From an uncultured bacterium (GTDB taxonomy: Bacteria; Patescibacteriota; Saccharimonadia; Saccharimonadales; Saccharimonadaceae): a stretch of DNA of 64,000 nucleotides. The stretch lies in assembly GCA_966186595.1 (NCBI GenBank), contig CBIFWO010000003.1, forward strand, positions 306-64,305, read 5' to 3'. Below, one piece after another: positions 1 through 64,000 of the stretch. The position numbers and the translations under genes are program-made. Below the pieces are notes generated by a model, which saw nothing but the letters and a program-made list of their open reading frames with translations, was not told the DNA's origin and did not search any database. Every line of letters starts with the position of its first letter. The stretch's first letter is position 1.

Positions 1-4
1 GGCA

Positions 5-295
5 GTGGCTGACTATCTCGAGGTTCAAGGCGCAAAGAATGATTCGGAGGTGCCTCCTCGCGCTACTATCGAGGACGGCTTACGGGAGGCCTCGGAAAAA
101 TTAGCGGAAACGGACGCAATCTTTGAAGAAATGGAGAGAGCGAATGCAGAGATAGCGGAAGCGCTTGAAAAACTCATAAAGTTTTTTCCTAAACTTCAGG
201 AGTACCTCGATAGAATTGTTAATGAAAACGACCCCGAAGTGAGAAAGAAGCTAACGGAAGAGCTTCAGAGGGAAATCGATAAGTTGGATCGTTAG
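5..295 (+). CDS. hypothetical coiled-coil protein, possibly 5'-truncated by window edge
   Basis: 96-aa ORF with E/K/L-rich helical sequence. First codon is GTG at nt 5, so the true start may lie upstream of the window. No recognisable family. Confidence 0.4.
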   Translation: MADYLEVQGAKNDSEVPPRATIEDGLREASEKLAETDAIFEEMERANAEIAEALEKLIKFFPKLQEYLDRIVNENDPEVRKKLTEELQREIDKLDR

Positions 296-296
296 T

Positions 297-548
297 ATGA
301 ATACGGATATGTCTCTCGAGCACCAGTATGAAATTGCAGTAGAGAGCCGAGAGGAATTCAAGAACGGTAACGTTAGTGATGAGCAATTGACTGAGTTTAT
401 AGACAAACACGTACCTGAACACGCGGAAGCTTGGAAGACTGTTCTTCCCTTAGCTCGTTCACTATTCCCGAAATTTAATTGTGGTCTTGCAACTGTGTAT
501 CTTCGTGAAAAAAATGGGCCACGGCGAAATCATCCACGGACGTTATGA
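297..548 (+). CDS. hypothetical protein (may continue by frameshift into ORF 481..684)
   Basis: 83-aa ORF starting 1 nt after the previous stop. It overlaps a second ORF in another frame across an A7 run at 508..514. Confidence 0.4.
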   Translation: MNTDMSLEHQYEIAVESREEFKNGNVSDEQLTEFIDKHVPEHAEAWKTVLPLARSLFPKFNCGLATVYLREKNGPRRNHPRTL

Positions 549-696
549 GCACAGACTTCATACATTTTTGGCGCTGGGCGGTGCAGGAATTGCGAAGACT
601 ATCATAGATAACGGCAGATTAGTTTGGTGGACCTGCTGTATATGTGGGCCCCTAAAACATCCCTGGAGTGATCGGGTTGAATGAAGATAGGCAACT

Positions 697-1134
697 CTAT
701 TCTACAGTTAGAGTACCACGCTTTGAAGGATTGTAATGGTTGTGAAAGCCCCACTCCCCCTTCTTCGTAACGGTCACTTCTTTGATTTGACCTGGCGCGA
801 TGTCTTCGGAGTTCATCTCTGGATTGGCGGTGTGAACAGGGTGCGGATCCGATGCGAACTCGATTGTGTCATCTGTTTCGTTGAGGATCTTGATCTTTTG
901 ACCAGACTTCACCGAGAAGGTTGCTGGACTGAATCCGTCCGCGTTGTAGGTCACTACTGCACCGACGTCGTCGGCTGTATCAGAAGATTCATTTGCGCTC
1001 TGTGAACTATTTTGTGACGAGTTGGTTGGTGTTGTTTCGGGACTTTTCTTGTTATTATTCGCGATCGCCCATACCCCGACGGCTATAATGACGACGAGTG
1101 CACCCAGGGCAATGATTTTATTGGTTTTGTTCAT
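697..1134 (-). CDS. membrane-anchored cupredoxin-like domain protein
   Basis: 145 aa. N-terminal TM helix (IIALGALVVIIAVGVWAI), then an S/T/N-rich linker. The C-terminal beta-rich block (GFSPATFSVKSGQKIKILN ... GEWGFHNHYNPSKRGTLTV) resembles EfeO-type cupredoxin-like domains but has no Cys ligand. Confidence 0.6.
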   Translation of the reverse strand: MNKTNKIIALGALVVIIAVGVWAIANNNKKSPETTPTNSSQNSSQSANESSDTADDVGAVVTYNADGFSPATFSVKSGQKIKILNETDDTIEFASDPHPVHTANPEMNSEDIAPGQIKEVTVTKKGEWGFHNHYNPSKRGTLTVE

Positions 1135-1205
1135 TTAGTTTCTCCTGCTATCAATGCTACTTATGCCTATATCAATGATCGTGCACCTTGGTGTATGATG
1201 TCAAT

Positions 1206-1607
1206 ATGAAGAAGTTGATGAACGGGTTTGATACGGTGACGAGGAAATATTCTCATTTGTCTACACTTTTTCTCCGCTTGGGTTTGGCGACGGTGTTTAT
1301 TTATGCGGCTATTGCCTCTACCCTTAATCCGAATGATTGGGTAGGATACTTGCCCGGTGTTCTGACGGCTGTCTTACCCGCAGAGACACTATTGATGCTG
1401 TTCTCTGTGGTTGAGCTGGCACTGGCTGTTTGGCTGCTGAGCGGAGTATATGTACGATATGCCGCTGTGGTGAGCTTTTTGATGCTCGGTGGCATTGTTG
1501 TTTCTAATTTTGCACTGTTGGACATCAGTTTTCGAGATTTGGGCCTTATGTTTGCGGCCCTTGCCCTCGCTTTTTCACCCTCCGACGATCAAGAAGAGTC
1601 ACTCTAG
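1206..1607 (+). CDS. DoxX-like small integral membrane protein
   Basis: ATG at 1206 is preferred over TTG at 1188. About 133 aa with 4 hydrophobic helices; LRLGLATVFIYAA resembles DoxX-type proteins. The family call is tentative. Confidence 0.5.
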   Translation: MKKLMNGFDTVTRKYSHLSTLFLRLGLATVFIYAAIASTLNPNDWVGYLPGVLTAVLPAETLLMLFSVVELALAVWLLSGVYVRYAAVVSFLMLGGIVVSNFALLDISFRDLGLMFAALALAFSPSDDQEESL

Positions 1608-2830
1608 TTCGCGGTGTCTTTTAGTTTGTAAATAGCGTTCGTCTTAAAGTCGGCGAGATATACTTCACCGTCATTGCCTTGACCGAATGCGCTGATGGAA
1701 TGACCAGTTCTTGCAGCAAGTGTCTGTGTCCATTTGTCGTTTTTTTGCTCCGCGTAAAATAGTTGTCCATTGCAAAAATCACCGTAAAAATATTTGCCAA
1801 GAAGAGCGGGATTTTGTTGTCCCCTGTAGACATAACCACCCGTGATAGAACAGCGGTTTTCGTCGTGGTTATATTCCAAAACCGGTGCGATGTATTTGTC
1901 AGCTGTTTGGCAACCTGCCGAATTATACGGCGCCGTCCCTTCAAAGCAGCGCCATCCGTAATTTTCGCCGCCTTTACTCTCAGCTTTTTGGACGTTTATT
2001 TCTTCGAGTGCACCTTGTCCCACATCGGCGATATAGAGGTCGCCTGTTTTCTTGTCAAAACTCATCCGCCATGGATTGCGAAGCCCATATGCCCAGATCT
2101 CTGGCTTCGTGCCTGGCTCGTTTGCAAATGGATTTGTAATAGGGACCTCGTAGGGATCACCTTTGTTGATATCAATGCGGAGGATCTTGCCAAACAAACT
2201 ATTTTTATCCTGTGCCCTATTTTCCGGGTCGCCTCCACTTCCGCCGTCGCCCAACGCGACGTAAAGATATCCATCGGGGCCGAATACGAGATCGCCTCCA
2301 TTATGATTAGCATAAGGCTGCTTGAGGGTCAGAAGGATTTTTTCACTGTTTGCATCGCCGATTGTTCTGTCGGAATTTGCCGTAAAACGAGCGATAACGG
2401 TGTTTTGATTTTTATCGACATAATTAACAAAAAGATAGCCGTTTTGTTTGTAGTTTGGGTGAAATGCAAGACCGAGGAGGCCCATTTCCCCTTCAGCACG
2501 GACTTTGGACTGAATGTCGAGAAATGTTTGTGGCGGGTTCTTCTCACCCGGTATAATGCTGCGAATGACGCCGGAGCGCTCGGTGATGAAAAGTCGTTTG
2601 TCATTGGGGATGCTAGTCGCGATAATGCCCGTCGGAGCTAGGAGGCCGCTGGCAACTTCCTCGGTGGTAACGACGGGTTGTTTGAGTGTCACGATGGGAG
2701 TTTTGTCGGTGACTGGGATTTGAGAGGTCTTGATCAAAGCTTTGAGAATAAAAATCGTTGTGGCAATAACAATAATAAATGACAGAGCGATCGATACTGC
2801 GATAATTACCTTCTTGCTTTTGATATCCAT
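1604..2830 (-). CDS. PQQ-dependent sugar (glucose/sorbosone) dehydrogenase family protein, membrane anchored
   Basis: 408 aa. N-terminal TM helix followed by propeller motifs typical of the GSDH family: ANHNGGDLVFGPDGYLYVALGDGG and YGLRNPWRMSFD. Confidence 0.8.
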   Translation of the reverse strand: MDIKSKKVIIAVSIALSFIIVIATTIFILKALIKTSQIPVTDKTPIVTLKQPVVTTEEVASGLLAPTGIIATSIPNDKRLFITERSGVIRSIIPGEKNPPQTFLDIQSKVRAEGEMGLLGLAFHPNYKQNGYLFVNYVDKNQNTVIARFTANSDRTIGDANSEKILLTLKQPYANHNGGDLVFGPDGYLYVALGDGGSGGDPENRAQDKNSLFGKILRIDINKGDPYEVPITNPFANEPGTKPEIWAYGLRNPWRMSFDKKTGDLYIADVGQGALEEINVQKAESKGGENYGWRCFEGTAPYNSAGCQTADKYIAPVLEYNHDENRCSITGGYVYRGQQNPALLGKYFYGDFCNGQLFYAEQKNDKWTQTLAARTGHSISAFGQGNDGEVYLADFKTNAIYKLKDTAN

Positions 2831-2882
2831 GCCCCTATTTAACCATAAGCGTATAATGAAAATGCAATCTAAAAAAGGAGAA

Positions 2883-3050
2883 ATGATGAAGCCGGATGCT
2901 CCAAAAAAACAAACTTCAGATAACCCTCGGACACCAGAACGGGCTGGTGGTTATGGGAAGCGCCCCATCTGGCAGTGGGTGGTGCTGTACGTTATCCTCG
3001 CTGCGATTGTCTACACTGCAATTTATATGTTATTCATGAATAATTATTAG
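2883..3050 (+). CDS. small membrane protein (55 aa)
   Basis: AAGGAG SD lies 4 nt before ATGATG at 2883. Basic N-terminus followed by one TM helix (IWQWVVLYVILAAIVYTAIYMLF). TATAAT at 2852..2857. Confidence 0.5.
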   Translation: MMKPDAPKKQTSDNPRTPERAGGYGKRPIWQWVVLYVILAAIVYTAIYMLFMNNY

Positions 3051-3109
3051 GCGGAAATGATAATAACCTGGCAAGAAAAATGATGAGTCAGAACACTCAT
3101 CATTTTTCT

Positions 3110-3199
3110 TGGCGGAGAGAGAGGGATTCGAACCCTCGATAGGTTTGACCCTATACCGCTTTTCGAGAGCGGCCAGTTCAACCACTCCTGCATCTCTCC
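3110..3199 (-). tRNA. tRNA-Ser (anticodon CGA)
   Basis: Reverse complement reads GGAGAGA...CCGCT CTCGAAA AGCGG, a long variable arm, GAGGG TTCGAAT CCCTC, TCTCTCC G CCA. It folds as a cloverleaf with anticodon loop CU-CGA-AA and an encoded CCA. Confidence 0.9.
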
Positions 3200-3251
3200 G
3201 TTTGCTTGCCTATTGTAGCAAAGCTCTAGAGGTAGCGCTATACTTGGTAGT

Positions 3252-3644
3252 ATGGAAGACTCGATTTTTACCAAGATTATTAAAGGCGAAATCCCCGCTT
3301 ATAAAATCTACGAAGACGATAAGACGATCGCGTTTCTAACAATTCAACCAGTTCGTGAAGGCCACACGCTGGTTGTGCCAAAAGTGCAGGTTGATCAATA
3401 TATCGACTTACCGGATGAAGACTATGATGCGATGTGGCGCACAGTGAAGAAGGTTGCAGCTCGTCTTCGTGAAGTCACCAGTAAAGAACGAATTGGCGTC
3501 GTGATCAAGGGTATTGATGTGCCCCATGCACACGTTCACCTCATCCCATTTGATAGAGGTGAATCACTAAAAGCTGACGGCGAGCCTGAAATTATGCCCG
3601 GGGATGTGCTGGCTCCTATAGCAGAGAAACTTCGTTTTTCATGA
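3252..3644 (+). CDS. HIT family (histidine triad) nucleotide hydrolase
   Basis: 130 aa. N-terminal FTKIIKGEIPAYKIYEDD and the histidine-triad motif HAHVHLIPF. Confidence 0.85.
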   Translation: MEDSIFTKIIKGEIPAYKIYEDDKTIAFLTIQPVREGHTLVVPKVQVDQYIDLPDEDYDAMWRTVKKVAARLREVTSKERIGVVIKGIDVPHAHVHLIPFDRGESLKADGEPEIMPGDVLAPIAEKLRFS

Positions 3645-4096
3645 TTCGCATTCTCGCCGTTGGTAAAAAGCACGAATCGTGGGTTGCAGAGGGGATCGAG
3701 CGATACCAAAAACGCCTCAAGCAACCGTTTAATGTTGAGTGGACGGTGCTTCCCCATTCTTCTTTGGAGGGTGAGCGAGCGCGACAGGAGGAGTCTGAAC
3801 GCATCCTATCTCGACTGAAAGATGACGACTATGCGGTGCTTTTAGATGAGCGAGGAGAGATTGTTGATTCCCCTTCTCTTGCTAATCGGTTACGTGTGCC
3901 TATCGACTATTCAAAAAAGGTAGTTATTATCATCGGCGGTGCCTATGGTGTGGATAGCAAGGTCCATGAACGAGCTAATTTCATCTGGTCATTATCGAGA
4001 CTTGTCTTTCCGCACCAACTGGTGCGACTGGTTTTAGTCGAGCAATTGTACAGAGCACAAGAGATCGCAAGCGGTAAACCCTACCACCACGACTAG
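3641..4096 (+). CDS. rlmH: 23S rRNA (pseudouridine1915-N3)-methyltransferase RlmH
   Basis: 151 aa of SPOUT size. The start overlaps the HIT stop (ATGA). IIGGAYG and the C-terminal FPHQLVRLVLVEQLYRA are typical of RlmH. Confidence 0.8.
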   Translation: MIRILAVGKKHESWVAEGIERYQKRLKQPFNVEWTVLPHSSLEGERARQEESERILSRLKDDDYAVLLDERGEIVDSPSLANRLRVPIDYSKKVVIIIGGAYGVDSKVHERANFIWSLSRLVFPHQLVRLVLVEQLYRAQEIASGKPYHHD

Positions 4097-4165
4097 TTTG
4101 CATTTATATACAAAAAATGATTTAATACTGAATGCCTAGAACGACGAGAAAGTGAGGCACAGGAG

Positions 4166-4483
4166 ATGCCCTTAGAGTGTTGGGAGATCGAGAGGCAGGC
4201 CCTCATCTGGCAAACCAGCCTGGTGGGAAGAAGGAAGCTGGAGGTTGCTTTCCTCTGGCTGTTCCTCCTCGTAGGGTTGCCGCTGGCGACTGCCTTGGTG
4301 GTTCTGCTCTCTCAGAGCCGGCTGGATGAAGTTGCCAGCAGTCTGATTGCCTCGGTTGCTTGCATCGGGATCGTTGCGGGAGCGATCTACGCCGCCTACC
4401 AGATCTCGAACCTGGCCGAAGATCGCTTCTTCGAACCGAGGAGCCAAGCGATCGACGAGAAGTACCAACTCACTTCCACGTGA
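4166..4483 (+). CDS. GC-rich hypothetical membrane protein (2 TM)
   Basis: 105 aa with two hydrophobic helices and G/C-ending codons. Preceded by AGGAG and followed by an imperfect GC-rich hairpin at about 4492..4523. Confidence 0.55.
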   Translation: MPLECWEIERQALIWQTSLVGRRKLEVAFLWLFLLVGLPLATALVVLLSQSRLDEVASSLIASVACIGIVAGAIYAAYQISNLAEDRFFEPRSQAIDEKYQLTST

Positions 4484-4545
4484 TCAGGCGGCGCGGGCCG
4501 GGGCTACTACGGCTCCGGTCCGCGTCTGCGAACCAGGACACCTAA

Positions 4546-4574
4546 TTGACATTATGATAAGCATATGCTATATT
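4546..4574 (+). promoter_or_regulatory. sigma70-type promoter (TTGACA-N17-TATATT)
   Basis: TTGACA at 4546..4551, a 17-nt spacer and TATATT at 4569..4574, located 28 nt upstream of ATG 4602. Confidence 0.6.
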
Positions 4575-4601
4575 ATTTTTATAAACAAATAAAACAAACA
4601 T

Positions 4602-4934
4602 ATGCTTGCAGTTTTTATCAATCCCCTCGCCATTCTCATGAGTCTTAGCACTGCTACGGGTGTCCTTATTCATGACATGCATCTTGATCAGGCGGCCACT
4701 ACCTTAACGATGCCCGCTGCGATGGCGAATGTTGATACCACCAAGACAGCTAATCTTGGTGGTACTGACCATACGCACATCGAACGTGCCTCGGCTTCGC
4801 AGGCGATCGTTCATCTCAATAGTCGTAGCCCCGGTATTCAACCTCGTACTTTCGAAGATAAGAAACATCTGCTTCAAAAACGCGTTATGCGCGGTCATCA
4901 TGCGTTTGATAACTACAATTTACCCTTAGTCTAG
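4602..4934 (+). CDS. hypothetical protein with hydrophobic N-terminus
   Basis: 110-aa ORF behind a near-consensus promoter. The N-terminus is signal-like (MLAVFINPLAILMSLSTATG). No recognisable family. Confidence 0.45.
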   Translation: MLAVFINPLAILMSLSTATGVLIHDMHLDQAATTLTMPAAMANVDTTKTANLGGTDHTHIERASASQAIVHLNSRSPGIQPRTFEDKKHLLQKRVMRGHHAFDNYNLPLV

Positions 4935-4939
4935 GGAAA

Positions 4940-4968
4940 CCTGGTGCAGCCGCGCGGACTGCACCAGG
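4940..4968. terminator. bidirectional hairpin between convergent genes
   Basis: Perfect 10-bp stem (cctggtgcag / ctgcaccagg) with a 9-nt loop, between stop 4934 (+) and stop 4986 (-). Confidence 0.6.
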
Positions 4969-4985
4969 TGGGATCTTCCCTCCTC

Positions 4986-6443
4986 TTACCGGATCACGAC
5001 ATCATCGGCCTTCACGAAGCCGATGCGGTTGCCGTACTGGATCTCGATGAACCTCGTCTTGCCCGGGAAGACCTGGTGGTCGTAGGGGTAGGACGAGTCG
5101 ATCGCCCAGGCGTAGAAGTGATCGTTCACGGGTCCAGCGTCGATCACCCTGTAGCGCTGGCCGGCCAGAACGTTGTACGGCAGCGGAGCCTGCGGCGCGA
5201 GCGTCGGAATCCAGAAGGACGCCGGCGGAGTGCTGAGCAGATCGGTCGGGTAGGCCGACTGCTCGGGCACGGGACGGCCGTAGACCGGGATGCTGGTCTG
5301 ACCCGCCTTCGGGGCGATGTACTTGCCCGTGGCGGGCAGTGCGGCCGGGGCATTCCATGGGCTGAGGAGCCAGCCAGTAGAACCATTCACCCAGACCTTG
5401 TACCACATGCCACTGGTGTCGAACTTCTTGTCGGCGACGGCGAACGTCTGCCCGTAGAAGAGCCGGGCGGCGTTGTTCGTGATCTCCGTGCTTCCCTGGC
5501 CCAGAACTGGGTCCGTGAAGTACGGAGCATCGGAACGCGGCTCGGACCTCAGGTAGACGAAGTTCGCCGAGTGAGGGCCTTCTGGTGCGCAGCCGTTGTT
5601 ACCGACCGAGCATCCCGTCACTGACTGCTTGTTGAGCCACCAGATCGGGGCGACCGTCACGAAGTTGCTGTTCAGGCCACCGCTCGGAACCGCTGGCCCG
5701 CAGGTCATCGCCATGTACAGCTGCCAGTTCCAGTACGGACCTGGATCGGTGTGCATGCCGGCGATCTGCGAAGCCTTGACGGCTGGGATGTTGTCGTGTC
5801 CGAGGATGTGATCCCGGTCACATGAAATCCCGAAGCGACCCGTCAGGTACTTGACCAGCTCCGAACTCGACCGGTAGAGCGCCGTCGTGTAGTCGGTTCC
5901 GCCGGTGGCGGAGTGACCCTCGTGCTCGATGCCGATCTGGTGCATGTTGAAGTACCAGTTGCCCGCGTGCCACGGCATGTCCTGGGTGCGGACCATCTGG
6001 TACACCGTGCCGTCCTTGCAGACGACGTAGTGCGTGGCGGCGTAGTGCAGCGGATTCTTGAAGGCATCCAGGATCTCCTGGCAGGTGCCCTCACCGTCGT
6101 GAATGTTGATCGAGGTGATCTTCATGTCACGCGGACGATCGGTCACGTCGTAGTTGCCGTAGTTCGTGACATCGTCGCCGATGGCCGTAAAGGCCGCCGG
6201 GACAACGATGCAGCGGATCGTCGGCGGACACTCCGGCGTGATCGTCGGAGGTGTTACCGCGGCACTCGCGGCGAGCCTTGGCTCATTCTGCGCGAGCTTT
6301 TCGCTCATGCTGCTGCCGATCTGGTCGCCATCCAGTCCCGGAGCGTGTGCTCCGGCACTAGGTGCCAGTCCGATCAGCAGTACGAGTACTGCCAGGACCG
6401 TTGCAGCACTGCGCTGCGCTCGGTGTCTCACCAGCTTCTCCAT
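4986..6443 (-). CDS. secreted N-acetylmuramoyl-L-alanine amidase (Amidase_2/PGRP domain) with C-terminal SH3b-like repeats; GC-rich
   Basis: 485 aa. Signal peptide (AATVLAVLVLLIGLAPSAGAHA). Amidase_2 motifs: INIHDGEG, MPWHAGNWYFNMHQIGIEHEG, ILGHDNIP. Two C-terminal W/Y/G-rich beta modules. A sample at 5161..5220 is 68 % GC. Confidence 0.8.
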   Translation of the reverse strand: MEKLVRHRAQRSAATVLAVLVLLIGLAPSAGAHAPGLDGDQIGSSMSEKLAQNEPRLAASAAVTPPTITPECPPTIRCIVVPAAFTAIGDDVTNYGNYDVTDRPRDMKITSINIHDGEGTCQEILDAFKNPLHYAATHYVVCKDGTVYQMVRTQDMPWHAGNWYFNMHQIGIEHEGHSATGGTDYTTALYRSSSELVKYLTGRFGISCDRDHILGHDNIPAVKASQIAGMHTDPGPYWNWQLYMAMTCGPAVPSGGLNSNFVTVAPIWWLNKQSVTGCSVGNNGCAPEGPHSANFVYLRSEPRSDAPYFTDPVLGQGSTEITNNAARLFYGQTFAVADKKFDTSGMWYKVWVNGSTGWLLSPWNAPAALPATGKYIAPKAGQTSIPVYGRPVPEQSAYPTDLLSTPPASFWIPTLAPQAPLPYNVLAGQRYRVIDAGPVNDHFYAWAIDSSYPYDHQVFPGKTRFIEIQYGNRIGFVKADDVVIR

Positions 6444-6504
6444 CGTGTTTAGTGCCGTGTGGGGTCGGCAGAGGATGAAATCCCACGAATCCTATAGTAA
6501 CAGA

Positions 6505-9060
6505 TTAGCGAAGGACTTCTAGTTCGTTTTCGAGGCGCAGGAGCAGTGTTTTTTTGTCATCAAGATCTTTTCTCGACTCTTCAACGAGATGGGCTGGGGC
6601 TTTGTTGAGGTAATTCTCGTTAGATAGGCGCCCCTCGAGTGTTTTAATAAACTGTTTGGTTTCGGCAAGGCGAACTTCCAAATTGGTCTGGTGTTCGTAA
6701 AGTGTTTCATCACTCACATCCAACCAAGCTTCCCTGTTGGCTGCTGCGATGCGAAGGCCGCGGGCTTGATCAATAGCCTCAGCTCCCCTCAGGCGCCCGA
6801 GGTGCTTGATGAGGTTTGCATTGTCGGCGACTAGTGAATCATTTTGATAGAGCAGCGTGTATCTTTCATTACCAGGAAGTTCAGAGATGACATATCGAGC
6901 CTCGGCAACGAGTGTCTGAAGCTGTTCAAATTCTGCTGCGGCGATATCGTCGTAGGCAAGTACCTCGGGCCATTTCGCTCCGGCTAGGATGTCGTTGTGC
7001 CATCCTAGCGATTGCCAGATCGTCTCAGTGACAAATGGTGTGAATGGATGTGCGATCTTGAGGCTGGTATCGAGCACCCACGCGAGCATGTCCGGATTGT
7101 CCTGCGTTTTGCTGGCCTCGACAAACCAATCGGCGACGTTGTCCCAAATGGCGTGATAAACCGTTTCGGCTGCTTCAGCAAAGCGGTAGTTCGATAGCTG
7201 TTGATCCAAAGTTCTAGCGGCGTCGTTCAACTCGCGAACGATCCAATGATCGACAAGGCTCTGTGGTACAGGTGCGGCCGGTTTATAATTTTCCCCCAGT
7301 TTCCCTTCGATAAAGCGTGCAATATTCCAAAGCTTGTTACAAAAGTTACGCCCGGCAACCACTTTACTGGTCGAGAATGCCTGATTTTGCCCGGCGCTAC
7401 GGCTAGCAACAATACCCAGACGAAGTGCATCCGATCCGTATTCTGAGATAATTTCCATCGGGTTGATGACGTTCCCCTTTGATTTGCTCATCTTTTGACC
7501 GTGTTCGTCGAGAACAAGACCGTGCAGGTACACCTCCTTGAACGGCACATCTTCAGTGACATACAGGCCGAGCATAATCATGCGTGACACCCAAGGATAA
7601 AGAATGTCATGACCGGTTTCCATGACGCTATTTGGATAGAAACGAGAAAGCTTGCCCCCTGAGAGATAATCGGTAGTGATGAATGGCCATTGACCACTTG
7701 AGAACCAGGTATCGAATGTGTCTTCCTCGCGTTTATATGTTGTTCCATTAACAACAATAGTTTTTTCATCAACCCTTTCGTCGTAGATCCAATCATCAGG
7801 GTCATTCTCATTTTGGAATGCTGGAATAGGAATTCCCCACGGTATTTGTCGGCTAAGGTTCCAATCGCGAAGATTGTCATAGTACTGGACAAGAGCATGC
7901 TGTTTGCTCTTTGGGAAAAACTGAATGAGTCCACTATCGATAGCCGCTTTTGCTTTTTCGACCATCGGTGTTACCTTCAAGAACCACTGATCTCGGACGA
8001 GAGGTTCAATGACACTACCGCATTTGTAGCAATGGCCTACACTATGAACGATGTTCTCTTCCCCGCGTAAGGCTTCCACGGCCTGAAGCGCGGGAATAAT
8101 CTTTTCCCTTGCTTCTGCTACGGTGAGGCCGCGGAAAGATTCAGGCACATTTTCAGTCATTCTCCCGTCAATCCCAATCAGTTCTATAAGTGGAAGATTA
8201 TGTCTTCGAGCCACTTCGAAATCATTTGGATCATGTGCGGGCGTGACGGTAACGACACCAGTGCCGTAGGTAGGATCAACGTGTTCATCGGCAATCACAG
8301 GAATCTCAATCCCAGGTACGAGAGGCTGGAAAACGTGCATGCCGATGTAGGCTTTGTAGCGTTCGTCATCCGGGTGGACCATGAGGGCGCTTTGGCCAAG
8401 CTTTGTCTCTGGTCGAGTAGTGGCGATAATGAGCTCGCCTTCTTTTTCCATAAGTGGAAAGGCTATTTTCCAAAGCTTACTCTTTTCTTCCTTGTGCTCT
8501 ACCTCTATATCAGCAAAACTTGTCTGGTGAACGGTACAAAAATTAACGATGCGTTCAGCGCGGTAGATTAATCCGTCATCCCACAGCTTTTTAAAGGTGC
8601 TATAGACCGTTTTTATTACCTTTTCATCAAGGGTGAATACTAGGTCGTCCCAATTCGCACTCACCCCAAGGGCGCGTAGCTGTAGTTCCATATTTCCCCG
8701 TTGTTGATCAACGAAGTTCCAGACCTGGCTGTAGAGCTGCTCCCTACTGAAATCAAATCGACTCTGACCTTTTTTTGTCAATTCTCTTTCATAAACAACC
8801 CACGTTTCAAAGCCGGCATGATCCGCCCCCGGAATGTAGGCTACGTCCCTTCCCTTCATACGGTGGTAGCGGACGAGAATATCTTCGAGGTCTGCCATTA
8901 AAGCGTGACCGATGTGAAGATTGCCGTTAGCATTTGGTGGCGGCATGACTATGCTATACGGTTCACCTTCCCCTTTTGGTGCAAACACACCACTGGTTTC
9001 CCACATGGCGTAAATATTCGGCTCGTATTGATTGGGGTCGTATGCTTTGGCTAACTTCAT
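6505..9060 (-). CDS. valS: valine--tRNA ligase
   Basis: 851 aa. HIGH motif (PNANGNLHIGH), KMSKS motif, editing-domain length, and a C-terminal coiled coil. Confidence 0.95.
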   Translation of the reverse strand: MKLAKAYDPNQYEPNIYAMWETSGVFAPKGEGEPYSIVMPPPNANGNLHIGHALMADLEDILVRYHRMKGRDVAYIPGADHAGFETWVVYERELTKKGQSRFDFSREQLYSQVWNFVDQQRGNMELQLRALGVSANWDDLVFTLDEKVIKTVYSTFKKLWDDGLIYRAERIVNFCTVHQTSFADIEVEHKEEKSKLWKIAFPLMEKEGELIIATTRPETKLGQSALMVHPDDERYKAYIGMHVFQPLVPGIEIPVIADEHVDPTYGTGVVTVTPAHDPNDFEVARRHNLPLIELIGIDGRMTENVPESFRGLTVAEAREKIIPALQAVEALRGEENIVHSVGHCYKCGSVIEPLVRDQWFLKVTPMVEKAKAAIDSGLIQFFPKSKQHALVQYYDNLRDWNLSRQIPWGIPIPAFQNENDPDDWIYDERVDEKTIVVNGTTYKREEDTFDTWFSSGQWPFITTDYLSGGKLSRFYPNSVMETGHDILYPWVSRMIMLGLYVTEDVPFKEVYLHGLVLDEHGQKMSKSKGNVINPMEIISEYGSDALRLGIVASRSAGQNQAFSTSKVVAGRNFCNKLWNIARFIEGKLGENYKPAAPVPQSLVDHWIVRELNDAARTLDQQLSNYRFAEAAETVYHAIWDNVADWFVEASKTQDNPDMLAWVLDTSLKIAHPFTPFVTETIWQSLGWHNDILAGAKWPEVLAYDDIAAAEFEQLQTLVAEARYVISELPGNERYTLLYQNDSLVADNANLIKHLGRLRGAEAIDQARGLRIAAANREAWLDVSDETLYEHQTNLEVRLAETKQFIKTLEGRLSNENYLNKAPAHLVEESRKDLDDKKTLLLRLENELEVLR

Positions 9061-9215
9061 TCGTCGTCTCTAGTACTAAAGTTACACGTGAAAAGCACAC
9101 CGAAGATAAGCCGACGTTTTCATGCGAAACGTTGCAATACCTCCAGGATGTTCTCGCACGTGTTTATTTTCACCTCTTATTATAGCACATGTCAGGCAGT
9201 GTATAATGTGTCTAT

Positions 9216-10187
9216 ATGATAGAGGTGATTGGCGATCAACGGATATGGGACGAGGAAGTACTAACCAGGAGTGGTCACCCCCTGCAACTGTGGGGGTGGG
9301 GCGAGGTGAAAGCCGCCCATAATTGGCGAGTGGAGCGTGTGTTCGTGAAGGATGGCGGGAAGGTGATTGGGGCGGCCCAGCTACTCATCAGACCTCTTCC
9401 GATGCCATTTCGATGTTTAGTTTATATTCCACGCGGTCCGGTTGCGGGAGCTTCTGATAGGGCAGAGGTGCTAAAGGAGTTAGCCGCTCATGCCAAAGAG
9501 AAGCACGAAGCGGTGGCAATCACTGTCGAGCCTGACTGGACAGAGATGCCAGATATAGAGGGGTGGAAGCATTCGGCCAATACAATTTTGATTCCTCGAA
9601 CGTTGATACTTGATCTGTCGAAAAGTGAGGATGAACTGCAGGCGGCTATGAGCAAAAAAACCCGTCAGTACATTCGCAAGTCGGGTAATGAGGCGATCGA
9701 GATTCGTAAGGTCAAGGGCAGAGAAGAGCTGGCGGCATGTTTGGCGATCTACAAAGAGACGGCAGCACGGGCGCATTTTGCTCTGCATGATGATGACTAT
9801 TACTACGATATTTATGACAAAATGGGCGAGTATTCACCGGTGTTCGCGGCCTTTTCAAATGGAGAGCCGGTTGCGTTTTTGTGGCTTGCCATCAGTCAAG
9901 AGACGGCATTTGAATTGTATGGTGGGATGAATGAGCGGGGTCAAGATCTACGGGCGAACTATGCGTTAAAGTGGCACGCGATTCAGACGATGAAAAAGTG
10001 GGGAATAGCCAGATATGATTTCAACGGGCTGTTAAACGATGGGGTGAGCACATTTAAGCAGAGCTTTGCTGACCACGAAGATATGCTAGTGGGGACATAC
10101 GACAAGCCGCTTTCACCCCTGTATGTTCTGTGGAATTATGGATTACCGATGGTGAAAAATATTTTTCGGAAACTAAAGAATCGTTGA
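9216..10187 (+). CDS. FemAB-family peptidoglycan interpeptide-bridge aminoacyltransferase
   Basis: 323 aa. N-terminal HPLQLWGWGEVKAAHNWR matches the FLQ..W...K..GW FemAB/MurM signature. Central coiled insert and a duplicated GNAT-like layout. Confidence 0.75.
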   Translation: MIEVIGDQRIWDEEVLTRSGHPLQLWGWGEVKAAHNWRVERVFVKDGGKVIGAAQLLIRPLPMPFRCLVYIPRGPVAGASDRAEVLKELAAHAKEKHEAVAITVEPDWTEMPDIEGWKHSANTILIPRTLILDLSKSEDELQAAMSKKTRQYIRKSGNEAIEIRKVKGREELAACLAIYKETAARAHFALHDDDYYYDIYDKMGEYSPVFAAFSNGEPVAFLWLAISQETAFELYGGMNERGQDLRANYALKWHAIQTMKKWGIARYDFNGLLNDGVSTFKQSFADHEDMLVGTYDKPLSPLYVLWNYGLPMVKNIFRKLKNR

Positions 10188-10198
10188 TTTTATTACAA

Positions 10199-11281
10199 CT
10201 AAAGATTCCATGCTGTCTTAGTCATGGAGAGGCTAGGAATGACTTCGAGATCTGTCGGATCGACAGGTGATTTCAGCTGGGCGTAATAGTAACCGAGGGT
10301 GGCAATCATAGCGGCATTATCGGTACAGAGCTGCATCGGGGCATATTCGATAGAGAGGGGAAGGCGGGCGGAGAGTTCGTCGCGGAGGGCTTGATTAGCG
10401 GCGACGCCTCCGGCGATGACAACGGATTTGGGCGAGTAATCCCGGAAAGCTCTCTCGGCTTTATCAACGAGGGTCTCAACGGCGACACGCTGAAAACTGG
10501 CAGCAAAATCAGCGCGCTGGACGTCATTTAAGCGCGCAGGAAGCTCGTGTGAAGGAAAAGTGTAATCAACCCCAACTTCGTGCTGGACGGTCCGCAGGAC
10601 GGCTGTCTTGAGCCCTGAGAATGAAAAATTGTATGGGTTCTCGAGCCTTGCTTTGGGCAGTGTGTAGCGACGGGGATCACCATCAAGTGCGGCTTTGCTG
10701 ATCGACGGGCCGCCAGGGTAGGGAAGGCCAATGATTTTTGCAACCTTATCGAACGCTTCTCCGACGGCATCATCCTGAGTTTGGCCGAGAAGTTCGTAAT
10801 TACCATGATCATGAAACAGGACTAGCTGCGAGTGGCCACCGCTAACGATAAGGGCGAGCATGGGAAAATCGGGCTGTTTGGTCGGCAGCGATAGTGAGAG
10901 GTGGCTTGCCTGTTCGACGATAAAATTCGCATACACATGTGCCTCGACATGATGAATGGGGTAGAGCGGCTTGTTTTTGAGTAGCGCCAAGGTACGAGCG
11001 GCGAGTGTTCCCACCAGGAGAGACCCAATCAGACCTGGCGCGTAAGTCACGGCAATGGCATCGATATCATCCCAGGTGAGGCCGCCATCAGAGAGTGCCT
11101 GCTTGATGACGGGGTTGATTACTTCGATATGACTTCGTGCAGCGACCTCTGGAACGACACCCCCATAGGCAGCATGGATATCAATCTGAGAATTGACGAC
11201 ATTGCTTAGCAGCCGCCGGCCGTCTTCAACAACGGCGGCAGCAGTTTCATCGCAACTACTCTCGATTCCCAGAATTCTCAT
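10199..11281 (-). CDS. tsaD: tRNA N6-adenosine threonylcarbamoyltransferase TsaD
   Basis: 360 aa. MRILGIESSCDETAAAV N-terminus and HHVEAH metal motif, as in the Kae1/TsaD family. Confidence 0.95.
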   Translation of the reverse strand: MRILGIESSCDETAAAVVEDGRRLLSNVVNSQIDIHAAYGGVVPEVAARSHIEVINPVIKQALSDGGLTWDDIDAIAVTYAPGLIGSLLVGTLAARTLALLKNKPLYPIHHVEAHVYANFIVEQASHLSLSLPTKQPDFPMLALIVSGGHSQLVLFHDHGNYELLGQTQDDAVGEAFDKVAKIIGLPYPGGPSISKAALDGDPRRYTLPKARLENPYNFSFSGLKTAVLRTVQHEVGVDYTFPSHELPARLNDVQRADFAASFQRVAVETLVDKAERAFRDYSPKSVVIAGGVAANQALRDELSARLPLSIEYAPMQLCTDNAAMIATLGYYYAQLKSPVDPTDLEVIPSLSMTKTAWNL

Positions 11282-11374
11282 CTGTTACAAGTATAATGCG
11301 TTTTCATCTTTTATAAAGGGTAAAGATGATATAATCTGGCGTGCGAGACAATTCCGAGCCGAAAGGTATCTCTC

Positions 11375-12199
11375 GTGACTATGTTGAGAAGAACTGTCGT
11401 TGCTGTTTTGGTGACGGTGTTCGTTGCTTTGGGGTTGGGGGTGCCAGTGGCAAACGCGAGTGGAGTGATGCCTCTCGATGATCAGAAGCTGATGCTTCGA
11501 GACTTGGGCATCAACAACTTGGGTCGGGTCGTCGTCGACAGTGCGATGACCTACCAACAGGCCATCGGTGACAGCGTCGTCCCGGAAGAGGGTCGCGCGG
11601 TGCACGCAGCGATGAAGCCGCACCTTCGCGTTGTTCCGGTGGCCTACTGGGGTCTGAGCAACAGCGGCCAACCCGATGGGCGTGTTCACGTGGGTCAGAT
11701 CGTGGTCCACCGACTGCTCGTTCGGGATACGCTGAAGACGACCCTGAAGATGTTCCAGCTGGGATTCCCGATCCACTCGGTGATTCCGCAGAGTGCGTTC
11801 GGGTACAGCGACGCTGAGTCGATGGCGGCGAACAACTCGTCCAACTACCGGCCCGAATCGGGGTCGGAGCACGGACGGGCTGCCGCGTTCGACTGGAACC
11901 CGGTGCAGAATCCGTTCGACATCACTGGCTACAACCCGAACGTGCCCGTGCAGCCGGCGGGCGCCGTGCACGACCCGACCAAGCCCGGCACTCTCACCAT
12001 GGATGGCGCAGTTCGCAAGTACTGGGCATCGTTGAACTGGGAGTGGGGTGGCAACTGGGGCAACCCGGACGCCGATCCGCCAACGGACTTCTTCCGGAAG
12101 GGGTTCTTCGACTGGCAGCACTTCCAGCTCAACGCGAAGCGGTACGACGCATTCGTCGCGCAGCTGCCGCCCTGTGTGCGTGACTGGACCTGCGTCTAG
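11375..12199 (+). CDS. secreted LAS/M15-family peptidoglycan peptidase (VanY / M15_4-like); GC-rich
   Basis: 274 aa. Signal peptide (VAVLVTVFVALGLGVPVANASG). SEHGRAAAFD matches the S-x-H-x-x-G-x-A-x-D motif. WEWGGNWG...DWQHFQL matches the W.WGG.W...D..HF motif of M15 peptidases. The antisense 305-aa ORF is Arg/His-rich junk. Confidence 0.65.
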   Translation: MTMLRRTVVAVLVTVFVALGLGVPVANASGVMPLDDQKLMLRDLGINNLGRVVVDSAMTYQQAIGDSVVPEEGRAVHAAMKPHLRVVPVAYWGLSNSGQPDGRVHVGQIVVHRLLVRDTLKTTLKMFQLGFPIHSVIPQSAFGYSDAESMAANNSSNYRPESGSEHGRAAAFDWNPVQNPFDITGYNPNVPVQPAGAVHDPTKPGTLTMDGAVRKYWASLNWEWGGNWGNPDADPPTDFFRKGFFDWQHFQLNAKRYDAFVAQLPPCVRDWTCV

Positions 12200-12347
12200 C
12201 ACTTCAACCCCGCTTACTGCGTCGAGACGATATGCTCCGTGGGAGGCGGGGTATATCTATGGTTTACGATGTTACAATCTGGCCTGATGGTCGGAATCGT
12301 TGTGGGTCTCTTCGTGTTGTGCACCGGGGGCAATTTCCGTTTTTGGA

Positions 12348-12929
12348 CTAAATTTTTACTGCGCCTTCTCGGATAACCTCAACCTCACCATCGTCGAGCA
12401 GACGAATAATTGTTGAGGGGGAGCGACCAGAACGATCGCCATCATCAACGTAAAAATCAACTGAATCTTTGAAATAATTCCAAGCCTGATTGATCGTAAT
12501 CGATCCCGGCTCTCCGGGTTGATTAGCGCTTGAGGTGAGAAGCGGGCCAGTCTGCTGCAAGATTCGACTAGTTGTTGCGTCATCGACAACACGTATAGCT
12601 ATCGTGCCAACACCTTGGTGAAGGTAGGCAAAGTCCTCTCCAACAGGCAAGATGATGCTAAGCGGATTTGGCCAGAGATTGACGGTCAAAGCAAGAAGGC
12701 TATCAGGAACGCCTAGTTCCCGCAGCTGATCAGTCGAAGCGGCAATGAGTGTACCAGGCTTCTTCTCGCGTGATTTTAGAGTGTATAGTCGCTCTACCGC
12801 CTGCTGATCATGCGCAGATGCCACCAGGCCATAAACAGTATCGGTCGGCATGATGCCTACTTTTCCCTCTTGGATGAGGGTGATGGCGCGCGAAACGCCG
12901 GTGATCTTACTCTGAGGAATCAGTTCCAT
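12348..12929 (-). CDS. tsaC: L-threonylcarbamoyladenylate synthase (YrdC/TsaC type)
   Basis: 193 aa YrdC domain with the MPTDTVYGL motif. Confidence 0.85.
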   Translation of the reverse strand: MELIPQSKITGVSRAITLIQEGKVGIMPTDTVYGLVASAHDQQAVERLYTLKSREKKPGTLIAASTDQLRELGVPDSLLALTVNLWPNPLSIILPVGEDFAYLHQGVGTIAIRVVDDATTSRILQQTGPLLTSSANQPGEPGSITINQAWNYFKDSVDFYVDDGDRSGRSPSTIIRLLDDGEVEVIREGAVKI

Positions 12930-12960
12930 ATATCTAGAATTGTACCATGAGACATGAAGC

Positions 12961-12987
12961 TCCCCCGGTCAACAATCGACCGGGGGA
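12961..12987 (-). terminator. conserved unit hairpin 1
   Basis: Perfect 10-bp stem (tcccccggtc / gaccggggga) with a 7-nt loop, 26 nt downstream of the cupin-1 stop. There is no U-tract. Confidence 0.5.
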
Positions 12988-13012
12988 AGCTCTTCAGGGG
13001 TGAAGCGAACGC

Positions 13013-13627
13013 TCAACTGACGAGGTCCAGGACTTCATCGGTGAAAATCTCGAAGTTGAGATGAAGCGAGTACTCGGGAGTGCTTGCTTCATGTTCGACA
13101 TCTGGTGGCATGATCAGGATGTCGCCAGCTTCGAGCACGAGTTCTCGCCGTGGTTCAGTCCCTCCGTCCTCGCGGATGAGTAGGCGCTTGGATCCTTCGA
13201 TCTGAGTGATGACGCCTACCCACCGATCGGTGTGCGGAGCGAATGATGCATCACCTGCCCGCGACTGGTAGGCGGAACAGGCGACCGGGAACTCTGTTGC
13301 CCCCGCGAGCATGATCTCGACAGCCCTGACCCATCCTCCGCCGTGCTCGCCCACATTTTCGCATACCTGAGTACGCGGTTGGGCGGAGTAGGCGGCCTCC
13401 ACGTCAGTGGTAGCCAGTTGTCGCTCGATGCCCTCGGGGCTCAGTAAGGACACTTTCTGGGTCGACGCCCGATCCTCACCGATTGCCATGGGCAGCGATT
13501 GGAGCCACGCCGGGTCGAAAGCGCCCTTCACGTGGAGCAGGCTGACAGAGGGGTTAGCTCTGGAAAACCCACTCGCGACGAGGACGCGCCAGAGCCGTCT
13601 GGCTACAAGGCTTGCCTCGTCGGACAT
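13013..13627 (-). CDS. JmjC/cupin_4-like Fe(II)/2-oxoglutarate oxygenase, short form (copy 1)
   Basis: 204 aa when started at ATG 13627, by alignment with copies 2 and 3; the track ORF runs on to 13765. H-x-D...H triad (APHTDRW ... VEHE) and QIEGSKRLLI. Confidence 0.7.
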   Translation of the reverse strand: MSDEASLVARRLWRVLVASGFSRANPSVSLLHVKGAFDPAWLQSLPMAIGEDRASTQKVSLLSPEGIERQLATTDVEAAYSAQPRTQVCENVGEHGGGWVRAVEIMLAGATEFPVACSAYQSRAGDASFAPHTDRWVGVITQIEGSKRLLIREDGGTEPRRELVLEAGDILIMPPDVEHEASTPEYSLHLNFEIFTDEVLDLVS

Positions 13628-13628
13628 G

Positions 13629-13793
13629 TCAGCTGTGGTGCACATGGGGCATCCCCGCCCTGATGTCGTAGCTGTACCCCCTGGCCACCCGGCTGCCGAG
13701 CGCAGCTTCCACGGCATGCCAGTCGAACTCGGGCAGTGGTGCGTCGGGCAGCTCGTCGAATTCAACGGAGGCTGCGATGGCTGGCGCGGTCAA
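13629..13793 (-). CDS. conserved small peptide P1 (54 aa) coupled to cupin 1
   Basis: TTG at 13793 lies after GAAGGTGAG. The stop TGA is 1 nt before the cupin ATG. Sequence MTAPAIAASVEFDELPDAPLPEFD...GYSYDIRAGMPHVHHS aligns with P2 and P3. Confidence 0.55.
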   Translation of the reverse strand: MTAPAIAASVEFDELPDAPLPEFDWHAVEAALGSRVARGYSYDIRAGMPHVHHS

Positions 13794-13842
13794 GGAACTC
13801 ACCTTCTCCTTTGTTGCTTCACACTCGGAATGAGCTAATTGC

Positions 13843-13872
13843 ACGATACAACACATTAATACACATAGTCAA
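13843..13872 (-). promoter_or_regulatory. promoter-like motif of unit 1 (TTGACT-N18-TATCGT)
   Basis: Minus strand: TTGACT at 13872..13867 and TATCGT at 13848..13843. Equivalent motifs in unit 2 (14865..14837, TTGACT-N17-TACTGT) and unit 3 (15840..15812, TTGACG-N17-TATGGT). Confidence 0.45.
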
Positions 13873-13921
13873 TGTATATCGAGGCAGATAAATACAAGAA
13901 TTGTACCCCGAGACATGAAAC

Positions 13922-13950
13922 TCCCCCCGGCCATCGATCGACCGGGGGAA
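13922..13950 (-). terminator. conserved unit hairpin 2
   Basis: 7-bp GC stem (cccccgg / ccggggg) around a loop containing atcgatcga, downstream of the cupin-2 stop. Confidence 0.45.
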
Positions 13951-13976
13951 GCTCTCCATGAGTGAAGTCGACCCGA

Positions 13977-14597
13977 TTATCCCGTGCGGAGCAGGGGCCG
14001 ATCCGTGAAAATCTCGAAGTTGAGATGAAGTGAGGACTCGGGAGTTCTCACTTCATGCTGGACATCTGGCGGCATGAGCAGGACGTCTCCGGCCTCAGTC
14101 ACGAGTTCCTGGAGGGGTCCCCGCCCATGGTCATCTCGTACCAGCCAGAGCTTCGAGCCCTTCACTTGGGGGATCAGCCCAATCCATCCGTCGACATGGG
14201 CGTCGAATGACGCATCTCCCTTTCTCGACTCATAGGAGGAACTGCTGACGCAGAACCCCGTAGCCGCAGAGAGGGCGATCACAACGTCCCTCACCCATCC
14301 GCCGCCGAACTTGCCCAGGTTCTCGTACGCGCGTGTACGCGGTTGGGCGGAGTAGGCGGCCTCGACGTCGGCGTCATGGAGCCATCGCTCGATCCCGTGG
14401 GGATCCAGCAGAGAGACCTCCTGACTCGCGGCCCTGTTCTCGCCTACGGCAAGGGGCAGGCTCTGTAGCCATGCCGGGTCGAATACCCTCTTCACGTGGA
14501 GGAGCCGGACAGAGGGGTTCTCCTTGGTGAACCCTCCCGCCGTTAACACGTGCCAGAGGGCATCGGCGACGGCGAGGGCGTCCGTCACTACCGTCAC
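13977..14597 (-). CDS. JmjC/cupin_4-like Fe(II)/2-oxoglutarate oxygenase, short form (copy 2)
   Basis: 206 aa. The GTG start overlaps the P2 stop (GTGA). AHVDGW ... VQHE triad and QVKGSKLWLV. Confidence 0.7.
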   Translation of the reverse strand: MTVVTDALAVADALWHVLTAGGFTKENPSVRLLHVKRVFDPAWLQSLPLAVGENRAASQEVSLLDPHGIERWLHDADVEAAYSAQPRTRAYENLGKFGGGWVRDVVIALSAATGFCVSSSSYESRKGDASFDAHVDGWIGLIPQVKGSKLWLVRDDHGRGPLQELVTEAGDVLLMPPDVQHEVRTPESSLHLNFEIFTDRPLLRTG

Positions 14598-14782
14598 GAG
14601 AGCGACGGGTCGAACGGGTCGCCGACGACGTGCTTGTGTGCGCCACCCCTAATCCTGTAGATGTACGGCTCGGCGACGGGACGGCAGATCGCTGCCGCAA
14701 TTGCGGCTGGATCGAGATCGGGCAGTGTCGCCTCGGGCAGCTCGTCGAAGTCGACGGTGACTGCAGTGGTTGGAGCAGACAA
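14594..14782 (-). CDS. conserved small peptide P2 (62 aa) coupled to cupin 2
   Basis: TTG start. Sequence MSAPTTAVTVDFDELPEATLPDLD...PYIYRIRGGAHKHVV. 4-nt overlap with the cupin start. Confidence 0.55.
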   Translation of the reverse strand: MSAPTTAVTVDFDELPEATLPDLDPAAIAAAICRPVAEPYIYRIRGGAHKHVVGDPFDPSLS

Positions 14783-14911
14783 TTGGAGCTCACCTTCTCG
14801 GTTAGTGGAACTTCATGCTCAGAAAGAGCTAATTGTACAGTATGATATATTATACGCATAGTCAATGTACATTGAGCAGATAAATACCAAAGGCACTATG
14901 AGACATGAAGC

Positions 14912-14938
14912 TCCCCCGGTCAACGATCGACCGGGGGA
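14912..14938 (-). terminator. conserved unit hairpin 3
   Basis: The same 10-bp stem (tcccccggtc / gaccggggga) with a 7-nt loop. Confidence 0.5.
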
Positions 14939-14968
14939 AGCTCTCCGGAGGGGAAGAAAACACCTAGC

Positions 14969-15583
14969 TCACCGGGTGAGGGGTAGATGGGTGAAGATCT
15001 CGAAGTTGACGTGAAGTGAGGACTCGGGAGTGCTCACTTCATGTTCAACAGTGGGTGGCATGATGAGAACATCACCCGCCTCGATGATGAGCTGCTGCCT
15101 CGGGCCCGTCCTCCCATTGCGAATCAGGAAGCGCTTTGAGCCCTTGATCTGAAGGATCACTCCGATCCAACGATCAACGTGCGCCCCGAAGGACGCATCG
15201 CCTGCTAGTGACTGATAGGCCGAACATCCGACGGAGAATCCCGTGGCGGTTGCCAAGAGAAGTTCTACGTCCTCGATCCATCCGCCACCGAGCTTGCCCA
15301 GATCCTCGTACACACGGGTACGAGACCGGGATGCATAAGCAGCCTCGACATCGGCGTCGTCGAGCCATCGCTCGATCCCGTCAGGGCTCAACAAGGACAC
15401 CTTTTGATCGGCGGCCCGGCGTTCCCCAATCGGCACTGGAAGGCTCCGTAGCCATTCCGGGTCAAGCGCGCGTCTGACGTGCAGAGCTCTCACAGAGGGG
15501 TTGCCTCTGGAGAATCCGCTTGCTGAGACGACGCGCCACAGCGTGCCGGCAATAGCTACCGGTGCCTCGATGGTGGTTGGCAT
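14969..15583 (-). CDS. JmjC/cupin_4-like Fe(II)/2-oxoglutarate oxygenase, short form (copy 3)
   Basis: 204 aa. AHVDRW ... VEHE triad and QIKGSKRFLI. About 55-65 % identical to copies 1 and 2 by eye. Confidence 0.7.
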   Translation of the reverse strand: MPTTIEAPVAIAGTLWRVVSASGFSRGNPSVRALHVRRALDPEWLRSLPVPIGERRAADQKVSLLSPDGIERWLDDADVEAAYASRSRTRVYEDLGKLGGGWIEDVELLLATATGFSVGCSAYQSLAGDASFGAHVDRWIGVILQIKGSKRFLIRNGRTGPRQQLIIEAGDVLIMPPTVEHEVSTPESSLHVNFEIFTHLPLTR

Positions 15584-15587
15584 GGCA

Positions 15588-15758
15588 CTACCTAACTGCA
15601 GTCAGGTGTGCATGGCCTCCGGACTCCATCTCATAGAGGTATGGGGTGCCCATACGACAATCCCTTGCCGCCTGCATGAGGTCGGGATTGGCATCGGGCA
15701 GCGTCACCGTGGGCAGGTCGTCGAGGTTGACGGTCTCTGCAATAATTGGCGCGGTCAA
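15588..15758 (-). CDS. conserved small peptide P3 (56 aa) coupled to cupin 3
   Basis: Below the ORF-track cutoff, so I translated it by hand: (TTG)MTAPIIAETVNLDDLPTVTLPDANPDLMQAARDCRMGTPYLYEMESGGHAHLTAVR. The stop TAG lies 4 nt before the cupin ATG. Confidence 0.5.
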   Translation of the reverse strand: MTAPIIAETVNLDDLPTVTLPDANPDLMQAARDCRMGTPYLYEMESGGHAHLTAVR

Positions 15759-15880
15759 GGAGCTCACCTCATCTTACATCGGTTTCTTCACGCTCAGAAA
15801 GAGCTGATCGTACCATACAACATAAGTTATTAATCGTCAATGCACCAAAAAGTACAACGGAATAGTGGTAGAATAGAAAC

Positions 15881-17176
15881 ATGAAAGAGGAGTTGGTAAA
15901 AGGGGCGCGACGTATCTTGCCACAAGGTGCAGTGCGTGGGCTGGAGGAGGCCTACCGTCGTAGTCGCGTTCGATTGATAAGCGCCAAATATGGCAATCCT
16001 GCAAAAGGGCTGAAGGTGATTGCCGTTACGGGTACGAATGGCAAGACGACAACGGTCAATTACATTAATGAAATTCTGAAGGAAGCCGGATACAAGACGG
16101 CGATGTTTAGTACCGCTTTGATCGAAGTGGCAGGTCAGACGAAATTGAATGATCTAAATGCGACCGTGGCATCAACCGAGCGAATGCAGCAATTCTTTCG
16201 GGATGCTAAACAGGCGGGCGCTGATTATGTGGTCCTCGAGATAACGAGTCATGCTCTCCAGCAGCACAAACTAGACGGTGTGCCGATTGAGGTGGCAATT
16301 ATGACCAACCTTACGCAGGATCATCTAGATTATCATAAGACAATGGACGAATATGCGGCTGCCAAAGCGAAGCTTTTCCAGGGTGAGCCAAAATTTATTG
16401 TGTTGAACCGTGACGATGAATGGTTTGATTATTTCAATCAATTTTATGCTGGTGCACAAAAAATCACCTACGGAACGCACGAGGAAGCCGAGGCGAAGAT
16501 CGACTACGTCAAACTCTATAAAAAGGGAAGTGAAGCTACAGTCGTGATCGATCATCAGACCAAGCTTCATCTGGCGACAGCCCTTCCTGGCAGGTTCAAT
16601 GTCTATAACATGACGGCGGCCGCGGCGACAGCATACCTTCTGGGGATGAAATTAACCGACATTGTTGAGGGTGTGGCAAATCTCGAAGGAATCCCTGGTC
16701 GTTTTGAACGAGTCGTTGAGGGAATGGGCTATGATGTAATCGTTGATTATGCACACACGCCCGACGCCTTGCAGCAGCTACTCGAAGCGGCAAAGGCTGT
16801 CACGAAAAATCGCGTCATCCTGGTATTTGGGGCGACGGGCGATCGTGACAAAAGCAAGCGTCCAATCATGGGCGAAATTGCCGCCAAATACGCAGATCGA
16901 ATTATTTTGACCGACGAAGAGAGCTACAACGAAGATCCAGAAGGCATACGTGCACAAGTGCGAGAGGGGATTGAAAAAGCTGGCGCCGACGGGAAATTAA
17001 CCGAAATCCCAGATCGCCGCGAAGCCATTGAAAAAGCCCTTTCTATTGCAAAAAAGAACGATACAATTTTGATTACTGGTATGGGGCACGAGCAGTTTCG
17101 GATCGTGAACGGGGAAAAATTGCCTTGGAATGACGGCGAAGTGGTCCGCGAGATTCTAGATACCAAGAAGTCTTAA
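15881..17176 (+). CDS. murE: Mur ligase, MurE-like (UDP-MurNAc-L-Ala-D-Glu--diamino acid ligase), lacking the usual N-terminal domain
   Basis: 431 aa. Motifs GTNGKTTT, LEITSHAL, TNLTQDHLDYH, PGRFNVYN, GRFE, VDYAHTPDAL, GATGDRDKSKRP. DEES stands where DAP-type enzymes have DNPR. Confidence 0.8.
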   Translation: MKEELVKGARRILPQGAVRGLEEAYRRSRVRLISAKYGNPAKGLKVIAVTGTNGKTTTVNYINEILKEAGYKTAMFSTALIEVAGQTKLNDLNATVASTERMQQFFRDAKQAGADYVVLEITSHALQQHKLDGVPIEVAIMTNLTQDHLDYHKTMDEYAAAKAKLFQGEPKFIVLNRDDEWFDYFNQFYAGAQKITYGTHEEAEAKIDYVKLYKKGSEATVVIDHQTKLHLATALPGRFNVYNMTAAAATAYLLGMKLTDIVEGVANLEGIPGRFERVVEGMGYDVIVDYAHTPDALQQLLEAAKAVTKNRVILVFGATGDRDKSKRPIMGEIAAKYADRIILTDEESYNEDPEGIRAQVREGIEKAGADGKLTEIPDRREAIEKALSIAKKNDTILITGMGHEQFRIVNGEKLPWNDGEVVREILDTKKS

Positions 17177-17185
17177 AATGCGATA

Positions 17186-17224
17186 AGCCGCAACCAGGAT
17201 ATGTGCTATCGACTGGTTGCGGCT
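17186..17224. terminator. bidirectional hairpin between murE and Z1
   Basis: Perfect 12-bp stem (agccgcaaccag / ctggttgcggct) with a 15-nt loop. Confidence 0.65.
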
Positions 17225-17261
17225 CGCAATTCGATCATTCGCTGTTCTAATGCCGGAGCGC

Positions 17262-17492
17262 TTAGAAAGCGAGCTGGTGATCGCCCGAGATGCAGTTCGG
17301 GCATACCGGCTTCTCTGGAACCGGTTGGCCAGCGGGAATGTTGAACGTCTGGCGACAGATGCAGTTCGGCATTCTGCAGTCACAGGTTGCCTTTTGGTCA
17401 CTGTCCACCTGAAAGCAGCTCCTCTCATTAGCCGAACATATTCGAATGTGCTCGTTATCATACTCCTCAACTGAGCAGAGATCAAGGTTCAT
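17262..17492 (-). CDS. small Cys-rich protein Z1 (76 aa)
   Basis: Shares TC.C....C.C...F.IPAGQ.VP..P.C..C..G.H with Z2 and Z3. Has a longer N-terminus. No clear SD; its ATG lies 11 nt after a hairpin (17504..17538). Confidence 0.5.
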   Translation of the reverse strand: MNLDLCSVEEYDNEHIRICSANERSCFQVDSDQKATCDCRMPNCICRQTFNIPAGQPVPEKPVCPNCISGDHQLAF

Positions 17493-17616
17493 AAAGGACG
17501 AAAGCCGTGACCGGGACTACTTACCGACCGGCCACGGCCTGTACATTCGAGTCACCATGTATGGTCGTTGATCTTCGCCGGTCCGCATCCGGTTGTGAAG
17601 CGACCAAGGAGACTAC

Positions 17617-17799
17617 CTACGAGCCAGGGTGATTACCGCTGGCACATTGTGGACAAATCGGAAATTCTGGAACTACCTGCCCGGCTGGAATCCTGAAGTC
17701 CCTGGTGCAGGGGCAGTCATTCACCATGCAGTAGCAGGTGTACGACCCTCCATTGCTGATCTCCAGTTCCTCACCATTATTTTTACCAAACCAGGTCAC
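17617..17799 (-). CDS. small Cys-rich protein Z2 (60 aa)
   Basis: GTG start 9 nt after GGAGG. Sequence MTWFGKNNGEELEISNGGSYTCYCMVNDCPCTRDFRIPAGQVVPEFPICPQCASGNH. Confidence 0.6.
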   Translation of the reverse strand: MTWFGKNNGEELEISNGGSYTCYCMVNDCPCTRDFRIPAGQVVPEFPICPQCASGNHPGS

Positions 17800-17967
17800 T
17801 AGGCCTTGCCTCCTCTGTCGTCAGGGTCTTCGAACGTCTTGAATCATAGCAGACAAAGGGGAAAGAATCTAGGCTAGTAGGGGCCAGGACCGGCACTATC
17901 TTTAAACTAGTCCTGGCCCCCGGTTCGAGCCTCACCCAGGGCAGCACTCACCGTGTGGCCGATGGAC

Positions 17968-18147
17968 CTACAGGTATAAATGCCTTCCTGCTACACATCG
18001 GGAGCACTTCGGTGTACTCGGTACCGGTTGCCCGGCGGGGATGATGAAACTGTCTTGGCAGATGCAGAGGGTGTGTGAGCATCTGCACGTGTAGGCGGCT
18101 CCTGCACTGATCTCAACCTCATTGCTGCCACTGCCCCATAAAGGCAT
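17968..18147 (-). CDS. small Cys-rich protein Z3 (59 aa from ATG 18147; track ORF extends to 18180)
   Basis: MPLWGSGSNEVEISAGAAYTCRCSHTLCICQDSFIIPAGQPVPSTPKCSRCVAGRH aligns end to end with Z2. AAGGG lies 6 nt before the ATG. A perfect 11-bp hairpin sits downstream at 17880..17920. Confidence 0.6.
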   Translation of the reverse strand: MPLWGSGSNEVEISAGAAYTCRCSHTLCICQDSFIIPAGQPVPSTPKCSRCVAGRHLYL

Positions 18148-18227
18148 TGGACGCCCTTCTCTTCCGTTGCGAGCTAGCACGAACGTATCTACTGTAGCAC
18201 TTGATGCTCCTGTTGACCAGTGGTTAC

Positions 18228-19265
18228 TTAATAATAATTTTCGTGTTTAAAATAGTAATGCAAACGGGTAACGATTCGTTCGCCCAGCATTCGCCATACT
18301 TTATAGGCAAAAGGTCTGACAACAATATCGTACGCACCGACATAATCAGTGACTTCTTTGTTAAAGCTAGTCTTAAACCTGCCGATGCCGTAGTGGGGAT
18401 GATCGGGGTTGTTGATCTGATCTGAAGGAGGTGCGCCACAAAGGTCATGGGAAGTAACACCTTTTTCCTTTACCCACTTGATAACATGCCACTGCAAGAG
18501 GTGGCTGGCCCCGTAGACGGTTCGTTCGCGAACGGATGCGCCGTCTTTGTAGGTGCCTTTTTTGCCAAAGGTGATCGCATAGGCACCCGCGACGATCTGT
18601 TTATCGACGTAGGCAAAGAAAAGCTGTCCGAGGTTTGCCTGGGCATAGCGCTGCCAGAATGTCTTGTAGTAGTCAAAGCTTCGGATTCGGAATGATTCGG
18701 CGGCTGTTTCAGCGAGGAGGTCGTACATTATTCTGCAGTTTTCATCACTTGAATCCACACGTTTTACTGTAACTCCGTCGCGCTCGGCTCGACGAATGGC
18801 GTGGCGACCCTTTTGATTAAGATTACTCATGATGGTGTCGAGATCGGGCGATAGGTCAAGAAGGACAGTCGAGGAATTTGGTTGAATCGGGCGGACTTTG
18901 ATCAGGCCTAACTTCATAAGATCTGCCAGCGTCTCATCTTTTTTGATCAGTTCTGGCTCGATTTTTACCGCAAAAACACCATTTTCCTCAGCGAATTTCC
19001 TGAGGGGAGGAAGAAGGCTATCGAGCTGTCGGACTGAGGTAACTCCCGGGCCTTTTGGAATGTACCATAGTTTGCCGAGACCGACGATGGATTTCTCCAA
19101 GACAGTGATGGCGAGGTTTTCGGCCTCGACAAAACGCGGCTCCCATCCACCCAACCTTTTTTGCTCGGCAAATTCGGACCCTTGAAAGACATTGCCGCCG
19201 TCCGGATTGGCGAGAATACGGTCATTCCAGTTAGATTCTGTGTCGGGCGTAACGAATGTAATCAT
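18228..19265 (-). CDS. FemAB-family peptidoglycan interpeptide-bridge aminoacyltransferase (second paralog)
   Basis: 345 aa. GNVFQGSEFAEQKRLGGWEPRF matches the FemAB N-terminal signature. Same length class as the 9216..10187 gene. Confidence 0.75.
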   Translation of the reverse strand: MITFVTPDTESNWNDRILANPDGGNVFQGSEFAEQKRLGGWEPRFVEAENLAITVLEKSIVGLGKLWYIPKGPGVTSVRQLDSLLPPLRKFAEENGVFAVKIEPELIKKDETLADLMKLGLIKVRPIQPNSSTVLLDLSPDLDTIMSNLNQKGRHAIRRAERDGVTVKRVDSSDENCRIMYDLLAETAAESFRIRSFDYYKTFWQRYAQANLGQLFFAYVDKQIVAGAYAITFGKKGTYKDGASVRERTVYGASHLLQWHVIKWVKEKGVTSHDLCGAPPSDQINNPDHPHYGIGRFKTSFNKEVTDYVGAYDIVVRPFAYKVWRMLGERIVTRLHYYFKHENYY

Positions 19266-19301
19266 AGATTTATTGTAGCAATATAGTGCTACAATCGTGG
19301 T

Positions 19302-19742
19302 ATGAGTGAGGAACTAATCAGCGCCTATGATATTCGCGGCACCGAAGAAACGGGCCTCACAATTGATTGTGCGTGGAATGCGGGCAAGGCTCTGGCTGAT
19401 TGGTTGCCGGAAGATGGCGATATTGTTGTAGCGACAACTCCTGAATACAAGAAGTTGGCCGAAGCAGTTATTGAAGGTCTACGCCTGCAGGGGCGGAATG
19501 TGATCGATGCCGGGACAAGTGATAAGAATATAGTGACGTCGTATATTGTGACTGGCGGGCTGGCTGGTGCGGTGTTAATCGGGTTTGATGAGATGGAAAA
19601 GGTGATCACGATTGGCTTCTATCAGGAAGGTGGCAAGTTGATTGATCGAGAGAGTGGTCTAAAAGAAATTTGTGCTTCAGTTAGGGCGGGGAATTTTGTA
19701 CCTGCGGCAACGAAGGGAAATCTCTCTCGAATATCTCTATGA
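19302..19742 (+). CDS. stand-alone phosphohexomutase domain-I-like protein (degenerate)
   Basis: 146 aa. The N-terminal AYDIRG motif is as in PMM/PGM domain I, but GFDEME stands where the catalytic T-A-S-H-N-P loop is expected. Confidence 0.5.
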   Translation: MSEELISAYDIRGTEETGLTIDCAWNAGKALADWLPEDGDIVVATTPEYKKLAEAVIEGLRLQGRNVIDAGTSDKNIVTSYIVTGGLAGAVLIGFDEMEKVITIGFYQEGGKLIDRESGLKEICASVRAGNFVPAATKGNLSRISL

Positions 19743-19751
19743 GTTAAGAAA

Positions 19752-19778
19752 TTAGCACTCATGCCTTGCAAGTGCTAA
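19752..19778 (+). promoter_or_regulatory. CIRCE (HrcA operator) upstream of groES
   Basis: TTAGCACTC-N9-AAGTGCTAA versus the consensus TTAGCACTC-N9-GAGTGCTAA. Followed by T7 and TACAAT at 19789..19794. Confidence 0.85.
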
Positions 19779-19827
19779 TTTTTTTGTCTACAATGGTTTT
19801 GCGAATAAAAAACGGAGGAGCAAAAGC

Positions 19828-20091
19828 ATGAGCGCACCGATTAAACCTCTGGCAGATCGTATCGTAGCAGTGAAGGAAGAAGCTGCGACCAAGACTGCGA
19901 GTGGACTCTACTTACCAGACAACGCAAAAGAGAAGCCTGTGCTTGCAAGGGTCGAGGCTGTTGGACCTGATGTGAAAACACTAAAGGTTGGCGATAAAAT
20001 CGTGTACAAAGAGTACTCGACGACAGAACTGAAGATTGACGGAACTGAGTATTTGATTGTTAAAGAAGAAGACGTGTTGGCAACGGTCTAG
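19828..20091 (+). CDS. groES: co-chaperonin GroES
   Basis: 87 aa. IKPLADRIVAV...ASGLYLPD mobile loop. GGAGG SD. Confidence 0.95.
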   Translation: MSAPIKPLADRIVAVKEEAATKTASGLYLPDNAKEKPVLARVEAVGPDVKTLKVGDKIVYKEYSTTELKIDGTEYLIVKEEDVLATV

Positions 20092-20100
20092 GAGAAATAT

Positions 20101-21744
20101 ATGGCAAAGAAAGTTTTTTACGATGATGACGCGCGAAACCGCGTGATGGGCGGGGCGAAGGCGCTGTATGATGCAGTTAAAGTAACCTACGGTCCCAAGG
20201 GTCGCAATGTGGTAATCGCGAAGGGGTATGGCGGCCCAACGGTTACGCATGATGGAGTAACGGTGGCTGAGAGTGTCGATCTGCCTGAAAATGACGATGA
20301 AACTCTTGGGTATAAAGTTGGTGCCGAGCTGATCAAGCAAGCCGCAAGCAAGCTCAATAAGGTAGCGGGTGACGGTACGACTACGGTGACTGTCCTTACC
20401 TATAACATCTTGAAAGAGGCAAACCGCCTGATCGCGGCTGGTCACAATCCGCAGGAACTGCGAAAGGGAATCGAAGCGGCTGGTGCCGAGGTGGTCAAGC
20501 AACTGGATGGCCTGGCTGAAAGTATCGAAGGCAAAACCGACCGCGTCGCCGAAGTGGCAACAATCAGTGCGGGTGACGGGGAAATCGGTAAATTGATCGC
20601 CAATGTTATCGAAAAAGTGGGCAAGGACGGTGTTGTGACCGTCGAGGCCAGTCAGGGACTCGAGCTAGAAGCCGAAGTAGTAGAAGGATTTAGTTTGGAT
20701 CGCGGATTCGTCAGTCAATTCTTTGTGACCGATACAGCTCGCCAGGAAGCTGTCTATGAAAAACCAGCTATCTTGATTACTGACAAGAAGATCAGCAACG
20801 TTGCTGAGTTCCTGCCGATCCTGGAAAAACTTGCTCAGGCCGGCAAGAAGGATGTCGTACTTATTGCAGACGAAGTTGAGGGCGAAGCGCTGAGCATCCT
20901 TGTTTTGAATAAGCTAAAGGGTGTATTCAACACCGTTGCAGTCAAGGCGCCTGCGTTTGGTGACCGCCGCAAGGAAATTTTACAGGATATAGCGACGCTG
21001 ACTGGTGCAACTGTCATTAGCGAAGACCAAGGTCTGACCTTTGAAAACGTTGAACTGGATGTCCTGGGTGCTGCCCGCAAGGTGATCGTTGGTAAGGATG
21101 AGACCACGATTGTCGAGGGCGCCGGCAAGGCAACTGCCGTGAAATCTCGCATTGCACAGATTGTCGCTCAGGCTGAAAACGCAACGAGCGAATATGACAA
21201 GGAGCAGTACGAAAAGCGAGCGGCTGCTCTTTCTGGTAAAGTTGCTGTCATCAAGGTAGGTGGCGCGACTGAGACTGCGATTGATGAAATGAAGTTTCGT
21301 GTGGACGACGCGGTGGCTGCAACCAAGGCCGCACTGGCTGAAGGGATTGTTGCTGGTGGCGGTGTGACGCTGGTGAATCTTGCGGCAAGTGTCAAGGCGG
21401 AAGGTGCGGACAGTATTAGCGCTGGTCGTCAGATTCTAAAGAATGCGCTGAAGCAGCCGTTCCTCCAGATTACCGCAAATGCTGGTCTGAACAGTGAGGC
21501 ACTTCTTGCCCAGGTGGAAGCCGGCAAGCCTGGTTTTGGAGTCAACGTGATGTCTCCTGAAAAAGGCCTCGTTGATGTCAAGAAAACCGGGGTGATCGAT
21601 CCTGTTAAGGTGACGAAAGAAGCAGTGCGAAACGCGGTTTCAATCGCATCAACAGCTGCAACAATGGGCGCACTTGTGGTTGAAATTCCGGAAAAGGAAG
21701 AAGCAGCACCTGCCGGTGGTATGCCTGGCATGGGGATGATGTAG
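20101..21744 (+). CDS. groEL: chaperonin GroEL
   Basis: 547 aa. [11 protein letters not shown] motif and a C-terminal GGMPGMGMM tail. Confidence 0.97.
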
Positions 21745-21772
21745 TTTTTCGAACTAAGACTATTCCAACATG

Positions 21773-21804
21773 AAAAACAGACCCGTATCATAGGGTCTGT
21801 TTTT
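21773..21804 (+). terminator. rho-independent terminator after groEL
   Basis: Stem acagaccc / gggtctgt with an 8-nt loop, flanked by A5 and T4+. Confidence 0.8.
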
Positions 21805-21850
21805 CATGTTAAGGGCTGTGACTGCATGTCAACTTGAGGAATATGCACCA

Positions 21851-21879
21851 TTGCATTATATTAAAAAATATGTTATAAT
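21851..21879 (+). promoter_or_regulatory. sigma70-type promoter (TTGCAT-N17-TATAAT)
   Basis: TTGCAT at 21851..21856 and TATAAT at 21874..21879. AAGGGGAG SD before ATG 21916. Confidence 0.65.
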
Positions 21880-21915
21880 TACTCCATACGTCCGACTAGA
21901 CCGTAAGGGGAGAAT

Positions 21916-22353
21916 ATGGACGTCGATGAGACTCTGTTGGCTCGCTGCCAGTCAGCCCTCGACCAACTGCGCGATGCCAGCCAGAACTCCGAATTTCGCT
22001 CAACTGATGGGCGGAATGGAGCGATCAGCGGCAAGTCGGCGCTGTCGGCTGTCGGCATCCGGGGTGACGAGGCACAGGAAGTTCGCTACTACCTCCGCCA
22101 GCTCGGGTTGGCCAAGGCGGCGGAGGAGAGCGAACACGCTTCCAACCTGTGGTACTGGGACATCAGTTACGACGGGGGCGTCGAAGCCGATGCACTCCAG
22201 AAGCTGACAGAAGAGAAGCCTTGGAAGGGCCGCTCGAAGCGGCGGGGCGAGATCGACCCCAACGTCGAGAAGATCGCGGAGTTGACCGCGAAGCTCGCGG
22301 TGGCCGAAGCCGAACTGGCGCGCTACAAGCAGCGCTACGGCGAACTCGACTGA
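21916..22353 (+). CDS. GC-rich hypothetical protein with C-terminal coiled coil
   Basis: 145 aa with G/C-ending codons and its own promoter, SD and terminator. No recognisable family. Confidence 0.6.
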   Translation: MDVDETLLARCQSALDQLRDASQNSEFRSTDGRNGAISGKSALSAVGIRGDEAQEVRYYLRQLGLAKAAEESEHASNLWYWDISYDGGVEADALQKLTEEKPWKGRSKRRGEIDPNVEKIAELTAKLAVAEAELARYKQRYGELD

Positions 22354-22408
22354 TCGTTCCACTCATCTTATGCGCAGGATTCGTCCAGCGAAGTCAGATA
22401 CACTGGCG

Positions 22409-22439
22409 CCCCGCATCTGCAGATGCGGGGTTGAGTTTT
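22409..22439. terminator. bidirectional rho-independent terminator
   Basis: Perfect palindrome ccccgcatctgcagatgcgggg followed by ttgagtttt. Lies between convergent genes. Confidence 0.8.
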
Positions 22440-22446
22440 AATTAAA

Positions 22447-22953
22447 TTAGGCAGACTGCTGCTGACCACCAGAGAGATAGTCGATTTCTTTGATGATGTC
22501 TAGGAGTGCTTGTGCTCGGCGTGCTTCATCGGCAATGTTTTTTGCTGCATCGTGCGCCGGAGCAATCAAGGCTTGATCATCTGTTGAACGAAGAAGCAGA
22601 AGGTAAGTGTCAAATTTTTCCTCAGGTGAAACGTCCAGCTTATCGACGAGTGGACGAAGTTCGTTCAGAGCACTTTGTTTAATTGTTTCAAGATCGCCGC
22701 TGACGGGTGACGCGATTGGTGCGGCCGTCGGAGCGGGGGGAACGACAGGAAGCTCCGGTTCCGCTACAGGCACTGGATCTGGAAGTGTTGCCGCAGCCTC
22801 GACAGTTTCATCTGCCTCGGTCGTGGCAGAATCATCGGCGACAGGAGTTGCTGCAGCCTCGTCTGCTTGTTGATTCACGCCGGCGAGCACCTTGGCCAGT
22901 TCTTGGTCATCGCTAATTGGTTGCTGATTCGTTGGTTGAATGTCCATACCCAC
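22447..22953 (-). CDS. hypothetical acidic Pro/Ala-rich protein
   Basis: 168 aa. Low-complexity acidic N-terminal half and a helical C-terminal half. No family recognised. Confidence 0.55.
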   Translation of the reverse strand: MGMDIQPTNQQPISDDQELAKVLAGVNQQADEAAATPVADDSATTEADETVEAAATLPDPVPVAEPELPVVPPAPTAAPIASPVSGDLETIKQSALNELRPLVDKLDVSPEEKFDTYLLLLRSTDDQALIAPAHDAAKNIADEARRAQALLDIIKEIDYLSGGQQQSA

Positions 22954-23051
22954 CTCTGATATTAGTACTTATGCTTCGTTACTAAATACTGTATCATAAT
23001 AAGAGTACATGAGTAAAGCGAAGCTCATTTATTCCATTAGCGGGGAGGGCT

Positions 23052-24140
23052 ATGATGTTAGACGATGATAATGTTTTAAAGCAGCGCGATCCGCTGAATG
23101 CTTTGGGCGTTGCTGCCATGCAATTTGAACAGGCGAAATTTCCGGTAAGGGTCGACAATCCGGAACATGACGGCCGCGAGATCACGCGTATTGTTGTGGC
23201 AGGGATGGGTGGATCAGCACTCGCGGCACTTCTCATAAAATCAGTGTTCAGCGATGAATTTACCGTGCCGTTCGAGGTGGTTCGAACCTATGATTTGCCA
23301 GAGTATGTGGACTTTAACACACTTGTCATTGCCAGTAGCCACTCGGGTAATACGGAGGAGACATTGAACGCGCTGGCTCAAGCGAAAACGAAGAATGCCC
23401 AAGTCGGCACGATTGCTTCTGGTGGCAAGCTACTGGATGATGCTAAGGCGAATTCGATAGCCTATGTCGAGATTCCCGCAGGTTTGCAGCCGCGCATGGC
23501 GATGATTACCAATCTACGGGCACTCGCAGCGTTACTAGTGCATTTTGGGGTAATGCGCCACGAACGTTTTGCGCAAATTGCCGAGCAGGCAGACTGGCTA
23601 GAGGAGCAGACCAAGAATTGGACGAGTGATGTGACGGTAGACAAGAACTACGCCAAGCAGCTGGCCCTCCTCGCGGTGGGCAAGACGCCGGTGTTTTACG
23701 CCGGTCCACTCATGGCACCGATTGCGTACAAGTGGAAAATCAGTTGGAATGAAAATGCCAAAAACGTGGCGTTTTGGAACGAGTATCCCGAATTTAATCA
23801 CAATGAATTTATTGGCTGGACATCGCACCCCGTCGAGAAACCGTTCATTATCTTTGACCTGACCAGTAGTTTCGAGCCCCCTCGCGTACTAAAACGTATG
23901 GAGATTAGCGATCGGCTGCTCAGCGGCATGCGACCAAAAGCCAATACGATCAAGATAGAAGGTGAGTCGCCCATTGCTCAATGTTTGTGGGGATGTATCC
24001 TGGCAGACTTTGTCAGCACTTACGTCGCGATTCTCAATGGCGTAGATCCGACGCCGGTTGAGTTGGTGGAGAAGCTAAAAAGAGAATTGGCGAATGACCA
24101 AACCTCCTTTGCGTCGCCTCATCGCCATGAAGGCATTTAG
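23052..24140 (+). CDS. bifunctional phosphoglucose/phosphomannose isomerase (SIS domain, PGI/PMI family)
   Basis: 362 aa. VAGMGGSALAA and SHSGNTEET SIS motifs. The length fits archaeal-type PGI/PMI. Confidence 0.75.
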   Translation: MMLDDDNVLKQRDPLNALGVAAMQFEQAKFPVRVDNPEHDGREITRIVVAGMGGSALAALLIKSVFSDEFTVPFEVVRTYDLPEYVDFNTLVIASSHSGNTEETLNALAQAKTKNAQVGTIASGGKLLDDAKANSIAYVEIPAGLQPRMAMITNLRALAALLVHFGVMRHERFAQIAEQADWLEEQTKNWTSDVTVDKNYAKQLALLAVGKTPVFYAGPLMAPIAYKWKISWNENAKNVAFWNEYPEFNHNEFIGWTSHPVEKPFIIFDLTSSFEPPRVLKRMEISDRLLSGMRPKANTIKIEGESPIAQCLWGCILADFVSTYVAILNGVDPTPVELVEKLKRELANDQTSFASPHRHEGI

Positions 24141-24158
24141 GGATATTCGGGACTAAAA

Positions 24159-24743
24159 TTAATCTCTGATTAATTCTGCAATCTTTTGTGAGGTATGATC
24201 AATTGAATCAAGTCCGTTAATAGTGGTGACATTATCAAAGTATTTCATGATGTCGCGGTAGCTTTGGTGAAGTTGGTTCAGGTACGAAGGAGTCATGACG
24301 ATGTCGTCAATCGGATCATGAATGCCAGTTGCGGCGTGACGCGCTATCGATATCTCTGTTGGTTGATCGAAGAAAAGCACTGTATCTGTCAAAGAGAAAT
24401 AGCGGGATAGGGAGTTATGGACAGCAAGACTTTCCTCAGGGGTAATCCTTTTCTGTGCTTGGTAGACACCCGCCCATGCTAGGGTGTCGTTGATCCCTCT
24501 GTCAAGGAGGAGAAAGTCAACTTGATCGTGTAGGCATTTAAAGTAATAGGATAGCGCAGTCGTGGCTCGCATCATAATGAAAGCAAGACTTTCTTCTACG
24601 GGGATGTGCTCTACACCCGGTCGGTTTCGATCATCTAGAATAGCAACCTTATAACCCTGCTCTAGTAGGCTATCCTTTAGAATGTGTAACTGTGTTGTTT
24701 TGCCAGCCCGCGGCATCCCAATAAATTCTATCGTACGCATCAT
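24159..24743 (-). CDS. P-loop nucleoside/nucleotide kinase-like protein
   Basis: 194 aa. Walker A GMPRAGKTT. Size and layout resemble dNK/thymidylate-kinase proteins. Substrate unknown. Confidence 0.55.
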   Translation of the reverse strand: MMRTIEFIGMPRAGKTTQLHILKDSLLEQGYKVAILDDRNRPGVEHIPVEESLAFIMMRATTALSYYFKCLHDQVDFLLLDRGINDTLAWAGVYQAQKRITPEESLAVHNSLSRYFSLTDTVLFFDQPTEISIARHAATGIHDPIDDIVMTPSYLNQLHQSYRDIMKYFDNVTTINGLDSIDHTSQKIAELIRD

Positions 24744-24779
24744 GTAAGTATATCTAACCAGTGAGACGATTTGAAATGA

Positions 24780-25709
24780 TTAACTCTTTTTTGGCAGGAA
24801 GTTCTCACCGAGCATGCAGCGAACGCTTCCGCCGCCAATTGTTTCGATGGTGGGAATGGCGAATGGTAGTAAGGTTTTGTCTTTACCAAGTGCCGATCGT
24901 TGTTCGGCAGTAAAGTTGTCGTGAGCTGTTTGGCTCATGGCAACGAATAATTCGCCATCATCATTTTGAAGTTCTAATACGTTGCCGCAAAACGCTGACA
25001 TTTGTGCTTGTGAAATCTCGATAACTTCATGGCTGGTGTTTTTCAGGGTATCGAGGACGAGTTGTCGTTCGGTGTCGTCGGTAATTGCTTCTGCACAAAG
25101 AACGGCCGTCGTACTTTGAATACCCATAAGAACGTTGGTGTGATAGACAGGGGTGCCGTCCTGGCCATAGGCATGGAATAGTATCGGTTTGTAGCCCAGT
25201 TCCACGGCATGATTTGTAAAGAGGCCAGTATCGCAACGTGGCGAAATACATCCGTAGACGATCTTATTTTCGTGGTCAAAGATCATTACTCCCGTGCTTT
25301 CGAGGGCCAGGCCATACTCTTCGGTCGGGCTCATATCGGTGATTTGTGCGATCTTAAAATCTTTGGATAGGTTTTCAACTGCCGCGTAACTTCGCTCGAT
25401 GCGACGACTTTGGGTCGCCATCGGGTAAAGATACATGTAGCCATTAGACCAAGTACTAAACCAGTTGTTTGGGAAAACGGCGTCGGGTTTTCGGAGTGTG
25501 TCGGTGTCTTCAAAAACAGTGACGTGCACGCCGTTTTGACGCAGCTTTTCAACCATAGAACCGAATTCTTGGTCAGCTCGCTCGTGAACTTCCTTCGAAC
25601 TGAGCTCGGTGTGATTTTGAAATGTATTGGTAACTGCAGTCTGCTCGTTAAAGCCAAAGCTTGTCGGGCGAACCATCAAGACGGCCGAGGTTGATTGTAA
25701 TGATTTCAT
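24780..25709 (-). CDS. guanidino-group-modifying enzyme (amidinotransferase / arginine-deiminase-related, CtlX-like)
   Basis: 309 aa. The C-terminal GGGSVRCMLGE carries the catalytic Cys typical of the GME superfamily. Confidence 0.7.
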   Translation of the reverse strand: MKSLQSTSAVLMVRPTSFGFNEQTAVTNTFQNHTELSSKEVHERADQEFGSMVEKLRQNGVHVTVFEDTDTLRKPDAVFPNNWFSTWSNGYMYLYPMATQSRRIERSYAAVENLSKDFKIAQITDMSPTEEYGLALESTGVMIFDHENKIVYGCISPRCDTGLFTNHAVELGYKPILFHAYGQDGTPVYHTNVLMGIQSTTAVLCAEAITDDTERQLVLDTLKNTSHEVIEISQAQMSAFCGNVLELQNDDGELFVAMSQTAHDNFTAEQRSALGKDKTLLPFAIPTIETIGGGSVRCMLGENFLPKKS

Positions 25710-25754
25710 AATGAGATCATTATAGACCTACGTATGATGTGTGTAAATAGTCGT

Positions 25755-26981
25755 CTAACGATACAATCGAAGCGATTCGATAGGGTCTTTCTTGGCTGCT
25801 CGAGCTGCGGGGTAAAGGCCAAAGAGGATGCCGACAGCAAGCGATGTACCGAACGAGATCGCAGCGATTTCCCAGGTGATTGCCGGATCGAACGGTAGTA
25901 GGGTGCTGATGGCAAAAGCTAAAAGATAGCCACCGAGATACCCAAGCACACCTCCGATAATACTGATAATGAGAGCTTCGGTCATGAATTGCCAGACGAT
26001 GTTGCGGTTGCTGGCACCGACGGCTTTTCGCAGGCCAATTTCGCGCGTGCGTTCCGCGACACCTACCAGCATGATATTCATGATACCGATTCCACCTACG
26101 ACAAGCGAAATTGCGGCGATAGTCGTCATGACAACCGTAATTGCCTGGAACAATTGGCTGCTGGGACGCGCCACATCTTTACCGGACAGGATGGTGAAGT
26201 CCTTTTCGCCCAGGTGGTTTGTTTGCAAAGTTTTTTCGACAGAATTGATCATAGTCGGGAGATGTCCTGTACTTTCAGCGCGGATATTGATTTGTTGGAT
26301 TTGGGCAATTCCTTGATGGAAGCTCTTGCCGCTTTCCAGACTGATGATAGCGGCATGGTCAAAGTCGACGTTATTGAAATTGATCGGATTGTTGATGCGT
26401 TTTAGGATGCCGATGACGGTGAATTTTTGACCGCGTACAGTAAAGGTTCGTCCGATGGATTGATCAGTTCCAAAGAGGTCAATTGACAGCTGGCTGCCAA
26501 GTACCGCCGTATCGCGATTGGTAACACTATCGATAAATTGGCCGTCGCGGATTGGTAGTTTGGCGATATCCACGAGCGATGGTGTCGAAGCAACGATAGT
26601 GCTCTCCTTGGCTACGGTGTCATTCGCGCGGATGCTACTGTTGACGATCATAATTGGTGCCGCGTCTCTTACGTCATCTAGTTGCTCCAGATCAATTAAA
26701 TCCTGCTCGGTGATAGTGCTGGCAATGTACGACTGGGGCGAGATTGTCTGTATGAGCCCGGCGCTGCTCGTACTGCCGGGGCGCAGAACCGCGATGTTGC
26801 CCTCGAGTGAATCGACTTGGCGCGAAATAATATTAGTAATACCACTGCTCAGCGACAAGATAGTGGTGATGCTAGCTACGCCAATCGCCACGCCGATGAC
26901 GGTGAGGAGCGTTCGCATGCGAGTATTCCTAAGCGAATGGCGGGCGGTATGGATATGTTCGAAGAGAAGGGGGCGGGTCAT
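25755..26981 (-). CDS. ABC transporter permease, MacB/FtsX type
   Basis: 408 aa. One N-terminal TM, a large extracytoplasmic domain, and a C-terminal 3-TM FtsX module (REIGLRKAVGA). Confidence 0.85.
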   Translation of the reverse strand: MTRPLLFEHIHTARHSLRNTRMRTLLTVIGVAIGVASITTILSLSSGITNIISRQVDSLEGNIAVLRPGSTSSAGLIQTISPQSYIASTITEQDLIDLEQLDDVRDAAPIMIVNSSIRANDTVAKESTIVASTPSLVDIAKLPIRDGQFIDSVTNRDTAVLGSQLSIDLFGTDQSIGRTFTVRGQKFTVIGILKRINNPINFNNVDFDHAAIISLESGKSFHQGIAQIQQINIRAESTGHLPTMINSVEKTLQTNHLGEKDFTILSGKDVARPSSQLFQAITVVMTTIAAISLVVGGIGIMNIMLVGVAERTREIGLRKAVGASNRNIVWQFMTEALIISIIGGVLGYLGGYLLAFAISTLLPFDPAITWEIAAISFGTSLAVGILFGLYPAARAAKKDPIESLRLYR

Positions 26982-27838
26982 TTCTTCCTGCCCTTCGCTT
27001 TTTTACTCTTCGTGGGCGTTCGCTTTTTTGGCGCTTTTTTGGCAGATGTTTTCTTATCGGCTTCCTTTGGTTTGGCGTTTCGTGCGCTCAGAGGAATTTT
27101 CTCGGCCAGTGACTTTTCAAGATTGAGCGGCGTCTTGGTATCACTTGCAATCTGTCCATCGAGCATATGAATGACGCGGCTGGCGTAGGTCGTCAGCGCT
27201 GGGTTATGCGTCACCATAATGATCGTGTTACCGCGCTGATGAATGTCGGACAGTTCGCGCATGATGACATGGCTAGATCGACTATCCAGGTTGCCAGTTG
27301 GTTCGTCCGCCAGAACGATCGAAGGATTGTTGACGAGCGCCCGCGCGATCGCAACACGCTGCATTTGTCCGCCCGAAAGTTGCCAGGGCATATAGTATTC
27401 TCGCTCCGACAGATGGAAATTCCCCAGCATTTCACTCGCCATTTTCAATCGCTTGGTGCGTGTAATTCCCTTGTACGTCAGGGGTAGGGCAACGTTCTCA
27501 ATGACATTCAGACGATCAACCAGGTTGAAGCTTTGAAATACCATACCGATCTGTTGACTGCGAATTCGGGCGTGGCGCACATCCGAAAGATCCTCTACCG
27601 GCGTCCCATCCAACTGGTACTCACCATCGTTCGAGGTGTCGAGCAGGCCAAGAATGTTGAGGAGTGTCGTCTTACCACATCCGCTGGGGCCCATGATGGC
27701 GATAAACTCACCTTTTTCGATGGTAAGGTCAATTCCGTCCAGTGCATACTGCTCGGCGTCGCCCATGCCGTAACGCTTTTTCAGGCCGCGGAGCTGAATA
27801 ACTGGTGGAACTGTTTCTGTTTCGATCATTATTACCAT
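26978..27838 (-). CDS. ABC transporter ATP-binding protein (MacB/LolD type) with Lys-rich C-terminal tail
   Basis: Walker [10 protein letters not shown], signature [15 protein letters not shown], Walker [12 protein letters not shown]. About 45-aa K-rich tail. 4-nt overlap with the permease gene. Confidence 0.9.
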
Positions 27839-27935
27839 TATAGATAGGCCACTTTGTCAAAAGCAACCAGAGAGGGCCGTAATTAATACAACTGATTGAA
27901 AGGGGCAAGCAAGTCAGGTAGTATTAAGTGGAAAC

Positions 27936-28025
27936 GGAGAGGTGCAAGAGTGGTTGAATTGGCACGCCTGGAACGCGTGTGTGCCAGCGATGGTACCCAG
28001 GGTTCGAATCCCTGTCTCTCCGCCA
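27936..28025 (+). tRNA. tRNA-Ser (anticodon GGA)
   Basis: GGAGAGG ... CACGC CTGGAAC GCGTG, a long variable arm, CAGGG TTCGAAT CCCTG, TCTCTCC G CCA. Encoded CCA. Confidence 0.9.
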
Positions 28026-28150
28026 AGAAGTTATTCCAGATACTCGCAAGCTATGCGGGTATGACTACGTCGTAGACATACTTGTATTTTCCAAATAATC
28101 TGTTATTATATTCCTACACGAGAAGATCGTTACCGTAAGGGAGGACCGTC

Positions 28151-28282
28151 ATGCGACAGTACGGCGAATTGAGGGTGTCGTCCTACTACACACCCGATCG
28201 AGATTGGGAGCTGCGAAATGTTCGTTGCAGCTTCGTCTCATCTGATGATGAGCACACGTCGCTACCGGGGTCGGCCCCCTAG
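28151..28282 (+). CDS. GC-rich mini-ORF (43 aa) next to tRNA-Ser
   Basis: AAGGGAGGA SD lies 6 nt before the ATG. Hand translation: MRQYGELRVSSYYTPDRDWELRNVRCSFVSSDDEHTSLPGSAPP. Below the track cutoff. Confidence 0.35.
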   Translation: MRQYGELRVSSYYTPDRDWELRNVRCSFVSSDDEHTSLPGSAP

Positions 28283-28286
28283 CGCG

Positions 28287-28508
28287 CTAACCCGGCTGGC
28301 GCAAGATGGCTGGGGGCTCGTCACGAGCGTCAGTCTCCAGAAGATGGAGGGTGGTCGCCAGCTCGTTCAGGAGATCATCCACACGATGGTGCGGGATGTT
28401 CCGGACGAGCCGCCTGGCCAACTCTGATTGGCTGCGACCTAGGTCATCTCGCGGGTGGGGCAGGTGGCGCTGCAGTAACATGCACGCCACCTGGATATCC
28501 CCAAGCAC
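28287..28508 (-). CDS. GC-rich hypothetical ORF, possibly a gene remnant
   Basis: 73 aa, GTG start, no convincing SD. Its composition is more protein-like than the Arg-rich plus-strand shadow ORFs. The RNIPHH segment vaguely recalls an HEPN Rx4H motif. Confidence 0.25.
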   Translation of the reverse strand: MLGDIQVACMLLQRHLPHPRDDLGRSQSELARRLVRNIPHHRVDDLLNELATTLHLLETDARDEPPAILRQPG

Positions 28509-28545
28509 AATTGAATTTTTTTATTATTCCACCTAGACTTGAACT

Positions 28546-29610
28546 ATGACAAACAAACGGGTGGTGAACAAAAAAGTTTCTCAAAAAGTGAAAATGAAGC
28601 CTTTCTATCGACGGAGGGGCTTTTTGTGGTCGGCGGGCAGTATCGTCGGAATAATTCTCATCGTATTATTGGCGTTTCGGGTCAGTCCATGGCCAGGCGC
28701 GCTAATTATTCGCAAGGTTTTTGAAGACGACAATGTAAAAGTAAAGCAGGCGCTGGAAAGGCATACGCCGGCGGGCGTGACGAAAGTAGCCGATCGACAA
28801 TATTCGGCTGGTCCCGATACGCGTCTAGATGTCTACTACCCCGAGCATACGAGTGCTCCACTGGCGACGCTGATCTGGACGCATGGTGGTGCATGGATAT
28901 CCGGGGATAAGGATAACGCCGAGCCCTACTATCGTTTGATCGCTAGCAAGGGTTATACGGTCGTTTCGCTAGACTACACACTGGCACCGGCAAAATCCTA
29001 CCCCGCACAAATCCACCAGTTGAACGATGCGCATAAATATATATTGGATAATGCCAAAAAATTCCACGTTGATGCGAATAAGATTATGCTGGCGGGGGAT
29101 TCAGCGGGTTCGCAATTTTCGGCACAAATGGCGGCGTTGATCACGAATGAAGAATACGCCAGGGAAGTGGGGATTGAGATGGCACTCGCTCCAAGCCAAT
29201 TAAAGGGCCTAGTTCTCAACTGCGGTATTTATAAGATGGAAGGCCTGGCCCATCCCGACCCCACACTGCCAAAGATTGTGGGTTGGGGCGATGACGTGGC
29301 GGTGTGGTCGTATTCGGGTACGAGCGATTTTTCAGATCCGGTCATTCGTCAGATGTCGCCATATTATCATGTAACCAAGGATTATCCGCCTGTCTATATT
29401 ACTGGTGGGAATGCTGATCCGCTAACTGATGCGCAGTCGAGGCCATTTGCAGATGAGTTGGAATATCTAGGTGTACCAGTGTCACGCCTGTTCTATCCGA
29501 TGGATCACAAGCCAAAGCTGCCGCACGAATACCAGTTCAATCTGGATAATCAGGATGGGCAAAAGGCACTCGAGGCGACACTGGAATTCATGAAGACCAG
29601 ATCAAGCTAA
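28546..29610 (+). CDS. alpha/beta hydrolase (HSL-type esterase/lipase), membrane anchored
   Basis: 354 aa. N-terminal TM, oxyanion motif HGGAW and nucleophile elbow GDSAG. Confidence 0.8.
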   Translation: MTNKRVVNKKVSQKVKMKPFYRRRGFLWSAGSIVGIILIVLLAFRVSPWPGALIIRKVFEDDNVKVKQALERHTPAGVTKVADRQYSAGPDTRLDVYYPEHTSAPLATLIWTHGGAWISGDKDNAEPYYRLIASKGYTVVSLDYTLAPAKSYPAQIHQLNDAHKYILDNAKKFHVDANKIMLAGDSAGSQFSAQMAALITNEEYAREVGIEMALAPSQLKGLVLNCGIYKMEGLAHPDPTLPKIVGWGDDVAVWSYSGTSDFSDPVIRQMSPYYHVTKDYPPVYITGGNADPLTDAQSRPFADELEYLGVPVSRLFYPMDHKPKLPHEYQFNLDNQDGQKALEATLEFMKTRSS

Positions 29611-29622
29611 TGTGAACATAAG

Positions 29623-29669
29623 GCACCATATATAGCGTTGTAAATAACAAACACCACACTATAAAGTGT
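29623..29669 (+). promoter_or_regulatory. NrdR box pair (distal)
   Basis: gcaccatatatagcgt (29623..29638) and ccacactataaagtgt (29654..29669), 31 nt apart. Each matches 12-13 of 16 positions of the acaCwAtATaTwGtgt consensus. Confidence 0.65.
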
Positions 29670-29706
29670 TGTAGACTGTGTAGTAATAAAAACCTGTTCA
29701 AAATGC

Positions 29707-29760
29707 TTGAAAACCATACATATAGGGTCTATTATCGTATTTAGACACTACATATGTAGT
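29707..29760 (+). promoter_or_regulatory. nrd promoter (TTGAAA-N17-TATTAT) with proximal NrdR box pair
   Basis: TTGAAA at 29707..29712 and TATTAT at 29730..29735. Box accatacatatagggt (29713..29728) fills the spacer. The palindromic box acactacatatgtagt (29745..29760) lies 32 nt downstream of it. Confidence 0.65.
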
Positions 29761-29891
29761 AGTTCAATAAAAATACACATTATGCAAGGAGGGGACTGTT
29801 GCCGCTACACACGGTACTTTTCTTGCGCCTCTGAAATGAGAGCCAGGGGAATGTGAGGGTAGAAAACAAAATTCGTAGCATAGGGGATAAA

Positions 29892-32291
29892 ATGAGCGAA
29901 ATTCACGTGGTCAAACGCGACGGCACCCGCGAACCATTTGACGCCAACAAGATCAACTTGGCGCTCGTGAAGGCAAGTGAGGGCTTGCCGGATCAAATTA
30001 GCAAAGTCGTGCAGGTTGCGACCGAGCTGCAACTGACATTATTCGATGGTATTACCACCGAGCAGCTGGACGAGGCGGTAATTCACACGGCGCTTCAGAA
30101 TGTAAAAGATGACCCTGATTTTGACAAGATCGCTTCGCGCTTGCTACTGAAGAACATCTACAAGAATATTCTGGGTGATTACGAAACTGACGTGGAGCTA
30201 AAGAAGCTGCACGAAGAGAAGTTCCCGGAATATCTCAAGCAGGGCATCGCCGATGGTCTCCTTGATACTCGCATGAATACAAAAGTATTCAACATCAAAA
30301 AACTGGCGAAGGCGCTTGATCCACAGCGTGACCAATTAAGCAAATATTTGGGTGTAGTTACAAACAAAAACCGCTATGCACTTCGCAAGCAAAGTGGCGC
30401 GCCGATTGAGACGCCGCAATTCACCCATATGCGTATTGCCATGGGGCTAAGCTTTAATGAGAAAGATCCAACTGCTGCTGCACTCGACTTTTACGATCAC
30501 ATGAGTCGACTGGATTACGTCCCTGGCGGCTCGACCCGCATCAATGCCGGCGGTGCGTTTCCGCAGCTTTCCAACTGCTTCCTCTTTAACATCGACGACG
30601 ACATGGAGGCAATTGCCAAGGGTGTTCGCGACACGATGTGGATTGCAAAAGGAACGGGCGGTATTGGTATTGGTATTACCAAGCTGCGTGCAGCTGGAAG
30701 TCCGGTCAAAACGACCAACACCGAATCGACCGGTCCCATTCCGTTTATCAAGATGATCGACACGGCACTCTTTGCCGTCAGTCGCAAGGGCAAGAAGGCT
30801 GGTGCGGCGGCGATCTACATGGAAAACTGGCACCTGAATTTTCCACAGTTTTTGGACCTCAAACAGAACAGTGGTGACCCTTACCTCCGAACGCGAATTG
30901 CCAACACAGCGGTCTACATGAGCGACGAATTCATGAAGCGCGTCGAAAAGGACAAAGATTGGTACATGTTCGATCCAGCTGACACGCCTGATCTGACCGA
31001 GCTTTACGGCGAGGAATTTAGCAAGCGTTACGCCGAATACGTCAAGATGGCTGATAGGGGTGAGTTGCGCGACTTTTCAAAGATTCGTGCCCGTGAACAG
31101 TGGCGCCAGATTCTGACGATTTTGCAGGCGACCAGCCACCCATGGCTAACCTGGAAGGACACGATCAATGTTCGTGCCCTCAACAACAATACGGGGACGA
31201 TTCACCACAGCAACCTCTGTACGGAGATCACATTGCCACAGGACAAAGACAACACATCCGTCTGCAACCTGGTGAGTATTAACCTGTCAGCACATCTGAA
31301 TGAAGACAAGACGTGGGACTGGGACCGTCTAGCTGCCAGTAGCCGAAGTGCGATCCGCCAGCTCGACAACCTCTGCGATATTACCAACACGCCAATTCCT
31401 GAAGCGATGAATTCCAATCTGCAAAACCGCGCACTCGGTCTGGGTGTCATGGGCTTTACCGATGTCATCGAAAAGCTTGGACATAGCTACGAGTCAGAAG
31501 AAGCCTACGATCTCATCGACCAACTGGTTGAATTCGTCAGCTACCACGCGATTGACGCGAGTGCTGATATGGCTAAGGAGCTCGGCAGTTACCCAATGTT
31601 CAAGGGCAGCGCATGGAGTAAAGGCAAGTTACCTATCGATACACTAGACGATCTGGCCGCAGACCGTCATGTAAAGGTGGATGTCACCCGCAAGAAGCGC
31701 ATGGATTGGGAAACGCTCCGCGCAAAGGTAAAGAAGGGGATGCGCAATGCAACCTTGATGGCAATCGCTCCAACTGCCAACATTGCACACGTTGCCGGTA
31801 CGACTCCGGGTCTCGATCCGCAGTTTGCGCAGATCTTCTCTCGTGCGACGCTGAATGGAAAGTTCTTGGAAGTAAATGTTAACCTTGTAAATGACCTCAA
31901 GGAACTCGGCATTTGGGACGATGTGAAAGAGGATGTATTACGTCTTCAGGGCGACATCCAGACGATCGAAGCGATTCCAAAGCATATTCGCGACGTGTAC
32001 AAAACCAGCTTCCAGCTCAGCCCATACTCCTTTATCGAGGTAGCGGCCCGGGCGCAGAAGTGGGTTGACCAAGCGATCAGCCGCAATATGTATCTGGAAA
32101 CTCGCGACATTGATGAGTACGAAAAGATTTACAGTACCGCCTGGAAGAAGGGGCTCAAGACGACGTACTATCTACACGTGAAGCCGCGTCACCAGGCCGA
32201 GCAAAGCACGGTAAAAGTCAACAAAGCTGAATCACTCGGAAGCGGTCCGCGCAAGAGTGGATTTGGATTCGCTAAAAAGCAAACGGTATAA
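29892..32291 (+). CDS. nrdA: ribonucleoside-diphosphate reductase alpha subunit (class I, with ATP-cone)
   Basis: About 799 aa from ATG 29892; the track starts at an upstream GTG at 29853. ATP-cone VVKRDGTREPFDANKI. Catalytic region NLCTEI. Confidence 0.93.
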   Translation: MSEIHVVKRDGTREPFDANKINLALVKASEGLPDQISKVVQVATELQLTLFDGITTEQLDEAVIHTALQNVKDDPDFDKIASRLLLKNIYKNILGDYETDVELKKLHEEKFPEYLKQGIADGLLDTRMNTKVFNIKKLAKALDPQRDQLSKYLGVVTNKNRYALRKQSGAPIETPQFTHMRIAMGLSFNEKDPTAAALDFYDHMSRLDYVPGGSTRINAGGAFPQLSNCFLFNIDDDMEAIAKGVRDTMWIAKGTGGIGIGITKLRAAGSPVKTTNTESTGPIPFIKMIDTALFAVSRKGKKAGAAAIYMENWHLNFPQFLDLKQNSGDPYLRTRIANTAVYMSDEFMKRVEKDKDWYMFDPADTPDLTELYGEEFSKRYAEYVKMADRGELRDFSKIRAREQWRQILTILQATSHPWLTWKDTINVRALNNNTGTIHHSNLCTEITLPQDKDNTSVCNLVSINLSAHLNEDKTWDWDRLAASSRSAIRQLDNLCDITNTPIPEAMNSNLQNRALGLGVMGFTDVIEKLGHSYESEEAYDLIDQLVEFVSYHAIDASADMAKELGSYPMFKGSAWSKGKLPIDTLDDLAADRHVKVDVTRKKRMDWETLRAKVKKGMRNATLMAIAPTANIAHVAGTTPGLDPQFAQIFSRATLNGKFLEVNVNLVNDLKELGIWDDVKEDVLRLQGDIQTIEAIPKHIRDVYKTSFQLSPYSFIEVAARAQKWVDQAISRNMYLETRDIDEYEKIYSTAWKKGLKTTYYLHVKPRHQAEQSTVKVNKAESLGSGPRKSGFGFAKKQTV

Positions 32292-32308
32292 AAAGGGAGG
32301 GCACCACT

Positions 32309-32488
32309 ATGGGTATGAACGCAAGTACAATCATCAACGACGACATGACACTTGAGGAAAAGCTCGAGGCGATTGAAAAAGCGATGTTAAATGCACAGGC
32401 GCAGGCTGACGAGGACGCGGCGCAGAACGGGACGGTTGCTGCGCCAGTCGACCCAGCCGACCTCACAATGTGCGAAGGGTGCCAATAG
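32309..32488 (+). CDS. mini-ORF (59 aa) ending in C-E-G-C-Q, between nrdA and nrdB
   Basis: AAGGGAGGG SD lies 8 nt before the ATG. Hand translation: MGMNASTIINDDMTLEEKLEAIEKAMLNAQAQADEDAAQNGTVAAPVDPADLTMCEGCQ. Below the track cutoff. Confidence 0.5.
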   Translation: MGMNASTIINDDMTLEEKLEAIEKAMLNAQAQADEDAAQNGTVAAPVDPADLTMCEGCQ

Positions 32489-32537
32489 AGGATGCAACTT
32501 CTAAGGGCGTTAATAAGGAAAGGATTGAAACACTATC

Positions 32538-33530
32538 ATGGCAGGCATTCTCGGAACAGGTATCCAGGACGGATTACTTCTTAAACCAATTCACTACCAG
32601 TGGGCGTATGATCTCTATAATCAGGCGGTCGCGAACACCTGGTTTCCAAACGAAATCCAGCTAGGTCAGGACCTCGCCGATTGGAAGAAGATGACAGACG
32701 AAGAGCGCCACGCGCTTGAATTCCTGATGAGCTACTTTAATCCGAACGAGCTGTTGGTGAACAAGGCGCTAGCCTTTGGAGTGTATCCGTATGTGAATGC
32801 GGCCGAGTGTCACTTATACTTGGCGAAACAGATGTGGGAGGAAGCCAACCACTGCATGAGTTTTGAATATGTGCTCGAAACATTCCCAATTGACCGCGAG
32901 AAGGCCTATGCTGCCCATGTTGACGAACCCGTCATGGCGCGCAAGGAAGAGTTCGAAACACAGGCCATCAAGCGAATGACCGAGAAGCACCTTGATATCA
33001 CGACGACTGAGGGGAAGAAGGACTTTATCCGTAACCTTATCGCGTACAATATCATCCTTGAGGGTATCTGGTTTTACAGTGGTTTCATGGTGGCGCTTTC
33101 ATTCCGCCAGCGCAATTTGCTACGTAACTTTGGTAGCCTGATCGACTGGGTGGTTCGTGACGAGAGCTTGCACCTCAAGTTTGGTATCAACCTGATCCTG
33201 ACGACGCTTGAGGAAAACGAAGATCTTCAGACTGAGGAGTTTGCGAACGAAATCAAGCAGACCATTCTGGATGCGGTCGAGATGGAAGAGGAATACAACA
33301 AGGTGATGCTGCCAAAGGGTATCCTTGGTCTGAACGCTGACTACGTGAACCAATACGTGAAATACCTGACCGACCGTCGCCTGGAAGAGCTCGGATTTGA
33401 AGCGCATTACAAAGTATCTAACCCGGCCAAGTGGATGGCGGCTGCCAACGACACGCTCGAGCTCGTCAACTTCTTTGAGGCGACCAACACCAGCTACGAA
33501 GTAAACGCTGGCAACAGCAAGAAAGATTAG
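32538..33530 (+). CDS. nrdB: ribonucleoside-diphosphate reductase beta subunit (class I; Phe at radical-Tyr position)
   Basis: 330 aa ferritin-like protein. E102-x-x-H105 followed by F109 (EEANHCMSF), ILEGIWFYSGF, and RDESLH. Confidence 0.9.
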   Translation: MAGILGTGIQDGLLLKPIHYQWAYDLYNQAVANTWFPNEIQLGQDLADWKKMTDEERHALEFLMSYFNPNELLVNKALAFGVYPYVNAAECHLYLAKQMWEEANHCMSFEYVLETFPIDREKAYAAHVDEPVMARKEEFETQAIKRMTEKHLDITTTEGKKDFIRNLIAYNIILEGIWFYSGFMVALSFRQRNLLRNFGSLIDWVVRDESLHLKFGINLILTTLEENEDLQTEEFANEIKQTILDAVEMEEEYNKVMLPKGILGLNADYVNQYVKYLTDRRLEELGFEAHYKVSNPAKWMAAANDTLELVNFFEATNTSYEVNAGNSKKD

Positions 33531-33531
33531 C

Positions 33532-34137
33532 ATGAAAACCGAGATCGAAGCTAAATTTGCGGATATCGACATCGATGAAATCCGTGCGGCGCTAAAAGCG
33601 GCGGGAGCAATGTGTGAACAGCCTATGCGCCTGATGCGCCGGGCTTTGATTGAGGAACCTCATCATGCCAAAGAACATTCCTTTCTGCGCATTCGTGATG
33701 AAGGTGACAAAGTAACACTGACGTTCAAGCGTCGTAAAGATCCGTATAACCCAGGCATCGACGGTGTGAAGGAAATTGAGGTGGAGGTGAGTGACTTTGA
33801 CGATACGCTGACCATCTTTTCCGAAGCTGGCTGGCGCTACATGACGTTCCAGGAGTCGAAGCGCGAGACATGGAAATTGGGCGAGGCCGAAGTGGTGATC
33901 GATGAATGGCCGTGGCTGGAACCGTATATCGAAATCGAAGGTGAAACGGAGGCAATTATCAAAGCGGCAGCTGAAAAATTGGGGCTGAAGTGGGATGATG
34001 CGCAGTTTGTGAATATTGATGTCCTATACAACAAGAAATATGAATTTGCACCGAACTTTCGTGGCGTGATCGATGTACCAGAAGCACGTTTTGGCGCCCC
34101 ATTACCACCGCAATTTATCCCTAGAACAGCGAATTAA
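33532..34137 (+). CDS. CYTH-domain protein (triphosphate tunnel metalloenzyme / class IV adenylate cyclase-like)
   Basis: 201 aa. N-terminal EIEAKF signature of CYTH domains. Confidence 0.7.
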   Translation: MKTEIEAKFADIDIDEIRAALKAAGAMCEQPMRLMRRALIEEPHHAKEHSFLRIRDEGDKVTLTFKRRKDPYNPGIDGVKEIEVEVSDFDDTLTIFSEAGWRYMTFQESKRETWKLGEAEVVIDEWPWLEPYIEIEGETEAIIKAAAEKLGLKWDDAQFVNIDVLYNKKYEFAPNFRGVIDVPEARFGAPLPPQFIPRTAN

Positions 34138-35090
34138 TGTTGGTGGGCAGAAAGACGACTATGAAACGAACAACTTTTTGGCGCACCATTATTATCGTGA
34201 TTGCTGTGGGGTTGATTAGTGCGTTTGTGTATGCCGTGATTCAAGCCCGAAATAAATCCGGTGATCACACCAAAAAACAGGTCCTCACGACCTTTACGGT
34301 TCTGTCCGACATGGCTAAAAATATTGCCGGCGATCGGATAGACGTTGATTCTATTACCAAACCCGGCGCTGAAATTCACGGCTACGAACCAACCCCGGGC
34401 GACATGGTGCGTCTACAAAAAGCTGATCTCGTATTAGATAATGGTCTCAATCTCGAAAAGTGGGCCGAGAAGCTCTATCAGAATGTGCCCGATGTGCCCC
34501 ATGTGACACTGACGGAGGGAGTGGCACCAATGCCAATTGCCGAGGGTCCCTACAAAGACAAGCCAAATCCCCACGCTTGGATGTCACCGGCGAACGCGCT
34601 TATCTACGTTGATAATATAACGAAGGCACTTTCGAATATCGACCAGCCAAATGCCAGTTATTTTGCTAAGAATGCAGAGGCGTACAAGAAAAAAATTAGT
34701 CAGGTTGATGAAGCATTAAAGACCGAATTGGGATCACTCGTTGAGTCAAGCCGTTACTTAACTAGCTGTGAAGGGGCGTTTAGTTACCTCATCCGTGATT
34801 ATGGTCTGAGAGAGCTTTACCTGTGGCCAATCAATGCTGATGCCCAAGGGACGCCACAGCAAATTCGCAGCGTCGTTGAGTCGGTAAAAGCGAATAATGT
34901 ACCCGCAGTTTTCTGCGAAAGTACGGTAAGTTCGCAGGCACAGCGTCAGGTCGCTCAGGAAACGGGCGCGCGATTTGGTGGAATATTCTATGTCGATTCG
35001 CTCTCTGGTAAGGACGGGCCGACACCAACCTATCTGAAGCTGCTAGAATATAATGCCAATACATTGGTGCGTGGACTAAAAGGCGAGTGA
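34137..35090 (+). CDS. metal (Mn/Zn) ABC transporter substrate-binding protein, TroA/ZnuA family
   Basis: 317 aa (an alternative start is ATG 34161, MKRTTFW). N-terminal anchor, AEIHGYEPTP and NPHAWMSP motifs. Confidence 0.85.
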   Translation: MLVGRKTTMKRTTFWRTIIIVIAVGLISAFVYAVIQARNKSGDHTKKQVLTTFTVLSDMAKNIAGDRIDVDSITKPGAEIHGYEPTPGDMVRLQKADLVLDNGLNLEKWAEKLYQNVPDVPHVTLTEGVAPMPIAEGPYKDKPNPHAWMSPANALIYVDNITKALSNIDQPNASYFAKNAEAYKKKISQVDEALKTELGSLVESSRYLTSCEGAFSYLIRDYGLRELYLWPINADAQGTPQQIRSVVESVKANNVPAVFCESTVSSQAQRQVAQETGARFGGIFYVDSLSGKDGPTPTYLKLLEYNANTLVRGLKGE

Positions 35091-35836
35091 TGAACGCGAT
35101 CGATATCCAAGGCGTGTCGGTGCGCTATCACGAGAAATTAGTTCTCGAGGACGTGACAGCGATCGTGCCCGAGGGCGCAATTTGTGGCCTGGTGGGTATG
35201 AATGGTGCAGGGAAATCGACACTTTTTAAGTCGATCATGGGGGCGGTTTCGCTTGGGAAGGGCAGAGTGCGACTGGCTGGACACACTGTGAAAGTCGCGC
35301 AAAAAAAGGGAATCGTGGCATACGTCCCGCAAACCGAGATGATTGATTGGAATTTTCCAGTGTCCGTTCGGGACGTCGTGATGATGGGCAGATATGGGCA
35401 AATGAATTTTCTTCGGATTCCAAGGACAAAGGACGAGGAAGCGGTGACGCATGCATTGGAGCGTGTTCACCTCACGGATTTTGCTGATCGTCAGATCGGA
35501 CAGCTTTCTGGCGGACAACGTAAACGCGCATTTGTCGCCCGTGCATTGGCGCAGGGTGCATCAATTTTACTCTTAGACGAACCATTTGCTGGTGTCGATG
35601 CAAAGACTGAAGCCTCACTAGTCGAGCTTCTCCGCGAACTGCAAAAACAGGATGTGACGACACTGATCGCCGCTCACGATCTCAATACGATTGGATCGTA
35701 CTGCGATCACATCATTTTACTCAAGAAAACCGTCATCGCCGCCGGGCCAACAAAAAAAGTGTTCACAGCCGAGAATATCGCCAAGACGTACGATAGTGTG
35801 TTCGGAAAGAAGGGGAGCGTGCCATGGATGCGTTAA
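35087..35836 (+). CDS. metal ABC transporter ATP-binding protein
   Basis: Walker A GMNGAGKST, signature LSGGQRKRAFVARAL, Walker B LLLDEPFAGVD. Overlaps the neighbouring genes. Confidence 0.9.
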   Translation: MMNAIDIQGVSVRYHEKLVLEDVTAIVPEGAICGLVGMNGAGKSTLFKSIMGAVSLGKGRVRLAGHTVKVAQKKGIVAYVPQTEMIDWNFPVSVRDVVMMGRYGQMNFLRIPRTKDEEAVTHALERVHLTDFADRQIGQLSGGQRKRAFVARALAQGASILLLDEPFAGVDAKTEASLVELLRELQKQDVTTLIAAHDLNTIGSYCDHIILLKKTVIAAGPTKKVFTAENIAKTYDSVFGKKGSVPWMR

Positions 35837-36672
35837 TTTTACCTCTTCAATACGATTTTATGCTCAAGGCGATCATAGTTAGTTCGGTGGTAGGCGTGGT
35901 CTGTGCGCTGCTGTCCTGTCTGCTGATATTAAAGCGCTGGTCGCTGATGGGCGATGCGGTGTCGCACTCAGTCCTGCCGGGTGTGGTCCTAGCGTATGTC
36001 ATAGGGATTCCGTTTAGCATCGGTGCGTTTGTGTTCGGACTGGGAAGTGTGCTGGGGATTGGATACATCAAGCAAAAGGTTCGTCTGAAAGATGATGCCG
36101 TGATCGGGATTGTCTTTACGACGCTGTTTGCGCTTGGGCTGGTGCTGGTGTCGAAAGTGCCGAGTAATATCGATCTCATGCACATTCTGTTTGGATACGT
36201 ACTAGGGATCTCTAACACCGATGCGTGGCAGGTGGGGATCATCGCGGTAAGTGTTATCGCTGTGCTATTGGTCCTTCGTCGTAGCCTCCTGCTTTACGCG
36301 TTTGACCCAGCGCATATGGGTGCGATTCGGCTGAAAGTGCAGTTTTATCACTATCTTCTGCTGGTGCTCCTCGCACTGACAGTGATTGCGTCGGTGCAAA
36401 CAGTCGGTATTATCTTGGTAATTGCGATGCTCATCACGCCGGGCGCGATCGCGCATCTGTGGACGGATCGATTCGATCGAATGCTTATGATTGCGGCGGG
36501 TGCAAGTGTGATTGCCTGTATCGTCGGAGCGTACAGTAGTTATTATTTTGACGTGTCGACGGGTGGAGCGATGGTGCTGGTATTGGGAGTCCTGTTTCTT
36601 TTGACATTTCTATTTGCCCCAAAGTATGGGGTGATCCGAGGTGGCCTAAAATACTTACGACGTAGTAATTGA
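35824..36672 (+). CDS. metal ABC transporter permease (ABC-3 family)
   Basis: 282 aa polytopic protein. DAVSHSVLPGV motif typical of ZnuB/MntB permeases. Confidence 0.88.
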   Translation: MDALILPLQYDFMLKAIIVSSVVGVVCALLSCLLILKRWSLMGDAVSHSVLPGVVLAYVIGIPFSIGAFVFGLGSVLGIGYIKQKVRLKDDAVIGIVFTTLFALGLVLVSKVPSNIDLMHILFGYVLGISNTDAWQVGIIAVSVIAVLLVLRRSLLLYAFDPAHMGAIRLKVQFYHYLLLVLLALTVIASVQTVGIILVIAMLITPGAIAHLWTDRFDRMLMIAAGASVIACIVGAYSSYYFDVSTGGAMVLVLGVLFLLTFLFAPKYGVIRGGLKYLRRSN

Positions 36673-36809
36673 ATCTTTGCTAGGGTATAAAAATGACTGT
36701 CCGTCTCGAACTTTTGGAGGGTTGTTTTCTGTGGAGATTGTGATGCAGTCCGGCCTCGATGTATCGGGGCGAACGGGGTACCGTAAAAGACCTCGCTCGC
36801 CCGGACTCG

Positions 36810-38021
36810 CTACAAGAGTCGTTCTATTGCAAGCTCGAAGGCTGCCTGGCGTAGGCTGATGCCTTTTGTTTTTGAACGAGCGATTATTTCCTTGGTAGCT
36901 TTTTGCAGCAAGTCTTCAAGCTTCGCGTTGACGTCCTCCTCAGTCCAGTGTTCGCCTGCGAGGTTTTGCTGCCATTCCAGACAAGAGACGATGACGCCAC
37001 CAGCGTTTGCGAGGATGTCGGGCAGCACAACAATACCTTTGACATCGAGTCGCTCCTCGGCGGCGCTACTGGTTGGGCCGTTGGCTAGCTCGACAATGAT
37101 CGAGGCCTGGACCTTGTCAACGTTGGCTTCGACGACGGCATCCTCCAGGGCGGCAAGTACAAGGATGTCTGCCTTAACACTGATAATGTCATCACTTGGA
37201 CGTGGTTCGATCTCGGCTAGATCGGCAAGCTCTTCGGGTCGCGGAGTGCCACCAGTTGTCATTTCGGCTTTCTCGACATCAATGCCTTCGGGGTTTACCC
37301 AGGTATTCTTGCTGTTACTGACGGCAATAAGTTTGATGTTTGGATACGCTTTTAGGACTTCTGCAAAGAAATACCCAACATTGCCGAACCCTTGAAGGGC
37401 GACAGTAAGAGGTTTGTCGATCAGTCCTTGGGACTTGAGATATTCAACAAGAGTGATGACACCACCGCGACCGGTTGCGGCTGCGCGTCCTTCAGAACCG
37501 CCGTTGGTCATGGATTTGCCGGTAAAGCTCCCCTTGTCATCCTTGCCGACGGTTTTTTCAAATTCATCCACCATCCAGTCGATGATCTGGGCATTTGTGT
37601 TAACGTCGGGGGCAGGGATGTCCTTGTCCGAGCCAATGTGCGGTGCAAGATGGCGAGCATAGCGGCGGGCAAGCTCCTCGACCTCAGCGGGCGAGAGTTC
37701 GCGTGGATCAACAGCAACACCACCTTTGCCGCCACCGAGTGGCAGGCCAACTGCAGCGGTTTTAAAACTCATAAGTGTTGCAAGGGCCCGCACTTCATCA
37801 ATACTCACCCCTGGGTGGAAACGGATTCCGCCTTTGAACGGACCAAGCTTGCTGCTGTGCTGTACGCGGTAGGCGGGATAGGCTTTACCAGCAACTTCAA
37901 TCTCAAAAATATGTTCGGCCTCGGCCTCTAGAAGGGCCTCGATGGTTTTTTCGTCGTGTCCAAGACTTTGGGCGGCTCGACGGATATGGGTTTGGGCAGT
38001 TGCTAGCATGGATTTACTCAT
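36810..38021 (-). CDS. gdh: Glu/Leu/Phe/Val-family amino-acid dehydrogenase (glutamate dehydrogenase-like)
   Basis: 403 aa. Catalytic motif GLPLGGGKGGVAVDP and Rossmann motif GFGNVG. Confidence 0.9.
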   Translation of the reverse strand: MSKSMLATAQTHIRRAAQSLGHDEKTIEALLEAEAEHIFEIEVAGKAYPAYRVQHSSKLGPFKGGIRFHPGVSIDEVRALATLMSFKTAAVGLPLGGGKGGVAVDPRELSPAEVEELARRYARHLAPHIGSDKDIPAPDVNTNAQIIDWMVDEFEKTVGKDDKGSFTGKSMTNGGSEGRAAATGRGGVITLVEYLKSQGLIDKPLTVALQGFGNVGYFFAEVLKAYPNIKLIAVSNSKNTWVNPEGIDVEKAEMTTGGTPRPEELADLAEIEPRPSDDIISVKADILVLAALEDAVVEANVDKVQASIIVELANGPTSSAAEERLDVKGIVVLPDILANAGGVIVSCLEWQQNLAGEHWTEEDVNAKLEDLLQKATKEIIARSKTKGISLRQAAFELAIERLL

Positions 38022-38081
38022 ATTATCCAGTATGCGCTGGTCGTTATCTTTTGGATAGTGTTAAATAGACATGATGTACAC

Positions 38082-38130
38082 AGGACATATGTAGCGTAGA
38101 ATAGACAACATGCAACACCATATATAGCGC
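38082..38130 (+). promoter_or_regulatory. NrdR-like box pair overlapping the pyrG promoter
   Basis: acaccatatatagcgc (38115..38130) is nearly identical to nrd box 29623..29638. A weaker box, aggacatatgtagcgt (38082..38097), lies 33 nt upstream. Extended -10 TGcTACAAT at 38146..38154. Confidence 0.5.
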
Positions 38131-38162
38131 TCGACCAAAAAAATGTGCTACAATGAAATCCC

Positions 38163-39758
38163 ATGGAGACGAGAAAAACCATGGGGGAAAAGCAAAAATA
38201 TATATTTGTAACTGGGGGTGTGCTCTCGGGGGTAGGAAAAGGCATCACCGCGGCCAGTATCGGTGCTGTACTAAAGGCCAAGGGTGCTGTCGTTTCGATT
38301 CAAAAGTGTGACCCGTATCTGAATGTAGATGCGGGCCTTTTGAATCCCAAGGAACATGGCGAGTGTTTTGTGACCAAGGACGGTGCTGAGACGGACCTGG
38401 ACCTGGGGCATTATGAGCGGTTTTTGGACATCGAACTCACCCAGCAATCGGCGACACTTTCTGGTCGCCTTCTCTCGGAACTGATTGCTGATGAGCGGGC
38501 GGGTAAATTTGGCGGCAAGACGGTGCAGCTCGTGCCGCATCTGACCCAGGCAATTCAGCGGGCCATTTACAAGGCGGGTGAGAAAAGCGATATTCACATT
38601 GTCGAGATCGGTGGGACGGTTGGCGATTACGAAGCCCTGAGTTTTGTTGAGGCTATTCGCGAATTTGCTCAGCGCGTAGGGCGCGAGAACTGTTTTTTTG
38701 TTCACGTTGTGTATGTGCCATTTCTAGGGACGAGCAAAGAATTTAAGACTAAGCCGGCGCAGAACGCCCTGGCAGATTTGCGTGGTTTTGGAATTGTGCC
38801 GGATAGCGTGATTGTGCGGACTGATTTTCCTGCGCCTGAGAGCGTCGCTGCGAAAGTAAGCCAATTTGGCGGCGTACCAGAAGAGAATGTCCTGACATTG
38901 CCGAATGCTGATACCGTGTATCGTGTTCCGCTTACAATCGCTGAGAGTGGCCTGCACGAGGCACTTTCCCATTTCTCAGGCCTCCGAAAAAAACCGGACC
39001 TCAGCATGTGGCAACGTTTGGTTGATGCACAATCTGACAACCCCAAAAAGACAGTGACGGTTGGCCTGGTTGCCAAGTATGTCGACAATGATGATACGTA
39101 TCTATCCGTCACCGAAGCGCTCAAGGCTGCAGCATGGGCAGAGCATGTTGGTCTGGAAATAAGGTGGATCAATGCCGAAAACGCATCGGAGGATGAGTTC
39201 GCTAAGGTTGATGCCCTCTTGGTGCCAGGCGGATTTGGTGAGCGCGGCATCGATGGCAAGATTGCCGCGGCCGACTATGCATTTACACATGACGTACCGT
39301 ATCTCGGTATTTGTTTAGGACTGCAAGTAGCGGTGATCGCCTCGGCGCGGCGCGGTGGCCTGAGCGGTGCGCACAGCGCAGAATTTAGTGATACGAAGCA
39401 TCCGGTTGTTTATCTAATGAATGGACAGGCGGGGAAGGAATCGACCGGTGGGACGCTGCGACTGGGAAATTATCCGGCGGTGCTTCAACCAGATTCTGTA
39501 GCTGCAAAAGTGTATAGGTCTGAGGGGATAATCGAACGTCATCGTCATCGTTATGAGGTGAACCAAAGATATACCCAGCAAATTCAAAAGGGCGGTCTTG
39601 TCATTAGCGGCACTTCTCCTGATGGTAAATTGGTAGAATACGTCGAGGCGCCAGACAAAAAATACTATATCGCCACGCAGGCGCACCCTGAATTTCGCAG
39701 TCGTCCAGCCAGATCACATCCGCTATTTAGCGGTCTTATTCGGGCAGCGGCGGCCTAG
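38163..39758 (+). CDS. pyrG: CTP synthase
   Basis: 531 aa (an alternative start is ATG 38181). KYIFVTGGVLSGVGKG N-terminus. Glutaminase domain with LGICLGLQ. Confidence 0.95.
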   Translation: METRKTMGEKQKYIFVTGGVLSGVGKGITAASIGAVLKAKGAVVSIQKCDPYLNVDAGLLNPKEHGECFVTKDGAETDLDLGHYERFLDIELTQQSATLSGRLLSELIADERAGKFGGKTVQLVPHLTQAIQRAIYKAGEKSDIHIVEIGGTVGDYEALSFVEAIREFAQRVGRENCFFVHVVYVPFLGTSKEFKTKPAQNALADLRGFGIVPDSVIVRTDFPAPESVAAKVSQFGGVPEENVLTLPNADTVYRVPLTIAESGLHEALSHFSGLRKKPDLSMWQRLVDAQSDNPKKTVTVGLVAKYVDNDDTYLSVTEALKAAAWAEHVGLEIRWINAENASEDEFAKVDALLVPGGFGERGIDGKIAAADYAFTHDVPYLGICLGLQVAVIASARRGGLSGAHSAEFSDTKHPVVYLMNGQAGKESTGGTLRLGNYPAVLQPDSVAAKVYRSEGIIERHRHRYEVNQRYTQQIQKGGLVISGTSPDGKLVEYVEAPDKKYYIATQAHPEFRSRPARSHPLFSGLIRAAAA

Positions 39759-39778
39759 CCTCTGGTATAATATCCCTA

Positions 39779-41407
39779 GTGGAAAAGAGAATCTCAGAAA
39801 TTATACGCAATCTTTACGAAGTCGAGGTAGACGTTGTCTTTTCTCGGCCCGAGCCCCAGTTTGGTGATTTTGCCACGAATGTGGCGCTGCAGCTGGCTGG
39901 GCGGCTAGGCAAAAATCCTCGAATGGTGGGTGAGGAAATTGCCGCGATGCTGCGTGAAGGGGGGAACTTTTCAGAGGTAAGTGTCGCCGGGCCGGGCTTT
40001 ATCAACATCCGCCTGGGTGATGAGGAGCTCTATAAATTAACCGACAAGTTGCCCACAAAGAAACGACAGGGGCAAAAGGTCGTCATCGAAACGAACAACC
40101 CAAATCCGTTCAAAGCAATGCATATCGGACATGCATTTAACGCGATTTTGGCCGATACCGTTGCGAACCTTCTGGAAAACGACGGGGCCGATCTGCACCG
40201 AGTTAGCTACCACGGCGATGTGGGCGCCCACGTCGGCAAGAGTATGTGGTCGCTGCTTCGCCATGTCAATGGTGACCCGGGCAAGCTAAGTCAGATTCCA
40301 CCAGAGGAGCGCAATACCTTTATGTCGCGAATGTACGCGGAGGGCGCAGCGGCCTACAAAGGGGACGAAACGGCAAAAGCCGAAATTGCGCTGCTTGCCG
40401 AGGAGTCGTTTGTACTCGGTGATCCGCTATATCGCGAAGTATATGAGACATGCAAAGCTTGGAGTTTTGATGAGATCGCCCACGTGACAAAACGCCTTGG
40501 CAACAAGCCGGTCGAGAAACGCTATGTCGAAAGCGAAGCTGACGCGCAAGGGGTAAAAACCGTCCAGGCCCATGTGGGTAAAGTATTTGTTCAGAGTGAC
40601 GGCGCGCTGGTGTTTCCAGGTAGTCAGTATGGATCGTTTGATAATGCCTTTGTGAGCGCTAAGGGTCGTGGGCTATACGGTGCGCGCGATCTTGGGCTGA
40701 TGCAGCGAAAAAACGACGACTATCACCCCGACAAAAGCTACATTCTGACGGCCGAGGAGCAACGAGATTATTTTAAAGGCGTGATCAAGGCGGCCGAACT
40801 ATGCTTGCCCGAGCTTCGTGATGTCACGGTCAATATTCCGCATGGGACGGTCAAGTTAACGACCGGCAAGATGAGCTCGCGGACCGGAGATGTCGTCGAG
40901 ATTGGTTGGCTGTTCGATCGAGTTGGTGAGGCAATCAAGGAGCGCGGCGGTGAGCCGTCGGACGAGCTGATCGCTGGGGCTCTTCGCTACCAATTCTTAA
41001 AAGTGAAAATTGGTTCTGACGTTGTCTTTGATATTAATGAAGCGGTGAGCCTGCATGGGAATAGTGGGTCGTATTTGCAATATGCGCATGCCCGTGCGAA
41101 TAGTATTTTGCAAAAGGCATCTGTCTCGGCCCAGGTATCCGCCGAATTCAACCCTTCGGAACGCGCCCTTGTTCGGAAGATGACGGAATATGCTGAGATC
41201 ATTGAAGTGGCGCAGCGCGAACTCTTGCCGCACCACATCTGCACCTATCTGTATGAGCTCGCCCAGGAATTCAATCGATTTTACGAAAATAACCAGGTGG
41301 TTGGCAGCGACCGCGAAGGTGAGCGGGTTGCACTTGTCGAGCGCTACGTACAAACACTAAGAGAAGGCCTGACCATCCTTGGTATTCAGGCACCGGAGAA
41401 AATGTAA
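39779..41407 (+). CDS. argS: arginine--tRNA ligase
   Basis: 542 aa, GTG start. HIGH-like motif NPFKAMHIGH. C-terminal anticodon-binding DALR-type domain. Confidence 0.92.
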   Translation: MEKRISEIIRNLYEVEVDVVFSRPEPQFGDFATNVALQLAGRLGKNPRMVGEEIAAMLREGGNFSEVSVAGPGFINIRLGDEELYKLTDKLPTKKRQGQKVVIETNNPNPFKAMHIGHAFNAILADTVANLLENDGADLHRVSYHGDVGAHVGKSMWSLLRHVNGDPGKLSQIPPEERNTFMSRMYAEGAAAYKGDETAKAEIALLAEESFVLGDPLYREVYETCKAWSFDEIAHVTKRLGNKPVEKRYVESEADAQGVKTVQAHVGKVFVQSDGALVFPGSQYGSFDNAFVSAKGRGLYGARDLGLMQRKNDDYHPDKSYILTAEEQRDYFKGVIKAAELCLPELRDVTVNIPHGTVKLTTGKMSSRTGDVVEIGWLFDRVGEAIKERGGEPSDELIAGALRYQFLKVKIGSDVVFDINEAVSLHGNSGSYLQYAHARANSILQKASVSAQVSAEFNPSERALVRKMTEYAEIIEVAQRELLPHHICTYLYELAQEFNRFYENNQVVGSDREGERVALVERYVQTLREGLTILGIQAPEKM

Positions 41408-42033
41408 TGACAGATTATGGAACAATGCGTCGCCACCTTGGGGTGCTTCCATTTGAACTTGTTATGATTGGGGGTGCATATGTCACCCTTTCACAGGGCA
41501 ACTGGAAGCATTTCGCTGCCTCGGTTTTTTCGCTTCTTGCGTGTTTTTTGCCGCTGCTTATCGAACGCATATGGAAGGTGAGATTACCAGCATTTCTTCA
41601 GATCGCGTTTGCTGGGTTTATTTTTGCCTCGTTGTTTTCGGGCGAGGTGCTCGACTTCTATAATCATATCTGGTGGTGGGATAATCTGCTGCATTTCCTC
41701 TCGAGTTTGTTTGTAGGGTTTGGGATTATGCTTTGGTTGACGCTGTTAGCAAAGAGGGTGAAGCCGTTCAAAATGCCACACTGGTTTAGTGCTGTCTTTG
41801 TTATGGCGGTGGCGTTGACTGTTACGATTGCGTGGGAGTTGGCAGAATTTGCGAGCGATGAATTGTTCGGGACATTCTCGCAGGGGGCGGATTTATTTGA
41901 TACGATGATGGATCTAGTGTATGAGTCGATCAGCGCGGTAATCGCGGCGGTAGTCTGGTGGTTGCACGTCAGCGGTAGGCGGGTGTGGATCGTCTCGCCA
42001 CTGATTGACCGGTTCAAAAAAGCCAACCCCTAG
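41407..42033 (+). CDS. hypothetical polytopic membrane protein (YjdF/DUF2238-like?)
   Basis: 208 aa with about 6 hydrophobic helices. The start overlaps the argS stop (TAATG). The family assignment is tentative. Confidence 0.6.
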   Translation: MTDYGTMRRHLGVLPFELVMIGGAYVTLSQGNWKHFAASVFSLLACFLPLLIERIWKVRLPAFLQIAFAGFIFASLFSGEVLDFYNHIWWWDNLLHFLSSLFVGFGIMLWLTLLAKRVKPFKMPHWFSAVFVMAVALTVTIAWELAEFASDELFGTFSQGADLFDTMMDLVYESISAVIAAVVWWLHVSGRRVWIVSPLIDRFKKANP

Positions 42034-42061
42034 TGGTATACTTGTCGCAAGAGGAGTTTTT

Positions 42062-42493
42062 ATGGCAAAAGTTTCAACCAAAACTACGAAAAAAACGGAG
42101 AAGGTAGCGCCCCCATCCAAGCCGCAGACGGTTATTACGAAAGCTGCTGCATTAAAGGACGGCGGGAGTCGGTACGTGAGCGGATTTATGGAATTTGTCC
42201 GCACTCAGGGTGTTGTCGGGCTAGCTGTTGGTCTGGTGCTCGGTGGGGCGGTGACGGTGGTGGTCAAATCGCTGATTGACAATATTGTGATGCCGCCGCT
42301 TGGATTTATCCTGGGATCAGCCGAAGGATTAAAAGGCCTCACGATCAACCTGGGAAAAACCGGCGGAGAGGATGCCATCTTGCACTATGGAGTTTTCCTC
42401 AACGATATCATTAATTTCATCGTGATTGCCTTGATTGTTTACCTGGTTGTTCATATTCTCGGTTTTGATAAGCTCGACAAGAAGAAGGCCTGA
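42062..42493 (+). CDS. mscL: large-conductance mechanosensitive channel MscL with basic N-terminal extension
   Basis: ATG 42062 follows GAGGAG. Core FVRTQGVVGLAVGLVLGGAV...IVMPPLG is typical of MscL. About 40 aa of K/T-rich N-terminal extension. Confidence 0.85.
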   Translation: MAKVSTKTTKKTEKVAPPSKPQTVITKAAALKDGGSRYVSGFMEFVRTQGVVGLAVGLVLGGAVTVVVKSLIDNIVMPPLGFILGSAEGLKGLTINLGKTGGEDAILHYGVFLNDIINFIVIALIVYLVVHILGFDKLDKKKA

Positions 42494-42497
42494 CCCT

Positions 42498-42887
42498 ATG
42501 AAGAAAAGTGAGGAAGCGTGGCGTCAGGTCCTCACCGCAGAACAGTTTGCAGTACTCCGCGAAAAGGCAACCGAAGCGCCTTTTAGTGGTGAATACGATG
42601 GGCTTTATGCTGATGGCGTGTATGCCTGCGCCGCCTGCGGTCAGGTGTTATTCGATAGCGCAACAAAATTCGACGCTCATTGTGGCTGGCCAAGTTTTTA
42701 TGATGCGCGACCGGGAAGTGTTGAATTTCACACCGACGAGTCACTGAACATGAAACGAGTGGAAGTTACCTGTGTAAATTGTGGGAGTCACTTGGGACAT
42801 GTCTTTGAAGGCGAGGGTTTTGACACCCCGACTGACAAGAGGTATTGTATCAATTCACTTAGTCTAAAATTTACTCCTGATAAATAA
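42498..42887 (+). CDS. msrB: peptide-methionine (R)-S-oxide reductase MsrB
   Basis: 129 aa from ATG 42498. CxxC pairs (CAACG, CVNCG) and CGWPSF ... RVEVTCVNCGSHLGHVF. Confidence 0.92.
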   Translation: MKKSEEAWRQVLTAEQFAVLREKATEAPFSGEYDGLYADGVYACAACGQVLFDSATKFDAHCGWPSFYDARPGSVEFHTDESLNMKRVEVTCVNCGSHLGHVFEGEGFDTPTDKRYCINSLSLKFTPDK

Positions 42888-42981
42888 AATTTGTCCGCTC
42901 CTGACGCAAAACTGCTTGATTGTATATACATATCATGCGTATACTTAGCTTAAGCGCAATCAACGAGAGGCTGTGAAGGAC

Positions 42982-43119
42982 ATGGGTGTCGACCCTAAGA
43001 TTCAGGCGGTCATCGATGCTGAGGCGGCTCTGGAGAGGGCAAAAGCGGCAGGAGAGTCCACCGCTGATGCACAGAAGCAATTCGATGCCGCCAACCAGGA
43101 TCTTCTGAAGAACGACTAG
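42982..43119 (+). CDS. GC-rich mini-ORF (45 aa, helical)
   Basis: TTGATT-N18-TATACT promoter-like motif and GAAGGA SD. Hand translation: MGVDPKIQAVIDAEAALERAKAAGESTADAQKQFDAANQDLLKND. Followed by a terminator. Confidence 0.4.
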   Translation: MGVDPKIQAVIDAEAALERAKAAGESTADAQKQFDAANQDLLKND

Positions 43120-43153
43120 TAGCTGCGGTCACCCCCTTTTTGATGGGCGCGCC

Positions 43154-43190
43154 GGCCGGGACTGCGAAAATTCCCGGCCCTTATCTTTTC
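43154..43190 (+). terminator. rho-independent terminator
   Basis: Stem ggccggga / tcccggcc with a 10-nt loop, followed by the T-rich cttatctttt. Confidence 0.65.
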
Positions 43191-43205
43191 TTGTATAATA
43201 CCTCT

Positions 43206-43745
43206 ATGAGCAAAAACGCCAAGGTGTTGTGGATTGACCTGGAAATGACAGGCCTCGATCCTCAAAAGGATAAAATCGTCGAGGTCGCGGCCGTCATGAC
43301 GGACTGGGATTTTAACGAAATTGCCGTGTTTGAAAGTGGTGTTGGCCAGGATGAAAAAACGATCAAGAGACGATTTGCGGCGAATGAATGGGCGATGAAT
43401 CGACCGGCTGAAACGCAGGAGCTTCTGGATCTCTCCCTCCGCAGCCCGGCATCGAAACAGGTCGAGGCCGAGCTTGTCGAGCTTGTAAAAACTCATTTTG
43501 ACACTGCAAAACCCGTACTGCTGGGCGGCAATTCAATTCATATGGATCGCCGTTTTATTATCGAAGAGTGGCCAGAGTTGGACAAATTGCTCCACTATCG
43601 AATGCTGGATGTCAGTGCGTGGAAGGTGGTGTTTGATGGACGCTATGGCAAAAAATTCGCCAAACCTGAAAACCACCGCGCGCTCGAGGACATTCGCGGC
43701 AGCATTATGGAACTAAAATATTATCTGAATAAAGTAACGAAATGA
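43206..43745 (+). CDS. orn: oligoribonuclease
   Basis: 179 aa from ATG 43206. DEDDh exonuclease motifs: WIDLEMTGLD, GNSIHMDRRFI, HRALEDI. Confidence 0.9.
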   Translation: MSKNAKVLWIDLEMTGLDPQKDKIVEVAAVMTDWDFNEIAVFESGVGQDEKTIKRRFAANEWAMNRPAETQELLDLSLRSPASKQVEAELVELVKTHFDTAKPVLLGGNSIHMDRRFIIEEWPELDKLLHYRMLDVSAWKVVFDGRYGKKFAKPENHRALEDIRGSIMELKYYLNKVTK

Positions 43746-44080
43746 CCCACAAAGAACTCGAAGAATACCTCTTAAAATTTCCCAATACCTGGCTGGATTT
43801 TCCTTTCGGCGAGGATGTATCGGTATACAAGGTTGGTGACAAGAAAACAGGCGAGGGCAAGATGTTTGCACTGATTGCCCAGGACAGCAAGCCGCTCCGC
43901 GTGAGTCTGAAATGCGATCCGACACTGGCGCAGCACCTCCGCGAAAAATACGAATCAGTGCTACCGGGCTACCATTTGAACAAAAAACATTGGAACACCA
44001 TTATTTGCAGCGGTCAGTTATCTGATCAGGAAGTAAAAGATCTGGCCAATCTCAGTTATCAATTGGTGGCGGGTGTTTAG
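43742..44080 (+). CDS. MmcQ/YjbR-family protein
   Basis: 112 aa. WLDFPFGEDVSVYKVGDKK..KMFALI and LKCDP blocks are typical of YjbR-like proteins. Confidence 0.7.
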   Translation: MTHKELEEYLLKFPNTWLDFPFGEDVSVYKVGDKKTGEGKMFALIAQDSKPLRVSLKCDPTLAQHLREKYESVLPGYHLNKKHWNTIICSGQLSDQEVKDLANLSYQLVAGV

Positions 44081-44691
44081 CTATTTGCCGCGTTAAATTC
44101 AGACAACTGCTTTTTAAACGGCTGCAGCCCTTGATCGGTTTTTGAGAGGAAGTCCTTTAGAGGTTTGTTATTTGAACCGTGATAGATGTCTGTCATCAGT
44201 GCTGTGACAGTTTCTAGCTGGAAGGTCATTTCACGGGCGTAGGTACGGTCAAAGATTGCGTTCAGGCGAGCATCTTCAAGTTTTTTGTTGAGTTGGTCAC
44301 CATTTTCCTTGGTGATAATAGTCTTGTCGAGTTTTTTGATATCAACACCATTTTTGCTAAAGGGTTCAGCAATATCGCGGTTTGTATTAGCGAGGTAGAG
44401 TGTTAGGGTGCTGTTCAGGCTGCGTAGCTCACCACTTTTGATCTTCTTTTGCGAATCGCCACTGACCTTTTGCAAGGTCTGGAGGCGCGCCGCGAGGGTC
44501 TGCATCTTTTGAACAGGGCCATTTCCACTGTTAGCGATAAAGAGAACAGCTATGATGACCAGAAGGATAACACCGCCAATGAGCGCAAAAACCCATTTGC
44601 TATTCATAGTTTGCTGTGATGGTTGAGATGAAATCTGATTAAGATAATCAATCGGGTATTGGTTTTGCGTTGGGTTTTGGTCGGGGTTCAT
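44077..44691 (-). CDS. hypothetical membrane-anchored protein
   Basis: 204 aa. Q/N-rich N-terminus, one TM (WVFALIGGVILLVIIAVLFI) and a helical ectodomain. Confidence 0.6.
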   Translation of the reverse strand: MNPDQNPTQNQYPIDYLNQISSQPSQQTMNSKWVFALIGGVILLVIIAVLFIANSGNGPVQKMQTLAARLQTLQKVSGDSQKKIKSGELRSLNSTLTLYLANTNRDIAEPFSKNGVDIKKLDKTIITKENGDQLNKKLEDARLNAIFDRTYAREMTFQLETVTALMTDIYHGSNNKPLKDFLSKTDQGLQPFKKQLSEFNAANS

Positions 44692-44734
44692 ATTGTTTCT
44701 ATTTAACCATATTCTTTATCTTAGAAAAAGCAAA

Positions 44735-44770
44735 CACCCCGCCTGGACCCAGAGGGCACCGGGTGGGGTG
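44735..44770 (-). terminator. rho-independent terminator of the GC-rich gene 44796..45146
   Basis: Minus strand: stem caccccacccgg / ccaggcggggtg (with G-U pairs) followed by tttgcttttt. Confidence 0.65.
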
Positions 44771-44795
44771 CCGCCTCGATGGGCAAGACGGGGTT

Positions 44796-45146
44796 CTAGT
44801 AGGTGCGGAGCGACAAGGGTGCCCGATCACTGAACCGGTTGGCCACGATCACGACCGAGAAGTCGTCCTGTCCACAATGGAACGTGACGCTGGCCACGGG
44901 GAAGTGCCGGTCGAATGCATCTTTGATGGCTTGACGCAGCTCGTCTCGCTTTTCCCGGCTCACCGGTAGACCGGTGAAGTCGTACGAGCCGTAGTGGTCG
45001 TCGCGCGGCCACTCCACACCGTTGACTTCCGTCTTGGCGTTGAGGGCGTAGTCGGCGAGTAGTAGCCCGATCATCCGTTGGGGTGATATGTACCGGACAG
45101 GGCCTTTGGCGTCGACAGTCTCCTCGACGTTTGGAGGCTCACTCAT
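44796..45146 (-). CDS. GC-rich hypothetical protein (116 aa)
   Basis: TTGACA-N16-TATGGT (45207..45180) and GGAGG 9 nt before the ATG, plus its own terminator. No recognisable family. Confidence 0.6.
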   Translation of the reverse strand: MSEPPNVEETVDAKGPVRYISPQRMIGLLLADYALNAKTEVNGVEWPRDDHYGSYDFTGLPVSREKRDELRQAIKDAFDRHFPVASVTFHCGQDDFSVVIVANRFSDRAPLSLRTY

Positions 45147-45250
45147 GGGAATCCCCTCCGCTCTCAGAGTGTTACACTAACCATATCATAGGAATAAATT
45201 ATGTCAATCTCACCTCTTTAATTACAGAGGTAAGATGTTATACTATAGAC

Positions 45251-46984
45251 ATGCAGGATGCCAAAGAGGATGTGCGGTCGCGTCTCAATATCGAAGACGT
45301 CGTGGGCGAGTATGTCGAACTAAAGCGCGCGGGTCGTAATTTCAAAGGGCTCAGTCCATTCAGCGGCGAGAAAACACCAAGCTTTTTCGTCAGTCCCGAC
45401 AAACATATTTGGCATGATTTTTCTTCGAATAAGGGCGGCGATGTTTTTAGCTTTGTGATGGAAGTTGAGGGAATGGATTTTCGCGAGGCGCTAGAACATT
45501 TGGCGCGCAAGGCTGGTGTTGACCTGTCGCAATACGAGTCAAAGGGGAACAGAGAGATAGCACATCGCAAGAAGCGCTTGCTCCAGGCGAACAATCTGGC
45601 TGCAACGTACTACCAACACAGCCTGCTCAAGAACCAGCACGCGCTGGGGTACGTGTTCAAAAAACGTGGCCTCGACAAGCGAATTGTCGAAGTGTTTCGG
45701 ATTGGTTATGCGCCCGATAGTGGTGATGCGCTGGTGCAATTTTTGGTGAAAAAAGGTTTTTCAAAGAAGGAGCTGGCCGATGCTGGTCTGACGAACCGTT
45801 TTGGCGGCGATCTTTTCCGTGGACGAATGACGGTGCCCCTGATGGATCCGAGCGGTCAGGTGATTGGTTTTACAGGGCGAATTATCGTTGATGATCCAAA
45901 GGCTCCAAAATACCTTAATACGCCGCAGACATTGCTATACGACAAAAGCCGTCACGTCTTTGGGTTAAGTCAGGCGAAAGAGGCGATTCGCACGAATGAT
46001 TATGCCGTGATTGTCGAGGGTAATCTGGATGTAGTGAGCAGTCACCAGGCGGAAATTGCCGGCGTGGTTGCGACAGCGGGCACGGCGATTACCGATCATC
46101 ATCTTCGTGCGCTTCGGCGCCTCACGGGCAATGTTCGTTTGGCGTTTGACGGTGACAAGGCAGGAATCGCGGCGACGGAACGCGCCATCCCAATTGCCAG
46201 TCAGGTTGGTGTGGAGCTGACGATTATCACACTTCCTGAGGACGCCAAGGACCCCGATGAGCTCATCCAGCGTGACCCGAATCTTTGGCAACGGGCAATT
46301 AATGCATCACAGCCAGCGGTCGATTGGATTTTGGATCAATATAGTAGGCGGGAGAATTTGGAGACGGCAGCGGGAAAGCGAAATTTCACTACCGCTGCAC
46401 TGAATGTGGTGCGTAGCTTGAGTGATCCTGTCGAACGTGATCATTATGAAAAGAAAATCGCGGAGATGGTAGGCTCCTCGATTGAAGCGGTGCGGGCAAA
46501 ACTTCACTCGTCTGGAAAGGCCGAAATACAGGCGCTAAAACCTGTGGCCTCAAAGCGCAGCGACCTTACTCCGACCTATGATCATATCGATACCGTTCTT
46601 GGGCTGGCGCTGGCGAATTCGTCAGTGCGTGACCTTTTTAGCCAGCTCGAACCGGCGATGTTTGAAAACGAGAAAAGGGCGGCGGTGGCAGCATATGTCG
46701 CCGGACACCCTACGGGTCGTATTGACGATACACCAAAGGAGTTGCAAAACATTGATGACTATGTGAAAATAGTATTACTTAGGGCCGAGAAGAGATACAG
46801 TGGCTGGGATGAAAACGATCAATATTTTGAAGCAGCCAAACTCCTCCGCCAGTATAAAACCGAATACGAAAAGCAGAAATTAGAACAGAAAATCATCGCC
46901 GCCGAAGCAGCAGGCGATGAAGCCGAGGTGGAGCAACTTCGCATAAAACATTATGAACTAATCAAGGAGATAAAGCGTGCCTAA
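45251..46984 (+). CDS. dnaG: DNA primase DnaG (zinc-finger ligands substituted)
   Basis: 577 aa from ATG 45251; the track ORF begins upstream inside the antisense of the previous gene. EKTPSF motif. TOPRIM region ([16 protein letters not shown]). Confidence 0.9.
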
Positions 46985-47975
46985 GGATGACGACACAACC
47001 CTACCAACCGATGACGACCAAATGGTGGATGCCTCGGGCGGGCCACTGGGTGATATTGACGAACCGGCTCTGGATGAACTGGTCGATGAAGAAGAGGACG
47101 ATGTTGACGCTCTGAACAGCGGGCAATATTTTGACGATGTGTCGGACGACAGCGTGCGTCTGTATCTGCGGGAAATCGGCAAGATCCCACTCCTTTCTGC
47201 AGAGGAAGAACTTGCCCTGGCGCAGAAAGTTGTCGCCGGCGACAAAAAAGCTAAGGACAAAATGGCTGAGGCAAACATGCGTCTGGTCGTTTCGATCGCC
47301 AAGCGTTATAGCGGTCGCGGACTTGATTTCCTTGACTTGATCCAAGAAGGAAATACTGGACTACTGCGTGCCGTCGAAAAGTTTGACCCGGACAAGGGAT
47401 TTAAATTCAGTACCTACGCCACCTGGTGGATTCGCCAGGCAATTACCCGTGCTATCGCTGACCAAGCCCGCACCATTCGTATTCCAGTTCACATGGTCGA
47501 GACGATCAACAAGCTGCTTCGCACCCAGCGCCGCATGACCCAGGAGCTCAACCGTGAGCCGACCATTGATGAGCTGGCCAAAGAGCTCGAGATGGAGCCG
47601 GAAAAGGTTGAATACGTCATCAAGATCAAGCAGGACATCACCAGTCTTGATGCCGGAGTTGGACGCGACGGTGAAGATGAAGATAGTGTTCTTCAGGACT
47701 TTATCGAGGACGAAGATAGTGAGACGCCGGAGCAGGCGGCTACGAGCCAGCTTCTAAAGGAGCAGGTGCAGTCAATCCTCAGTACGCTTTCTGATCGTGA
47801 ACAAAAAATCGTGAAGATGCGTTTTGGTCTGGAAAACGGCAAGAGCCATACACTTGAGGAAGTTGGCCAGGAGTTTGCCGTCACGCGTGAGCGTATTCGT
47901 CAGATCGAGGCAAAAGCACTCGCCAAGCTTCGCAAGCATAAAGACGCCAAGAAACTCCACGAATACCTAGGATAA
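46977..47975 (+). CDS. rpoD: RNA polymerase sigma factor RpoD (group 1, short)
   Basis: 332 aa. Acidic N-terminus. Region 2 ([33 protein letters not shown]). Region 4 ([20 protein letters not shown]). Confidence 0.95.
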
Positions 47976-48308
47976 ATGAATAACCAAGAGCGCCGGCAGC
48001 AGAGAACAATTCTGGGCTGGGCGCTTGAGGTGCCTCCTAGTCGTCTGGCGGGCTATCCGCTGAAGGAGGGAATAGAGGACTTACAGACGCAGCTTTTCGA
48101 GCTGCTTCAAGAGGGTGAGATAAGCCGGATTGCTCCGGATGCGGGTAGTGACAAGGAACTAAAGAAGCGCCTTCTCAGGGTAGAAAAGGCGCTTGCTGGT
48201 GTGTCATTTCGTGCGATCGCCGAGGAAGAGGGTGTGGGGTTGGTTGCGGTGCGGGATTCTATCAAATACGCACTCAAGAGGCTAAAGATAACAGGGTATT
48301 TGGAATAA
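47976..48308 (+). CDS. hypothetical small protein with sigma region-4-like HTH
   Basis: 110 aa, immediately after rpoD. The C-terminal VSFRAIAEEEGVGLVAVRDSIKYALKRL resembles an HTH. Confidence 0.5.
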   Translation: MNNQERRQQRTILGWALEVPPSRLAGYPLKEGIEDLQTQLFELLQEGEISRIAPDAGSDKELKKRLLRVEKALAGVSFRAIAEEEGVGLVAVRDSIKYALKRLKITGYLE

Positions 48309-48394
48309 AACCATGGAGAGGCCCACCGAAGGACGCTGCGCCAGGAGGAATCGGTGACGTCCTCGGCGGGATCTCTCCGGCGGGCAGTGCCCGT

Positions 48395-48763
48395 CTACTC
48401 AGCCAGTGCTGCCTCTATCGCGGCCTCCATGGTGACGTGGCAGGCCACTTCACTGTCCTTGTCAAGAATGGAGGACAGTTTGATGAAGGTTGCTCCGTCG
48501 AACATGAAGGTGAAGTCGATGAGAATCGGACCGCGAGCCTCCTCCACAAGCCTCTGGAGGCGGGGACTGAGCTCGTTGAAAGACACCCAGGGTCGGAAGG
48601 ACGAGAAGTCATCCGACATGGGCGTGAGCTGGACAACGGAAGGAGATGAATCAGAGTGGGTCACCATTCGCGTGTAACAGCTCAGTTGAATTACCTCTGG
48701 GCCCTGGATGAACTTTCCATTGCCGTTAGTGGAGTACAGACGAACTGTTCGGAATTCCCTCAA
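48395..48763 (-). CDS. GC-rich hypothetical protein (122 aa)
   Basis: TTG start 4 nt after GGAGGTG, with a TATAAT upstream. A long imperfect hairpin sits downstream at about 48316..48376. No family recognised. Confidence 0.55.
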   Translation of the reverse strand: MREFRTVRLYSTNGNGKFIQGPEVIQLSCYTRMVTHSDSSPSVVQLTPMSDDFSSFRPWVSFNELSPRLQRLVEEARGPILIDFTFMFDGATFIKLSSILDKDSEVACHVTMEAAIEAALAE

Positions 48764-48821
48764 CAGACACCTCCGCTGTGTAGGTGGACGTACTAATTAT
48801 AAAACAAATTTCGAATATCGG

Positions 48822-49391
48822 CTAGAATTCAATTGCTTCTAGCACTTTGTCTACTTGTTGATATAGATATTCCGGATCTTTGTCATTCATCACAAAATAG
48901 TCGGCAATCGCAATCGGTCCACCTTTTTCGATGTCCTCGATCTCCCGCCAGTCACGATTGTCAACCTCGGCAGGAGTAAGGGGTCGTTCTGACCGCTCGG
49001 CAGACCTGCGGTGGCGTAGATGCTTTGGTGCAACGACGGCGATAAAAGTAAGCTCTCCGGGAAATGCATGTTTGAGAATTTTGTATTCGGTCCAGCTGTA
49101 CACTCCGTCTGCGATCAGTCGGTGCTGACCGGCATCGATCAGATTATTGAGTTGCTTGACGGCACGGTTAACGACAAAATCTTTGCCCTCGCGAGCTCGG
49201 ATCTCGACCCGAAATTTGTCTTCCTGGGGCCAATCGCCAGGGGTGAGGCCGGCTTCTTTCATGGCTTCATAAAAAATACCGCCAAAGTAAACCTTGGGGT
49301 ATCCTTTTTCAGTTAAGTAGTCGACAGCGGTGCTCTTACCACTTCCGGCCAATCCGACAAAGGCGATAATCTTGACGTTGGGATGCTTCAT
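48822..49391 (-). CDS. P-loop kinase-like protein (dephospho-CoA kinase / dNMP kinase-like)
   Basis: 189 aa. Walker A GLAGSGKST. Backbone GC content. Confidence 0.6.
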   Translation of the reverse strand: MKHPNVKIIAFVGLAGSGKSTAVDYLTEKGYPKVYFGGIFYEAMKEAGLTPGDWPQEDKFRVEIRAREGKDFVVNRAVKQLNNLIDAGQHRLIADGVYSWTEYKILKHAFPGELTFIAVVAPKHLRHRRSAERSERPLTPAEVDNRDWREIEDIEKGGPIAIADYFVMNDKDPEYLYQQVDKVLEAIEF

Positions 49392-49436
49392 GATTTCAGT
49401 GTAGCAGATGGGATGTGTATCCTGAAGAACTTCCTA

Positions 49437-49471
49437 AAGGGGTGTTCCGACACGTGGTCGGACACCCCCTT
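49437..49471 (-). terminator. hairpin downstream of GC-rich gene 49476..49871
   Basis: Imperfect 15-nt arms (aaggggtgttccgac / gtcggacaccccctt) with a 5-nt loop. Confidence 0.5.
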
Positions 49472-49475
49472 AGGT

Positions 49476-49871
49476 TTAGCGGACGTAGCCGCATGCCGCA
49501 ACCAGTGCTTCCATCTCGCCCATGTACAGGCAGAACTGGAAGTAGCCGACCACCGGTACGACGTACACTGCCTTCATGCTTGGCTTCAGCTCCATGTGTG
49601 GCAGGCAGCCTCGGAACGCTGCCTCGGAGAGACCCTTGCGTGGGTCCAAGCTGCCAAGAATGGGCGTGTCCCCATCCAACAGCCAGTACTCCGGAGCGTG
49701 CTCGGGAGCGAAGTGGCCGTCGTAGAACCATTCCTCTGCCTTCTCAGTCGGGTCCCAGATGTACCCATCACGAACCTGGCTGAGGGGGCTACTGAAGCAC
49801 TGCGCAAGAGCGGCGATGCCGCTTTTTTCTGCAGCGTCCAGTAATACGGGGTAATTGCAATAACCGGACAC
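49476..49871 (-). CDS. GC-rich hypothetical protein (131 aa)
   Basis: GTG start after GGAGGTGG. TTGATA-N16-TATAAT at 49926..49899. No confident family; loosely immunity-protein-like. Confidence 0.55.
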   Translation of the reverse strand: MSGYCNYPVLLDAAEKSGIAALAQCFSSPLSQVRDGYIWDPTEKAEEWFYDGHFAPEHAPEYWLLDGDTPILGSLDPRKGLSEAAFRGCLPHMELKPSMKAVYVVPVVGYFQFCLYMGEMEALVAACGYVR

Positions 49872-49956
49872 GTATCCACCTCCTGGTTGGACAAGATTAT
49901 TATACCATCAATATTCAAGCTATCAACATATAGTGTAAAAGGGTATACTAGAAGAG

Positions 49957-52506
49957 ATGAAACGACTTGTTGTTATTGATGGAAAGTCTGTCTACTACCG
50001 GGGGTACTATGCGATGCCGGGCCTCAGTATGCGGGATGGCACGCCGACGGGCGGGGTATTTGGGTTTGCTTCCTTGGCTCTCGAGGTGATTAACAAACTT
50101 CAGCCCGATTATGTAGCAGTTGCCTGGGATAAAAAAGGCACGAATATTCGCAAGCGCAAAGAGATCTATGCCGATTACAAAGCTGGTCGCAAAGCGGCGC
50201 CGCCTGATTTTTACGAACAAATTCCGATGCTGTATGAACTGCTCGAGGCGTTTGGCTGGCCGCTCTACGAACTTGACGATTACGAGGCTGACGACATTAT
50301 GGGGACGCTCGCGAAAGAGGCAAGTGAAAAGGGGATTGAGACCTGTCTGATTACCTCCGACCTTGATGCATTGCAGTGTGTTGGCCCGCTGACGCATGTT
50401 TATGCCCTTAAAAAAGGGTTTAGTGAAATCGACGAGTACACACCGGAATATTTTGAACAAAAATATGGTATTCGCGTCGATCAGTTCCTCGATCTCAAAT
50501 CGCTCAAGGGTGACAGTAGCGACAATATTCCGGGTGTGCCAGGAGTTGGCGAGAAGACGGCGATTCAATTACTGCAAGATTACGAGACCCTGGATGGCAT
50601 TTATGCGCACCTCGATGACATCAAGCCAAGTGTGGCGAAAAAGTTGGAGGCGGGTAAAGATTCGGCCTACCTCAGTAAAAAAGTTGCAGAAATCTGGTGT
50701 GACGCACCGATGCCGCTAGATTTAAAGGCGACTGATTCACACGATTTAGATACGGAAAAATTAGCGGCGCTCCTTAAGCGCTTCGAGTTCAATTCGCTCG
50801 TCCGCCGCTTACCAAAACACATGCAGCATACTAATCAGGGAAGTCTGTTCGCCCAGGCAGAGCCAGCGACCAAGGCACCTGAACTAAAGGCGGCCGATTG
50901 GCCAACGACTTTAACGCTTGAAGCGAATGCCGAGGTGCTCCTCCATGTCTTAAACGACACGGTATGGCTCTCGACCGATAAGGTCAGTTATGCGACGTTG
51001 CCCCTAAAAGAAGTGGACGCGAGCATCTGGCGCGGCATCGAAATGACGAAGGTTATCGCGTATGATGCCAAGGCACTTTATCATGCTGCGCATAAACAGG
51101 GCGTGGAAGTTCGTTTTGATCAACTCCATGATATTCGCCAGGGCGCGTTTTTGTTGGATTCGCTCATGCGCGACCGCTCGATTTCCGGTCTGTCGCAGGA
51201 TGAAATAGATGAGAAAAATCCGGCACAGGCCATGGCGGCATTGTGGCACGAATACGCCCGCCAGGTGGCCGAGTTTGAAAAAGTACCAAAGCTCGCTGAA
51301 GTGGCCGAGAAGCTTGACTTTCCACTGACCTACATGCTCTACCAGATGGAAGCAAAAGGTATCAAGATCGACACGACACTGCTTGCCTCGATGAGCAAGG
51401 AGCTTGGGGATGAACATGCCAAGCTCGAACAAGAAATGTATACAATGGTTGGCCACGAGTTTAATATTGGCAGTCCCAGCCAGCTTTCGGATGTACTCTT
51501 TACGAAATTGCAGCTCCCGACAACAGGGATCAAGAAGGGTAAGACGGGCTACAGCACGGGTCAAAAAGAGCTCGACAAGTTGCGTGGGCTTCATCCCATT
51601 ATTGAATTGATTGAACGCACGCGTGAGCTCGCGAAGCTAAAGAACACCTATGTTGACACACTGCCAAAGGCCATCGACACGGACGGCCGCGTGCATACCA
51701 CATTTAACCAGGATGGTTCGGCGAGTGGACGGCTCAATAGTATTAACCCAAACCTTCAGAACATTCCAGTTCGCAGTGATCTAGGTCGTCGCATCCGCGA
51801 GGCGTTTATTCCGGAAGAGGGCAACGTACTCGTTAGTGCCGACTATTCGCAGTTTGAACTTCGTCTAGCGGCAGTGTTAGCGGGTGATCAAAAGTTAATA
51901 GATGATTTTAACGGTGATGTCGATATTCATGCCAAGACGGCCAGTGAAACCTACGGTATTCCGCTAAAAGAGGTGACGAAAAATCAGCGTCGTGCAGCCA
52001 AGGTAATTAACTTTGGTATCTTGTACGGTATGAGCCCGCACGGTCTGGCGGTTGCTGCCAACATGACATTCGAGGACGCCAAAAAATTCATCGACCACTA
52101 TTTTGAACTTCGCGCCCCGATTCGTAAATTCATCGACGACACACTAGAAAAGGCCAAAACTGATGGCTACGTCGAAACGTACTTTGGCCGTCGTCGGCCG
52201 ACACCCGACGTTAACAGCAGCAATTTTATGGTTCGCGAGGGAGCCAAGCGTGCCGCCGCCAACATGCCAATCCAGGGAACCGAGGCTGACCTGATGAAGA
52301 TGGCAATGTTAAAGGTTGATGAAAAAATTGGTAATCTTGGTGATCAAGTACTACAAATTCACGACAGTATCCTCGTCGAATGTCCAAAGGGGAATGCTGA
52401 CAAAGTTGCAGATCTTCTCAAAGACACCATGGAACACATTTATCCAGAGCTGAAAATAAAGCTCAAAGTTGATGTGACGATCGGCAAAAACTGGGGTGAG
52501 CTGTAG
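49957..52506 (+). CDS. polA: DNA polymerase I
   Basis: 849 aa. 5' nuclease domain (LKGDSSDNIPGVPGVGEKTA). Polymerase motifs DYSQFELR, RRAAKVINFGILYG and QIHDS. Confidence 0.95.
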   Translation: MKRLVVIDGKSVYYRGYYAMPGLSMRDGTPTGGVFGFASLALEVINKLQPDYVAVAWDKKGTNIRKRKEIYADYKAGRKAAPPDFYEQIPMLYELLEAFGWPLYELDDYEADDIMGTLAKEASEKGIETCLITSDLDALQCVGPLTHVYALKKGFSEIDEYTPEYFEQKYGIRVDQFLDLKSLKGDSSDNIPGVPGVGEKTAIQLLQDYETLDGIYAHLDDIKPSVAKKLEAGKDSAYLSKKVAEIWCDAPMPLDLKATDSHDLDTEKLAALLKRFEFNSLVRRLPKHMQHTNQGSLFAQAEPATKAPELKAADWPTTLTLEANAEVLLHVLNDTVWLSTDKVSYATLPLKEVDASIWRGIEMTKVIAYDAKALYHAAHKQGVEVRFDQLHDIRQGAFLLDSLMRDRSISGLSQDEIDEKNPAQAMAALWHEYARQVAEFEKVPKLAEVAEKLDFPLTYMLYQMEAKGIKIDTTLLASMSKELGDEHAKLEQEMYTMVGHEFNIGSPSQLSDVLFTKLQLPTTGIKKGKTGYSTGQKELDKLRGLHPIIELIERTRELAKLKNTYVDTLPKAIDTDGRVHTTFNQDGSASGRLNSINPNLQNIPVRSDLGRRIREAFIPEEGNVLVSADYSQFELRLAAVLAGDQKLIDDFNGDVDIHAKTASETYGIPLKEVTKNQRRAAKVINFGILYGMSPHGLAVAANMTFEDAKKFIDHYFELRAPIRKFIDDTLEKAKTDGYVETYFGRRRPTPDVNSSNFMVREGAKRAAANMPIQGTEADLMKMAMLKVDEKIGNLGDQVLQIHDSILVECPKGNADKVADLLKDTMEHIYPELKIKLKVDVTIGKNWGEL

Positions 52507-52913
52507 TGGCGCATCTGCGAAAAGCAGCTGGCGTCATTGTAAAGGACAAGAAGTTGCTTGTAGTTCGAAGCAAGGGGAAAGAAATTTTCTTTGCGCCAGG
52601 TGGCAAACTAGAGGAAGACGAAACGTACGAGCAAGCATTGATTCGAGAATTAAAAGAGGAGCTTGCGATGGATTTGCAAGCCCATCATTACGAGCATTTT
52701 GGCAGTTTTACCGCCGAGGCCGATGACAAACCGGGAGTTATATTGCATATGACGACATTTCTGATCAAAGATTATGACGGTCCGCTGACAGCGAGCAGTG
52801 AGATTGAGGAGCTGGCTTGGATCGATGCAGAAAATACGGCAGGCGTTCTGATCGGCTCCATTTTTCGGCACGATGTGCTACCGCTTCTTGTCTCCAGAGG
52901 TATGGTAGAGTGA
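52506..52913 (+). CDS. NUDIX hydrolase
   Basis: 135 aa, GTG start. Nudix box GGKLEEDETYEQALIRELKEEL. Confidence 0.85.
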   Translation: MAHLRKAAGVIVKDKKLLVVRSKGKEIFFAPGGKLEEDETYEQALIRELKEELAMDLQAHHYEHFGSFTAEADDKPGVILHMTTFLIKDYDGPLTASSEIEELAWIDAENTAGVLIGSIFRHDVLPLLVSRGMVE

Positions 52914-52989
52914 CTTGTGCAACTTAAAAATCGTGTATAATCATAACCATAAACAACTATAAACAGCAAATTGACTAAAGAAAATAAAA

Positions 52990-53607
52990 ATGGTAAAATT
53001 TGGTGGTATGTACAGAGGTAACGGCACGCGGGTTCTCCCCATTATCATCGTCCTTATCATCGTGGCGATTGCGATCGCTGCACTTGTTTCGGTTGGGCGT
53101 AATATTTTTGGCGGTGGAGAAACGACCAATCAACCAACAGATACCAGTCGCACAACCCTTCTGAGCACTGGACCGGAATATAGTGTTCGTATGACTGTTC
53201 GCGGTTCGATTGTGGCTGAGGAAAGCTTTCGCTCGTATCGTGTGACGATCAGCCCGAACGACAGGACGCTCACGACCTATGCTGGCTACCTCGAGCAGCC
53301 GCTCGAGACGAAACAGCTCTCCAATAACGTCAAGTCCTACGACGAATTTGTTCACGCCTTAGAGCTGGCCAATATGGTGGACGGCGTGGCATTTACGGGC
53401 GACAAAGACGACACGCGTGGCATCTGCGCCAAGGGGAATTTGTATGAATTTGAGGTACTCCGTAATGGATCGACCGTGAAGCGTCTGTGGACGTCAACCT
53501 GTCGCGGTTCGGCCGGATCTCTACGGGCAAATGCCACCCAGCTTCAGGATCTTTTCCTCAATCAGATTCCGGATAACAAGGAAATCCTCAAGAAAATCGA
53601 TTTATAA
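52990..53607 (+). CDS. hypothetical membrane-anchored protein
   Basis: 205 aa (an alternative start is ATG 53017, MYRGNG). One TM (VLPIIIVLIIVAIAIAALV). No family recognised. Confidence 0.6.
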   Translation: MVKFGGMYRGNGTRVLPIIIVLIIVAIAIAALVSVGRNIFGGGETTNQPTDTSRTTLLSTGPEYSVRMTVRGSIVAEESFRSYRVTISPNDRTLTTYAGYLEQPLETKQLSNNVKSYDEFVHALELANMVDGVAFTGDKDDTRGICAKGNLYEFEVLRNGSTVKRLWTSTCRGSAGSLRANATQLQDLFLNQIPDNKEILKKIDL

Positions 53608-53645
53608 TTTGAATCTCACCCCTGATAGCGCGTATACTGATAAAG

Positions 53646-54227
53646 ATGATACGCGCTATTATTTTTGATTGCTTCGGTGTGTTGTACGTGCCGACGACCG
53701 TCGTGTACTTCGAGAAATTCCCCGAGCTTCATGACGAACTTTATGACCTCAACAAAATGTCAGATCATGGGTTTATTGGCAAGCAGGAGTATGTGACGGC
53801 GGTCGCCAAACTTACTGGTGTGAGTGAAGAGGAAACGCTCAAAGAATTTCAAAAAGAGTATACAATTAACCAGCCGCTGATCGATTACATTCGTAGCGAT
53901 ATAAAACCCCGCTATAAGACAGCGCTTCTTAGTAATATCGGGGATGAGTGGGTGAGGGATTTTTTTGATGAGCATCAACTTCACGATCTGTTCGACGAAG
54001 TGGTGTTGTCGAGTCAGGAGGGCTTATCAAAGCCAAACCCCAGGGTCTTTGAGCGAACGGCTGAAAAATTGGGCGTGTACACGGACGAGTGTATTATGAT
54101 TGATGATCATCCCGAGAACTGCGAGGGCGCTAGGGCGGCTGGCATGCAGTCGCTTGAATTTGGAGCGAAAATGACGATCAAAGACATCGAGGATTTTATT
54201 CAGAAGGCGGAGGGCGAAAATGCCTGA
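53646..54227 (+). CDS. HAD-superfamily hydrolase
   Basis: 193 aa. Motif I IIFDCFGVL and motif IV IMIDDHPEN. Confidence 0.7.
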   Translation: MIRAIIFDCFGVLYVPTTVVYFEKFPELHDELYDLNKMSDHGFIGKQEYVTAVAKLTGVSEEETLKEFQKEYTINQPLIDYIRSDIKPRYKTALLSNIGDEWVRDFFDEHQLHDLFDEVVLSSQEGLSKPNPRVFERTAEKLGVYTDECIMIDDHPENCEGARAAGMQSLEFGAKMTIKDIEDFIQKAEGENA

Positions 54228-55092
54228 ACTTCCTGAGGTCGAGACGGTTCGGCGCGGACTTGAAAAGCTGATTATCCATAAAGTGATAAAAGTGGCAACG
54301 AGCGACAGTCCAAAAAGCTTTCCGAATGCACCTGCCGACGTCGAGCAGTTTCTAATCGGCGCTAAAATAACTGCGGTGCGCCGCCGTGCTAAGGTGTTGA
54401 TGATTGACCTGGATAACGCGTATTCCCTGATGATCCATTTAAAGATGACAGGGCAGTTAGTGTATGTTGGCGAATCACGTTTTGGTGCCGGTCACCCAAA
54501 TGAAAGCCTTGTTCGCGAACTCCCAGATCGCTCAACACGCGTGACGATCGAATTTGCTGATGGTTCACACCTTTACTTTAACGATCAGCGCAAATTCGGC
54601 TGGATAAAATTGTTACCCAGTATCGAAATCCCCAATATCGATTTCATGAAAAAAGTTGGCCCCGAGCCGCTTGAGGCGGGCTTCACTTGGCAAGAATTCA
54701 CCGACCGTTTTAAGCGGCGCAAGGGGACGAGTATCAAAGCGGCACTCCTCGATCAGACCGTCATCGCCGGGGTGGGAAATATCTATGCCGACGAAAGCCT
54801 GTGGGGTGCCAAGATTCACCCAAAGCGATTGGTAGGTATCATAACGTCAGACGAATTTCACACGTTATATAAAGAACTTCGGGATGTTATGAACATGGCA
54901 ATTGAAAAAGGTGGCAGCACGGACAAAAACTACGTCAATGCCGAGGGAAAGCGGGGAAGCTACATGGATTTTGCTCGCGTTTTTCGCCGCGAAGGCAAGC
55001 CCTGCCCGCGTTGTGGAACGACAATAATCAAGTTCAAGGCCGCTGGTCGGGGCACTCACATCTGCCCACGATGCCAGACTATTGACTTATAG
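54220..55092 (+). CDS. mutM: formamidopyrimidine-DNA glycosylase
   Basis: 290 aa. N-terminal MPELPEVE and a C-terminal zinc finger CPRCG...CPRCQ. Confidence 0.93.
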   Translation: MPELPEVETVRRGLEKLIIHKVIKVATSDSPKSFPNAPADVEQFLIGAKITAVRRRAKVLMIDLDNAYSLMIHLKMTGQLVYVGESRFGAGHPNESLVRELPDRSTRVTIEFADGSHLYFNDQRKFGWIKLLPSIEIPNIDFMKKVGPEPLEAGFTWQEFTDRFKRRKGTSIKAALLDQTVIAGVGNIYADESLWGAKIHPKRLVGIITSDEFHTLYKELRDVMNMAIEKGGSTDKNYVNAEGKRGSYMDFARVFRREGKPCPRCGTTIIKFKAAGRGTHICPRCQTIDL

Positions 55093-55186
55093 TCTATAAA
55101 ATGCTAATGTTTTATTAGTATTAAAAAACAAAATAAAAAGTCAATATTCATGAAACGAAGCCCCGTTCGCGAACCATCTGTCACAT

Positions 55187-56278
55187 TTGAACAAGCCGCA
55201 GCTCATAAATGGGATAACCAGCTTCCAGACTCCCTTTATCCTAGGAGCAATTGAGGGTAGGCTGAAAAAAACTGCGGAAAGCGAGGAGACACGAGGAGTA
55301 AAACCCTTCTTTGACAAAGTGCGTCCTGATGCATCGGATGTCGAATTTATGACCCATAATGATGAGGTTATCAAATTCCGTGATGAATTAACTGATTTTG
55401 TTGCCGAAGAAGTGAAGTTTCTCGCTCCAAAAGAGTACCATGAATATTTGGCTCAAAGGCGTGAGGAATTTAGGAAAAAGCTAGAGAACGACAAACAGGA
55501 TTTTCGAAAGTATGTAGCTGGGCGTGAGCAGGGTGTTAGCCTGAAGCAAAACCGCGCGCCCATGAGTGCCCTGGAATTTCATGGATTTACCGTGCAGCGG
55601 ACTGACGGGAAGCATGTCGACCTTCTCGATGGTAACACTCCTGGAAATGTTCATGCTAACCTGTTTATACAGCGGGAAATTGCCGGAACCTTTGTTCACT
55701 GGACCTCGAAAGAATATCTAAAGAAGAGGGTGGCCGGAAACAAGCCTCCACTGACTCGTCGCATTTACCTTAACCCGCGCACGCAGGACGCCGTGCGGGT
55801 TTTCCGTGAAGTGGTAGATGCTGCATCGGCTGCCAACCTTAGTGTAAAGGGAAAAATTCTGGATCGCTCGTCGGAAGCAAATGTGATGAAGGCATATAAC
55901 GATCAGGATGCTGCTAACCGAGATGTGAGGGGTGATGCTATTGTCCTCTACGCTGGTGAAGATGAGGCGAACGAATTGCTTGCAATCGCTGAACAAGTTC
56001 TTAATCAGAATCCGGCTGCTTTTAAGAATCGTGATGTCTCGTCGGTTCCTTTGAAACTGGCTGGTGGTTTAGCGATTGGTGATGAACCTGGCGAAAAAGG
56101 GGCCTCGTTGACCAGTCACCGCGCAGGGGTGCTTGAAGAAGTCGCAAGCGAAGTGCGGAACAATGATCCGGGGACAAAAGAGGCAAGGGTCAAGGTATTT
56201 AAAGCTTTATGGAAAACCGCTGCTTCCCAAAAAAATATCAATCCGGATAACATGGCCTTTAATGCACGCCGAAAATAA
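55187..56278 (+). CDS. hypothetical protein (363 aa)
   Basis: Long ORF at backbone GC with a TTG start. An out-of-frame ATG at 55150 opens a 34-codon ORF, so the start is uncertain. No family recognised. Confidence 0.55.
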   Translation: MNKPQLINGITSFQTPFILGAIEGRLKKTAESEETRGVKPFFDKVRPDASDVEFMTHNDEVIKFRDELTDFVAEEVKFLAPKEYHEYLAQRREEFRKKLENDKQDFRKYVAGREQGVSLKQNRAPMSALEFHGFTVQRTDGKHVDLLDGNTPGNVHANLFIQREIAGTFVHWTSKEYLKKRVAGNKPPLTRRIYLNPRTQDAVRVFREVVDAASAANLSVKGKILDRSSEANVMKAYNDQDAANRDVRGDAIVLYAGEDEANELLAIAEQVLNQNPAAFKNRDVSSVPLKLAGGLAIGDEPGEKGASLTSHRAGVLEEVASEVRNNDPGTKEARVKVFKALWKTAASQKNINPDNMAFNARRK

Positions 56279-56298
56279 CTAGCGTATAATGTCAGGAG

Positions 56299-57207
56299 AT
56301 GATTACTCTCCTGACTGGTGAAAATAGCTTTGAAATTAGCCGCGAAGTTGAGCGGCTAATTGATGATTTTAACGGCACGGCAGAAAAAGTGGATGGTTCA
56401 GAGCTGGAATTGAAGCAGCTGCCTGATTTGCTGATGGGCGGGACGCTGTTTGCCGATAAACGCCTCGTGATTATCAAGGGATTATCAGAAAATAAGTCGC
56501 TGTGGGATGCATTTATCGATTGGTTGCCACGTGTTTCGGATGATGTGCATTTGGTGCTTATTGATGAGAAACCCGACAAGCGCACCAAAACGTATAAAGA
56601 GCTGCAGAAGATCGCTGAAGTGCATGATTTTAAGGGTTGGGGTGAGCGCGACACGGCCGCAGCCGAGAAATGGGTGGGTGAAGAAGCGGGTCGCCTCGAT
56701 ATAGACTTTGATAAAAAAAGCATTCATCTATTGGTGGAAAGAGTTGGCGTGGACCAGTGGCCACTCTTTCACGCACTTGAAAAGTTGGCGGTGTTGGATA
56801 TGGTGAACCCGACGGTGATCGAAGAAGTGATTGAGGCAAATCCGGCAGAAAATGTATTCAATCTTTTTGATGCGGCGCTAAAAGGTAATGCAGCCAGAGT
56901 GGGGCAGATGATCGAAACGCTGCAGTTGACCGAAGATCCGTATCGTTTATTTGGTCTAATGAGTACGCAGGCATTTCAGCTTTTGGCACTCGGAATTGGC
57001 GAGAAAACGCCGACCGAAGTCGCGAAAGATTTAGGGGCGCATCCGTTTGCGTTATCGAAATTATCACCCCATGCTAAGCGGCTGGGCGTGGCGGGAACAA
57101 AAAAAGTGTTCGCCGCGATGGTTGAGGCTGATGCAGCTATGAAAACTTCGGCAGCCGATCCATGGCTGCTCATCGAACGCGCGCTTATCAAGGTTGCGAC
57201 AATATAA
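56299..57207 (+). CDS. holA: DNA polymerase III delta subunit
   Basis: 302 aa. The size and helical C-terminal domain fit HolA. Lies upstream of rpsT, which is a common neighbourhood. Confidence 0.7.
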   Translation: MITLLTGENSFEISREVERLIDDFNGTAEKVDGSELELKQLPDLLMGGTLFADKRLVIIKGLSENKSLWDAFIDWLPRVSDDVHLVLIDEKPDKRTKTYKELQKIAEVHDFKGWGERDTAAAEKWVGEEAGRLDIDFDKKSIHLLVERVGVDQWPLFHALEKLAVLDMVNPTVIEEVIEANPAENVFNLFDAALKGNAARVGQMIETLQLTEDPYRLFGLMSTQAFQLLALGIGEKTPTEVAKDLGAHPFALSKLSPHAKRLGVAGTKKVFAAMVEADAAMKTSAADPWLLIERALIKVATI

Positions 57208-57250
57208 AAATACACCGGTAATCCCGGTGTATTTTGTTTGGAGCGAGTTA

Positions 57251-57640
57251 TTATTTTTCAGTTTTTTTGGCTGCTGGCTTCTTTGCAGCAGGCTTTTTCG
57301 CTGGGGCTTTCTTGGCTGCTGGTTTTGCAGATGCAGCTTTAGCGGCTGGCTTTGCGGCGGCTTTTGGTGCGGCCTTCTTTGCTGCAGGGGTGAGCTTGAC
57401 ACCGGCGTCCTTTGCAACCTTGGCGAGCTGGCTTTTGCGGCGGGCAACGGTATTTTTCTTCAAAAGCTTTTTCTTTACTGCAGTGTCAAGTTCGCTGTGG
57501 GCCTTTGAAAGACCTTCGCTGGTTGGCTTGACGAGGAATGCTTTTACTGCACCCTTGATGTCACGCTTGATACCGACGTTACGCTCGCGGCGCTTTACAG
57601 TCTGCTTCATGCGTTTAATGGCTGATTTGATGATTGGCAT
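57251..57640 (-). CDS. rpsT: 30S ribosomal protein S20 with Ala/Lys/Pro-rich C-terminal extension
   Basis: MPIIKSAIKRMKQTVKRRERN N-terminus. About 45 extra residues of (K/A/P) repeats. Confidence 0.93.
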   Translation of the reverse strand: MPIIKSAIKRMKQTVKRRERNVGIKRDIKGAVKAFLVKPTSEGLSKAHSELDTAVKKKLLKKNTVARRKSQLAKVAKDAGVKLTPAAKKAAPKAAAKPAAKAASAKPAAKKAPAKKPAAKKPAAKKTEK

Positions 57641-57763
57641 GGAGTTTATTACCTCTTAAATTAATAGATACAATCAAGGAGTGATTATAGGGGAAAAGTA
57701 GGGAAATGTAAAGGGGTGACGATTCCAAAACGCACCAAGTGAATTGATGGGCTTTGGAACAGC

Positions 57764-57790
57764 CGGGAGGAGTGGGATCCACTCCTCCCG
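57764..57790. terminator. perfect palindromic hairpin
   Basis: cgggaggagtgg gat ccactcctcccg, 14 nt downstream of stop 57804 (minus-strand gene). Confidence 0.6.
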
Positions 57791-57803
57791 CCGTCCACGT
57801 TGG

Positions 57804-58508
57804 TCAGCGGCGCTTGGTGAAGGTGATGGCGGTGTTGCCTTCGCCCTCGAATCGCCAGGCGAAGAAGGCCGGTCGGGGGTCGAGCACCACGAGCTTGGAG
57901 CCATCACCATCCGTCCGCATCCGTCCGCCGCCTCGGTAGCAGTAGACCTCGTAGGGACTCATCCCCGCGCGGTACACCACCTTACAGACGTCGTCCGGAC
58001 CGAGGTTGATGAAGAACTTGTACTCGTGTTTGCCCGGGACCTCAACCTCGACTTCGGTCACCACCTCGGGCGTGCCGCGCTTGGTCAGGACGATGCCATC
58101 GAGGGTGTTACCCTCGCCGACGTACGCCTGGACGCTGAAGATGCCCATCTTGGACTGGGTCACGAGCAGTGCGATGACTTCGCCCTTCTCAGGATCCCAC
58201 ATCGCGAACGCCGCCTTCTGGAAGGGCAGGTACTGGGTTCTGGACTTGAGCGTGGACATGTCGATGTCCACGTGCTCAAGCGGCTCGTCGCCCAGATGCC
58301 AGATGCCGCCGTCCTTCATGTGGAGGACGCGCTCGACACCATCCCGGATGTCCTCCAGGCAGTATCGGCCCTCCTCCCAGGAGAACACGGCCAGCTCGCG
58401 GAAGTTCTCGTTGTTCTTGGTTCTCAGGAGCACGAGCTTCTGCTTTTCGTCGACAGCGACAATGATGTTGCCACTCGCCGAGTCCTTCCAGGTGCGCATT
58501 CGCACCAC
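57804..58508 (-). CDS. GC-rich hypothetical protein (234 aa, beta-rich)
   Basis: GTG start 6 nt after GGAGGTG. Consensus promoter upstream and hairpin downstream. The antisense 268-aa ORF is a shadow. Confidence 0.65.
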   Translation of the reverse strand: MVRMRTWKDSASGNIIVAVDEKQKLVLLRTKNNENFRELAVFSWEEGRYCLEDIRDGVERVLHMKDGGIWHLGDEPLEHVDIDMSTLKSRTQYLPFQKAAFAMWDPEKGEVIALLVTQSKMGIFSVQAYVGEGNTLDGIVLTKRGTPEVVTEVEVEVPGKHEYKFFINLGPDDVCKVVYRAGMSPYEVYCYRGGGRMRTDGDGSKLVVLDPRPAFFAWRFEGEGNTAITFTKRR

Positions 58509-58541
58509 CTCCAGGTCAACTTTTCCAACAGGACAGAGGTA

Positions 58542-58570
58542 ATTATATAAGAAAAATATATAAAAGTCAA
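58542..58570 (-). promoter_or_regulatory. consensus sigma70 promoter (TTGACT-N17-TATAAT)
   Basis: Minus strand: TTGACT at 58570..58565 and TATAAT at 58547..58542. Confidence 0.7.
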
Positions 58571-58658
58571 TGATCCCTGAAGTTATTGACGCCGTAAAAC
58601 TACTTATGCTATAGTTACCTCAAACTCTGTAAAAAATAAAAATAGGACAGTTCTTCGT

Positions 58659-60581
58659 ATGAACGATAGCGGCGCCAAGCAACAAATCGTCGAAAAGATC
58701 AAAGACAGCAGCAATATCTTGGTGACGGTGAGTACTAATCCATCCGTGGATGAGTTGAGTGCAGCGCTGGGCATGACACTGGTTCTCAATAAGATGAACA
58801 AGCACGCGACGGCAGTGTTCAGTGGGGCGATTCCTCCGGCCATTTCGTTTCTCGATCCGGAAAAAACATTTGAGGGAACGGTGGACTCGCTGCGTGACTT
58901 TATTATCGCCTTGAACAAGGAAAAGGCCGATCACCTCCGTTACAAAGTTGATGGCGAAGTGGTCAAGATCTTTATCACGCCATACCGTACCACGATCACG
59001 AGCGATGATTTGGAATTCAGCCAGGGTGACTATAATGTTGAACTAGTGCTTGCACTTGGGGTCAAGAACAAAGATCATTTGGATGCTGCGCTTGAGGCGC
59101 ACGGGCGAATTTTACATGATGCGACGGTGGCGACAGTCGGTGTTGGGGAAGAGAAATCTGAGTTGGGCAGTATTGACTGGTCAGAGCAAAACGCCAGCAG
59201 CCTGAGTGAAATGCTGGTTGGACTGGTCGATTCGTTAAAGAGCGACAAGAAACTCCTTGATGAGCAAATCGCGACGGCCTTTTTGACGGGTATTGTGGCG
59301 GCAACTGATCGTTTCTCGAATAATCGTACGTCGTCGCGGGTGATGACAATCGCTGCGCAGCTGATGGGAGCGGGTGCCAATCAACAGCTGATCGCTTCGC
59401 AGTTAGAAGACGCGCATGAAATCGGTGGCGATAGACCAACCAGTTCAGGTGATAGTCAAAATTCTGATGGGACGACGACACTTTCCGAGGGTGAGTCGAC
59501 CAAGGTGAAGAAACAGCCCGAGGCGAAAGCTAAAGAGGCTGAAAAGAAGGACGATGGGTCGCTGACGATTTCTCATGAGAAGACAGGGGATATTGATCAA
59601 GTTGCTGAGGCCACCGAAACAGAGAACCAGCAGGCCGCGACCAAGCTAGCCGAGGATGAGCTTAACAAACGCGCCGAAGAGGTGAGCGAAGCGAAGCAAA
59701 CTGACGCAGCCAAGGCGGCTGAACAGAAACTAGCCGAGGAACTTGCCGGGGTTGCACCAGCGGCTAGTGGTGCATCGCCATCGGTTGCTGACCTTCAAAA
59801 GGATCTGGCTGCGGCAAATGCTGAGGTTGACGAGGCGGCAACTCAGGCGCCATCCGAGGCGGCCGGCTCACCGCTATCTGGAGCTGTCTCGACCGATCAA
59901 TGGCAGAATGGTGAAACCGAAGGGCCGAGTATGGGCGGTACGCTTAATGCGACAACCGAACAGGCTGCCGAGGACAACCGGCGGGCCATCGAAGAAGATC
60001 GCAATCGCAAGATTCTGACTCATGGTGGAAGTCATTATGTTGGTGACGCAGCGCCAGATTTTCAATCACCACTTAATGCGGCAATGCAACCAAAAGAGGA
60101 GCAATCTATCGTCAATCCACTTGATGCTGCTCCTGCACCGACTGACACGCAACCAACCATGCAAGCAAAGTCGATTGAACCTCCGGCACCTGCGCCAGTC
60201 GTTCCTTCTGGCCCTACATTGGCAGAGATTGATAAGGAAAATCGCGGCCACGAGGAAGCTCGCGCCGCGGTGGAAGCCGCCTTCGGTGCTGTGCCGTTTG
60301 AGCCAGCAGGCAATCCCGAGGTTGGGATAGGTGCGCAGCCTCTTGGGGTCGCGCTGCATGATGAGCCGGCTCCTGTTGCTGCGCCAGAACCGGCGACACC
60401 ATCACTGCCACCGATGCCTGATTTTTCAACATTGCCACCACTTCCACAGGCCCCGGGCTTTGAGGGTCCCGCCGGTGCATTGCCCCCAGAAAAACTAGAG
60501 GATGTTCTTACCCCGGCACCTCCGGCACCAGCGCCACAGACGCCCGATCCTGCTCAGTTCAAGATTCCTGGGCAGCCCTAG
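58659..60581 (+). CDS. hypothetical protein: degenerate DHH-like N-terminal domain plus long acidic/Pro-Ala-rich tail
   Basis: 640 aa. The N-terminal ~250 aa follow the NrnA/DHH layout (ILVTVSTNPSVDELSAALGM) but lack the H..PDGD ligands. The C-terminal ~380 aa are low complexity. Confidence 0.65.
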   Translation: MNDSGAKQQIVEKIKDSSNILVTVSTNPSVDELSAALGMTLVLNKMNKHATAVFSGAIPPAISFLDPEKTFEGTVDSLRDFIIALNKEKADHLRYKVDGEVVKIFITPYRTTITSDDLEFSQGDYNVELVLALGVKNKDHLDAALEAHGRILHDATVATVGVGEEKSELGSIDWSEQNASSLSEMLVGLVDSLKSDKKLLDEQIATAFLTGIVAATDRFSNNRTSSRVMTIAAQLMGAGANQQLIASQLEDAHEIGGDRPTSSGDSQNSDGTTTLSEGESTKVKKQPEAKAKEAEKKDDGSLTISHEKTGDIDQVAEATETENQQAATKLAEDELNKRAEEVSEAKQTDAAKAAEQKLAEELAGVAPAASGASPSVADLQKDLAAANAEVDEAATQAPSEAAGSPLSGAVSTDQWQNGETEGPSMGGTLNATTEQAAEDNRRAIEEDRNRKILTHGGSHYVGDAAPDFQSPLNAAMQPKEEQSIVNPLDAAPAPTDTQPTMQAKSIEPPAPAPVVPSGPTLAEIDKENRGHEEARAAVEAAFGAVPFEPAGNPEVGIGAQPLGVALHDEPAPVAAPEPATPSLPPMPDFSTLPPLPQAPGFEGPAGALPPEKLEDVLTPAPPAPAPQTPDPAQFKIPGQP

Positions 60582-60582
60582 T

Positions 60583-61269
60583 TTATGATCTTACAATGAA
60601 GTAATTGAGTCCAAGATTATCTCCTTGGGTCCGGACATTATATTCGTAATCACTTTTTTGCGATTGGTGCGCCTGCATGACTGTGAGGATGTCCTCTCGC
60701 AGGTTGCGCGCATCGACAATTTCGCCAACTTCGTCGGGTGATCGACCAGCTTCCATAAAGATCCAATCTGTATTCTCGGTGGGAAAGAGCTTATCTGGCA
60801 GACATGCAAGACGAATCCGATTAATACGGTGGTCGGTTTGTTTTAGAGCATAAAACGCATAGCAGACGGCTCTCGCAGCAACAATGTGGTCAACATGACC
60901 AGTATAGCCATTCAGATCAAGCGTCATAAACTCAAAGGTCACATCTTCGGGCTCATCGTGAAGCAGGGAAGTGGCATGGGCAATTAGCTGGTTGCCGATC
61001 TCGATCATATCGGTGTTATTTAACTTGCCATCACCGTAGGAGAAAAATTTCATGCTTTTTGCTCCAAGGAGTTCACCGGCTGCATGCCACTCCTTTAGCC
61101 GAACAGCACCCAAGTCGGGAACATTATCCGGGTTCATGCCAGCTTCACCGGCTGTCAGGGTGACAAGATGTAGTTCTGTGCCGGCGATGGCCTCTTTGAG
61201 GAGGGTGCCAGCGGGGCCAAACGCTTCGTCGTCGGGATGGGCAAACACGCCAAGGATAATTTTTTTCAT
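60583..61269 (-). CDS. PIG-L/LmbE-family deacetylase
   Basis: 228 aa with the AHPDDE motif near the N-terminus and a later H.DH. Confidence 0.8.
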   Translation of the reverse strand: MKKIILGVFAHPDDEAFGPAGTLLKEAIAGTELHLVTLTAGEAGMNPDNVPDLGAVRLKEWHAAGELLGAKSMKFFSYGDGKLNNTDMIEIGNQLIAHATSLLHDEPEDVTFEFMTLDLNGYTGHVDHIVAARAVCYAFYALKQTDHRINRIRLACLPDKLFPTENTDWIFMEAGRSPDEVGEIVDARNLREDILTVMQAHQSQKSDYEYNVRTQGDNLGLNYFIVRS

Positions 61270-61364
61270 AGTTCTAGTATAAGGTATTGAACTTATTGTC
61301 TTTATATGGAATAATTACCGTCAGTCCATCCCAGTCCGGGATGGCGACGAGAGGGAGAGGTCCG

Positions 61365-61676
61365 ATGATCAGGAGCCAGAACTCGCAGAACGCCACGTTC
61401 GAGCGAGAGAACTGCCTGCTGCGCACCTCCATCACGGCTCAGATCATGATGGAAGTGGCAAGATTGATCGGTGCCGCTAACCGGAGCGAAGCGGCCCACA
61501 AGGTCGAGGGATTGCTCTGGCGCTGCGAGCTCCAGCGTGAACCCGACCTGAAGGTGGTGGTTCGCGTGTCCGAGGAGTCACTCCTCGACACGGTGCGCGC
61601 CGCGTTGCGGGCGCCGGGCTTCACGGTGATCACGAAGCGGGGCGACCAGGGAGACTACCTGGACGTGCGTTTCTGA
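61365..61676 (+). CDS. GC-rich hypothetical protein (103 aa)
   Basis: ATG 61365 follows GGGAGAGG. The track ORF starts at TTG 61287, and ATG 61341 is also possible. No family recognised. Confidence 0.5.
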   Translation: MIRSQNSQNATFERENCLLRTSITAQIMMEVARLIGAANRSEAAHKVEGLLWRCELQREPDLKVVVRVSEESLLDTVRAALRAPGFTVITKRGDQGDYLDVRF

Positions 61677-61957
61677 GATCACTTATTTGGTAATCAGCTC
61701 AAGCTCAACCTTTTGTAGCTCAACGTTCATTTTTCATGTGGTGTATCTTTGCGAGAACGCAGAAAAACCATTGCAAAAATATGTCATTTTGATGAATGAA
61801 CGGAGTAGCGGAAGGGTGCAAACTTTGCCCTCTCGTCAATCCGTTCCATAGATGTGTATCTGTGCTGACGAGTCCGAAAGGACGAAAACGGTATCGACAG
61901 ATTTGTAATATCATGATATAGATATATGGTGATTCACTACTTCTAGGAGGTGTTCTC

Positions 61958-62644
61958 GTGTTCGACGGACGGACTTGGAGAAACGACCACAGCAAGAGAG
62001 TGCGGTTCTACGGCCTCTTCGAGGAGATGCCGGGAGGATTTCGGTACTTCATGCTCACGATGGGCGCGGCGGCGGTTTGCTTTCTGTTGCCGAGGCTCCT
62101 GATGAAGGTCGGCGTCCTGCCGGAAGTGCAATTTGGCTTGGGCGTTTGGCTGGTTGTACTGCTGACGACGCTCTTGATGGGCGCGTCGCTCCATCTCTGG
62201 CATGCCCATGGGTGGCGCACGCTGGAGAGTGGTGGGTTGGTTGATTTCGGCTCCTTCGCCTTCGGCCAGCTGCAAGATGCCTTGAGCGAACGCGGCTTCA
62301 CGATCTCCCAGATGAACGATCGGCTCGACTACAGCGTTGGTCCGCAGCACATCACCGCCTTCCTGGCGTACACCAAGCGAGCATCGCGGCGGATCGAGAC
62401 GAAGCTCCTGACCCCTGTGCTGCAGGTGCAGCTCGAAGGCAGGGTGCGGGACATCGCGGCTGGCTACGCCGATCTGATCAAGTTCTGCTTCGATCAGCGT
62501 GAACTCGCCAAGCAGGCGCGTGATCGCTGGGAGGGCGACGAGGCGAGAAAGATCGAAGTGGCGATGCGGGACCGGGTGAAGCGTTTCTACCTCGACCAGG
62601 ATGCCATTGACTGGCTTTCAACCCACGCTGCCGTCTCGATCTGA
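61958..62644 (+). CDS. GC-rich hypothetical membrane protein (2 TM plus soluble C-terminal domain)
   Basis: 228 aa. GTG start 6 nt after TAGGAGGTG. Followed by a hairpin at 62660..62689. Confidence 0.6.
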   Translation: MFDGRTWRNDHSKRVRFYGLFEEMPGGFRYFMLTMGAAAVCFLLPRLLMKVGVLPEVQFGLGVWLVVLLTTLLMGASLHLWHAHGWRTLESGGLVDFGSFAFGQLQDALSERGFTISQMNDRLDYSVGPQHITAFLAYTKRASRRIETKLLTPVLQVQLEGRVRDIAAGYADLIKFCFDQRELAKQARDRWEGDEARKIEVAMRDRVKRFYLDQDAIDWLSTHAAVSI

Positions 62645-62659
62645 GAAGCGGTGAGTCAC

Positions 62660-62689
62660 CAGGGTGCCGACGCAGTTGTCGGTACCCTG
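62660..62689 (+). terminator. hairpin after GC-rich gene
   Basis: 12-bp stem (cagggtgccgac / gtcggtaccctg) with one G-U pair and a 6-nt loop. Confidence 0.55.
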
Positions 62690-62706
62690 TGATTCACTCA
62701 CGTATA

Positions 62707-63372
62707 ATGACAATGATGGATGATATTATTTTTATCGACAAACCAGCTGGCATGACCAGTTTTGGTGTGGTGGCGCGGCTTCGGCGAGTTTTATCGAAAG
62801 AGGCAGGCAAAAAGGTAAAAGTTGGTCATACGGGTACGCTTGATCCTTTCGCGACGGGCTTAATGATTATTGTCACGGGCAAGGAATGTAAGAATGCCGG
62901 GTTTTATACTAAATTGGATAAGATTTACGAGGCAACTATTCGGCTGGGGCAGACAAGCAGCACAGGTGATCCGGAGGGTGCATTGACTGATGTTTCGGCC
63001 ATAGAGCCTTCGCGGGAAATGGTCGAAAAGGTACTGGCGGGGTTTGTTGGTGAGATTTCCCAGACGCCGCCAATCTTTAGTGCGATTAAAATCGGCGGGA
63101 AGCGGGCGTATGATTTGGCGCGGGAAGGCAAAGAGGTTGAGATTCCGTCCCGTCAGGTGACGATTTATAGTCTGGAGCTTCTTGATTATTCGTATCCAGA
63201 GGTGAAAATCCGCACGCACGTCAGTAGCGGCACGTACATTCGTAGTTTGGCGGCGGATATTGGCGAGGCACTGGGAACGGGGGCCTATTGCAGCCAACTT
63301 CGTCGGACGCGGATTGCGGATTGGAAGGTTGACGATGCGAAAAAACTCGCTGATTTCGGGATTACGAGCTAA
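62707..63372 (+). CDS. truB: tRNA pseudouridine(55) synthase TruB (short form)
   Basis: FIDKPAGMTSF and the catalytic GHTGTLDPFATG motif. The start is ambiguous (ATG 62707, 62713 or 62716). The track GTG at 62689 lies inside the upstream hairpin. Confidence 0.9.
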   Translation: MTMMDDIIFIDKPAGMTSFGVVARLRRVLSKEAGKKVKVGHTGTLDPFATGLMIIVTGKECKNAGFYTKLDKIYEATIRLGQTSSTGDPEGALTDVSAIEPSREMVEKVLAGFVGEISQTPPIFSAIKIGGKRAYDLAREGKEVEIPSRQVTIYSLELLDYSYPEVKIRTHVSSGTYIRSLAADIGEALGTGAYCSQLRRTRIADWKVDDAKKLADFGITS

Positions 63373-63414
63373 CCTCTTGAAACCAGTGGATAACTCTGTT
63401 ACAATACATTCCTG

Positions 63415-63681
63415 ATGATTACAGCAGATAACAAAGCCAAAGCTCTTGCTTTGACACAGACTCACAAGAAGGATGTCGGCAGCCCTCAGGCGCAGGTGTC
63501 AGTCTTGACGGCTCGTATCAAAGAAGTCACTGCCCACCTCAAGGGTAACAAGCATGATTTCATGGCTCGTCGCGGATTGGTCCAGATGGTTTCACGCCGC
63601 CGCAAGCTTCTGAAATACCTTGAAGCCAAAGACTTCGAAGGATACAAGGCGATCGTCGCCAAGCTAGGACTCCGCAAATAG
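63415..63681 (+). CDS. rpsO: 30S ribosomal protein S15
   Basis: 88 aa. GSPQAQVSVLTARI...HLKGNKHDFMARRGL. Confidence 0.95.
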   Translation: MITADNKAKALALTQTHKKDVGSPQAQVSVLTARIKEVTAHLKGNKHDFMARRGLVQMVSRRRKLLKYLEAKDFEGYKAIVAKLGLRK

Positions 63682-63696
63682 TGCGGAGTTCTTTTT
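63670..63696 (+). terminator. rho-independent terminator after rpsO
   Basis: Stem ctccgca / tgcggag overlapping the stop codon, followed by ttcttttt. Confidence 0.7.
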
Positions 63697-63729
63697 AGTA
63701 GAATACTTTATCTGTAATAGGGATACGAA

Positions 63730-64000
63730 ATGAGTGAGAGAGATTTATTCGCGATAGCAGCCACCGAAGGTCACTTACCGGAGATTGCCCTAGAACGCGA
63801 TCCAGAGGCCTTATCGCTAGAGGAGACGAGGCAGGCTGTGAGATTTCTTCGTGCCGACAGAGAGAGGCTTAAGCATGAGGCAACACATGACTCGAAACTA
63901 ACGTCAATGCTTAACCCGGGGGAGACCCTTAGGCGTGTGGAAGGTAAGATTGACGCAGGAAAGATGTTTGGTGTCTTTTTCGTTGATATTAACAACTTTA
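63730..64000 (+). CDS. GGDEF-domain (diguanylate cyclase-like) protein, 3'-truncated by window end
   Basis: Hand translation: MSERDLFAIAATEGHLPE...HDSKLTSMLNPGETLRRVEGKIDAGKMFGVFFVDINNF. The D..LT.L.N...........F...F.DI..F pattern marks the start of a GGDEF domain. No stop before nt 64000. Confidence 0.55.
   Translation, partial: MSERDLFAIAATEGHLPEIALERDPEALSLEETRQAVRFLRADRERLKHEATHDSKLTSMLNPGETLRRVEGKIDAGKMFGVFFVDINNF

Follow-up and report, generated by a model that had tools for sequence, protein, structure and literature searches.

GC3-rich gene cassettes in fixed intergenic slots of a Saccharimonadales chromosome

The locus studied here is a 64,000-nucleotide stretch of DNA from an uncultured bacterium (the window; 51.1% GC overall) in which short GC-rich segments interrupt a backbone of housekeeping genes. 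It raises two questions: where the GC-rich genes came from, and what keeps their composition apart from that of their neighbours. The original prediction described 13 mini-islands in a Saccharibacteria-like epibiont and attributed them to repeated, piecemeal capture and domestication of genes from actinobacterial hosts. Backbone identity and synteny indeed placed the lineage in the Saccharimonadales. The proposed source of the islands was, for the most part, not supported.

The compositional contrast was confirmed by GC and GC3 profiling. Four earlier hand counts of 60-nt samples (68.3, 60.0, 50.0 and 48.3% GC) were reproduced exactly, and 13 of 13 listed segments were above background (GC 0.545-0.627). 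Among 213 non-overlapping 300-nt intervals, 23 had a GC content of at least 0.59, compared to a binomial expectation of 0.8. GC3 was 0.522 ± 0.051 in backbone genes (n = 53) and 0.66-0.86 in 14 island ORFs (z of 2.7-6.6; Mann-Whitney p = 6e-9 versus the backbone). As had been noticed by eye, island codons predominantly end in G or C (77%, versus 53% in the backbone). GC1 and GC2 were raised only modestly. In their codon and amino-acid profile the islands resemble genomes with about 60-65% GC (AAG 0.93, TTC 0.94), with fewer Lys and Ile and more Arg and Pro residues. The GC-rich stretch at 59581-60580, outside the 13 listed segments, encodes an Ala/Pro-rich tail that belongs to a backbone protein.

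The GC3-rich ORFs fall in ten of the 13 segments, which we call cassettes (Table 1); the other three (17230-18200, 28100-28510 and 42980-43190) are other things. The first was rejected as a GC3 island because its GC3 is ordinary. Its Cys-rich ORFs share the motif IPAGQxVPxxPxCPxC, its tandem units had no match in Rfam, and the alignment with the related contig L091 stops at window position 17387 and restarts at 18229, with a corresponding gap of only about 300 bp in L091. The second is, as predicted, the only segment that adjoins a tRNA. It was rejected as a coding island because there is no consistent reading frame. It is structured, with MFE z-scores of -4.1 (+ strand) and -3.3 (- strand), and an Rfam search returned nothing at E ≤ 0.1; it is a candidate ncRNA, or possibly a gene relic. 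The third has a homologous 45-aa ORF at the same place in contig L084.

Table 1. Cassettes and other GC-rich features of the window (positions counted from its first nucleotide).
Feature	Position	Strand	Content	Composition
Cassette 1	4166..4483	+	105-aa membrane protein, in the interval between rlmH and a 110-aa backbone ORF	GC3 0.75
Cassette 2	4986..6443	-	485-aa N-acetylmuramoyl-L-alanine amidase (Amidase_2, Pfam), signal peptide, secreted	GC3 0.82
Cassette 3	11381..12199	+	272-aa secreted M15_4 peptidase (Pfam)	GC3 0.79
Cassette array 4	12944..15840	-	three tandem units, about 975 bp each	GC3 0.66-0.74
Array 4 genes	13013-13645, 13977-14597, 14969-15583	-	JmjC_2/cupin (Pfam)	
Cassette 5	21916..22353	+	145-aa orphan, coiled-coil C-terminus	GC3 0.79
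Cassette 6	44796..45146	-	116-aa orphan	GC3 0.76
Cassette 7	48395..48763	-	122-aa orphan	GC3 0.68
Cassette 8	49476..49871	-	131-aa orphan	GC3 0.73
Cassette 9	57804..58508	-	234-aa all-beta orphan	GC3 0.86
Cassette 10a	61365..61676	+	103-aa orphan, downstream of divergently transcribed PIG-L gene	GC3 0.85
Cassette 10b	61958..62644	+	228-aa membrane-anchored orphan	GC3 0.79
Cys-rich repeats	17262..18246	-	three tandem 351-bp units, one small Cys-rich ORF each	GC 0.54, GC3 0.49-0.64
Non-coding stretch	28110..28520	+	GC-rich, after tRNA-Ser(GGA), ends in hairpin and T-run	
Small ORF	42982..43119	+	conserved 45-aa Ala-rich ORF, not an island	GC 0.565

The switch in composition is sharp. GC drops to 34-42% in the 120 nt upstream of nine of the 14 island ORFs, and the 40 backbone codons facing the islands keep a normal GC3 (0.497 versus 0.505). 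Three promoter-like strings quoted previously are present letter for letter, upstream of cassettes 5 (TTGCAT-N17-TATAAT, 21851-21879), 8 (TTGATA-N16-TATAAT, 49926-49899) and 9 (TTGACT-N17-TATAAT, 58570-58542). Downstream, cassette 5 has a putative canonical terminator (22408-22431) and the amidase gene a perfect hairpin; cassette 1 has an AT-rich promoter-like region 5' and a GC-rich hairpin 3'. Shine-Dalgarno sequences of the GGAGG type and GC-rich hairpins were found as described, but most of the hairpins have no U-tract. The claim that the islands carry their own expression signals was likewise only partly upheld: good -35/-10 matches, GGAGG and hairpins surround single ORFs, but these are consensus matches only, with counts barely above those of shuffled sequence. 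Scans of 3-23 kb gave 21 promoter-like sites (shuffled, 14.3 ± 3.6) and 22 terminator-like sites (shuffled, 19 ± 3.8), a slight excess in each case. Each cassette would carry a sigma70-like promoter in AT-rich sequence, then a Shine-Dalgarno sequence, one ORF with high GC3 and a hairpin rich in GC.

The reported lack of mobility genes was borne out. There was no integrase or transposase among the scanned window ORFs of at least 75 aa, no phage gene in Pfam and PHROG scans, no recombinase match in Pfam and no PADLOC defence match. No direct repeats flanking the islands were found in the window, and the hairpins share no attC-like repeat except within the cupin repeats. Searches by tblastn and against PHROGs and IMG/VR gave no phage match for the orphan ORFs; for the amidase, M15 peptidase and cupin, the phage matches were weak and distant and did not go beyond the level of domains.

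High-GC DNA contaminating the bin, or a chimeric assembly, could produce a contrast of this kind, and the contrast itself is the sole point in favor of such an artefact. We consider it extremely improbable. An independent ENA assembly from another sample is 99.5% identical over window positions 3444-17213 and includes the same five junction pairs, indicating that the GC-rich segments are not chimeric. In addition, GC-rich genes occupy the same slots in contigs of at least five other samples.

Comparison with 80 species representatives supported the conclusion that the islands are discrete insertions. In these genomes the flanking gene order is kept and the island slots, including that of cassette 1, are empty. 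Among 80 valS loci, the 110-aa ORF directly adjoins valS (for example, in L004), and TsaD, Sua5 and the Mur ligase gene are contiguous in L007. In closer relatives the slots are often filled: most island genes have homologues in the same intergenic slots of related Saccharimonadales contigs from three other samples (SRR21515677, SRR26329223 and JGI 3300053724). The slot of cassette 1 in L091 holds a 105-aa ORF (34% identity, GC3 0.76), and that of the M15 gene an ortholog with 81% amino acid identity (GC3 0.81). Cassettes 6 and 8 have positional homologues in L084 at 12627-12974 (41%, GC3 0.82) and 8058-8453 (50%, GC3 0.72; the neighbouring PolA is 95.5% identical). Cassette 10a has same-slot homologues in L086 (73%, GC3 0.81) and L088 (36%, GC3 0.92). 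A homologue of cassette 9, whose weak AF2 model (pLDDT 63) gave no fold match, is in the same slot of L093 (36%, GC3 0.82).

Slots of the window and of L084, L086, L088 and L091 also differ in whether they are filled, with which gene and in how many copies. There are two tandem homologues of cassette 9 in L086 (54% and 30% identity; GC3 0.79 and 0.88). Cassette 10b is missing from L086 and has a homologue in L088 (41%, GC3 0.73) and another that adjoins a PIG-L gene on a Logan contig. In L091, only the C-terminal half of cassette 5 is present, together with a second GC-rich cassette (53 aa) in that slot with its own putative promoter; the extra GC-rich ORFs of this contig encode 160, 106, 96 and 53 aa. 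In L084, the cassette 7 slot is occupied by a non-homologous 153-aa ORF (GC3 0.77), which indicates slot replacement. The cupin array is present in L001 but not in L091, the nearest relative, in which Sua5 adjoins the Mur ligase gene. Each unit of the array combines a JmjC_2/cupin gene with a putative promoter, a conserved hairpin and a small ORF, which is intact only at 15588-15767; the repeats form families D1-D5, and the cupin paralogues are 63-67% identical.

The cassettes have evolved faster than the backbone at the protein level. Amino acid identity between the window and its relatives is about 60-97% for the backbone (76-97% for most genes) and 30-81% for the cassettes. Backbone dN is 0.02-0.12, with pS of 0.65-0.80; cassette dN is 0.15-0.63, five to ten times higher, with dN/dS of 0.18-0.82 (the highest value being that of cassette 6). 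Cassette proteins probably evolve under relaxed or diversifying selection. Fourfold degenerate sites showed the opposite order: against the nearest relatives, divergence reached 0.73-0.89 of saturation in the backbone and 0.41-0.75 in six of seven cassette pairs, the seventh (4166-4483, only 13 fourfold sites) being at 1.23. Because the cassettes occupy the same slots and have stayed GC3-rich while backbone synonymous sites are near saturation, they appear to be old residents rather than recent captures.

This bears directly on the proposal of recent, repeated capture of single genes from high-GC Actinomycetota hosts by DNA uptake, followed by acquisition of local promoters. The GC-rich composition and the codon and amino-acid profile are typical of such a donor. 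The amidase is about 40% identical to amidases of Streptomyces, Kribbella and Nonomuraea, the only named relatives of the cupin (found in a plasmid search) are Streptomyces cupins at 31-36% identity, and these two are the only cassette proteins that resemble Streptomyces proteins. There are GC3-rich WhiB genes in relatives, competence is known in the phylum, and the cupin array, alone among the cassettes, is lacking in the nearest relative. Homology nested within the donor lineage was not seen: the M15 peptidase, the eight orphan ORFs, the amidase and the cupin have no close actinobacterial match among the sequences searched, with identity to Actinomycetota proteins reaching at most about 42%, and sequenced actinophages and actinobacterial plasmids gave nothing beyond distant domain matches. 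The M15 peptidase and the eight orphans had no actinobacterial homologue among the proteins searched; their homologues are found only in Saccharimonadales-like or taxonomically unlabelled metagenome contigs. None of 45 M15 homologues is named Actinomycetota, the sole taxon-named one is from Saccharimonadales, and several are on contigs of 0.6-1.3 Mb. For the eight orphans, a set of 1.84 billion representatives yielded only 40 clusters of homologues, and all retrieved genomic contexts were from Saccharimonadales. The cupin had no match in JGI or IMG/VR scans. Absence from close relatives was not seen for most cassettes. For these, host capture is already contradicted, and as a general explanation we regard it as very unlikely.

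The likeness of the amidase and M15 peptidase to proteins of high-GC Gram-positive bacteria stands, distantly, for the amidase and was not seen for the M15 peptidase. Homologues of the amidase with 45-70% identity are on Saccharimonadales-type or unlabelled contigs. In a rough tree (a single NJ tree with a chosen root) the family adjoins actinobacterial amidases, but at a similarity of only about 40% any relationship would be ancient. An ancient event is thus the only link to Actinomycetota-like proteins that we see for the amidase and perhaps for the cupin.

In most cassette families GC3 has been high for a long time, independently of backbone GC; what maintains it is the interesting part of the finding. 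Cassette orthologues other than the amidase have GC3 of 0.72-0.92, even where backbone GC3 is 0.38-0.40, and values are similar across genomes with backbone GC3 from 0.38 to 0.55. The property is not always kept. The amidase slot next to valS is filled in L089, L090, L091 and L092 (GC3 0.73, 0.85, 0.53 and 0.52), and amidase GC3 is 0.47-0.53 in L091, L092, L002 and L003 versus 0.73-0.85 in the window, L089 and L090.

One explanation is a neutral legacy, in which every cassette goes back to a single ancient acquisition from a very GC-rich donor and its GC3 is still drifting, unmaintained, toward that of the backbone. The backbone-like amidases look like amelioration run to completion, and the modest rise in GC1 and GC2 also fits. 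We nevertheless think this unlikely. At fourfold sites the backbone has diverged from that of the SRR21515677 relative to about 0.8 of saturation (about 1.2 substitutions per site), and by a rough calculation the GC3 deviation should have shrunk to about 40% since that split alone. Even a starting GC3 of 0.95-1.0 would then have fallen to about 0.70 or less; both lineages are at 0.72-0.92. In L093, the cassette 9 homologue keeps its high GC3 beside backbone genes at 0.38-0.40, and its 640-aa neighbour is only 69% identical. The lower fourfold divergence of cassettes compared to the backbone points to constraint.

Alternatively, a GC-favouring fixation bias specific to the cassettes could hold GC3 near 0.8, whatever their first source, through mRNA or codon selection, biased gene conversion at recombination hot spots, or targeted mutation. 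We calculate that this would take a population-scaled bias of no more than about 1.3. The stable GC3 across backbones, the lower synonymous divergence, and the concentration of strain-level variation and apparent recombination tracts in cassettes are all consistent with this. In contrast, the sharp boundaries and normal GC3 of flanking genes, with no spill-over, argue against conversion tracts; the islands use CGG, CCC and TCC, which GroEL and ribosomal protein genes avoid, so that selection for translation efficiency is not the explanation; in some lineages the amidase is no longer GC3-rich; and no mechanism that targets cassettes is known. As the whole explanation, such a bias seems possible but doubtful.

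The account that we favor, and hold to be moderately probable, is that of lineage-specific accessory cassettes in fixed slots, with turnover by transformation and recombination and a long-lived high GC3. The cassettes would belong to a flexible gene pool of the lineage, not to recent captures from Actinomycetota hosts, and would sit in intergenic slots at fixed places along a collinear Saccharimonadales chromosome, where they may be gained, lost, duplicated or swapped. We infer that DNA enters by natural transformation and is then integrated, either by homologous recombination at the conserved flanks or by homology-facilitated illegitimate insertion, neither of which needs a dedicated recombinase. 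Possible signs of flank recombination were found; neither a recombination junction nor a donor molecule was observed. About 60 of 67 strain-level differences are clustered inside or directly beside islands, 14 of them at 11620-11767 within the M15 cassette. ValS of the window is only 76% identical to that of L091, as diverged as between genera, while TsaD and FemAB are 90% and 87% identical, which points to import of a segment. A modest GC-favouring fixation bias, or else an unsampled GC-rich reservoir, might keep GC3 high. The two secreted cell-wall hydrolases, the amidase and M15 peptidase, plausibly act at the interface between epibiont and host. Natural competence and homologous recombination are documented in cultivated Saccharibacteria (PMC10633639), which supports DNA uptake as a route.

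Several known systems resemble the cassettes in part. Saccharibacteria and other Patescibacteria have gained genes laterally, including the arginine deiminase system (PMC8764695), and groundwater Patescibacteria have genomic islands and horizontal transfers, most of those detected being between Patescibacteria (PMC12455944). In both cases, reduced epibiont genomes gain genes laterally and competence is proposed as a route; the portions of these papers considered here deal with operons or with larger islands found by standard prediction tools, and single-gene cassettes that are GC3-rich, hyper-diverged and conserved in position are not described there. Integron cassettes are also single ORFs followed by an imperfect inverted repeat. 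In contrast, the cassettes here are dispersed over 58 kb rather than arrayed, each has its own promoter-like region, and the window has no integron integrase and, outside the cupin repeats, no common attC-like sequence.

In the classical model of horizontal gene transfer, compositionally atypical islands ameliorate over time. The cassettes share the atypical GC and codon use and the empty loci in more distant relatives, but have not ameliorated across near-saturated synonymous divergence of the backbone, and have no identifiable donors. Core-flanked transfer hot spots and flexible genomic islets of bacterial pangenomes carry no mobile-element genes and are tied to homologous recombination and transformation. 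They resemble the cassettes in having accessory genes in a few core-flanked intervals, contents that differ by genome, no integrase, and possible signs of flank recombination, here the valS incongruence. They differ in that the cassette slots are tiny (one or two genes, about ten in 64 kb) and their cargo has one persistent compositional signature and unusually fast evolution. Phage morons are single-gene insertions between conserved phage genes. Like morons, the cassettes are single ORFs with their own promoter- and terminator-like signals, between genes that are adjacent in relatives, with a composition different from that of their neighbours and variable presence among related genomes. Unlike morons, they are carried by a cellular chromosome without phage genes, are GC-richer rather than AT-richer than their carrier, and in many cases are kept as positional orthologues across species. 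They are best read as accessory cassettes similar to morons, located at hot spots of recombination and turnover in a lineage with natural competence.

The GC content of the window is 51.1%, and all 13 of the GC-rich segments listed in the original prediction were found to be enriched, with GC fractions of 0.545-0.627; four earlier hand counts of 60-nt samples matched exactly on recomputation. A GC fraction of at least 0.59 was found in 23 of 213 non-overlapping 300-nt intervals, compared to 0.8 expected by chance. We called ORFs and picked frames by codon-position periodicity. Fourteen ORFs had a third-codon-position GC (GC3) of 0.66-0.86, compared to 0.522 ± 0.051 in the housekeeping genes that form the backbone (n = 53 genes; z 2.7-6.6; Mann-Whitney p = 6e-9), and 77% of their codons end in G or C versus 53% in the backbone, in line with the earlier claim that such codons predominate. 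We refer to the GC-rich single-gene inserts between backbone genes as cassettes, and name their orphan ORFs by length. The switch in composition is sharp, with 34-42% GC upstream of most cassettes. The three -35/-10 strings quoted previously are present verbatim, GGAGG precedes several start codons and GC-rich hairpins follow stop codons, as had been described. In generic scans, promoter-like and terminator-like motifs barely exceeded shuffles, and the U-tract is missing from most cassette hairpins.

Features of the window, with homologues of cassette genes in the nearest relative, SRR21515677_9420
Feature	Positions	Strand	Homologue in SRR21515677_9420	Description
105-aa ORF (slot 1)	4166-4483		34% identity, GC3 0.76	
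Amidase	4986-6443		67% identity	
M15 peptidase	11381-12199		81% identity, GC3 0.81	
Cupin array	12944-15840			
145-aa ORF	21916-22353			
116-aa ORF	44796-45146		41% identity, GC3 0.82	
122-aa ORF	48395-48763			
131-aa ORF	49476-49871		50% identity, GC3 0.72	
234-aa ORF	57804-58508			
103-aa ORF	61365-61676			
228-aa ORF	61958-62644			
Tandem repeat	17262-18246	-		three 351-bp units, one small Cys-rich ORF per unit, ordinary GC3
GC-rich stretch, ~400 nt	28110-28520	+		after tRNA-Ser(GGA); no reading frame; folding z -4.1; ends in hairpin and T-run
Small ORF	42980-43190			45 aa, conserved in a relative
Second tRNA-Ser	27936-28025			
rpsT (S20)	57251-57640	-		
640-aa protein	58659-60581			backbone; no Pfam domain
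GC-rich tail of 640-aa protein	59581-60580			Ala/Pro-rich

Three of the listed segments (17230-18200, 28100-28510 and 42980-43190) are GC-enriched without being GC3-rich cassettes, and none of these non-coding or weak segments had a match in Rfam. Each repeat unit in the first encodes a Cys-rich peptide of ~55-60 aa with the motif IPAGQxVPxxPxCPxCxxGxH, and the counterpart gap in the nearest relative is only ~300 bp. The ~400-nt stretch is a candidate for an undescribed ncRNA or, alternatively, for a cassette that has decayed. The second tRNA-Ser was found by ARAGORN and by a local Rfam run (48 bits) and was missed in the whole-window Rfam search at the gathering threshold. One further GC-rich stretch, absent from the original list, is the tail of the 640-aa protein, which is 69-87% conserved among relatives. 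The C-terminal half of this protein is long, of low complexity and rich in Ala, Pro and Glu.

Among the remaining ORFs (≥75 aa), Pfam annotation identified valS, tsaD, sua5, a Mur ligase, two FemAB genes, groES/EL, pgi, RNR, znuABC-like genes, gdh, pyrG, argS, mscL, orn, dnaG, rpoD, polA, fpg, holA, truB and rpsO in the backbone. As noted originally, there was no integrase or transposase among these annotated ORFs, and flanking direct repeats were limited to 12-nt chance matches. The backbone is Saccharibacteria-like, as proposed: valS has 527 relatives among GTDB species representatives, and the best 80 of these, with identities of ≤77%, nearly all carry the label Saccharibacteria or Saccharimonadales. 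An ORF called at 57234-57659 (+) proved to be spurious, and the region instead encodes rpsT, recognized by 88% identity to the S20 gene of a relative (L093). Positions 3444-17213, including five pairs of island junctions, are matched at 99.5% identity by an ENA assembly obtained independently from a different sample, and chimeric assembly is therefore excluded.

All 80 species-representative loci preserve the order rlmH, 110-aa ORF, valS, FemAB, TsaD, (Sua5), Mur ligase, and none of the five cassettes of the valS region is present in them. Relative to these genomes, the islands are insertions. Closer relatives were retrieved through homologues. SRR21515677_9420 is collinear with the window over 3.1-57.6 kb; identity is 76-97% for most backbone proteins, and the contig carries diverged homologues of cassette genes (table). 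Two other relatives (L086 and L088) have same-slot homologues of the 234-aa, 103-aa and 228-aa ORFs (30-73% identity, GC3 0.73-0.92), except that L086 is without the 228-aa ORF. In L093, a homologue of the 234-aa ORF lies between the same two neighbors (36% identity, GC3 0.82) in a backbone with a GC3 of only 0.38-0.40, and the amidase directly adjoins valS in three more relatives (L089, L090 and L092). There is also turnover. The valS-region locus of the nearest relative (L091) is without the triplicated cupin unit, has additional GC-rich ORFs (160, 106, 96 and 53 aa), and contains a shortened 145-aa ORF next to a second, complete cassette; in one shared slot, the GC-rich genes of the two genomes are not homologous. 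The cassettes are thus a long-lived set in fixed slots with diverged same-slot homologues in relatives, and not repeated fresh captures of host genes; repeated piecemeal capture had been proposed.

We measured evolutionary rates against the nearest relatives. Backbone genes had dN of 0.02-0.12, pS of 0.65-0.80 and dN/dS of 0.01-0.08, with fourfold sites at 0.73-0.89 of saturation. The corresponding values for cassettes were 0.15-0.63, 0.35-0.63 and 0.18-0.82, with fourfold sites at 0.41-0.75 of saturation in six of seven pairs (1.23 for the 105-aa ORF, which has only 13 such sites). If cassettes were simply ameliorating, neutral decay at the divergence of the backbone would, by our calculation from the fourfold data, leave a post-split GC3 of at most ~0.70, even from a start of 0.95-1.0. 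Cassette GC3 is 0.72-0.92 in several lineages, and 0.82 where backbone GC3 is 0.4. Because these values exceed the prediction, simple amelioration does not fit. The amidase is an exception, with orthologues that span GC3 of 0.47-0.85.

Two other explanations for the high GC3 were considered. Island codon and amino acid usage (AAG 0.93, TTC 0.94; CGG, CCC and TCC raised; Lys and Ile down, Arg and Pro up) resembles that of a genome of ~60-65% GC. Selection for native optimal codons was rejected because highly expressed native genes prefer other codons. Biased gene conversion predicts that high GC3 spills over into the flanking gene ends; the 40 island-facing codons of backbone genes have ordinary GC3, and no spill-over was found.

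Approximately 60 of 67 differences from the 99.5% identical strain are in or directly beside islands, with clusters that include 14 in 150 bp and 22 in ~100 bp. The cupin region consists of three duplicated copies of a complete unit (promoter, 59-aa ORF, cupin gene and hairpin); in two of them the small ORF has decayed. Strain-level differences there cluster between copies, which suggests gene conversion between them. A permuted 'tmRNA*' called by ARAGORN at 14315-14952 overlaps cupin coding sequence, is without Rfam support and was treated as a false positive. The valS gene (6505-9060, compared to L091:3422-5971) is 76% identical, no closer than to other genera, whereas its neighbors and groEL are 87-97% identical (tsaD 90%, femAB 87%). 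This difference suggests that the valS(-amidase) segment was replaced by recombination from a distant Saccharimonadales lineage.

The amidase had 1,472 matches. The nearest (45-70% identity, 430-540 aa) were in Saccharimonadales in all retrieved genomic contexts, several on contigs of 0.2-1.3 Mb; the next were actinobacterial proteins of ~650 aa at ~40% identity. In a neighbor-joining tree, the Saccharimonadales-type amidases form one group beside the actinobacterial ones. None of the 45 matches to the M15 peptidase was named as actinobacterial, and an exhaustive search with the eight concatenated orphan ORFs found 40 clusters among 1.84 billion representatives. We found no phage, plasmid or defense affiliation. 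When all cassette proteins were searched by tblastn against 50,697 phages and 72,556 plasmids, matches were limited to distant ones for the amidase, M15 and cupin (among plasmids, Streptomyces cupins at 31-36%). IMG/VR scans for the cupin, 234-aa orphan and amidase found nothing, there were two weak matches to PHROGs, and PADLOC had no match. Two JGI metagenome scans had no match to the cupin. In sequence searches of the PDB, the cupin had no match and the amidase matched only AmpD, weakly. An AlphaFold2 model of the 234-aa family is all-beta (pLDDT 63), with no Foldseek match in the PDB at E<0.1. The proposal of DNA uptake without a recombinase is plausible, because natural competence is documented for Saccharibacteria (PMC10633639); the repeated capture of host genes attached to it was not upheld.

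GC-rich segments make up a median of 5.8% (maximum 32%) of Saccharimonadales valS neighborhoods, and 17% of the window. Most GC3-rich ORFs in the other neighborhoods are also without Pfam domains; those that do have one include WhiB, a permease and large serine recombinases. The WhiB-family genes (L086:8288-8548 and L088:5745-6041; GC3 0.74-0.79) lie just past the end of the region equivalent to the window. They are better candidates for host-derived genes than any gene in the window, because WhiB proteins are characteristic of Actinomycetota and of the phages that infect them. GC-rich integrative elements do exist in the order, since two distant Saccharimonadales have GC-rich large serine recombinases (L046:5828-7705 and L060:17728-19560) no more than 10 kb from valS. 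An actinobacterial origin of these recombinases was rejected, as their best matches are Firmicutes phage integrases (25-29%).

Saccharibacteria are obligate epibionts with genomes of ~1 Mb, and the cassettes may bear on how these cells diversify their means of interacting with hosts. Our results suggest that ~12% of the window consists of tiny, recombinase-free accessory slots. Two hold predicted secreted cell-wall hydrolases and the rest rapidly evolving orphan proteins, natural candidates for host-range or arms-race factors that are testable in genetically tractable cultivated relatives. Laterally acquired and orphan genes are usually AT-richer and ameliorate; the cassettes contradict this rule, with GC3 near 0.8 where backbone GC3 is 0.4-0.5. 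It is notable that fast-evolving orthologues have kept a high GC3. It is possible, although we hold this only tentatively, that in Saccharimonadales the single-gene cassettes form a dedicated, fast-evolving class, and that their high-GC codon and amino acid usage, which resembles that of Actinomycetota, is actively maintained, independent of backbone GC, through near-saturated synonymous divergence of the backbone. This would imply a gene-class-specific force of a kind not known from bacteria, such as selection on cassette mRNAs, mutation or repair with a targeted bias, or a GC-rich reservoir, as yet unsampled, that resupplies the genes continually. In the most extreme version, which is very unlikely, cassette genes would be adapted to translation resources derived from the host, or translated in contact with a high-GC host. 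If confirmed genome-wide, the GC3 signature would make this gene class easy to recognize, and would offer a concrete setting in which to weigh selection against biased conversion in a reduced genome with natural competence. It also cautions against taking GC-rich genes of epibionts for recent host captures. The best reading of the cassettes is a flexible gene set that is long-lived, specific to the lineage and located in fixed slots, and their closest analogues are phage morons and the core-flanked hot spots of horizontal gene transfer.

What the first reader, a model, noticed from the sequence alone, without database searches (positions are those of the whole stretch)
12931..15850. Triplicated cassette: conserved small peptide ORF translationally coupled to a half-size JmjC/cupin_4-like oxygenase
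Three consecutive diverged units of about 0.98 kb lie on the minus strand between tsaC and murE. In transcription order each unit has four parts. (1) A TTGAC(T/G)-N17/18-TA..GT promoter-like motif. (2) A 54-62-codon ORF (P1 13629..13793, P2 14594..14782, P3 15588..15758) whose TTG start follows GAAGGTGAG. (3) A roughly 205-codon ORF whose start overlaps the peptide stop or lies within 4 nt of it (GTGA in unit 2, TGAcATG in unit 1, TAGtgccATG in unit 3). (4) A conserved GC hairpin (tcccccggtc / gaccggggga). The large proteins are about 55-65 % identical by eye. They keep an H-x-D ... H arrangement (PHTDRW / AHVDGW / AHVDRW ... VEHE / VQHE / VEHE) and a Q-x-x-G-S-K block. That is the pattern of JmjC/cupin_4 (RoxA/YcfD-type) Fe(II)/2-oxoglutarate protein hydroxylases, yet these proteins are only about half the size of those enzymes. 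The peptides share an acidic N-terminal (F/L)-D-(E/D)-L-P ... L-P-(D/E) block and a C-terminal (G/P)-Y-x-Y-x-(I/M)-x-x-G-x-x-H-x-H block, with a divergent middle. That layout resembles a leader plus core. Enzymes of this family modify protein side chains, so a dedicated, co-translated peptide substrate is a reasonable hypothesis; it could be a RiPP-like product or a modified effector. I know of no described RiPP class or peptide-modification system built on a JmjC/cupin_4 enzyme. The array is GC-rich (60 % in sample 14041..14100) compared with its neighbours.
Basis: partly seen in the sequence, partly recalled or inferred. Interest (0 to 1): 0.9.

Follow-up and report, generated by a model that had tools for sequence, protein, structure and literature searches.

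The report
Peptide plus mini-JmjC hydroxylase cassettes
Three tandem copies of a horizontally acquired two-gene module, each a small His/Tyr-motif peptide translationally coupled to a half-size JmjC oxygenase most like the human ribosomal histidine hydroxylases, sit between tsaC and murE; the same pairing recurs in Streptomyces and other Actinobacteria, which points to an undescribed dedicated peptide-hydroxylase system.

Summary
Three 0.96-0.99 kb units lie on the minus strand. Each has a promoter-like site, a 54-62-codon ORF, a coupled 204-206-aa ORF and a GC hairpin.

**Enzymes.** They pass Pfam's threshold for PF08007 (JmjC_2). They are under purifying selection and model with pLDDT 95. 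Their closest solved relatives, by sequence and by fold, are the histidyl hydroxylases MINA53 and NO66. They lack the dimerisation and winged-helix domains of those enzymes.

**Insertion.** The array is strain-variable: close relatives have tsaC and murE directly adjacent. Its GC3 is 0.66-0.80, against about 0.5 in the flanking genes.

**Wider family.** About 245 representative proteins match the family profile. Named genomes carrying it are Streptomyces and other Actinobacteria plus several Saccharimonadia lineages that do not form one clade. In about 30 actinobacterial loci an upstream same-strand ORF ends at or near the enzyme start. Its C-terminal tail carries a Y/C...G...H-x-aromatic motif. 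The window peptides end G-G-x-H-x-H, like the MINA53 and NO66 substrates. Natural partner-enzyme fusions exist.

**Reading.** The most likely function is a dedicated peptide-His hydroxylase pair. This is unproven. JmjC tailoring enzymes in RiPP pathways are already known (CzlI, BpmG/PbsQ), so I rate it a new variant of a known kind.

The parts
12348..12929 (-). tsaC (Sua5/YciO/YrdC family), downstream flank of the array
   Evidence: ORF. The orthologue in L002 carries PF01300.
12961..12987 (-). Unit 1 GC-rich hairpin (UCCCCCGGUC-loop-GACCGGGGGA). It is followed by a copy of the native tsaC -10 region.
13013..13627 (-). E1, a 204-aa mini-JmjC oxygenase
   Evidence: PF08007 E 1.9e-11; alignment.
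13629..13793 (-). P1, a 54-aa partner peptide ending ...GYSYDIRAGMPHVHHS. Its stop lies 1 nt before the E1 ATG.
13843..13872 (-). Unit 1 promoter-like site, TTGACT-18-TATCGT
13921..13949 (-). Unit 2 GC-rich hairpin
13977..14597 (-). E2, a 206-aa mini-JmjC oxygenase. Predicted metal triad H134/D136/H181; predicted 2OG-binding Lys K149.
14594..14782 (-). P2, a 62-aa partner peptide containing ...PYIYRIRGGAHKHVVGDPFDPSLS. It overlaps the E2 start by 4 nt (GTGA).
14837..14871 (-). Unit 2 promoter-like region. The scan gives TGTACA-18-TATCAT.
14912..14938 (-). Unit 3 GC-rich hairpin
14969..15583 (-). E3, a 204-aa mini-JmjC oxygenase
   Evidence: PF08007 E 1.3e-10.
15588..15758 (-). P3, a 56-aa partner peptide containing ...DCRMGTPYLYEMESGGHAHLTAVR. 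An alternative GTG start lies at 15767. The stop lies 4 nt before the E3 ATG.
   Evidence: The gene was called in L002 as P0167.
15812..15840 (-). Unit 3 promoter-like site, TTGACG-17-TATGGT
15881..17176 (+). murE (Mur ligase), divergent upstream flank of the array
   Evidence: ORF. Orthologues carry PF08245/PF02875.

Best explanation
Each unit is a self-contained bicistronic module acquired from a high-GC donor, probably an actinobacterium. It has its own promoter. A small ORF with a Shine-Dalgarno element is translated first. E1 and E2 have no recognisable Shine-Dalgarno element and E3 only a weak one, so the enzyme ORF is probably translated by termination-reinitiation. A GC hairpin closes the unit.

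The enzyme is a stand-alone catalytic JmjC domain, an Fe(II)/2-oxoglutarate oxygenase. It is most closely related to the ribosomal histidyl C-3 hydroxylases MINA53 and NO66.

Its dedicated client is the co-translated partner peptide. The conserved acidic N-terminal part of the peptide would dock on the enzyme. The variable C-terminal part carries aromatic-x-aromatic ... G-x-H-x-H and would present a His to the iron centre for oxidation, most likely beta-hydroxylation.

The array arose by in-situ tandem duplication of one inserted unit, after which the peptide-enzyme pairs diverged.

**Shown:** the anatomy; family membership of the catalytic domain; conservation of the catalytic residues; strain-variable insertion; family-wide conservation of a coupled upstream partner carrying a His motif; natural fusions.

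**Inferred:** that the peptide is the substrate; that His is the modified residue; that the chemistry is hydroxylation; the source of the transfer. The biological role of the modified peptide is unknown.
For: **Catalytic domain**
- PF08007 scores above the gathering cut-off for all three enzymes.
- AF2 model of E2: pLDDT 95, pTM 0.91.
- Foldseek top hits are NO66 and MINA53 (E 3e-11 to 1e-10, TMq 0.63-0.68), then YxbC and YcfD.
- A family profile against PDB sequences gives MINA53 1e-10, YxbC 1e-7, NO66 2e-7 and YcfD only 0.02.
- H134 and H181 are invariant and D136 and K149 at least 90% conserved. In the alignment, MINA53 Lys194 aligns with K149, and Tyr167, which hydrogen-bonds the substrate His39 (PMC9994133), aligns with the family's conserved Y-E-S tyrosine.
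- Enzyme dN/dS is 0.12-0.28 among the paralogues.

**Peptides are coding**
- The frame is open in 8-9 variants, with indels in whole codons.
- GC3 >= GC1 > GC2 in the proposed frame, as in the enzymes.
- dN/dS is 0.37-0.57 in the leader and dN is 0 in the tail, while the core is 1.0-1.9.

**Partner is conserved across the family**
- In 21 Streptomyces loci a same-strand upstream ORF is conserved. In 19 of them its stop lies -12 to +15 nt from the enzyme start.
- The same arrangement occurs in L007, L008, L012, L015, L036, L041, L069, L070 and L073.
- All tails carry Y/C...G...H-x-(Y/H/F/W/M).

**Motif matches known substrates**
- Window peptides: GGAHKH, SGGHAH, GMPHVH. L072: DGAHIH.
- Rpl27a GGLH39HH and Rpl8 GGNH216QH are the MINA53 and NO66 substrates. 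In both, the His at +2 is also contacted by the enzyme (PMC9994133).

**Natural fusions**
- P0038 (L039) and P0024/P0032/P0077 join a partner-like segment to the enzyme.

**Insertion and duplication**
- Empty sites occur in L003 and L005.
- Each unit ends with a copy of the native tsaC -10 region.
- GC3 is elevated.
Against: - There is no direct evidence of modification.
- Profile-profile comparison of the Streptomyces partner with the window peptides is not significant (probability 0.25%; only a 6-residue G..H stretch aligns). Homology between the two partner types therefore rests on position plus a short motif.
- The AF2 model of the natural fusion P0038 leaves the His-rich segment at pLDDT 44-55, that is, undocked. 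Only an N-terminal hairpin is confident.
- MINA53 Ser257, which contacts the +2 His, has no conserved counterpart in this family (my reading of the alignment).
- It is ambiguous which of the two His residues corresponds to the actinobacterial invariant His. MAFFT aligns the second one.
- The dN/dS values for the core rest on 12-18 substitutions and are not statistically significant.
Confidence: 0.5

Rival explanations
1. Cognate regulator or pseudo-substrate pair, with toxin-antitoxin-like logic. The enzyme's real target would be a cellular or host protein, for example a ribosomal protein as for YcfD, NO66 and MINA53. The small partner would be a tightly bound inhibitor or specificity subunit whose His tail occupies the active site.
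For: - The architecture resembles a type II toxin-antitoxin module: a small upstream gene overlapping a larger downstream gene, with its own promoter.
- The module is strain-variable and present in tandem multicopy, with each peptide paired to its own diverged enzyme.
- It is also found on a Streptomyces plasmid and on IMG/VR contigs.
- A hypervariable core next to conserved anchor residues fits co-evolving cognate pairs.
- PMC9994133 shows that substrate-like peptides with Asn or Gln in place of His are potent MINA53 inhibitors.
Against: - No DNA-binding antitoxin domain or any known toxin-antitoxin or defence family was detected (Pfam, NCBIfam and PADLOC).
- The invariant residue in the tail is exactly the residue that the closest characterised relatives hydroxylate. 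That fits a substrate better than an inhibitor.
- Fusing a toxin to its antitoxin in one polypeptide is unusual, yet fusions occur here.
Confidence: 0.2
2. A true RiPP natural product. The hydroxylated or oxidatively cross-linked core would be cleaved from the leader and exported as a bioactive compound, perhaps acting on the actinobacterial host of the Saccharibacterium.
For: - The peptide has a leader/core-like layout: conserved acidic leader, hypervariable core, invariant aromatic and His positions.
- JmjC enzymes do act on RiPP precursors: CzlI (PMC11575548) and BpmG/PbsQ (PMC12257519).
- In 4 Streptomyces loci the pair lies beside LanB and PCMT-type lanthipeptide genes.
- i, i+2 aromatic/His pairs resemble cyclophane and biaryl RiPP motifs (from my own knowledge).
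Against: - There is no protease, transporter or RiPP recognition element (RRE) gene in or next to the cassette. The flanks are tsaC and murE.
- Each precursor has its own enzyme rather than several precursors sharing one.
- Actinobacterial partners are 110-120 aa with a conserved, probably folded N-domain, and some are fused to the enzyme.
- Neighbouring genes in Streptomyces vary from locus to locus.
Confidence: 0.15
3. The small ORFs would matter only as translated leader ORFs that deliver ribosomes to the enzyme start, or that regulate it. On this view the peptide products have no function, and the enzyme acts on an unrelated substrate.
For: - E1 and E2 have no recognisable Shine-Dalgarno element and start within 4 nt of the upstream stop.
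- Overall peptide dN/dS is relaxed, at 0.47-0.89.
Against: - Specific residues are invariant across variants that differ at dS of about 1: D13, L15, P16, L20, P21, Y40, G47, H49 and H51.
- dN is 0 in the GDPFDPSLS tail.
- The tail His motif recurs in distant actinobacterial partners.
- Partner-enzyme fusions exist.
Confidence: 0.08

Closest known systems
Ribosomal oxygenases MINA53 and NO66 (histidyl C-3 hydroxylases) and YcfD/RoxA (arginyl hydroxylase), Pfam PF08007
   Same: - They share the JmjC double-stranded beta-helix (DSBH) fold, the HxD...H triad and the 2OG-binding Lys.
- They are the best sequence and fold matches.
- Their substrates carry G-G-x-H-x-H, like the window peptides.
   Different: - The window enzymes are 204-206 aa and lack the dimerisation and C-terminal winged-helix domains. 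The PDB chains matched for the known enzymes are 373-489 residues long.
- The presumed client is a dedicated, co-transcribed small peptide rather than a ribosomal protein.
- They are encoded in multicopy, strain-variable cassettes.
CzlI (curacozole) and BpmG/PbsQ (biphenomycins), JmjC/cupin peptide hydroxylases in RiPP pathways
   Same: They are JmjC-type Fe/2OG enzymes that hydroxylate a ribosomally made peptide encoded next to them (PMC11575548, PMC12257519).
   Different: - Those enzymes are accessory tailoring enzymes inside multi-enzyme clusters that also encode class-defining enzymes, proteases and transporters.
- They act on Phe or Orn.
- Here the JmjC enzyme is the only enzyme, and the conserved target-like residue is His.
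- I did not test sequence relatedness to CzlI, BpmG or PbsQ, because their sequences were not at hand.
Bacillus subtilis YxbC (PDB 1VRB, 7ZCC), an uncharacterised bacterial JmjC protein
   Same: It is a bacterial JmjC_2-type protein of unknown substrate and a strong fold match (TMq 0.64-0.69).
   Different: It is about 340 aa. Whether a coupled partner peptide is encoded next to yxbC was not examined here.
Type II toxin-antitoxin modules (architecture only)
   Same: - A small upstream gene overlaps a larger downstream gene, with its own promoter.
- The modules are mobile, strain-variable and often multicopy.
   Different: No known toxin or antitoxin domain, no DNA-binding domain, and no PADLOC, Pfam or NCBIfam match beyond the JmjC and related cupin models for the enzymes.

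Membership tests
JmjC_2 / ribosomal oxygenase (ROX) family, PF08007 | JmjC double-stranded beta-helix catalytic domain | tested here: met
   Pfam scores are 38.7-44 bits against a cut-off of 22. The AF2 model has pLDDT 95. Foldseek top hits are NO66, MINA53, YxbC and YcfD.
JmjC_2 / ribosomal oxygenase (ROX) family, PF08007 | HxD...H iron-binding triad and 2OG-binding Lys | tested here: met
   H134 and H181 are invariant and D136 and K149 at least 90% conserved in 38 sequences. K149 aligns with MINA53 Lys194.
JmjC_2 / ribosomal oxygenase (ROX) family, PF08007 | Dimerisation domain plus C-terminal winged-helix domain after the JmjC domain (the ROX architecture, from my knowledge of the NO66, MINA53 and YcfD structures) | tested here: not met
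   The proteins end 5-10 residues after the last DSBH strand. Foldseek covers only 29-36% of NO66 and MINA53 (TMt 0.29-0.36).
JmjC_2 / ribosomal oxygenase (ROX) family, PF08007 | Hydroxylates a ribosomal protein | not testable with these tools
   This needs mass spectrometry of ribosomal proteins. The conserved dedicated partner suggests a different client.
RiPP biosynthetic gene cluster | Precursor peptide gene next to its modifying enzyme, with a conserved leader and a variable core | tested here: met
   The genes are adjacent and coupled. Leader dN/dS is 0.37-0.57 against 1.0-1.9 for the core, on small numbers.
RiPP biosynthetic gene cluster | Leader peptidase and/or exporter in the cluster | tested here: not met
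   The cassette holds only two genes per unit. The flanks are tsaC and murE.
RiPP biosynthetic gene cluster | Recognised leader-binding element (RRE) or demonstrated leader-enzyme binding | tested here: inconclusive
   Pfam found no RRE domain. In the fusion P0038 an N-terminal hairpin is modelled confidently (pLDDT 82-85), but the tool gives no contacts.
RiPP biosynthetic gene cluster | Post-translationally modified, matured product | not testable with these tools
   This needs heterologous expression and LC-MS/MS.
Type II toxin-antitoxin system | Antitoxin with a DNA-binding domain and a toxin from a known family | tested here: not met
   The peptides have no Pfam, NCBIfam or PADLOC hits. 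The Streptomyces partner N-domain has no hit in Pfam, NCBIfam or PDB sequences.
Type II toxin-antitoxin system | Growth arrest by the downstream protein, relieved by the upstream one | not testable with these tools
   This needs expression experiments.

The most novel reading that the evidence does not exclude
The mini-JmjC plus His/Tyr-tail partner pair would be a previously unrecognised, widespread two-component system in Actinobacteria, acquired several times independently by Saccharibacteria, which grow as episymbionts on other bacteria. In it, a minimal ROX-like oxygenase oxidises a dedicated partner by His hydroxylation or a His-Tyr/Trp cross-link. It would be either a new RiPP class defined by a JmjC enzyme, or a new oxygen/iron/2OG-responsive protein switch.
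Probability: 0.3. Interest if true: 0.8.

Novelty: new variant of a known kind. Interest (0 to 1): 0.66.

Why it matters
- If the peptide is the substrate, this is the smallest known self-sufficient JmjC protein hydroxylase paired with a genetically encoded client. That would make it a tractable model for how ROX-type enzymes recognise G-G-x-H-x-H loops.
- It would give a function to an unannotated family. About 245 representative proteins at 50% clustering match the profile, and NCBI labels them only 'cupin domain-containing protein' next to a 'hypothetical protein'.
- The family occurs in Actinobacteria and in three Saccharimonadia lineages that do not group together. This suggests repeated gene flow into these reduced episymbiont genomes. 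I did not identify the hosts of these lineages.
- Retaining and even triplicating the module in a reduced genome implies that it is useful there.
- If the product proves to be a secreted compound, it would define a RiPP class built on a JmjC enzyme.

Tried and rejected
- **Word-indexed protein searches.** The search with E2 gave 4 hits, with the 38-sequence alignment 9 hits, and with the peptide alignment 2 hits. They were too insensitive for this family. The exhaustive profile search and a back-translated DNA pattern were what opened it up.
- **Metagenome scans.**
  - The E2 peptide patterns gave 153 chance hits and no relative.
  - A leader-specific DNA pattern gave 27 stretches, none of which encodes the enzyme.
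- **Phage collection.** No match.
- **Peptide-linker-enzyme fusions for AlphaFold.** The natural fusion P0038 was modelled instead, and the His segment was not confidently placed.
- **HMM of the window peptides against all loci.** It detects only the window-type clade. hhalign between the two partner types is not significant.
- **MazE/AbrB-like fold for the Streptomyces partner N-domain.** I considered this because of the pattern 'DDEVLVQ...VVELRPRK'. No Pfam or PDB-sequence support was found; the best PDB hit is SlyD at E 0.18. I do not claim it.
- **ARAGORN's permuted tmRNA call at 14315-14952.** Rejected. It has no Rfam support, it lies on the opposite strand, and it spans parts of E2, P2 and the unit 3/2 junction.
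- **The 640-aa ORF at 58659-60581.** I suspected DnaK by analogy with L039, where the family member lies upstream of dnaK. It does not look like DnaK, and the window holds no fourth family member.

Full report
**1. What is in the sequence**

The region 12931-15850 holds three tandem, diverged units on the minus strand. Repeat finding gives three-copy families with spacings of 961-994 nt.

In transcription order, each unit has four parts.
- **A sigma-70-like promoter match.** The scan found 4 on this strand against 1.5 +/- 1.1 in shuffles. One lies upstream of each unit's peptide ORF, at equivalent positions in units 1 and 3.
- **A small ORF.** P3 15588-15758, P2 14594-14782 and P1 13629-13793 encode 56, 62 and 54 aa. 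Each starts at TTG, 5-7 nt after a GGTGAG Shine-Dalgarno-like element.
- **A 204-206-codon ORF.** These are E3 14969-15583, E2 13977-14597 and E1 13013-13627. The start overlaps the peptide stop (GTGA) or lies 1-4 nt after it. E1 and E2 have no Shine-Dalgarno element of their own and E3 has only a weak one.
- **A 10-13-bp GC hairpin without a U tract.** z-scores are -2.3 to -3.6.

The enzymes are 62-64% identical. The peptides are 38-51% identical. They share an acidic (F/L)D(E/D)LP...LP(D/E) block and a Y-x-Y...G..H-x-H block. The window contains no further copy.

**2. The small ORFs look like real genes**

- The frame is open in every available variant: three in the window, three in L002, and one each in L001, L004 and L072, plus protein P0168. 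Length differences are whole codons.
- Codon-position GC follows GC3 >= GC1 > GC2, as in the enzymes.
- Among P2-type orthologues the leader (residues 1-30) has dN/dS 0.37-0.57. The GDPFDPSLS tail has dN = 0 with dS 0.36. The core (residues 31-53) has dN/dS 1.0-1.9. The aromatic-x-aromatic, Gly and two His positions stay fixed. The counts are small, at 12-18 nonsynonymous changes, so this is a pattern and not a statistical test.
- The enzymes are under clear purifying selection, with dN/dS 0.12-0.28 among the paralogues.

**3. What the large proteins are**

- All three pass Pfam's gathering threshold for PF08007, JmjC_2, formerly Cupin_4.
- An exhaustive profile search found 245 representative proteins at E <= 1e-3, mostly about 200 aa.
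- In a 38-sequence alignment H134, H181, S124, D128 and H191 are invariant, and D136, Q144 and K149 are at least 90% conserved.
- The AlphaFold model of E2 is confident, with pLDDT 95 and pTM 0.91.
- Its best structural matches are NO66 and MINA53, followed by YxbC and YcfD.
- A family profile searched against PDB sequences ranks MINA53 (1e-10), YxbC (1e-7) and NO66 (2e-7) far above YcfD (0.02).
- In that alignment MINA53 Lys194, which binds 2OG, matches K149. Tyr167, which hydrogen-bonds the substrate His39 according to PMC9994133, matches the family's conserved Y-E-S tyrosine.
- The proteins end right after the DSBH. They therefore lack the dimerisation and winged-helix domains of the ROX enzymes.

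'Half-size JmjC/cupin_4 oxygenase' is correct. They are a bare catalytic domain that resembles the histidyl hydroxylases most.

**4. The array is a strain-variable insertion of foreign composition**

- L002 carries the same three units.
- Two close relatives of the host genome, L003 and L005, have tsaC and murE directly adjacent, with 89 and 53 bp between them. L003 is about 75-84% identical in nucleotide sequence across the neighbouring genes.
- L004 and L072 carry a P2-type unit next to murE.
- Each unit ends, just after the hairpin, with a copy of the native tsaC -10 region (CATGTCTC..GGTACAAT). The triplication therefore happened in place.
- Paralogue divergence is old (dS 1.1-2.2, against 0.17 between E2 and its L001 orthologue). 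In L002 the N-terminus of P1 is P2-like, which suggests gene conversion.
- Cassette genes have GC3 0.66-0.80. The neighbouring housekeeping genes have 0.47-0.55.

**5. Where the family lives**

A back-translated pattern for the HxDxWxGxxxQxxGxKxW block was scanned over one genome per GTDB species. It returned 35 loci, of which 34 are real.
- Thirty are Actinobacteria: 26 Streptomyces plus Actinacidiphila, Streptosporangiaceae, Spongiactinospora and Spirillospora.
- Four are from Saccharimonadia: three contigs of one Saccharimonadales MAG and one Saccharimonadia MAG.

The window's own taxon is not given. Its gene content, and that of the related contig L001, fits a Saccharibacterium: FemAB, TsaC/TsaD and a compact housekeeping set in the window, type IV pilus genes in L001, and GC near 0.51. 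This is inference, not a tested result.

In a rough NJ tree the window-type clade is well supported (60/60) and is sister to P0014 (56/60). The Saccharimonadia copies are never monophyletic (0/60). That favours several independent transfers.

One Saccharimonadales MAG also carries tandem copies, and two of its copies sit at contig ends.

The pair also occurs on a Streptomyces halstedii linear plasmid. NCBI annotates it there as 'hypothetical protein' plus 'cupin domain-containing protein'. It is also present on three IMG/VR contigs.

**6. The key comparative result: the partner is conserved across the family**

- In 21 Streptomyces loci a same-strand upstream ORF of about 110-120 aa is conserved. 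In 19 of them its stop lies -12 to +15 nt from the enzyme start.
- It has a conserved N-domain with no Pfam, NCBIfam or PDB-sequence relative.
- Its C-terminal tail reads C/Y-x(5-14)-[DN]G-x(1-3)-H-x-[Y/F/W/H]-x(1-4)-end.
- Other actinobacterial subfamilies show the same arrangement, with tails such as YRKQGLHIHHM (L008), YRRQHGAHFML (L007), YDKVAGAHWCV (L015), PDGTCGHLMY (L012) and NPSGPPGHGM (L036).
- These resemble the window-type cores: PYIYRIRGGAHKHVV, PYLYEMESGGHAHL, GYSYDIRAGMPHVH, WVWRPWGKDGAHIHV and PYVWRSVQGSHKHVV.
- In L028 the partner carries two D-x-[ND]-G-K-V-I-x-H-[IL] repeats.
- Natural fusions exist.
  - P0038 in L039 joins an N-terminal extension containing 'DCSTRYDEDGTNHHDHE' to the enzyme.
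  - P0024, P0032 and P0077 have the order N-domain, then tail, then N-domain, then enzyme.
  - P0017, P0026, P0031 and P0057 carry only the N-domain on the enzyme.

One caveat applies. Profile-profile comparison does not establish homology between the Streptomyces partner and the window peptides (probability 0.25%). The link is positional plus a short motif.

**7. Mechanistic reading**

The closest characterised enzymes hydroxylate C-3 of a His in G-G-L-H39-H-H (Rpl27a) and G-G-N-H216-Q-H (Rpl8). In both, the His at +2 is also bound by the enzyme (PMC9994133). The window peptides carry G-G-A-H-K-H, S-G-G-H-A-H and G-M-P-H-V-H.

The only residue conserved in every partner tail is a His that follows a Gly-containing turn. 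The most economical explanation is therefore a dedicated peptide (or small-protein) histidyl hydroxylase pair. The conserved N-terminal part of the peptide would act as a docking element and the flexible tail would be the substrate.

The AF2 model of the natural fusion P0038 is compatible with this but not decisive. An N-terminal beta-hairpin is confident (pLDDT 82-85) without any alignment depth. The His-rich segment is not placed (pLDDT 44-55). The tool gives no contacts and does not model the metal.

I put 0.5 on this explanation. The fate and role of the modified peptide are unknown.

**8. Rivals**

- **A toxin-antitoxin-like or regulatory pair, with the tail acting as pseudo-substrate (0.2).** The architecture, the mobility, the one-enzyme-per-peptide co-divergence and the known inhibition of MINA53 by substrate-like peptides all fit. 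No toxin-antitoxin, defence or DNA-binding domain is detectable.
- **A true exported RiPP (0.15).** The leader/core pattern fits, and there is precedent for JmjC enzymes acting on RiPP precursors: CzlI (PMC11575548) and BpmG/PbsQ (PMC12257519). Four Streptomyces loci are adjacent to LanB and PCMT-type genes. However, the cassette has no protease or exporter. Actinobacterial partners are 110-120-aa proteins, and some are fused to the enzyme.
- **A pure leader-ORF coupling device (0.08).** Conserved residues, the motif across the family and the fusions all argue against it.

**9. Novelty**

- The full-text searches found no description of a small JmjC enzyme coupled to a His-tail partner.
- NCBIfam has no model for either component.
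- I rate this a new variant of a known kind. The enzyme is a minimal ROX-type JmjC domain. The new elements are the genetically coupled dedicated partner, the two-gene cassette format, and its presence in both Actinobacteria and Saccharimonadia.
- My interest score is 0.66. The computational case is coherent and directly testable, but the chemistry is unproven.

Noticed in passing
window 14315-14952 (+): ARAGORN calls a 638-nt permuted tmRNA with tag peptide VQYDILYA. It lies on the strand opposite the cassette and spans parts of E2, P2 and the unit 3/2 junction. Rfam finds no tmRNA anywhere in the window, so this is almost certainly a false positive.
   Followed up: partly
window 11375-12199 (+): The 274-aa gene beside tsaD is as GC-rich as the cassette (GC 0.62, GC3 0.79). 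Its orthologues hit Peptidase_M15_4 weakly. It may be a second acquisition from a high-GC donor. Unlike the cassette, it is also present in L003 and L002. A 305-aa antisense ORF (11285-12202) is probably a by-product of the high GC.
   Followed up: partly
L001 7027-8200: A single P2-type unit is flanked by a 57-codon 5' fragment of murE and the first codons of tsaC. The surrounding context is different: a DEAD/ResIII helicase, Fic, NUDIX and type IV pilus genes. This is either a segmental duplication or translocation of the whole murE-cassette-tsaC junction, or a chimeric assembly.
   Followed up: partly
L001 9437-9949; L041 7637-8197; L069 7633-8220: A NUDIX hydrolase gene lies close to the pair in three unrelated contexts: a relative of the window genome, the S. 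halstedii plasmid, and an IMG/VR Streptomyces-like contig. Whether it is functionally linked is unknown.
   Followed up: no
L028 1-1649; L016; L031 (Saccharimonadales MAG SMAG_U15668): Another Saccharimonadales genome has tandem enzyme copies. Between them lies a ~140-aa partner (172 aa from the first possible start) with two D-x-[ND]-G-K-V-I-x-H-[IL] repeats and a 190-nt gap instead of coupling. Two further copies sit at contig ends, as expected for repeats that break assemblies.
   Followed up: partly
L002 3422-3586: The P1 peptide of the near-identical strain has a P2-like N-terminus (LSAPTTAVTVNFDELPEATLP...). This suggests gene conversion between units of the array.
   Followed up: no
L009, L013, L020, L021, L025, L030, L038: In several Streptomyces loci the pair lies within a few kb of a LanB-type lanthipeptide dehydratase (PF04738, E 6e-177) and/or a 404-aa PCMT-like methyltransferase. 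This resembles FxLD-type class I lanthipeptide clusters. Other loci instead have an Exo_endo_phos protein (about 9 loci), a HATPase_c_2 protein, or a ~230-aa CxxC protein with no Pfam family.
   Followed up: partly
L001 ~7165-7180 and ~8135-8150, compared with L003 9925-9960: The single-unit insert is bounded by TCTCGT on the left and TCTCGG on the right, while the empty site reads CTCGTG. This may be a 5-6-bp target duplication. No transposase or integrase is present.
   Followed up: no
L069, L070, L071 (IMG/VR contigs): Three contigs classified as viral carry the partner-enzyme pair. The sequence looks Streptomyces-like. Whether these are true prophages was not examined.
   Followed up: no
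P0090, P0094, P0095 (339-457 aa family members): The long N-terminal extensions of these enzymes contain 3-4 repeats of H-x-x-[VI]-x-[DN]-G-x-x-x-Y, for example 'VHQVVTGDDGTDSYVRV'. The His and Tyr are in the reverse order relative to the Streptomyces tails. This suggests a beta-hairpin with a cross-strand His/Tyr pair as the recognised unit.
   Followed up: no

Follow-up and report, generated by a model that had tools for sequence, protein, structure and literature searches.

A rare family of Cys6His mini-proteins, tripled between murE and femAB in a Saccharibacterium and otherwise carried mostly by phage-like contigs, as putative zinc-stabilised binding modules

The small genes considered here lie in a 64,000-nt stretch of DNA (hereafter, the window) from an uncultured member of the Saccharimonadaceae (contig CBIFWO010000003.1 of assembly GCA_966186595.1). 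A preliminary description of the region, made from the letters alone, had placed three minus-strand ORFs, Z1–Z3, beside the cell-wall gene murE, and all three were recovered at the same positions. The whole array is contained between the stop codons of two convergent genes, murE and femAB, downstream of the latter and in the same direction, as follows:

15881-17176, plus strand: murE, convergent with femAB
17177..18227, minus strand: Z-array insertion, 1,051 bp between the murE and femAB stop codons
17186..17224, minus strand: stem-loop 3′ of Z1, 12-bp perfect stem, between Z1 and the murE stop
17262-17492, minus strand: Z1, 76 aa from ATG 17492
17504..17538, minus strand: stem-loop 3′ of Z2, then TTTCGTCCTTT; directly upstream of the Z1 ATG
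17617-17799, minus strand: Z2, 60 aa, GTG start at 17799
17880..17920, minus strand: stem-loop 3′ of Z3, 11-bp perfect stem (17880-17890/17910-17920)
17968-18147, minus strand: Z3, 59 aa from ATG 18147
18228-19265, minus strand: femAB

Alignment of the three proteins reveals 18 invariant columns in a 37-residue core, T-C-x-C-x4-C-x-C-x3-F-x-I-P-A-G-Q-x-V-P-x2-P-x-C-x2-C-x2-G-x-H. The shared motif of the preliminary description is thereby upheld, save for its spacer of five residues between the CxC pairs, which was wrong, since four residues separate the second and third Cys. Different codons are used among the copies for 13 of the 18 invariant residues, and synonymous sites are saturated (pS 0.67–0.78 vs pN 0.35–0.45); therefore, the conservation acts at the protein level and does not stem from a recent DNA repeat. 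As judged from their sequences, Z1–Z3 are true diverged tandem paralogues. They recur with a period of 352 and 351 nt from start to start, each unit consisting of a small ORF and its own downstream stem-loop.

The GTG of Z2 is preceded at a distance of 9 nt by the SD sequence GAGGAGG (17815-17809), in agreement with what had been noted before. The most likely start of Z3 is ATG 18147, with an SD-like GAAGGG at 18159-18154 and an N-terminus, MPLWGSG, that aligns with MTWFGKN, MPLFGG and MARFR of relatives; an alternative in-frame GTG at 18180 would extend the product to 70 aa. Z1 does, as reported earlier, lack an SD sequence before ATG 17492 and have a hairpin directly upstream of it. An in-frame GTG at 17408, 10 nt after GAGAGGAG (17426-17419), would yield a short form of 48 aa, comparable in size to the 51-aa relative P0002. 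The N-terminus of Z1 is divergent and carries three extra Cys.

The two hairpins known from the preliminary description, at 17504..17538 (−26.8 kcal/mol, z = −2.1) and at 17880..17920 with its perfect stem (−34.4 kcal/mol, z = −3.7), were found in the same places. A third one, at 17186..17224 (−30.6 kcal/mol, z = −5.7), adds to them; it is conserved beside murE in a sister Saccharibacterium, L091, with two compensatory pair changes, and probably functions as a bidirectional terminator. Four post-gene hairpins can be aligned over 12 pairs, with 97.9% of the cells paired and compensatory changes in five pairs, and the covariation score of this alignment was reached in none of 500 shuffles. A scan for consensus terminators flagged none of the three window stem-loops. 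Because no hairpin occurs between the femAB stop codon and Z3, these two genes may be co-transcribed. The promoter scan returned a single hexamer pair (17485-17457, within Z1) matching the consensus at chance level, and a search of the array against Rfam at a permissive threshold gave chance matches only. We also considered integron cassettes, each composed of an ORF and an attC site. The attC hairpin carries the core sites RYYYAAC and GTTRRRY, and an integron also needs an integrase; by eye, the stems AGCCGCAACCAG, GGGGCCAGGAC and GCCGTGGCCGG are devoid of core sites, and no integrase was seen among the annotated window ORFs. Judged by the hairpin sequences, the cassette idea was rejected.

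The gap between murE and femAB spans −4 to 42 bp in ten close relatives as compared to 1,051 bp in the window, where the GC content of the insertion is 0.54 versus 0.49 in each of the two flanking genes. Across 80 related Saccharibacterial murE loci, the murE–femAB pair is conserved without any Z gene, and none of these loci carries the cupin or peptide cassette that lies on the other side of murE in the window. In three genomes (L011, L020 and L085), the junction holds other, unrelated cargo. On this comparison, the Z array is a lineage-specific insertion in a strain-variable hot-spot at the murE/femAB junction. Within the window, the cupin, M15 and Z blocks were inserted separately, each in an intergenic gap of its own.

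Among related genomes, a Z gene occurs in the sister genome L091, whose MurE is 94.4% identical to that of the window and whose gene order is femAB–orf76–P0001–hairpin–murE–Sua5. Here, P0001 is the only Z gene and occupies the murE/femAB site as well, and the genes flanking it share 77–79% DNA identity with their window counterparts. Since Sua5 and murE are only 54 bp apart in L091, the cupin cassette is absent from this genome. The product of orf76 showed a pairwise likeness to the leaders of the cupin-associated peptides of the window (E = 0.016), which an HMM of those peptides did not support.

An exhaustive HMM search through 1.84 billion representative proteins returned seven true relatives, with E-values down to 1.7e-11. 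Profile searches added P0009–P0014, and the family now counts 16 known sequences; one of its members resides on an IMG/VR viral contig (UViG) that was found with a broader alignment after earlier IMG/VR scans had missed it. By all these searches, the family is very rare. Its members comprise ~50–75 residues and follow the pattern C-x-C-x4-9-C-x-C-x17-18-C-x2-C-x4-H, with six Cys, one Gly, one Pro and one near-C-terminal His invariant in all 16. Independent relatives with the same Cys/His spacing thus exist elsewhere, so that the pattern is more than chance. The segment IPAGQ-x-VP, previously presented as invariant, is so among the three window copies, whereas across the whole family only its G and last P are kept. 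The distances among Z1, Z2 and Z3 are as large as those that separate them from the phage members, and the tree built on ~45 columns leaves the branching order without resolution.

Other searches returned little. In Pfam, Z2 and Z3 had no match and Z1 matched D_CNTX alone (E = 2.5), while ten members taken together gave weak single-member matches only, including Bowman-Birk in one and ctenitoxin in another. Neither NCBIfam nor PADLOC matched any Z protein, and PHROGs yielded three single-member matches (best E = 0.0019), so that no curated family of these four collections was matched at or near its threshold. Nothing was retrieved by a word-index homology search with Z1–Z3, by an exact-sequence look-up of Z2, by back-translated pattern scans of GTDB genomes and JGI metagenomes, or by a tblastn search of 50,697 isolate phage records with four members of the family.

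All members outside the window and L091 are single-copy, non-core genes on phage-like contigs of high GC content (0.57–0.70), where they form part of runs of small genes or lie close to genes for replication or lysis. Their neighbours encode a tape measure protein, a glycosyltransferase, a LysM endolysin, a primase and a DNA primase/polymerase. The affinity to actinophages was compared for two of these contigs. Along its full length, the polymerase of L002 shares ~60% identity with its counterparts in Rhodococcus phage ReqiPoco6 and Gordonia phages, and the primase of L005 is 31–34% identical to Arthrobacter and Mycobacterium phage primases; by these similarities, at least two Z-bearing phage-like contigs are actinophage-related. 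No Z gene occurs in Captrips, a related isolate phage, as far as its replication region was examined (18.8 kb). No Mur, Fem or cupin neighbour was found at the phage loci with a Z homologue, and a cupin-like tblastn match beside the Z homologue of L003 (E = 0.82) is non-coding. Known hosts of Saccharibacteria include Actinobacteria, and phages appear to interact with both groups (PMC10746230).

AlphaFold models of two distant members, one of them Z2 (AlphaFold2), agree in their predicted topology, a tiny β-hairpin followed by a short helix, with mean pLDDT values of 78.5 for Z2 and 77.0 for the other; in both, the confident core includes the N-proximal strand. Foldseek searches with the two models against PDB and BFVD gave no significant match (best E about 9), nor did the family profile against PDB sequences (best E about 1–2; Sir2 Zn-ribbon and LIM). 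The earlier statement that the motif fits no named family therefore still stands after Pfam, NCBIfam, PHROGs, PADLOC, PDB sequences and Foldseek. All resemblances, non-significant as they are, point to zinc modules, namely Sir2 Zn-ribbon and LIM with the profile, and PHD and zf-CW with Foldseek, which makes the predicted zinc-ribbon or knuckle-type domain a sensible interpretation. In a generic zinc ribbon, two Cys knuckles (normally CxxC) flank a β-hairpin and supply four ligands per Zn. In the Z proteins, the C-x-C and P-x-C-x2-C pairs are 17–18 residues apart with predicted strands between them. The seven invariant ligands would fit two ordinary tetrahedral sites only with a bridging or external ligand.

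Because nearly all other known family members occur as lone accessory genes of phage-like contigs, the Z genes look captured from phage and do not look like partners of cell-wall genes. We put at about even odds that they encode binding modules of phage origin, stabilised by zinc, which an epibiont of Actinobacteria has captured and amplified. Each protein would be an intracellular, metal-stabilised mini-domain, most likely holding zinc, in which the second CxC, the P-x-C-x2-C knuckle and the short helix may form a zinc-ribbon or treble-clef-like site; the first CxC and the His would furnish another, which may be bridged or intermolecular. As in other small phage early proteins, the function would lie in binding to a macromolecule and not in catalysis. 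The gene may have passed from an actinophage, or from a prophage in an actinobacterial host, into the epibiont (a direction drawn only from distribution and GC content), where purifying selection would have preserved it and amplification raised it to three copies, each a self-contained unit whose stem-loop may terminate or stabilise its transcript. There, it might play a part in a conflict that sets Actinobacteria, their phages and Saccharibacteria against one another. A bolder version, which we regard as a long shot, would see in Cys6His a host-takeover module against an actinobacterial target, common to phages and Saccharibacterial epibionts, with an undescribed two-metal fold: a phage early gene that was captured, amplified to three diverged copies and deployed against or inside the host.

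Several other explanations deserve consideration. The Z proteins could be exported Cys-rich peptides, that is, bacteriocin-like toxins or RiPP precursors with a leader of ~18 residues and a six-Cys core that is disulfide-bonded or modified. Small, Cys-rich, tandem diverged paralogues in a hypervariable site are indeed typical of bacteriocin precursor arrays, the weak Bowman-Birk and ctenitoxin matches lean the same way, and the segments EELEISNGG (Z2) and NEVEISAGA (Z3) before the core resemble a double-glycine leader. Such a leader ends in GG, GA or GS, with a cognate peptidase-ABC exporter or modification enzymes encoded nearby. However, in most members the corresponding '(I/V)S(N/D)G' segment terminates not in GG but in GQ, GE or GA; in P0002, just six residues precede it, and AlphaFold models it as a strand of the confident core (pLDDT 81–83). 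The larger window ORFs that were checked are housekeeping genes with no peptidase-ABC exporter or modification enzyme among them, and gene neighbourhoods show no conservation among the phage homologues, with no RiPP enzyme or exporter among the neighbours scanned. With a GG or GA end in some members only and no cognate enzymes found, we do not assign the family to the double-glycine precursors. In addition, the invariant His makes better sense as a metal ligand than in a disulfide knot, and the position of the phage members beside replication, lysis and small genes would suggest an intracellular action. Taken together, export appears unlikely.

A metal-buffering or redox protein, either a zinc or copper store of the SmtA/BmtA type or a CDGSH-like Fe-S protein, is improbable. 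The Z proteins consist of ~10% Cys, and the order CxC...CxC...CxxC..GxH recalls, as a lead, both SmtA and the P-x-C-D-G-x-H end of CDGSH. SmtA contains CxCx2CxC...Cx3Cx2GH and a full Cys9His2 ligand set for its Zn4 cluster, while the CDGSH motif reads C-X-C-X2-(S/T)-X3-P-X-C-D-G-(S/A/T)-H. The likeness to SmtA/BmtA comprises the CxC...CxC...C-x2/3-C-x2-G-(x)-H order and a length of ~55–60 residues, but the spacings differ, no homology is detectable, and the Z proteins have neither the C-terminal C-x-H-x2-C-x-C ligands of SmtA nor, with just six conserved Cys and one His, the ligands that complete a Zn4 cluster. Consistently, hhalign of the family against SmtA gave a probability of 0.3%, Pfam matched neither Metallothio_Pro (PF02069) nor zf-CDGSH (PF09360) at E <= 10, and PDB sequences showed no match to either protein; on these three comparisons, the metallothionein idea was dropped. 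The distance from CxC to P-x-C is ~14 residues as opposed to six in CDGSH, and C-x2-C-x2-G-x-H takes the place of C-D-G-x-H. Moreover, a metal store has no obvious role amid phage replication, lysis and small genes.

The array might also be decaying selfish or junk DNA, its ORFs being non-functional in the Saccharibacterium, as the insertion hot-spot, the divergent N-terminus and missing SD sequence of Z1, and the lack of the family in nearly all relatives could imply. Yet three intact frames keep every family-invariant residue despite saturated synonymous change, a single copy is held at the same site in L091 with flanks at 77–79% DNA identity, and the stem-loops show compensatory changes, making decay very improbable. 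Finally, the proposal of the preliminary description that three Z genes and three peptide/cupin units form a 3 + 3 functional module around murE, with the Z proteins as substrates, partners or inhibitors of MurE, FemAB or the cassettes, draws its sole support from adjacency in the window and the equal copy number of three, and is largely refuted and the least probable of all, given the conserved murE–femAB pair without Z, cupin or peptide in 80 relatives, the Z gene without cassette in L091, the absence of cupin, peptide, Mur or Fem genes near any phage homologue, the unrelated cargo at the same site in other genomes and the separate insertion of the three blocks.

To our knowledge, little is understood of how Saccharibacteria manipulate their actinobacterial hosts or of what most small accessory proteins of phages do. 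As putative phage-derived binding modules, the Z proteins offer a concrete and cheap candidate for host manipulation, since with ~60 residues they lend themselves to recombinant production and to expression in Gordonia, Mycobacterium and Arthrobacter. The predicted ligand signature C-x-C...C-x-C...C-x2-C-x4-H is unannotated, and in this Saccharibacterial group the murE/femAB junction emerges as an insertion hot-spot for cargo that differs between strains. Should the Z proteins prove to be common structural zinc ribbons without an effect on the host, they would be no more than a small contribution to the inventory of orphan phage genes.

Among known systems, PHD fingers, which also have a His among their Cys ligands, and zf-CW are the top Foldseek matches in PDB for the second model (TM about 0.33–0.40) and are of similar size, ~60 residues. 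In PHD fingers, however, eight ligands in the order C4-H-C3 bind two Zn in a cross-brace, as opposed to seven in the order C4-C2-H in the Z proteins, and there is no sequence similarity; with the wrong ligand number and order, and a Foldseek E of 8.9 at TM 0.40, membership was rejected. The Sir2 zinc module shares with the Z proteins a Cys knuckle, a short β-hairpin and P-x-C-x2-C entering a short helix, a layout with which the predicted Z secondary structure agrees. The profile pairs C-x-C-x3-F-x-I...P-x2-P-x-C-x2-C of the Z proteins with C-x2-C...P-x2-P-x-C-x2-C of Sir2 at a non-significant E of about 2.2. Unlike the Sir2 module, the Z proteins are free-standing, have CxC in place of CxxC as their first knuckle, and carry seven potential ligands instead of four, owing to an extra CxC and the His. 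In their genomic setting, they resemble the small orphan proteins of actinobacteriophages, encoded by single-copy, non-core genes for 50–75 aa in co-directional strings of small genes near replication and lysis functions. Unlike these orphans, the Z family was not found in the 50,697 isolate phage records searched or in PHROGs, and it is also tandemly tripled in a cellular Saccharibacterial chromosome.

The preliminary description placed three small minus-strand ORFs at 17225-18200, between murE and femAB, and all three were located, along with a further hairpin.

17262-17492, minus strand: Z1, an ORF of 76 aa
17617-17799, minus strand: Z2, an ORF of 60 aa with a GTG start
17968-18180, minus strand: Z3, 59 aa from ATG 18147, the start that aligns with relatives
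17186-17224: third hairpin, after Z1

The alignment of Z1-Z3 has 18 invariant columns, T-C-x-C-x4-C-x-C-x3-F-x-I-P-A-G-Q-x-V-P-x2-P-x-C-x2-C-x2-G-x-H, so that the shared cysteine motif described earlier stands, with one spacing corrected from x5 to x4. The copies, spaced 352 and 351 nt apart, use different codons at 13 of the 18 invariant residues, and their synonymous sites are saturated (pS 0.67-0.78) against a pN of 0.35-0.45; the paralogues Z1-Z3 are therefore old, and it is their protein sequence that is conserved. We agree that Z2 has a Shine-Dalgarno sequence (GAGGAGG, 9 nt upstream of its GTG) and that Z1 has none at ATG 17492. A sigma-70-like hexamer pair, TTGATC-17-TATGAT (17457-17485, minus strand; a match at chance level), lies within the annotated 5′ part of Z1, with GAGAGGAG and an in-frame GTG coming after it (17406-17426, minus strand), the GTG at 17408 being 10 nt past GAGAGGAG. 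Z1 might thus be a 48-aa protein, expressed from a putative promoter of its own.

Both hairpins named earlier are real. Those following Z1, Z2, Z3 and P0001, the closest Z homologue, align (n = 4) and share a 12-bp stem in which 97.9% of cells pair, with compensatory changes in five pairs; none of 500 shuffles reached the observed covariation score, and in slid controls pairing collapses to 21-48%. Each Z unit thus carries a conserved stem-loop, the duplicated unit being ORF plus stem-loop.

The family is real, very rare and unannotated. Its cysteine motif could not be assigned to a named family at the outset, and indeed no credible match was found in Pfam, NCBIfam, PHROGs, PADLOC or PDB sequence profiles, or in PDB and BFVD structures by Foldseek; among 5.8 billion clusters, a word-indexed search returned zero relatives. 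The HMM search proposed at the outset, run exhaustively against 1.84 billion representatives, did recover seven true relatives (51-73 aa, E 1.7e-11 to 2.8e-5), an eighth match being a WD-repeat false positive; profile searches added six further relatives, and one IMG/VR contig carries one more close variant. Across 16 family sequences the six Cys, one Gly, one Pro and a near-C-terminal His are invariant, whereas IPAGQ-x-VP, reported as invariant, is so in the three window copies and is specific to them.

AlphaFold2 models, a check likewise suggested earlier, were built on family alignments for Z2 and the phage member P0009 (mean pLDDT 78.5 and 77.0). The two agree in topology: one short strand precedes the first CxC, another strand follows the second CxC, and a short helix begins at C-x2-C. 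The sole hints for metal binding are non-significant: the profile aligns with the Sir2 zinc module and LIM at E about 1-2, and Foldseek pairs a model with PHD and zf-CW fingers at E about 9. We infer a metal-stabilised mini-domain, probably zinc-binding, in which a ribbon or treble-clef-like site would be built from the second CxC and P-x-C-x2-C, and a second site from the first CxC and the His. The analogy of other small phage accessory proteins suggests that it would act by binding some macromolecular target. The segments ELEISNGG of Z2 and EVEISAGA of Z3 suggest instead exported bacteriocin or RiPP-like peptides, but the GG is not consistent, the homologue P0002 nearly lacks an N-terminal extension, the candidate leader segment belongs to the confident predicted fold in both models, and no exporter or modification enzyme was found among the window ORFs checked or the homologues' neighbours scanned.

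The surroundings form a Saccharibacterium (TM7) housekeeping stretch (tsaD, sua5, murE, two femAB, groES/EL, tRNA synthetases, RNR, polA). The convergent genes murE and downstream femAB lie -4 to 42 bp apart in ten close relatives, against 1,051 bp in the window, an interval made up of the Z array, with a GC of 0.54 versus 0.49 in flanking genes. None of 80 related murE loci (nearly all labelled Saccharibacteria; each up to ±10 kb) holds a Z copy by the family HMM, and three other relatives carry unrelated cargo at this junction, which is therefore an insertion hot-spot, the Z array being a lineage-specific insertion there. The array lies downstream of femAB in the same direction and no hairpin precedes Z3, so that transcription from femAB could continue into Z3 at least.

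P0001 (63 aa), the closest homologue, is encoded on L091, a 3.9-kb sister contig whose MurE is 94.4% identical to the window's, the flanking genes being only 77-79% identical at the DNA level. Its order, femAB - orf76 - P0001 - hairpin - murE - Sua5, therefore shows that a sister species has a single copy of the family at the murE/femAB junction as well. Its Sua5-murE gap is 54 bp and has none of the cupin/peptide cassettes occupying it in the window. The 76-aa ORF (L091 725-955, plus strand) has a Cys-rich C-terminus, CWPCKTPVRCTDAKQC, and an N-terminus faintly like the leaders of the window's cupin-associated peptides (pairwise BLASTP E = 0.016), though the HMM of those peptides misses it. 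A functional link of Z to murE, femAB or the cupins, proposed from a 3 + 3 arrangement of small-protein genes around a cell-wall gene, is contradicted by this distribution: Z is missing from the 80 related loci, and the co-occurrence check finds it in L091 without the cassette. A metallothionein or CDGSH-like identity fails in homology tests. The junk-DNA reading is contradicted: no copy has lost an invariant residue, L091 has an orthologue, and the stems carry compensatory changes; Z1-Z3 are real, selected, tandemly tripled members of a rare Cys6His family.

The murE neighbourhood is in general a hot-spot for accessory genes. Its junctions (tsaD/sua5/murE/femAB/pgm) carry differing strain-specific cargo among Saccharibacteria. 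Between murE and femAB, the cargo has a 312-aa ORF in L011 (2306-3818) and a 294-aa ORF in L085 (11293-13129), and L020 (1321-1766) carries cargo there too; L009, L010, L014 and L018 have theirs between tsaD and murE. Upstream of murE, such blocks reach 4-7 kb in genomes other than L011 and L085. Four other features were noted in the window itself.

13013-15767, minus strand: three tandem units, each a gene for a ~205-aa JmjC_2/cupin protein, directly preceded or overlapped by one for a 58-62-aa peptide (MSSLTAP...DELP...Y.Y..R.G.H.H)
11375-12199, plus strand: Peptidase_M15_4 protein with a signal-peptide-like N-terminal segment
14315-14952, plus strand: ARAGORN permuted tmRNA call (tag VQYDILYA), overlapping the cupin/peptide units; probably a false positive
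21916-22353, plus strand: 145-aa ORF just after groEL, with no Pfam match

The cupin block (GC 0.59, GC3 0.66-0.74) fills the Sua5-murE gap, which in relatives spans about 54-210 bp; neither cupin nor peptide has a homologue in the 80 related loci or L091, and the cupin has no meaningful PDB sequence match. It resembles a cassette of peptide and peptide oxygenase, possibly RiPP-like. Rfam at its gathering threshold finds no tmRNA at 14315-14952. The Peptidase_M15_4 gene (GC3 very high, 0.79) is an insertion separating tsaD from sua5, two genes that adjoin one another in relatives; its sole match in the phage collection, at 35.7% identity, is to an uncultured phage of 636 kb, and it probably encodes a secreted cell-wall hydrolase acquired horizontally. 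The 145-aa ORF, at a local GC peak (0.62 at 22000-22399), may be a further foreign insertion.

Outside the window and L091, the distribution of the Z family is phage-dominated: all members are single-copy, on high-GC contigs (0.57-0.70) made of strings of small co-directional genes; phage genes recognised on these contigs include the following.

L001: tape measure protein, virion structural protein, phage-type glycosyltransferase
L002: DNA primase/polymerase, ssDNA-binding protein
L003: LysM endolysin
L005: primase/helicase

Actinophage affinity was examined for L002 and L005 only: the L002 polymerase is ~60% identical over its full length to that of Rhodococcus phage ReqiPoco6 and many Gordonia phages, and the L005 primase 31-34% identical to those of Arthrobacter and Mycobacterium phages. 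Neighbours of the Z homologue differ between contigs with no conservation, tblastn with four family members matched none of 50,697 isolate phage records, and the 18.8-kb replication region examined of the related isolate phage Captrips has no copy. It follows that the Z gene is a rare accessory gene among phage-like elements, of which at least some are of actinophage type. Directly after the homologue in L002 (10476-10783, plus strand) come two further small ORFs of zinc-ribbon type (CxxC...CxxC; 49 and 52 aa), along with an SNF2-like helicase; small Cys-rich proteins cluster locally here, in the replication region of this Gordonia-phage-like contig.

The known hosts of Saccharibacteria are among the Actinobacteria, and phage traffic touching both has been proposed (PMC10746230). 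Presence in an epibiont of Actinobacteria suggests that the Z gene would have been captured from an actinophage or host prophage, and it would then serve in host-phage-epibiont conflict. To this overall picture, a metal-stabilised, target-binding mini-domain captured from an actinophage or prophage and used in conflict, we give about even chances; any specific target is far less probable, and a host-takeover module common to phages and epibionts is unlikely. The family, though unannotated, belongs to a familiar general kind, the small, Cys-rich, probably zinc-binding accessory proteins of phages; its points of interest are the triplication and the link between phage-like elements and a Saccharibacterium.
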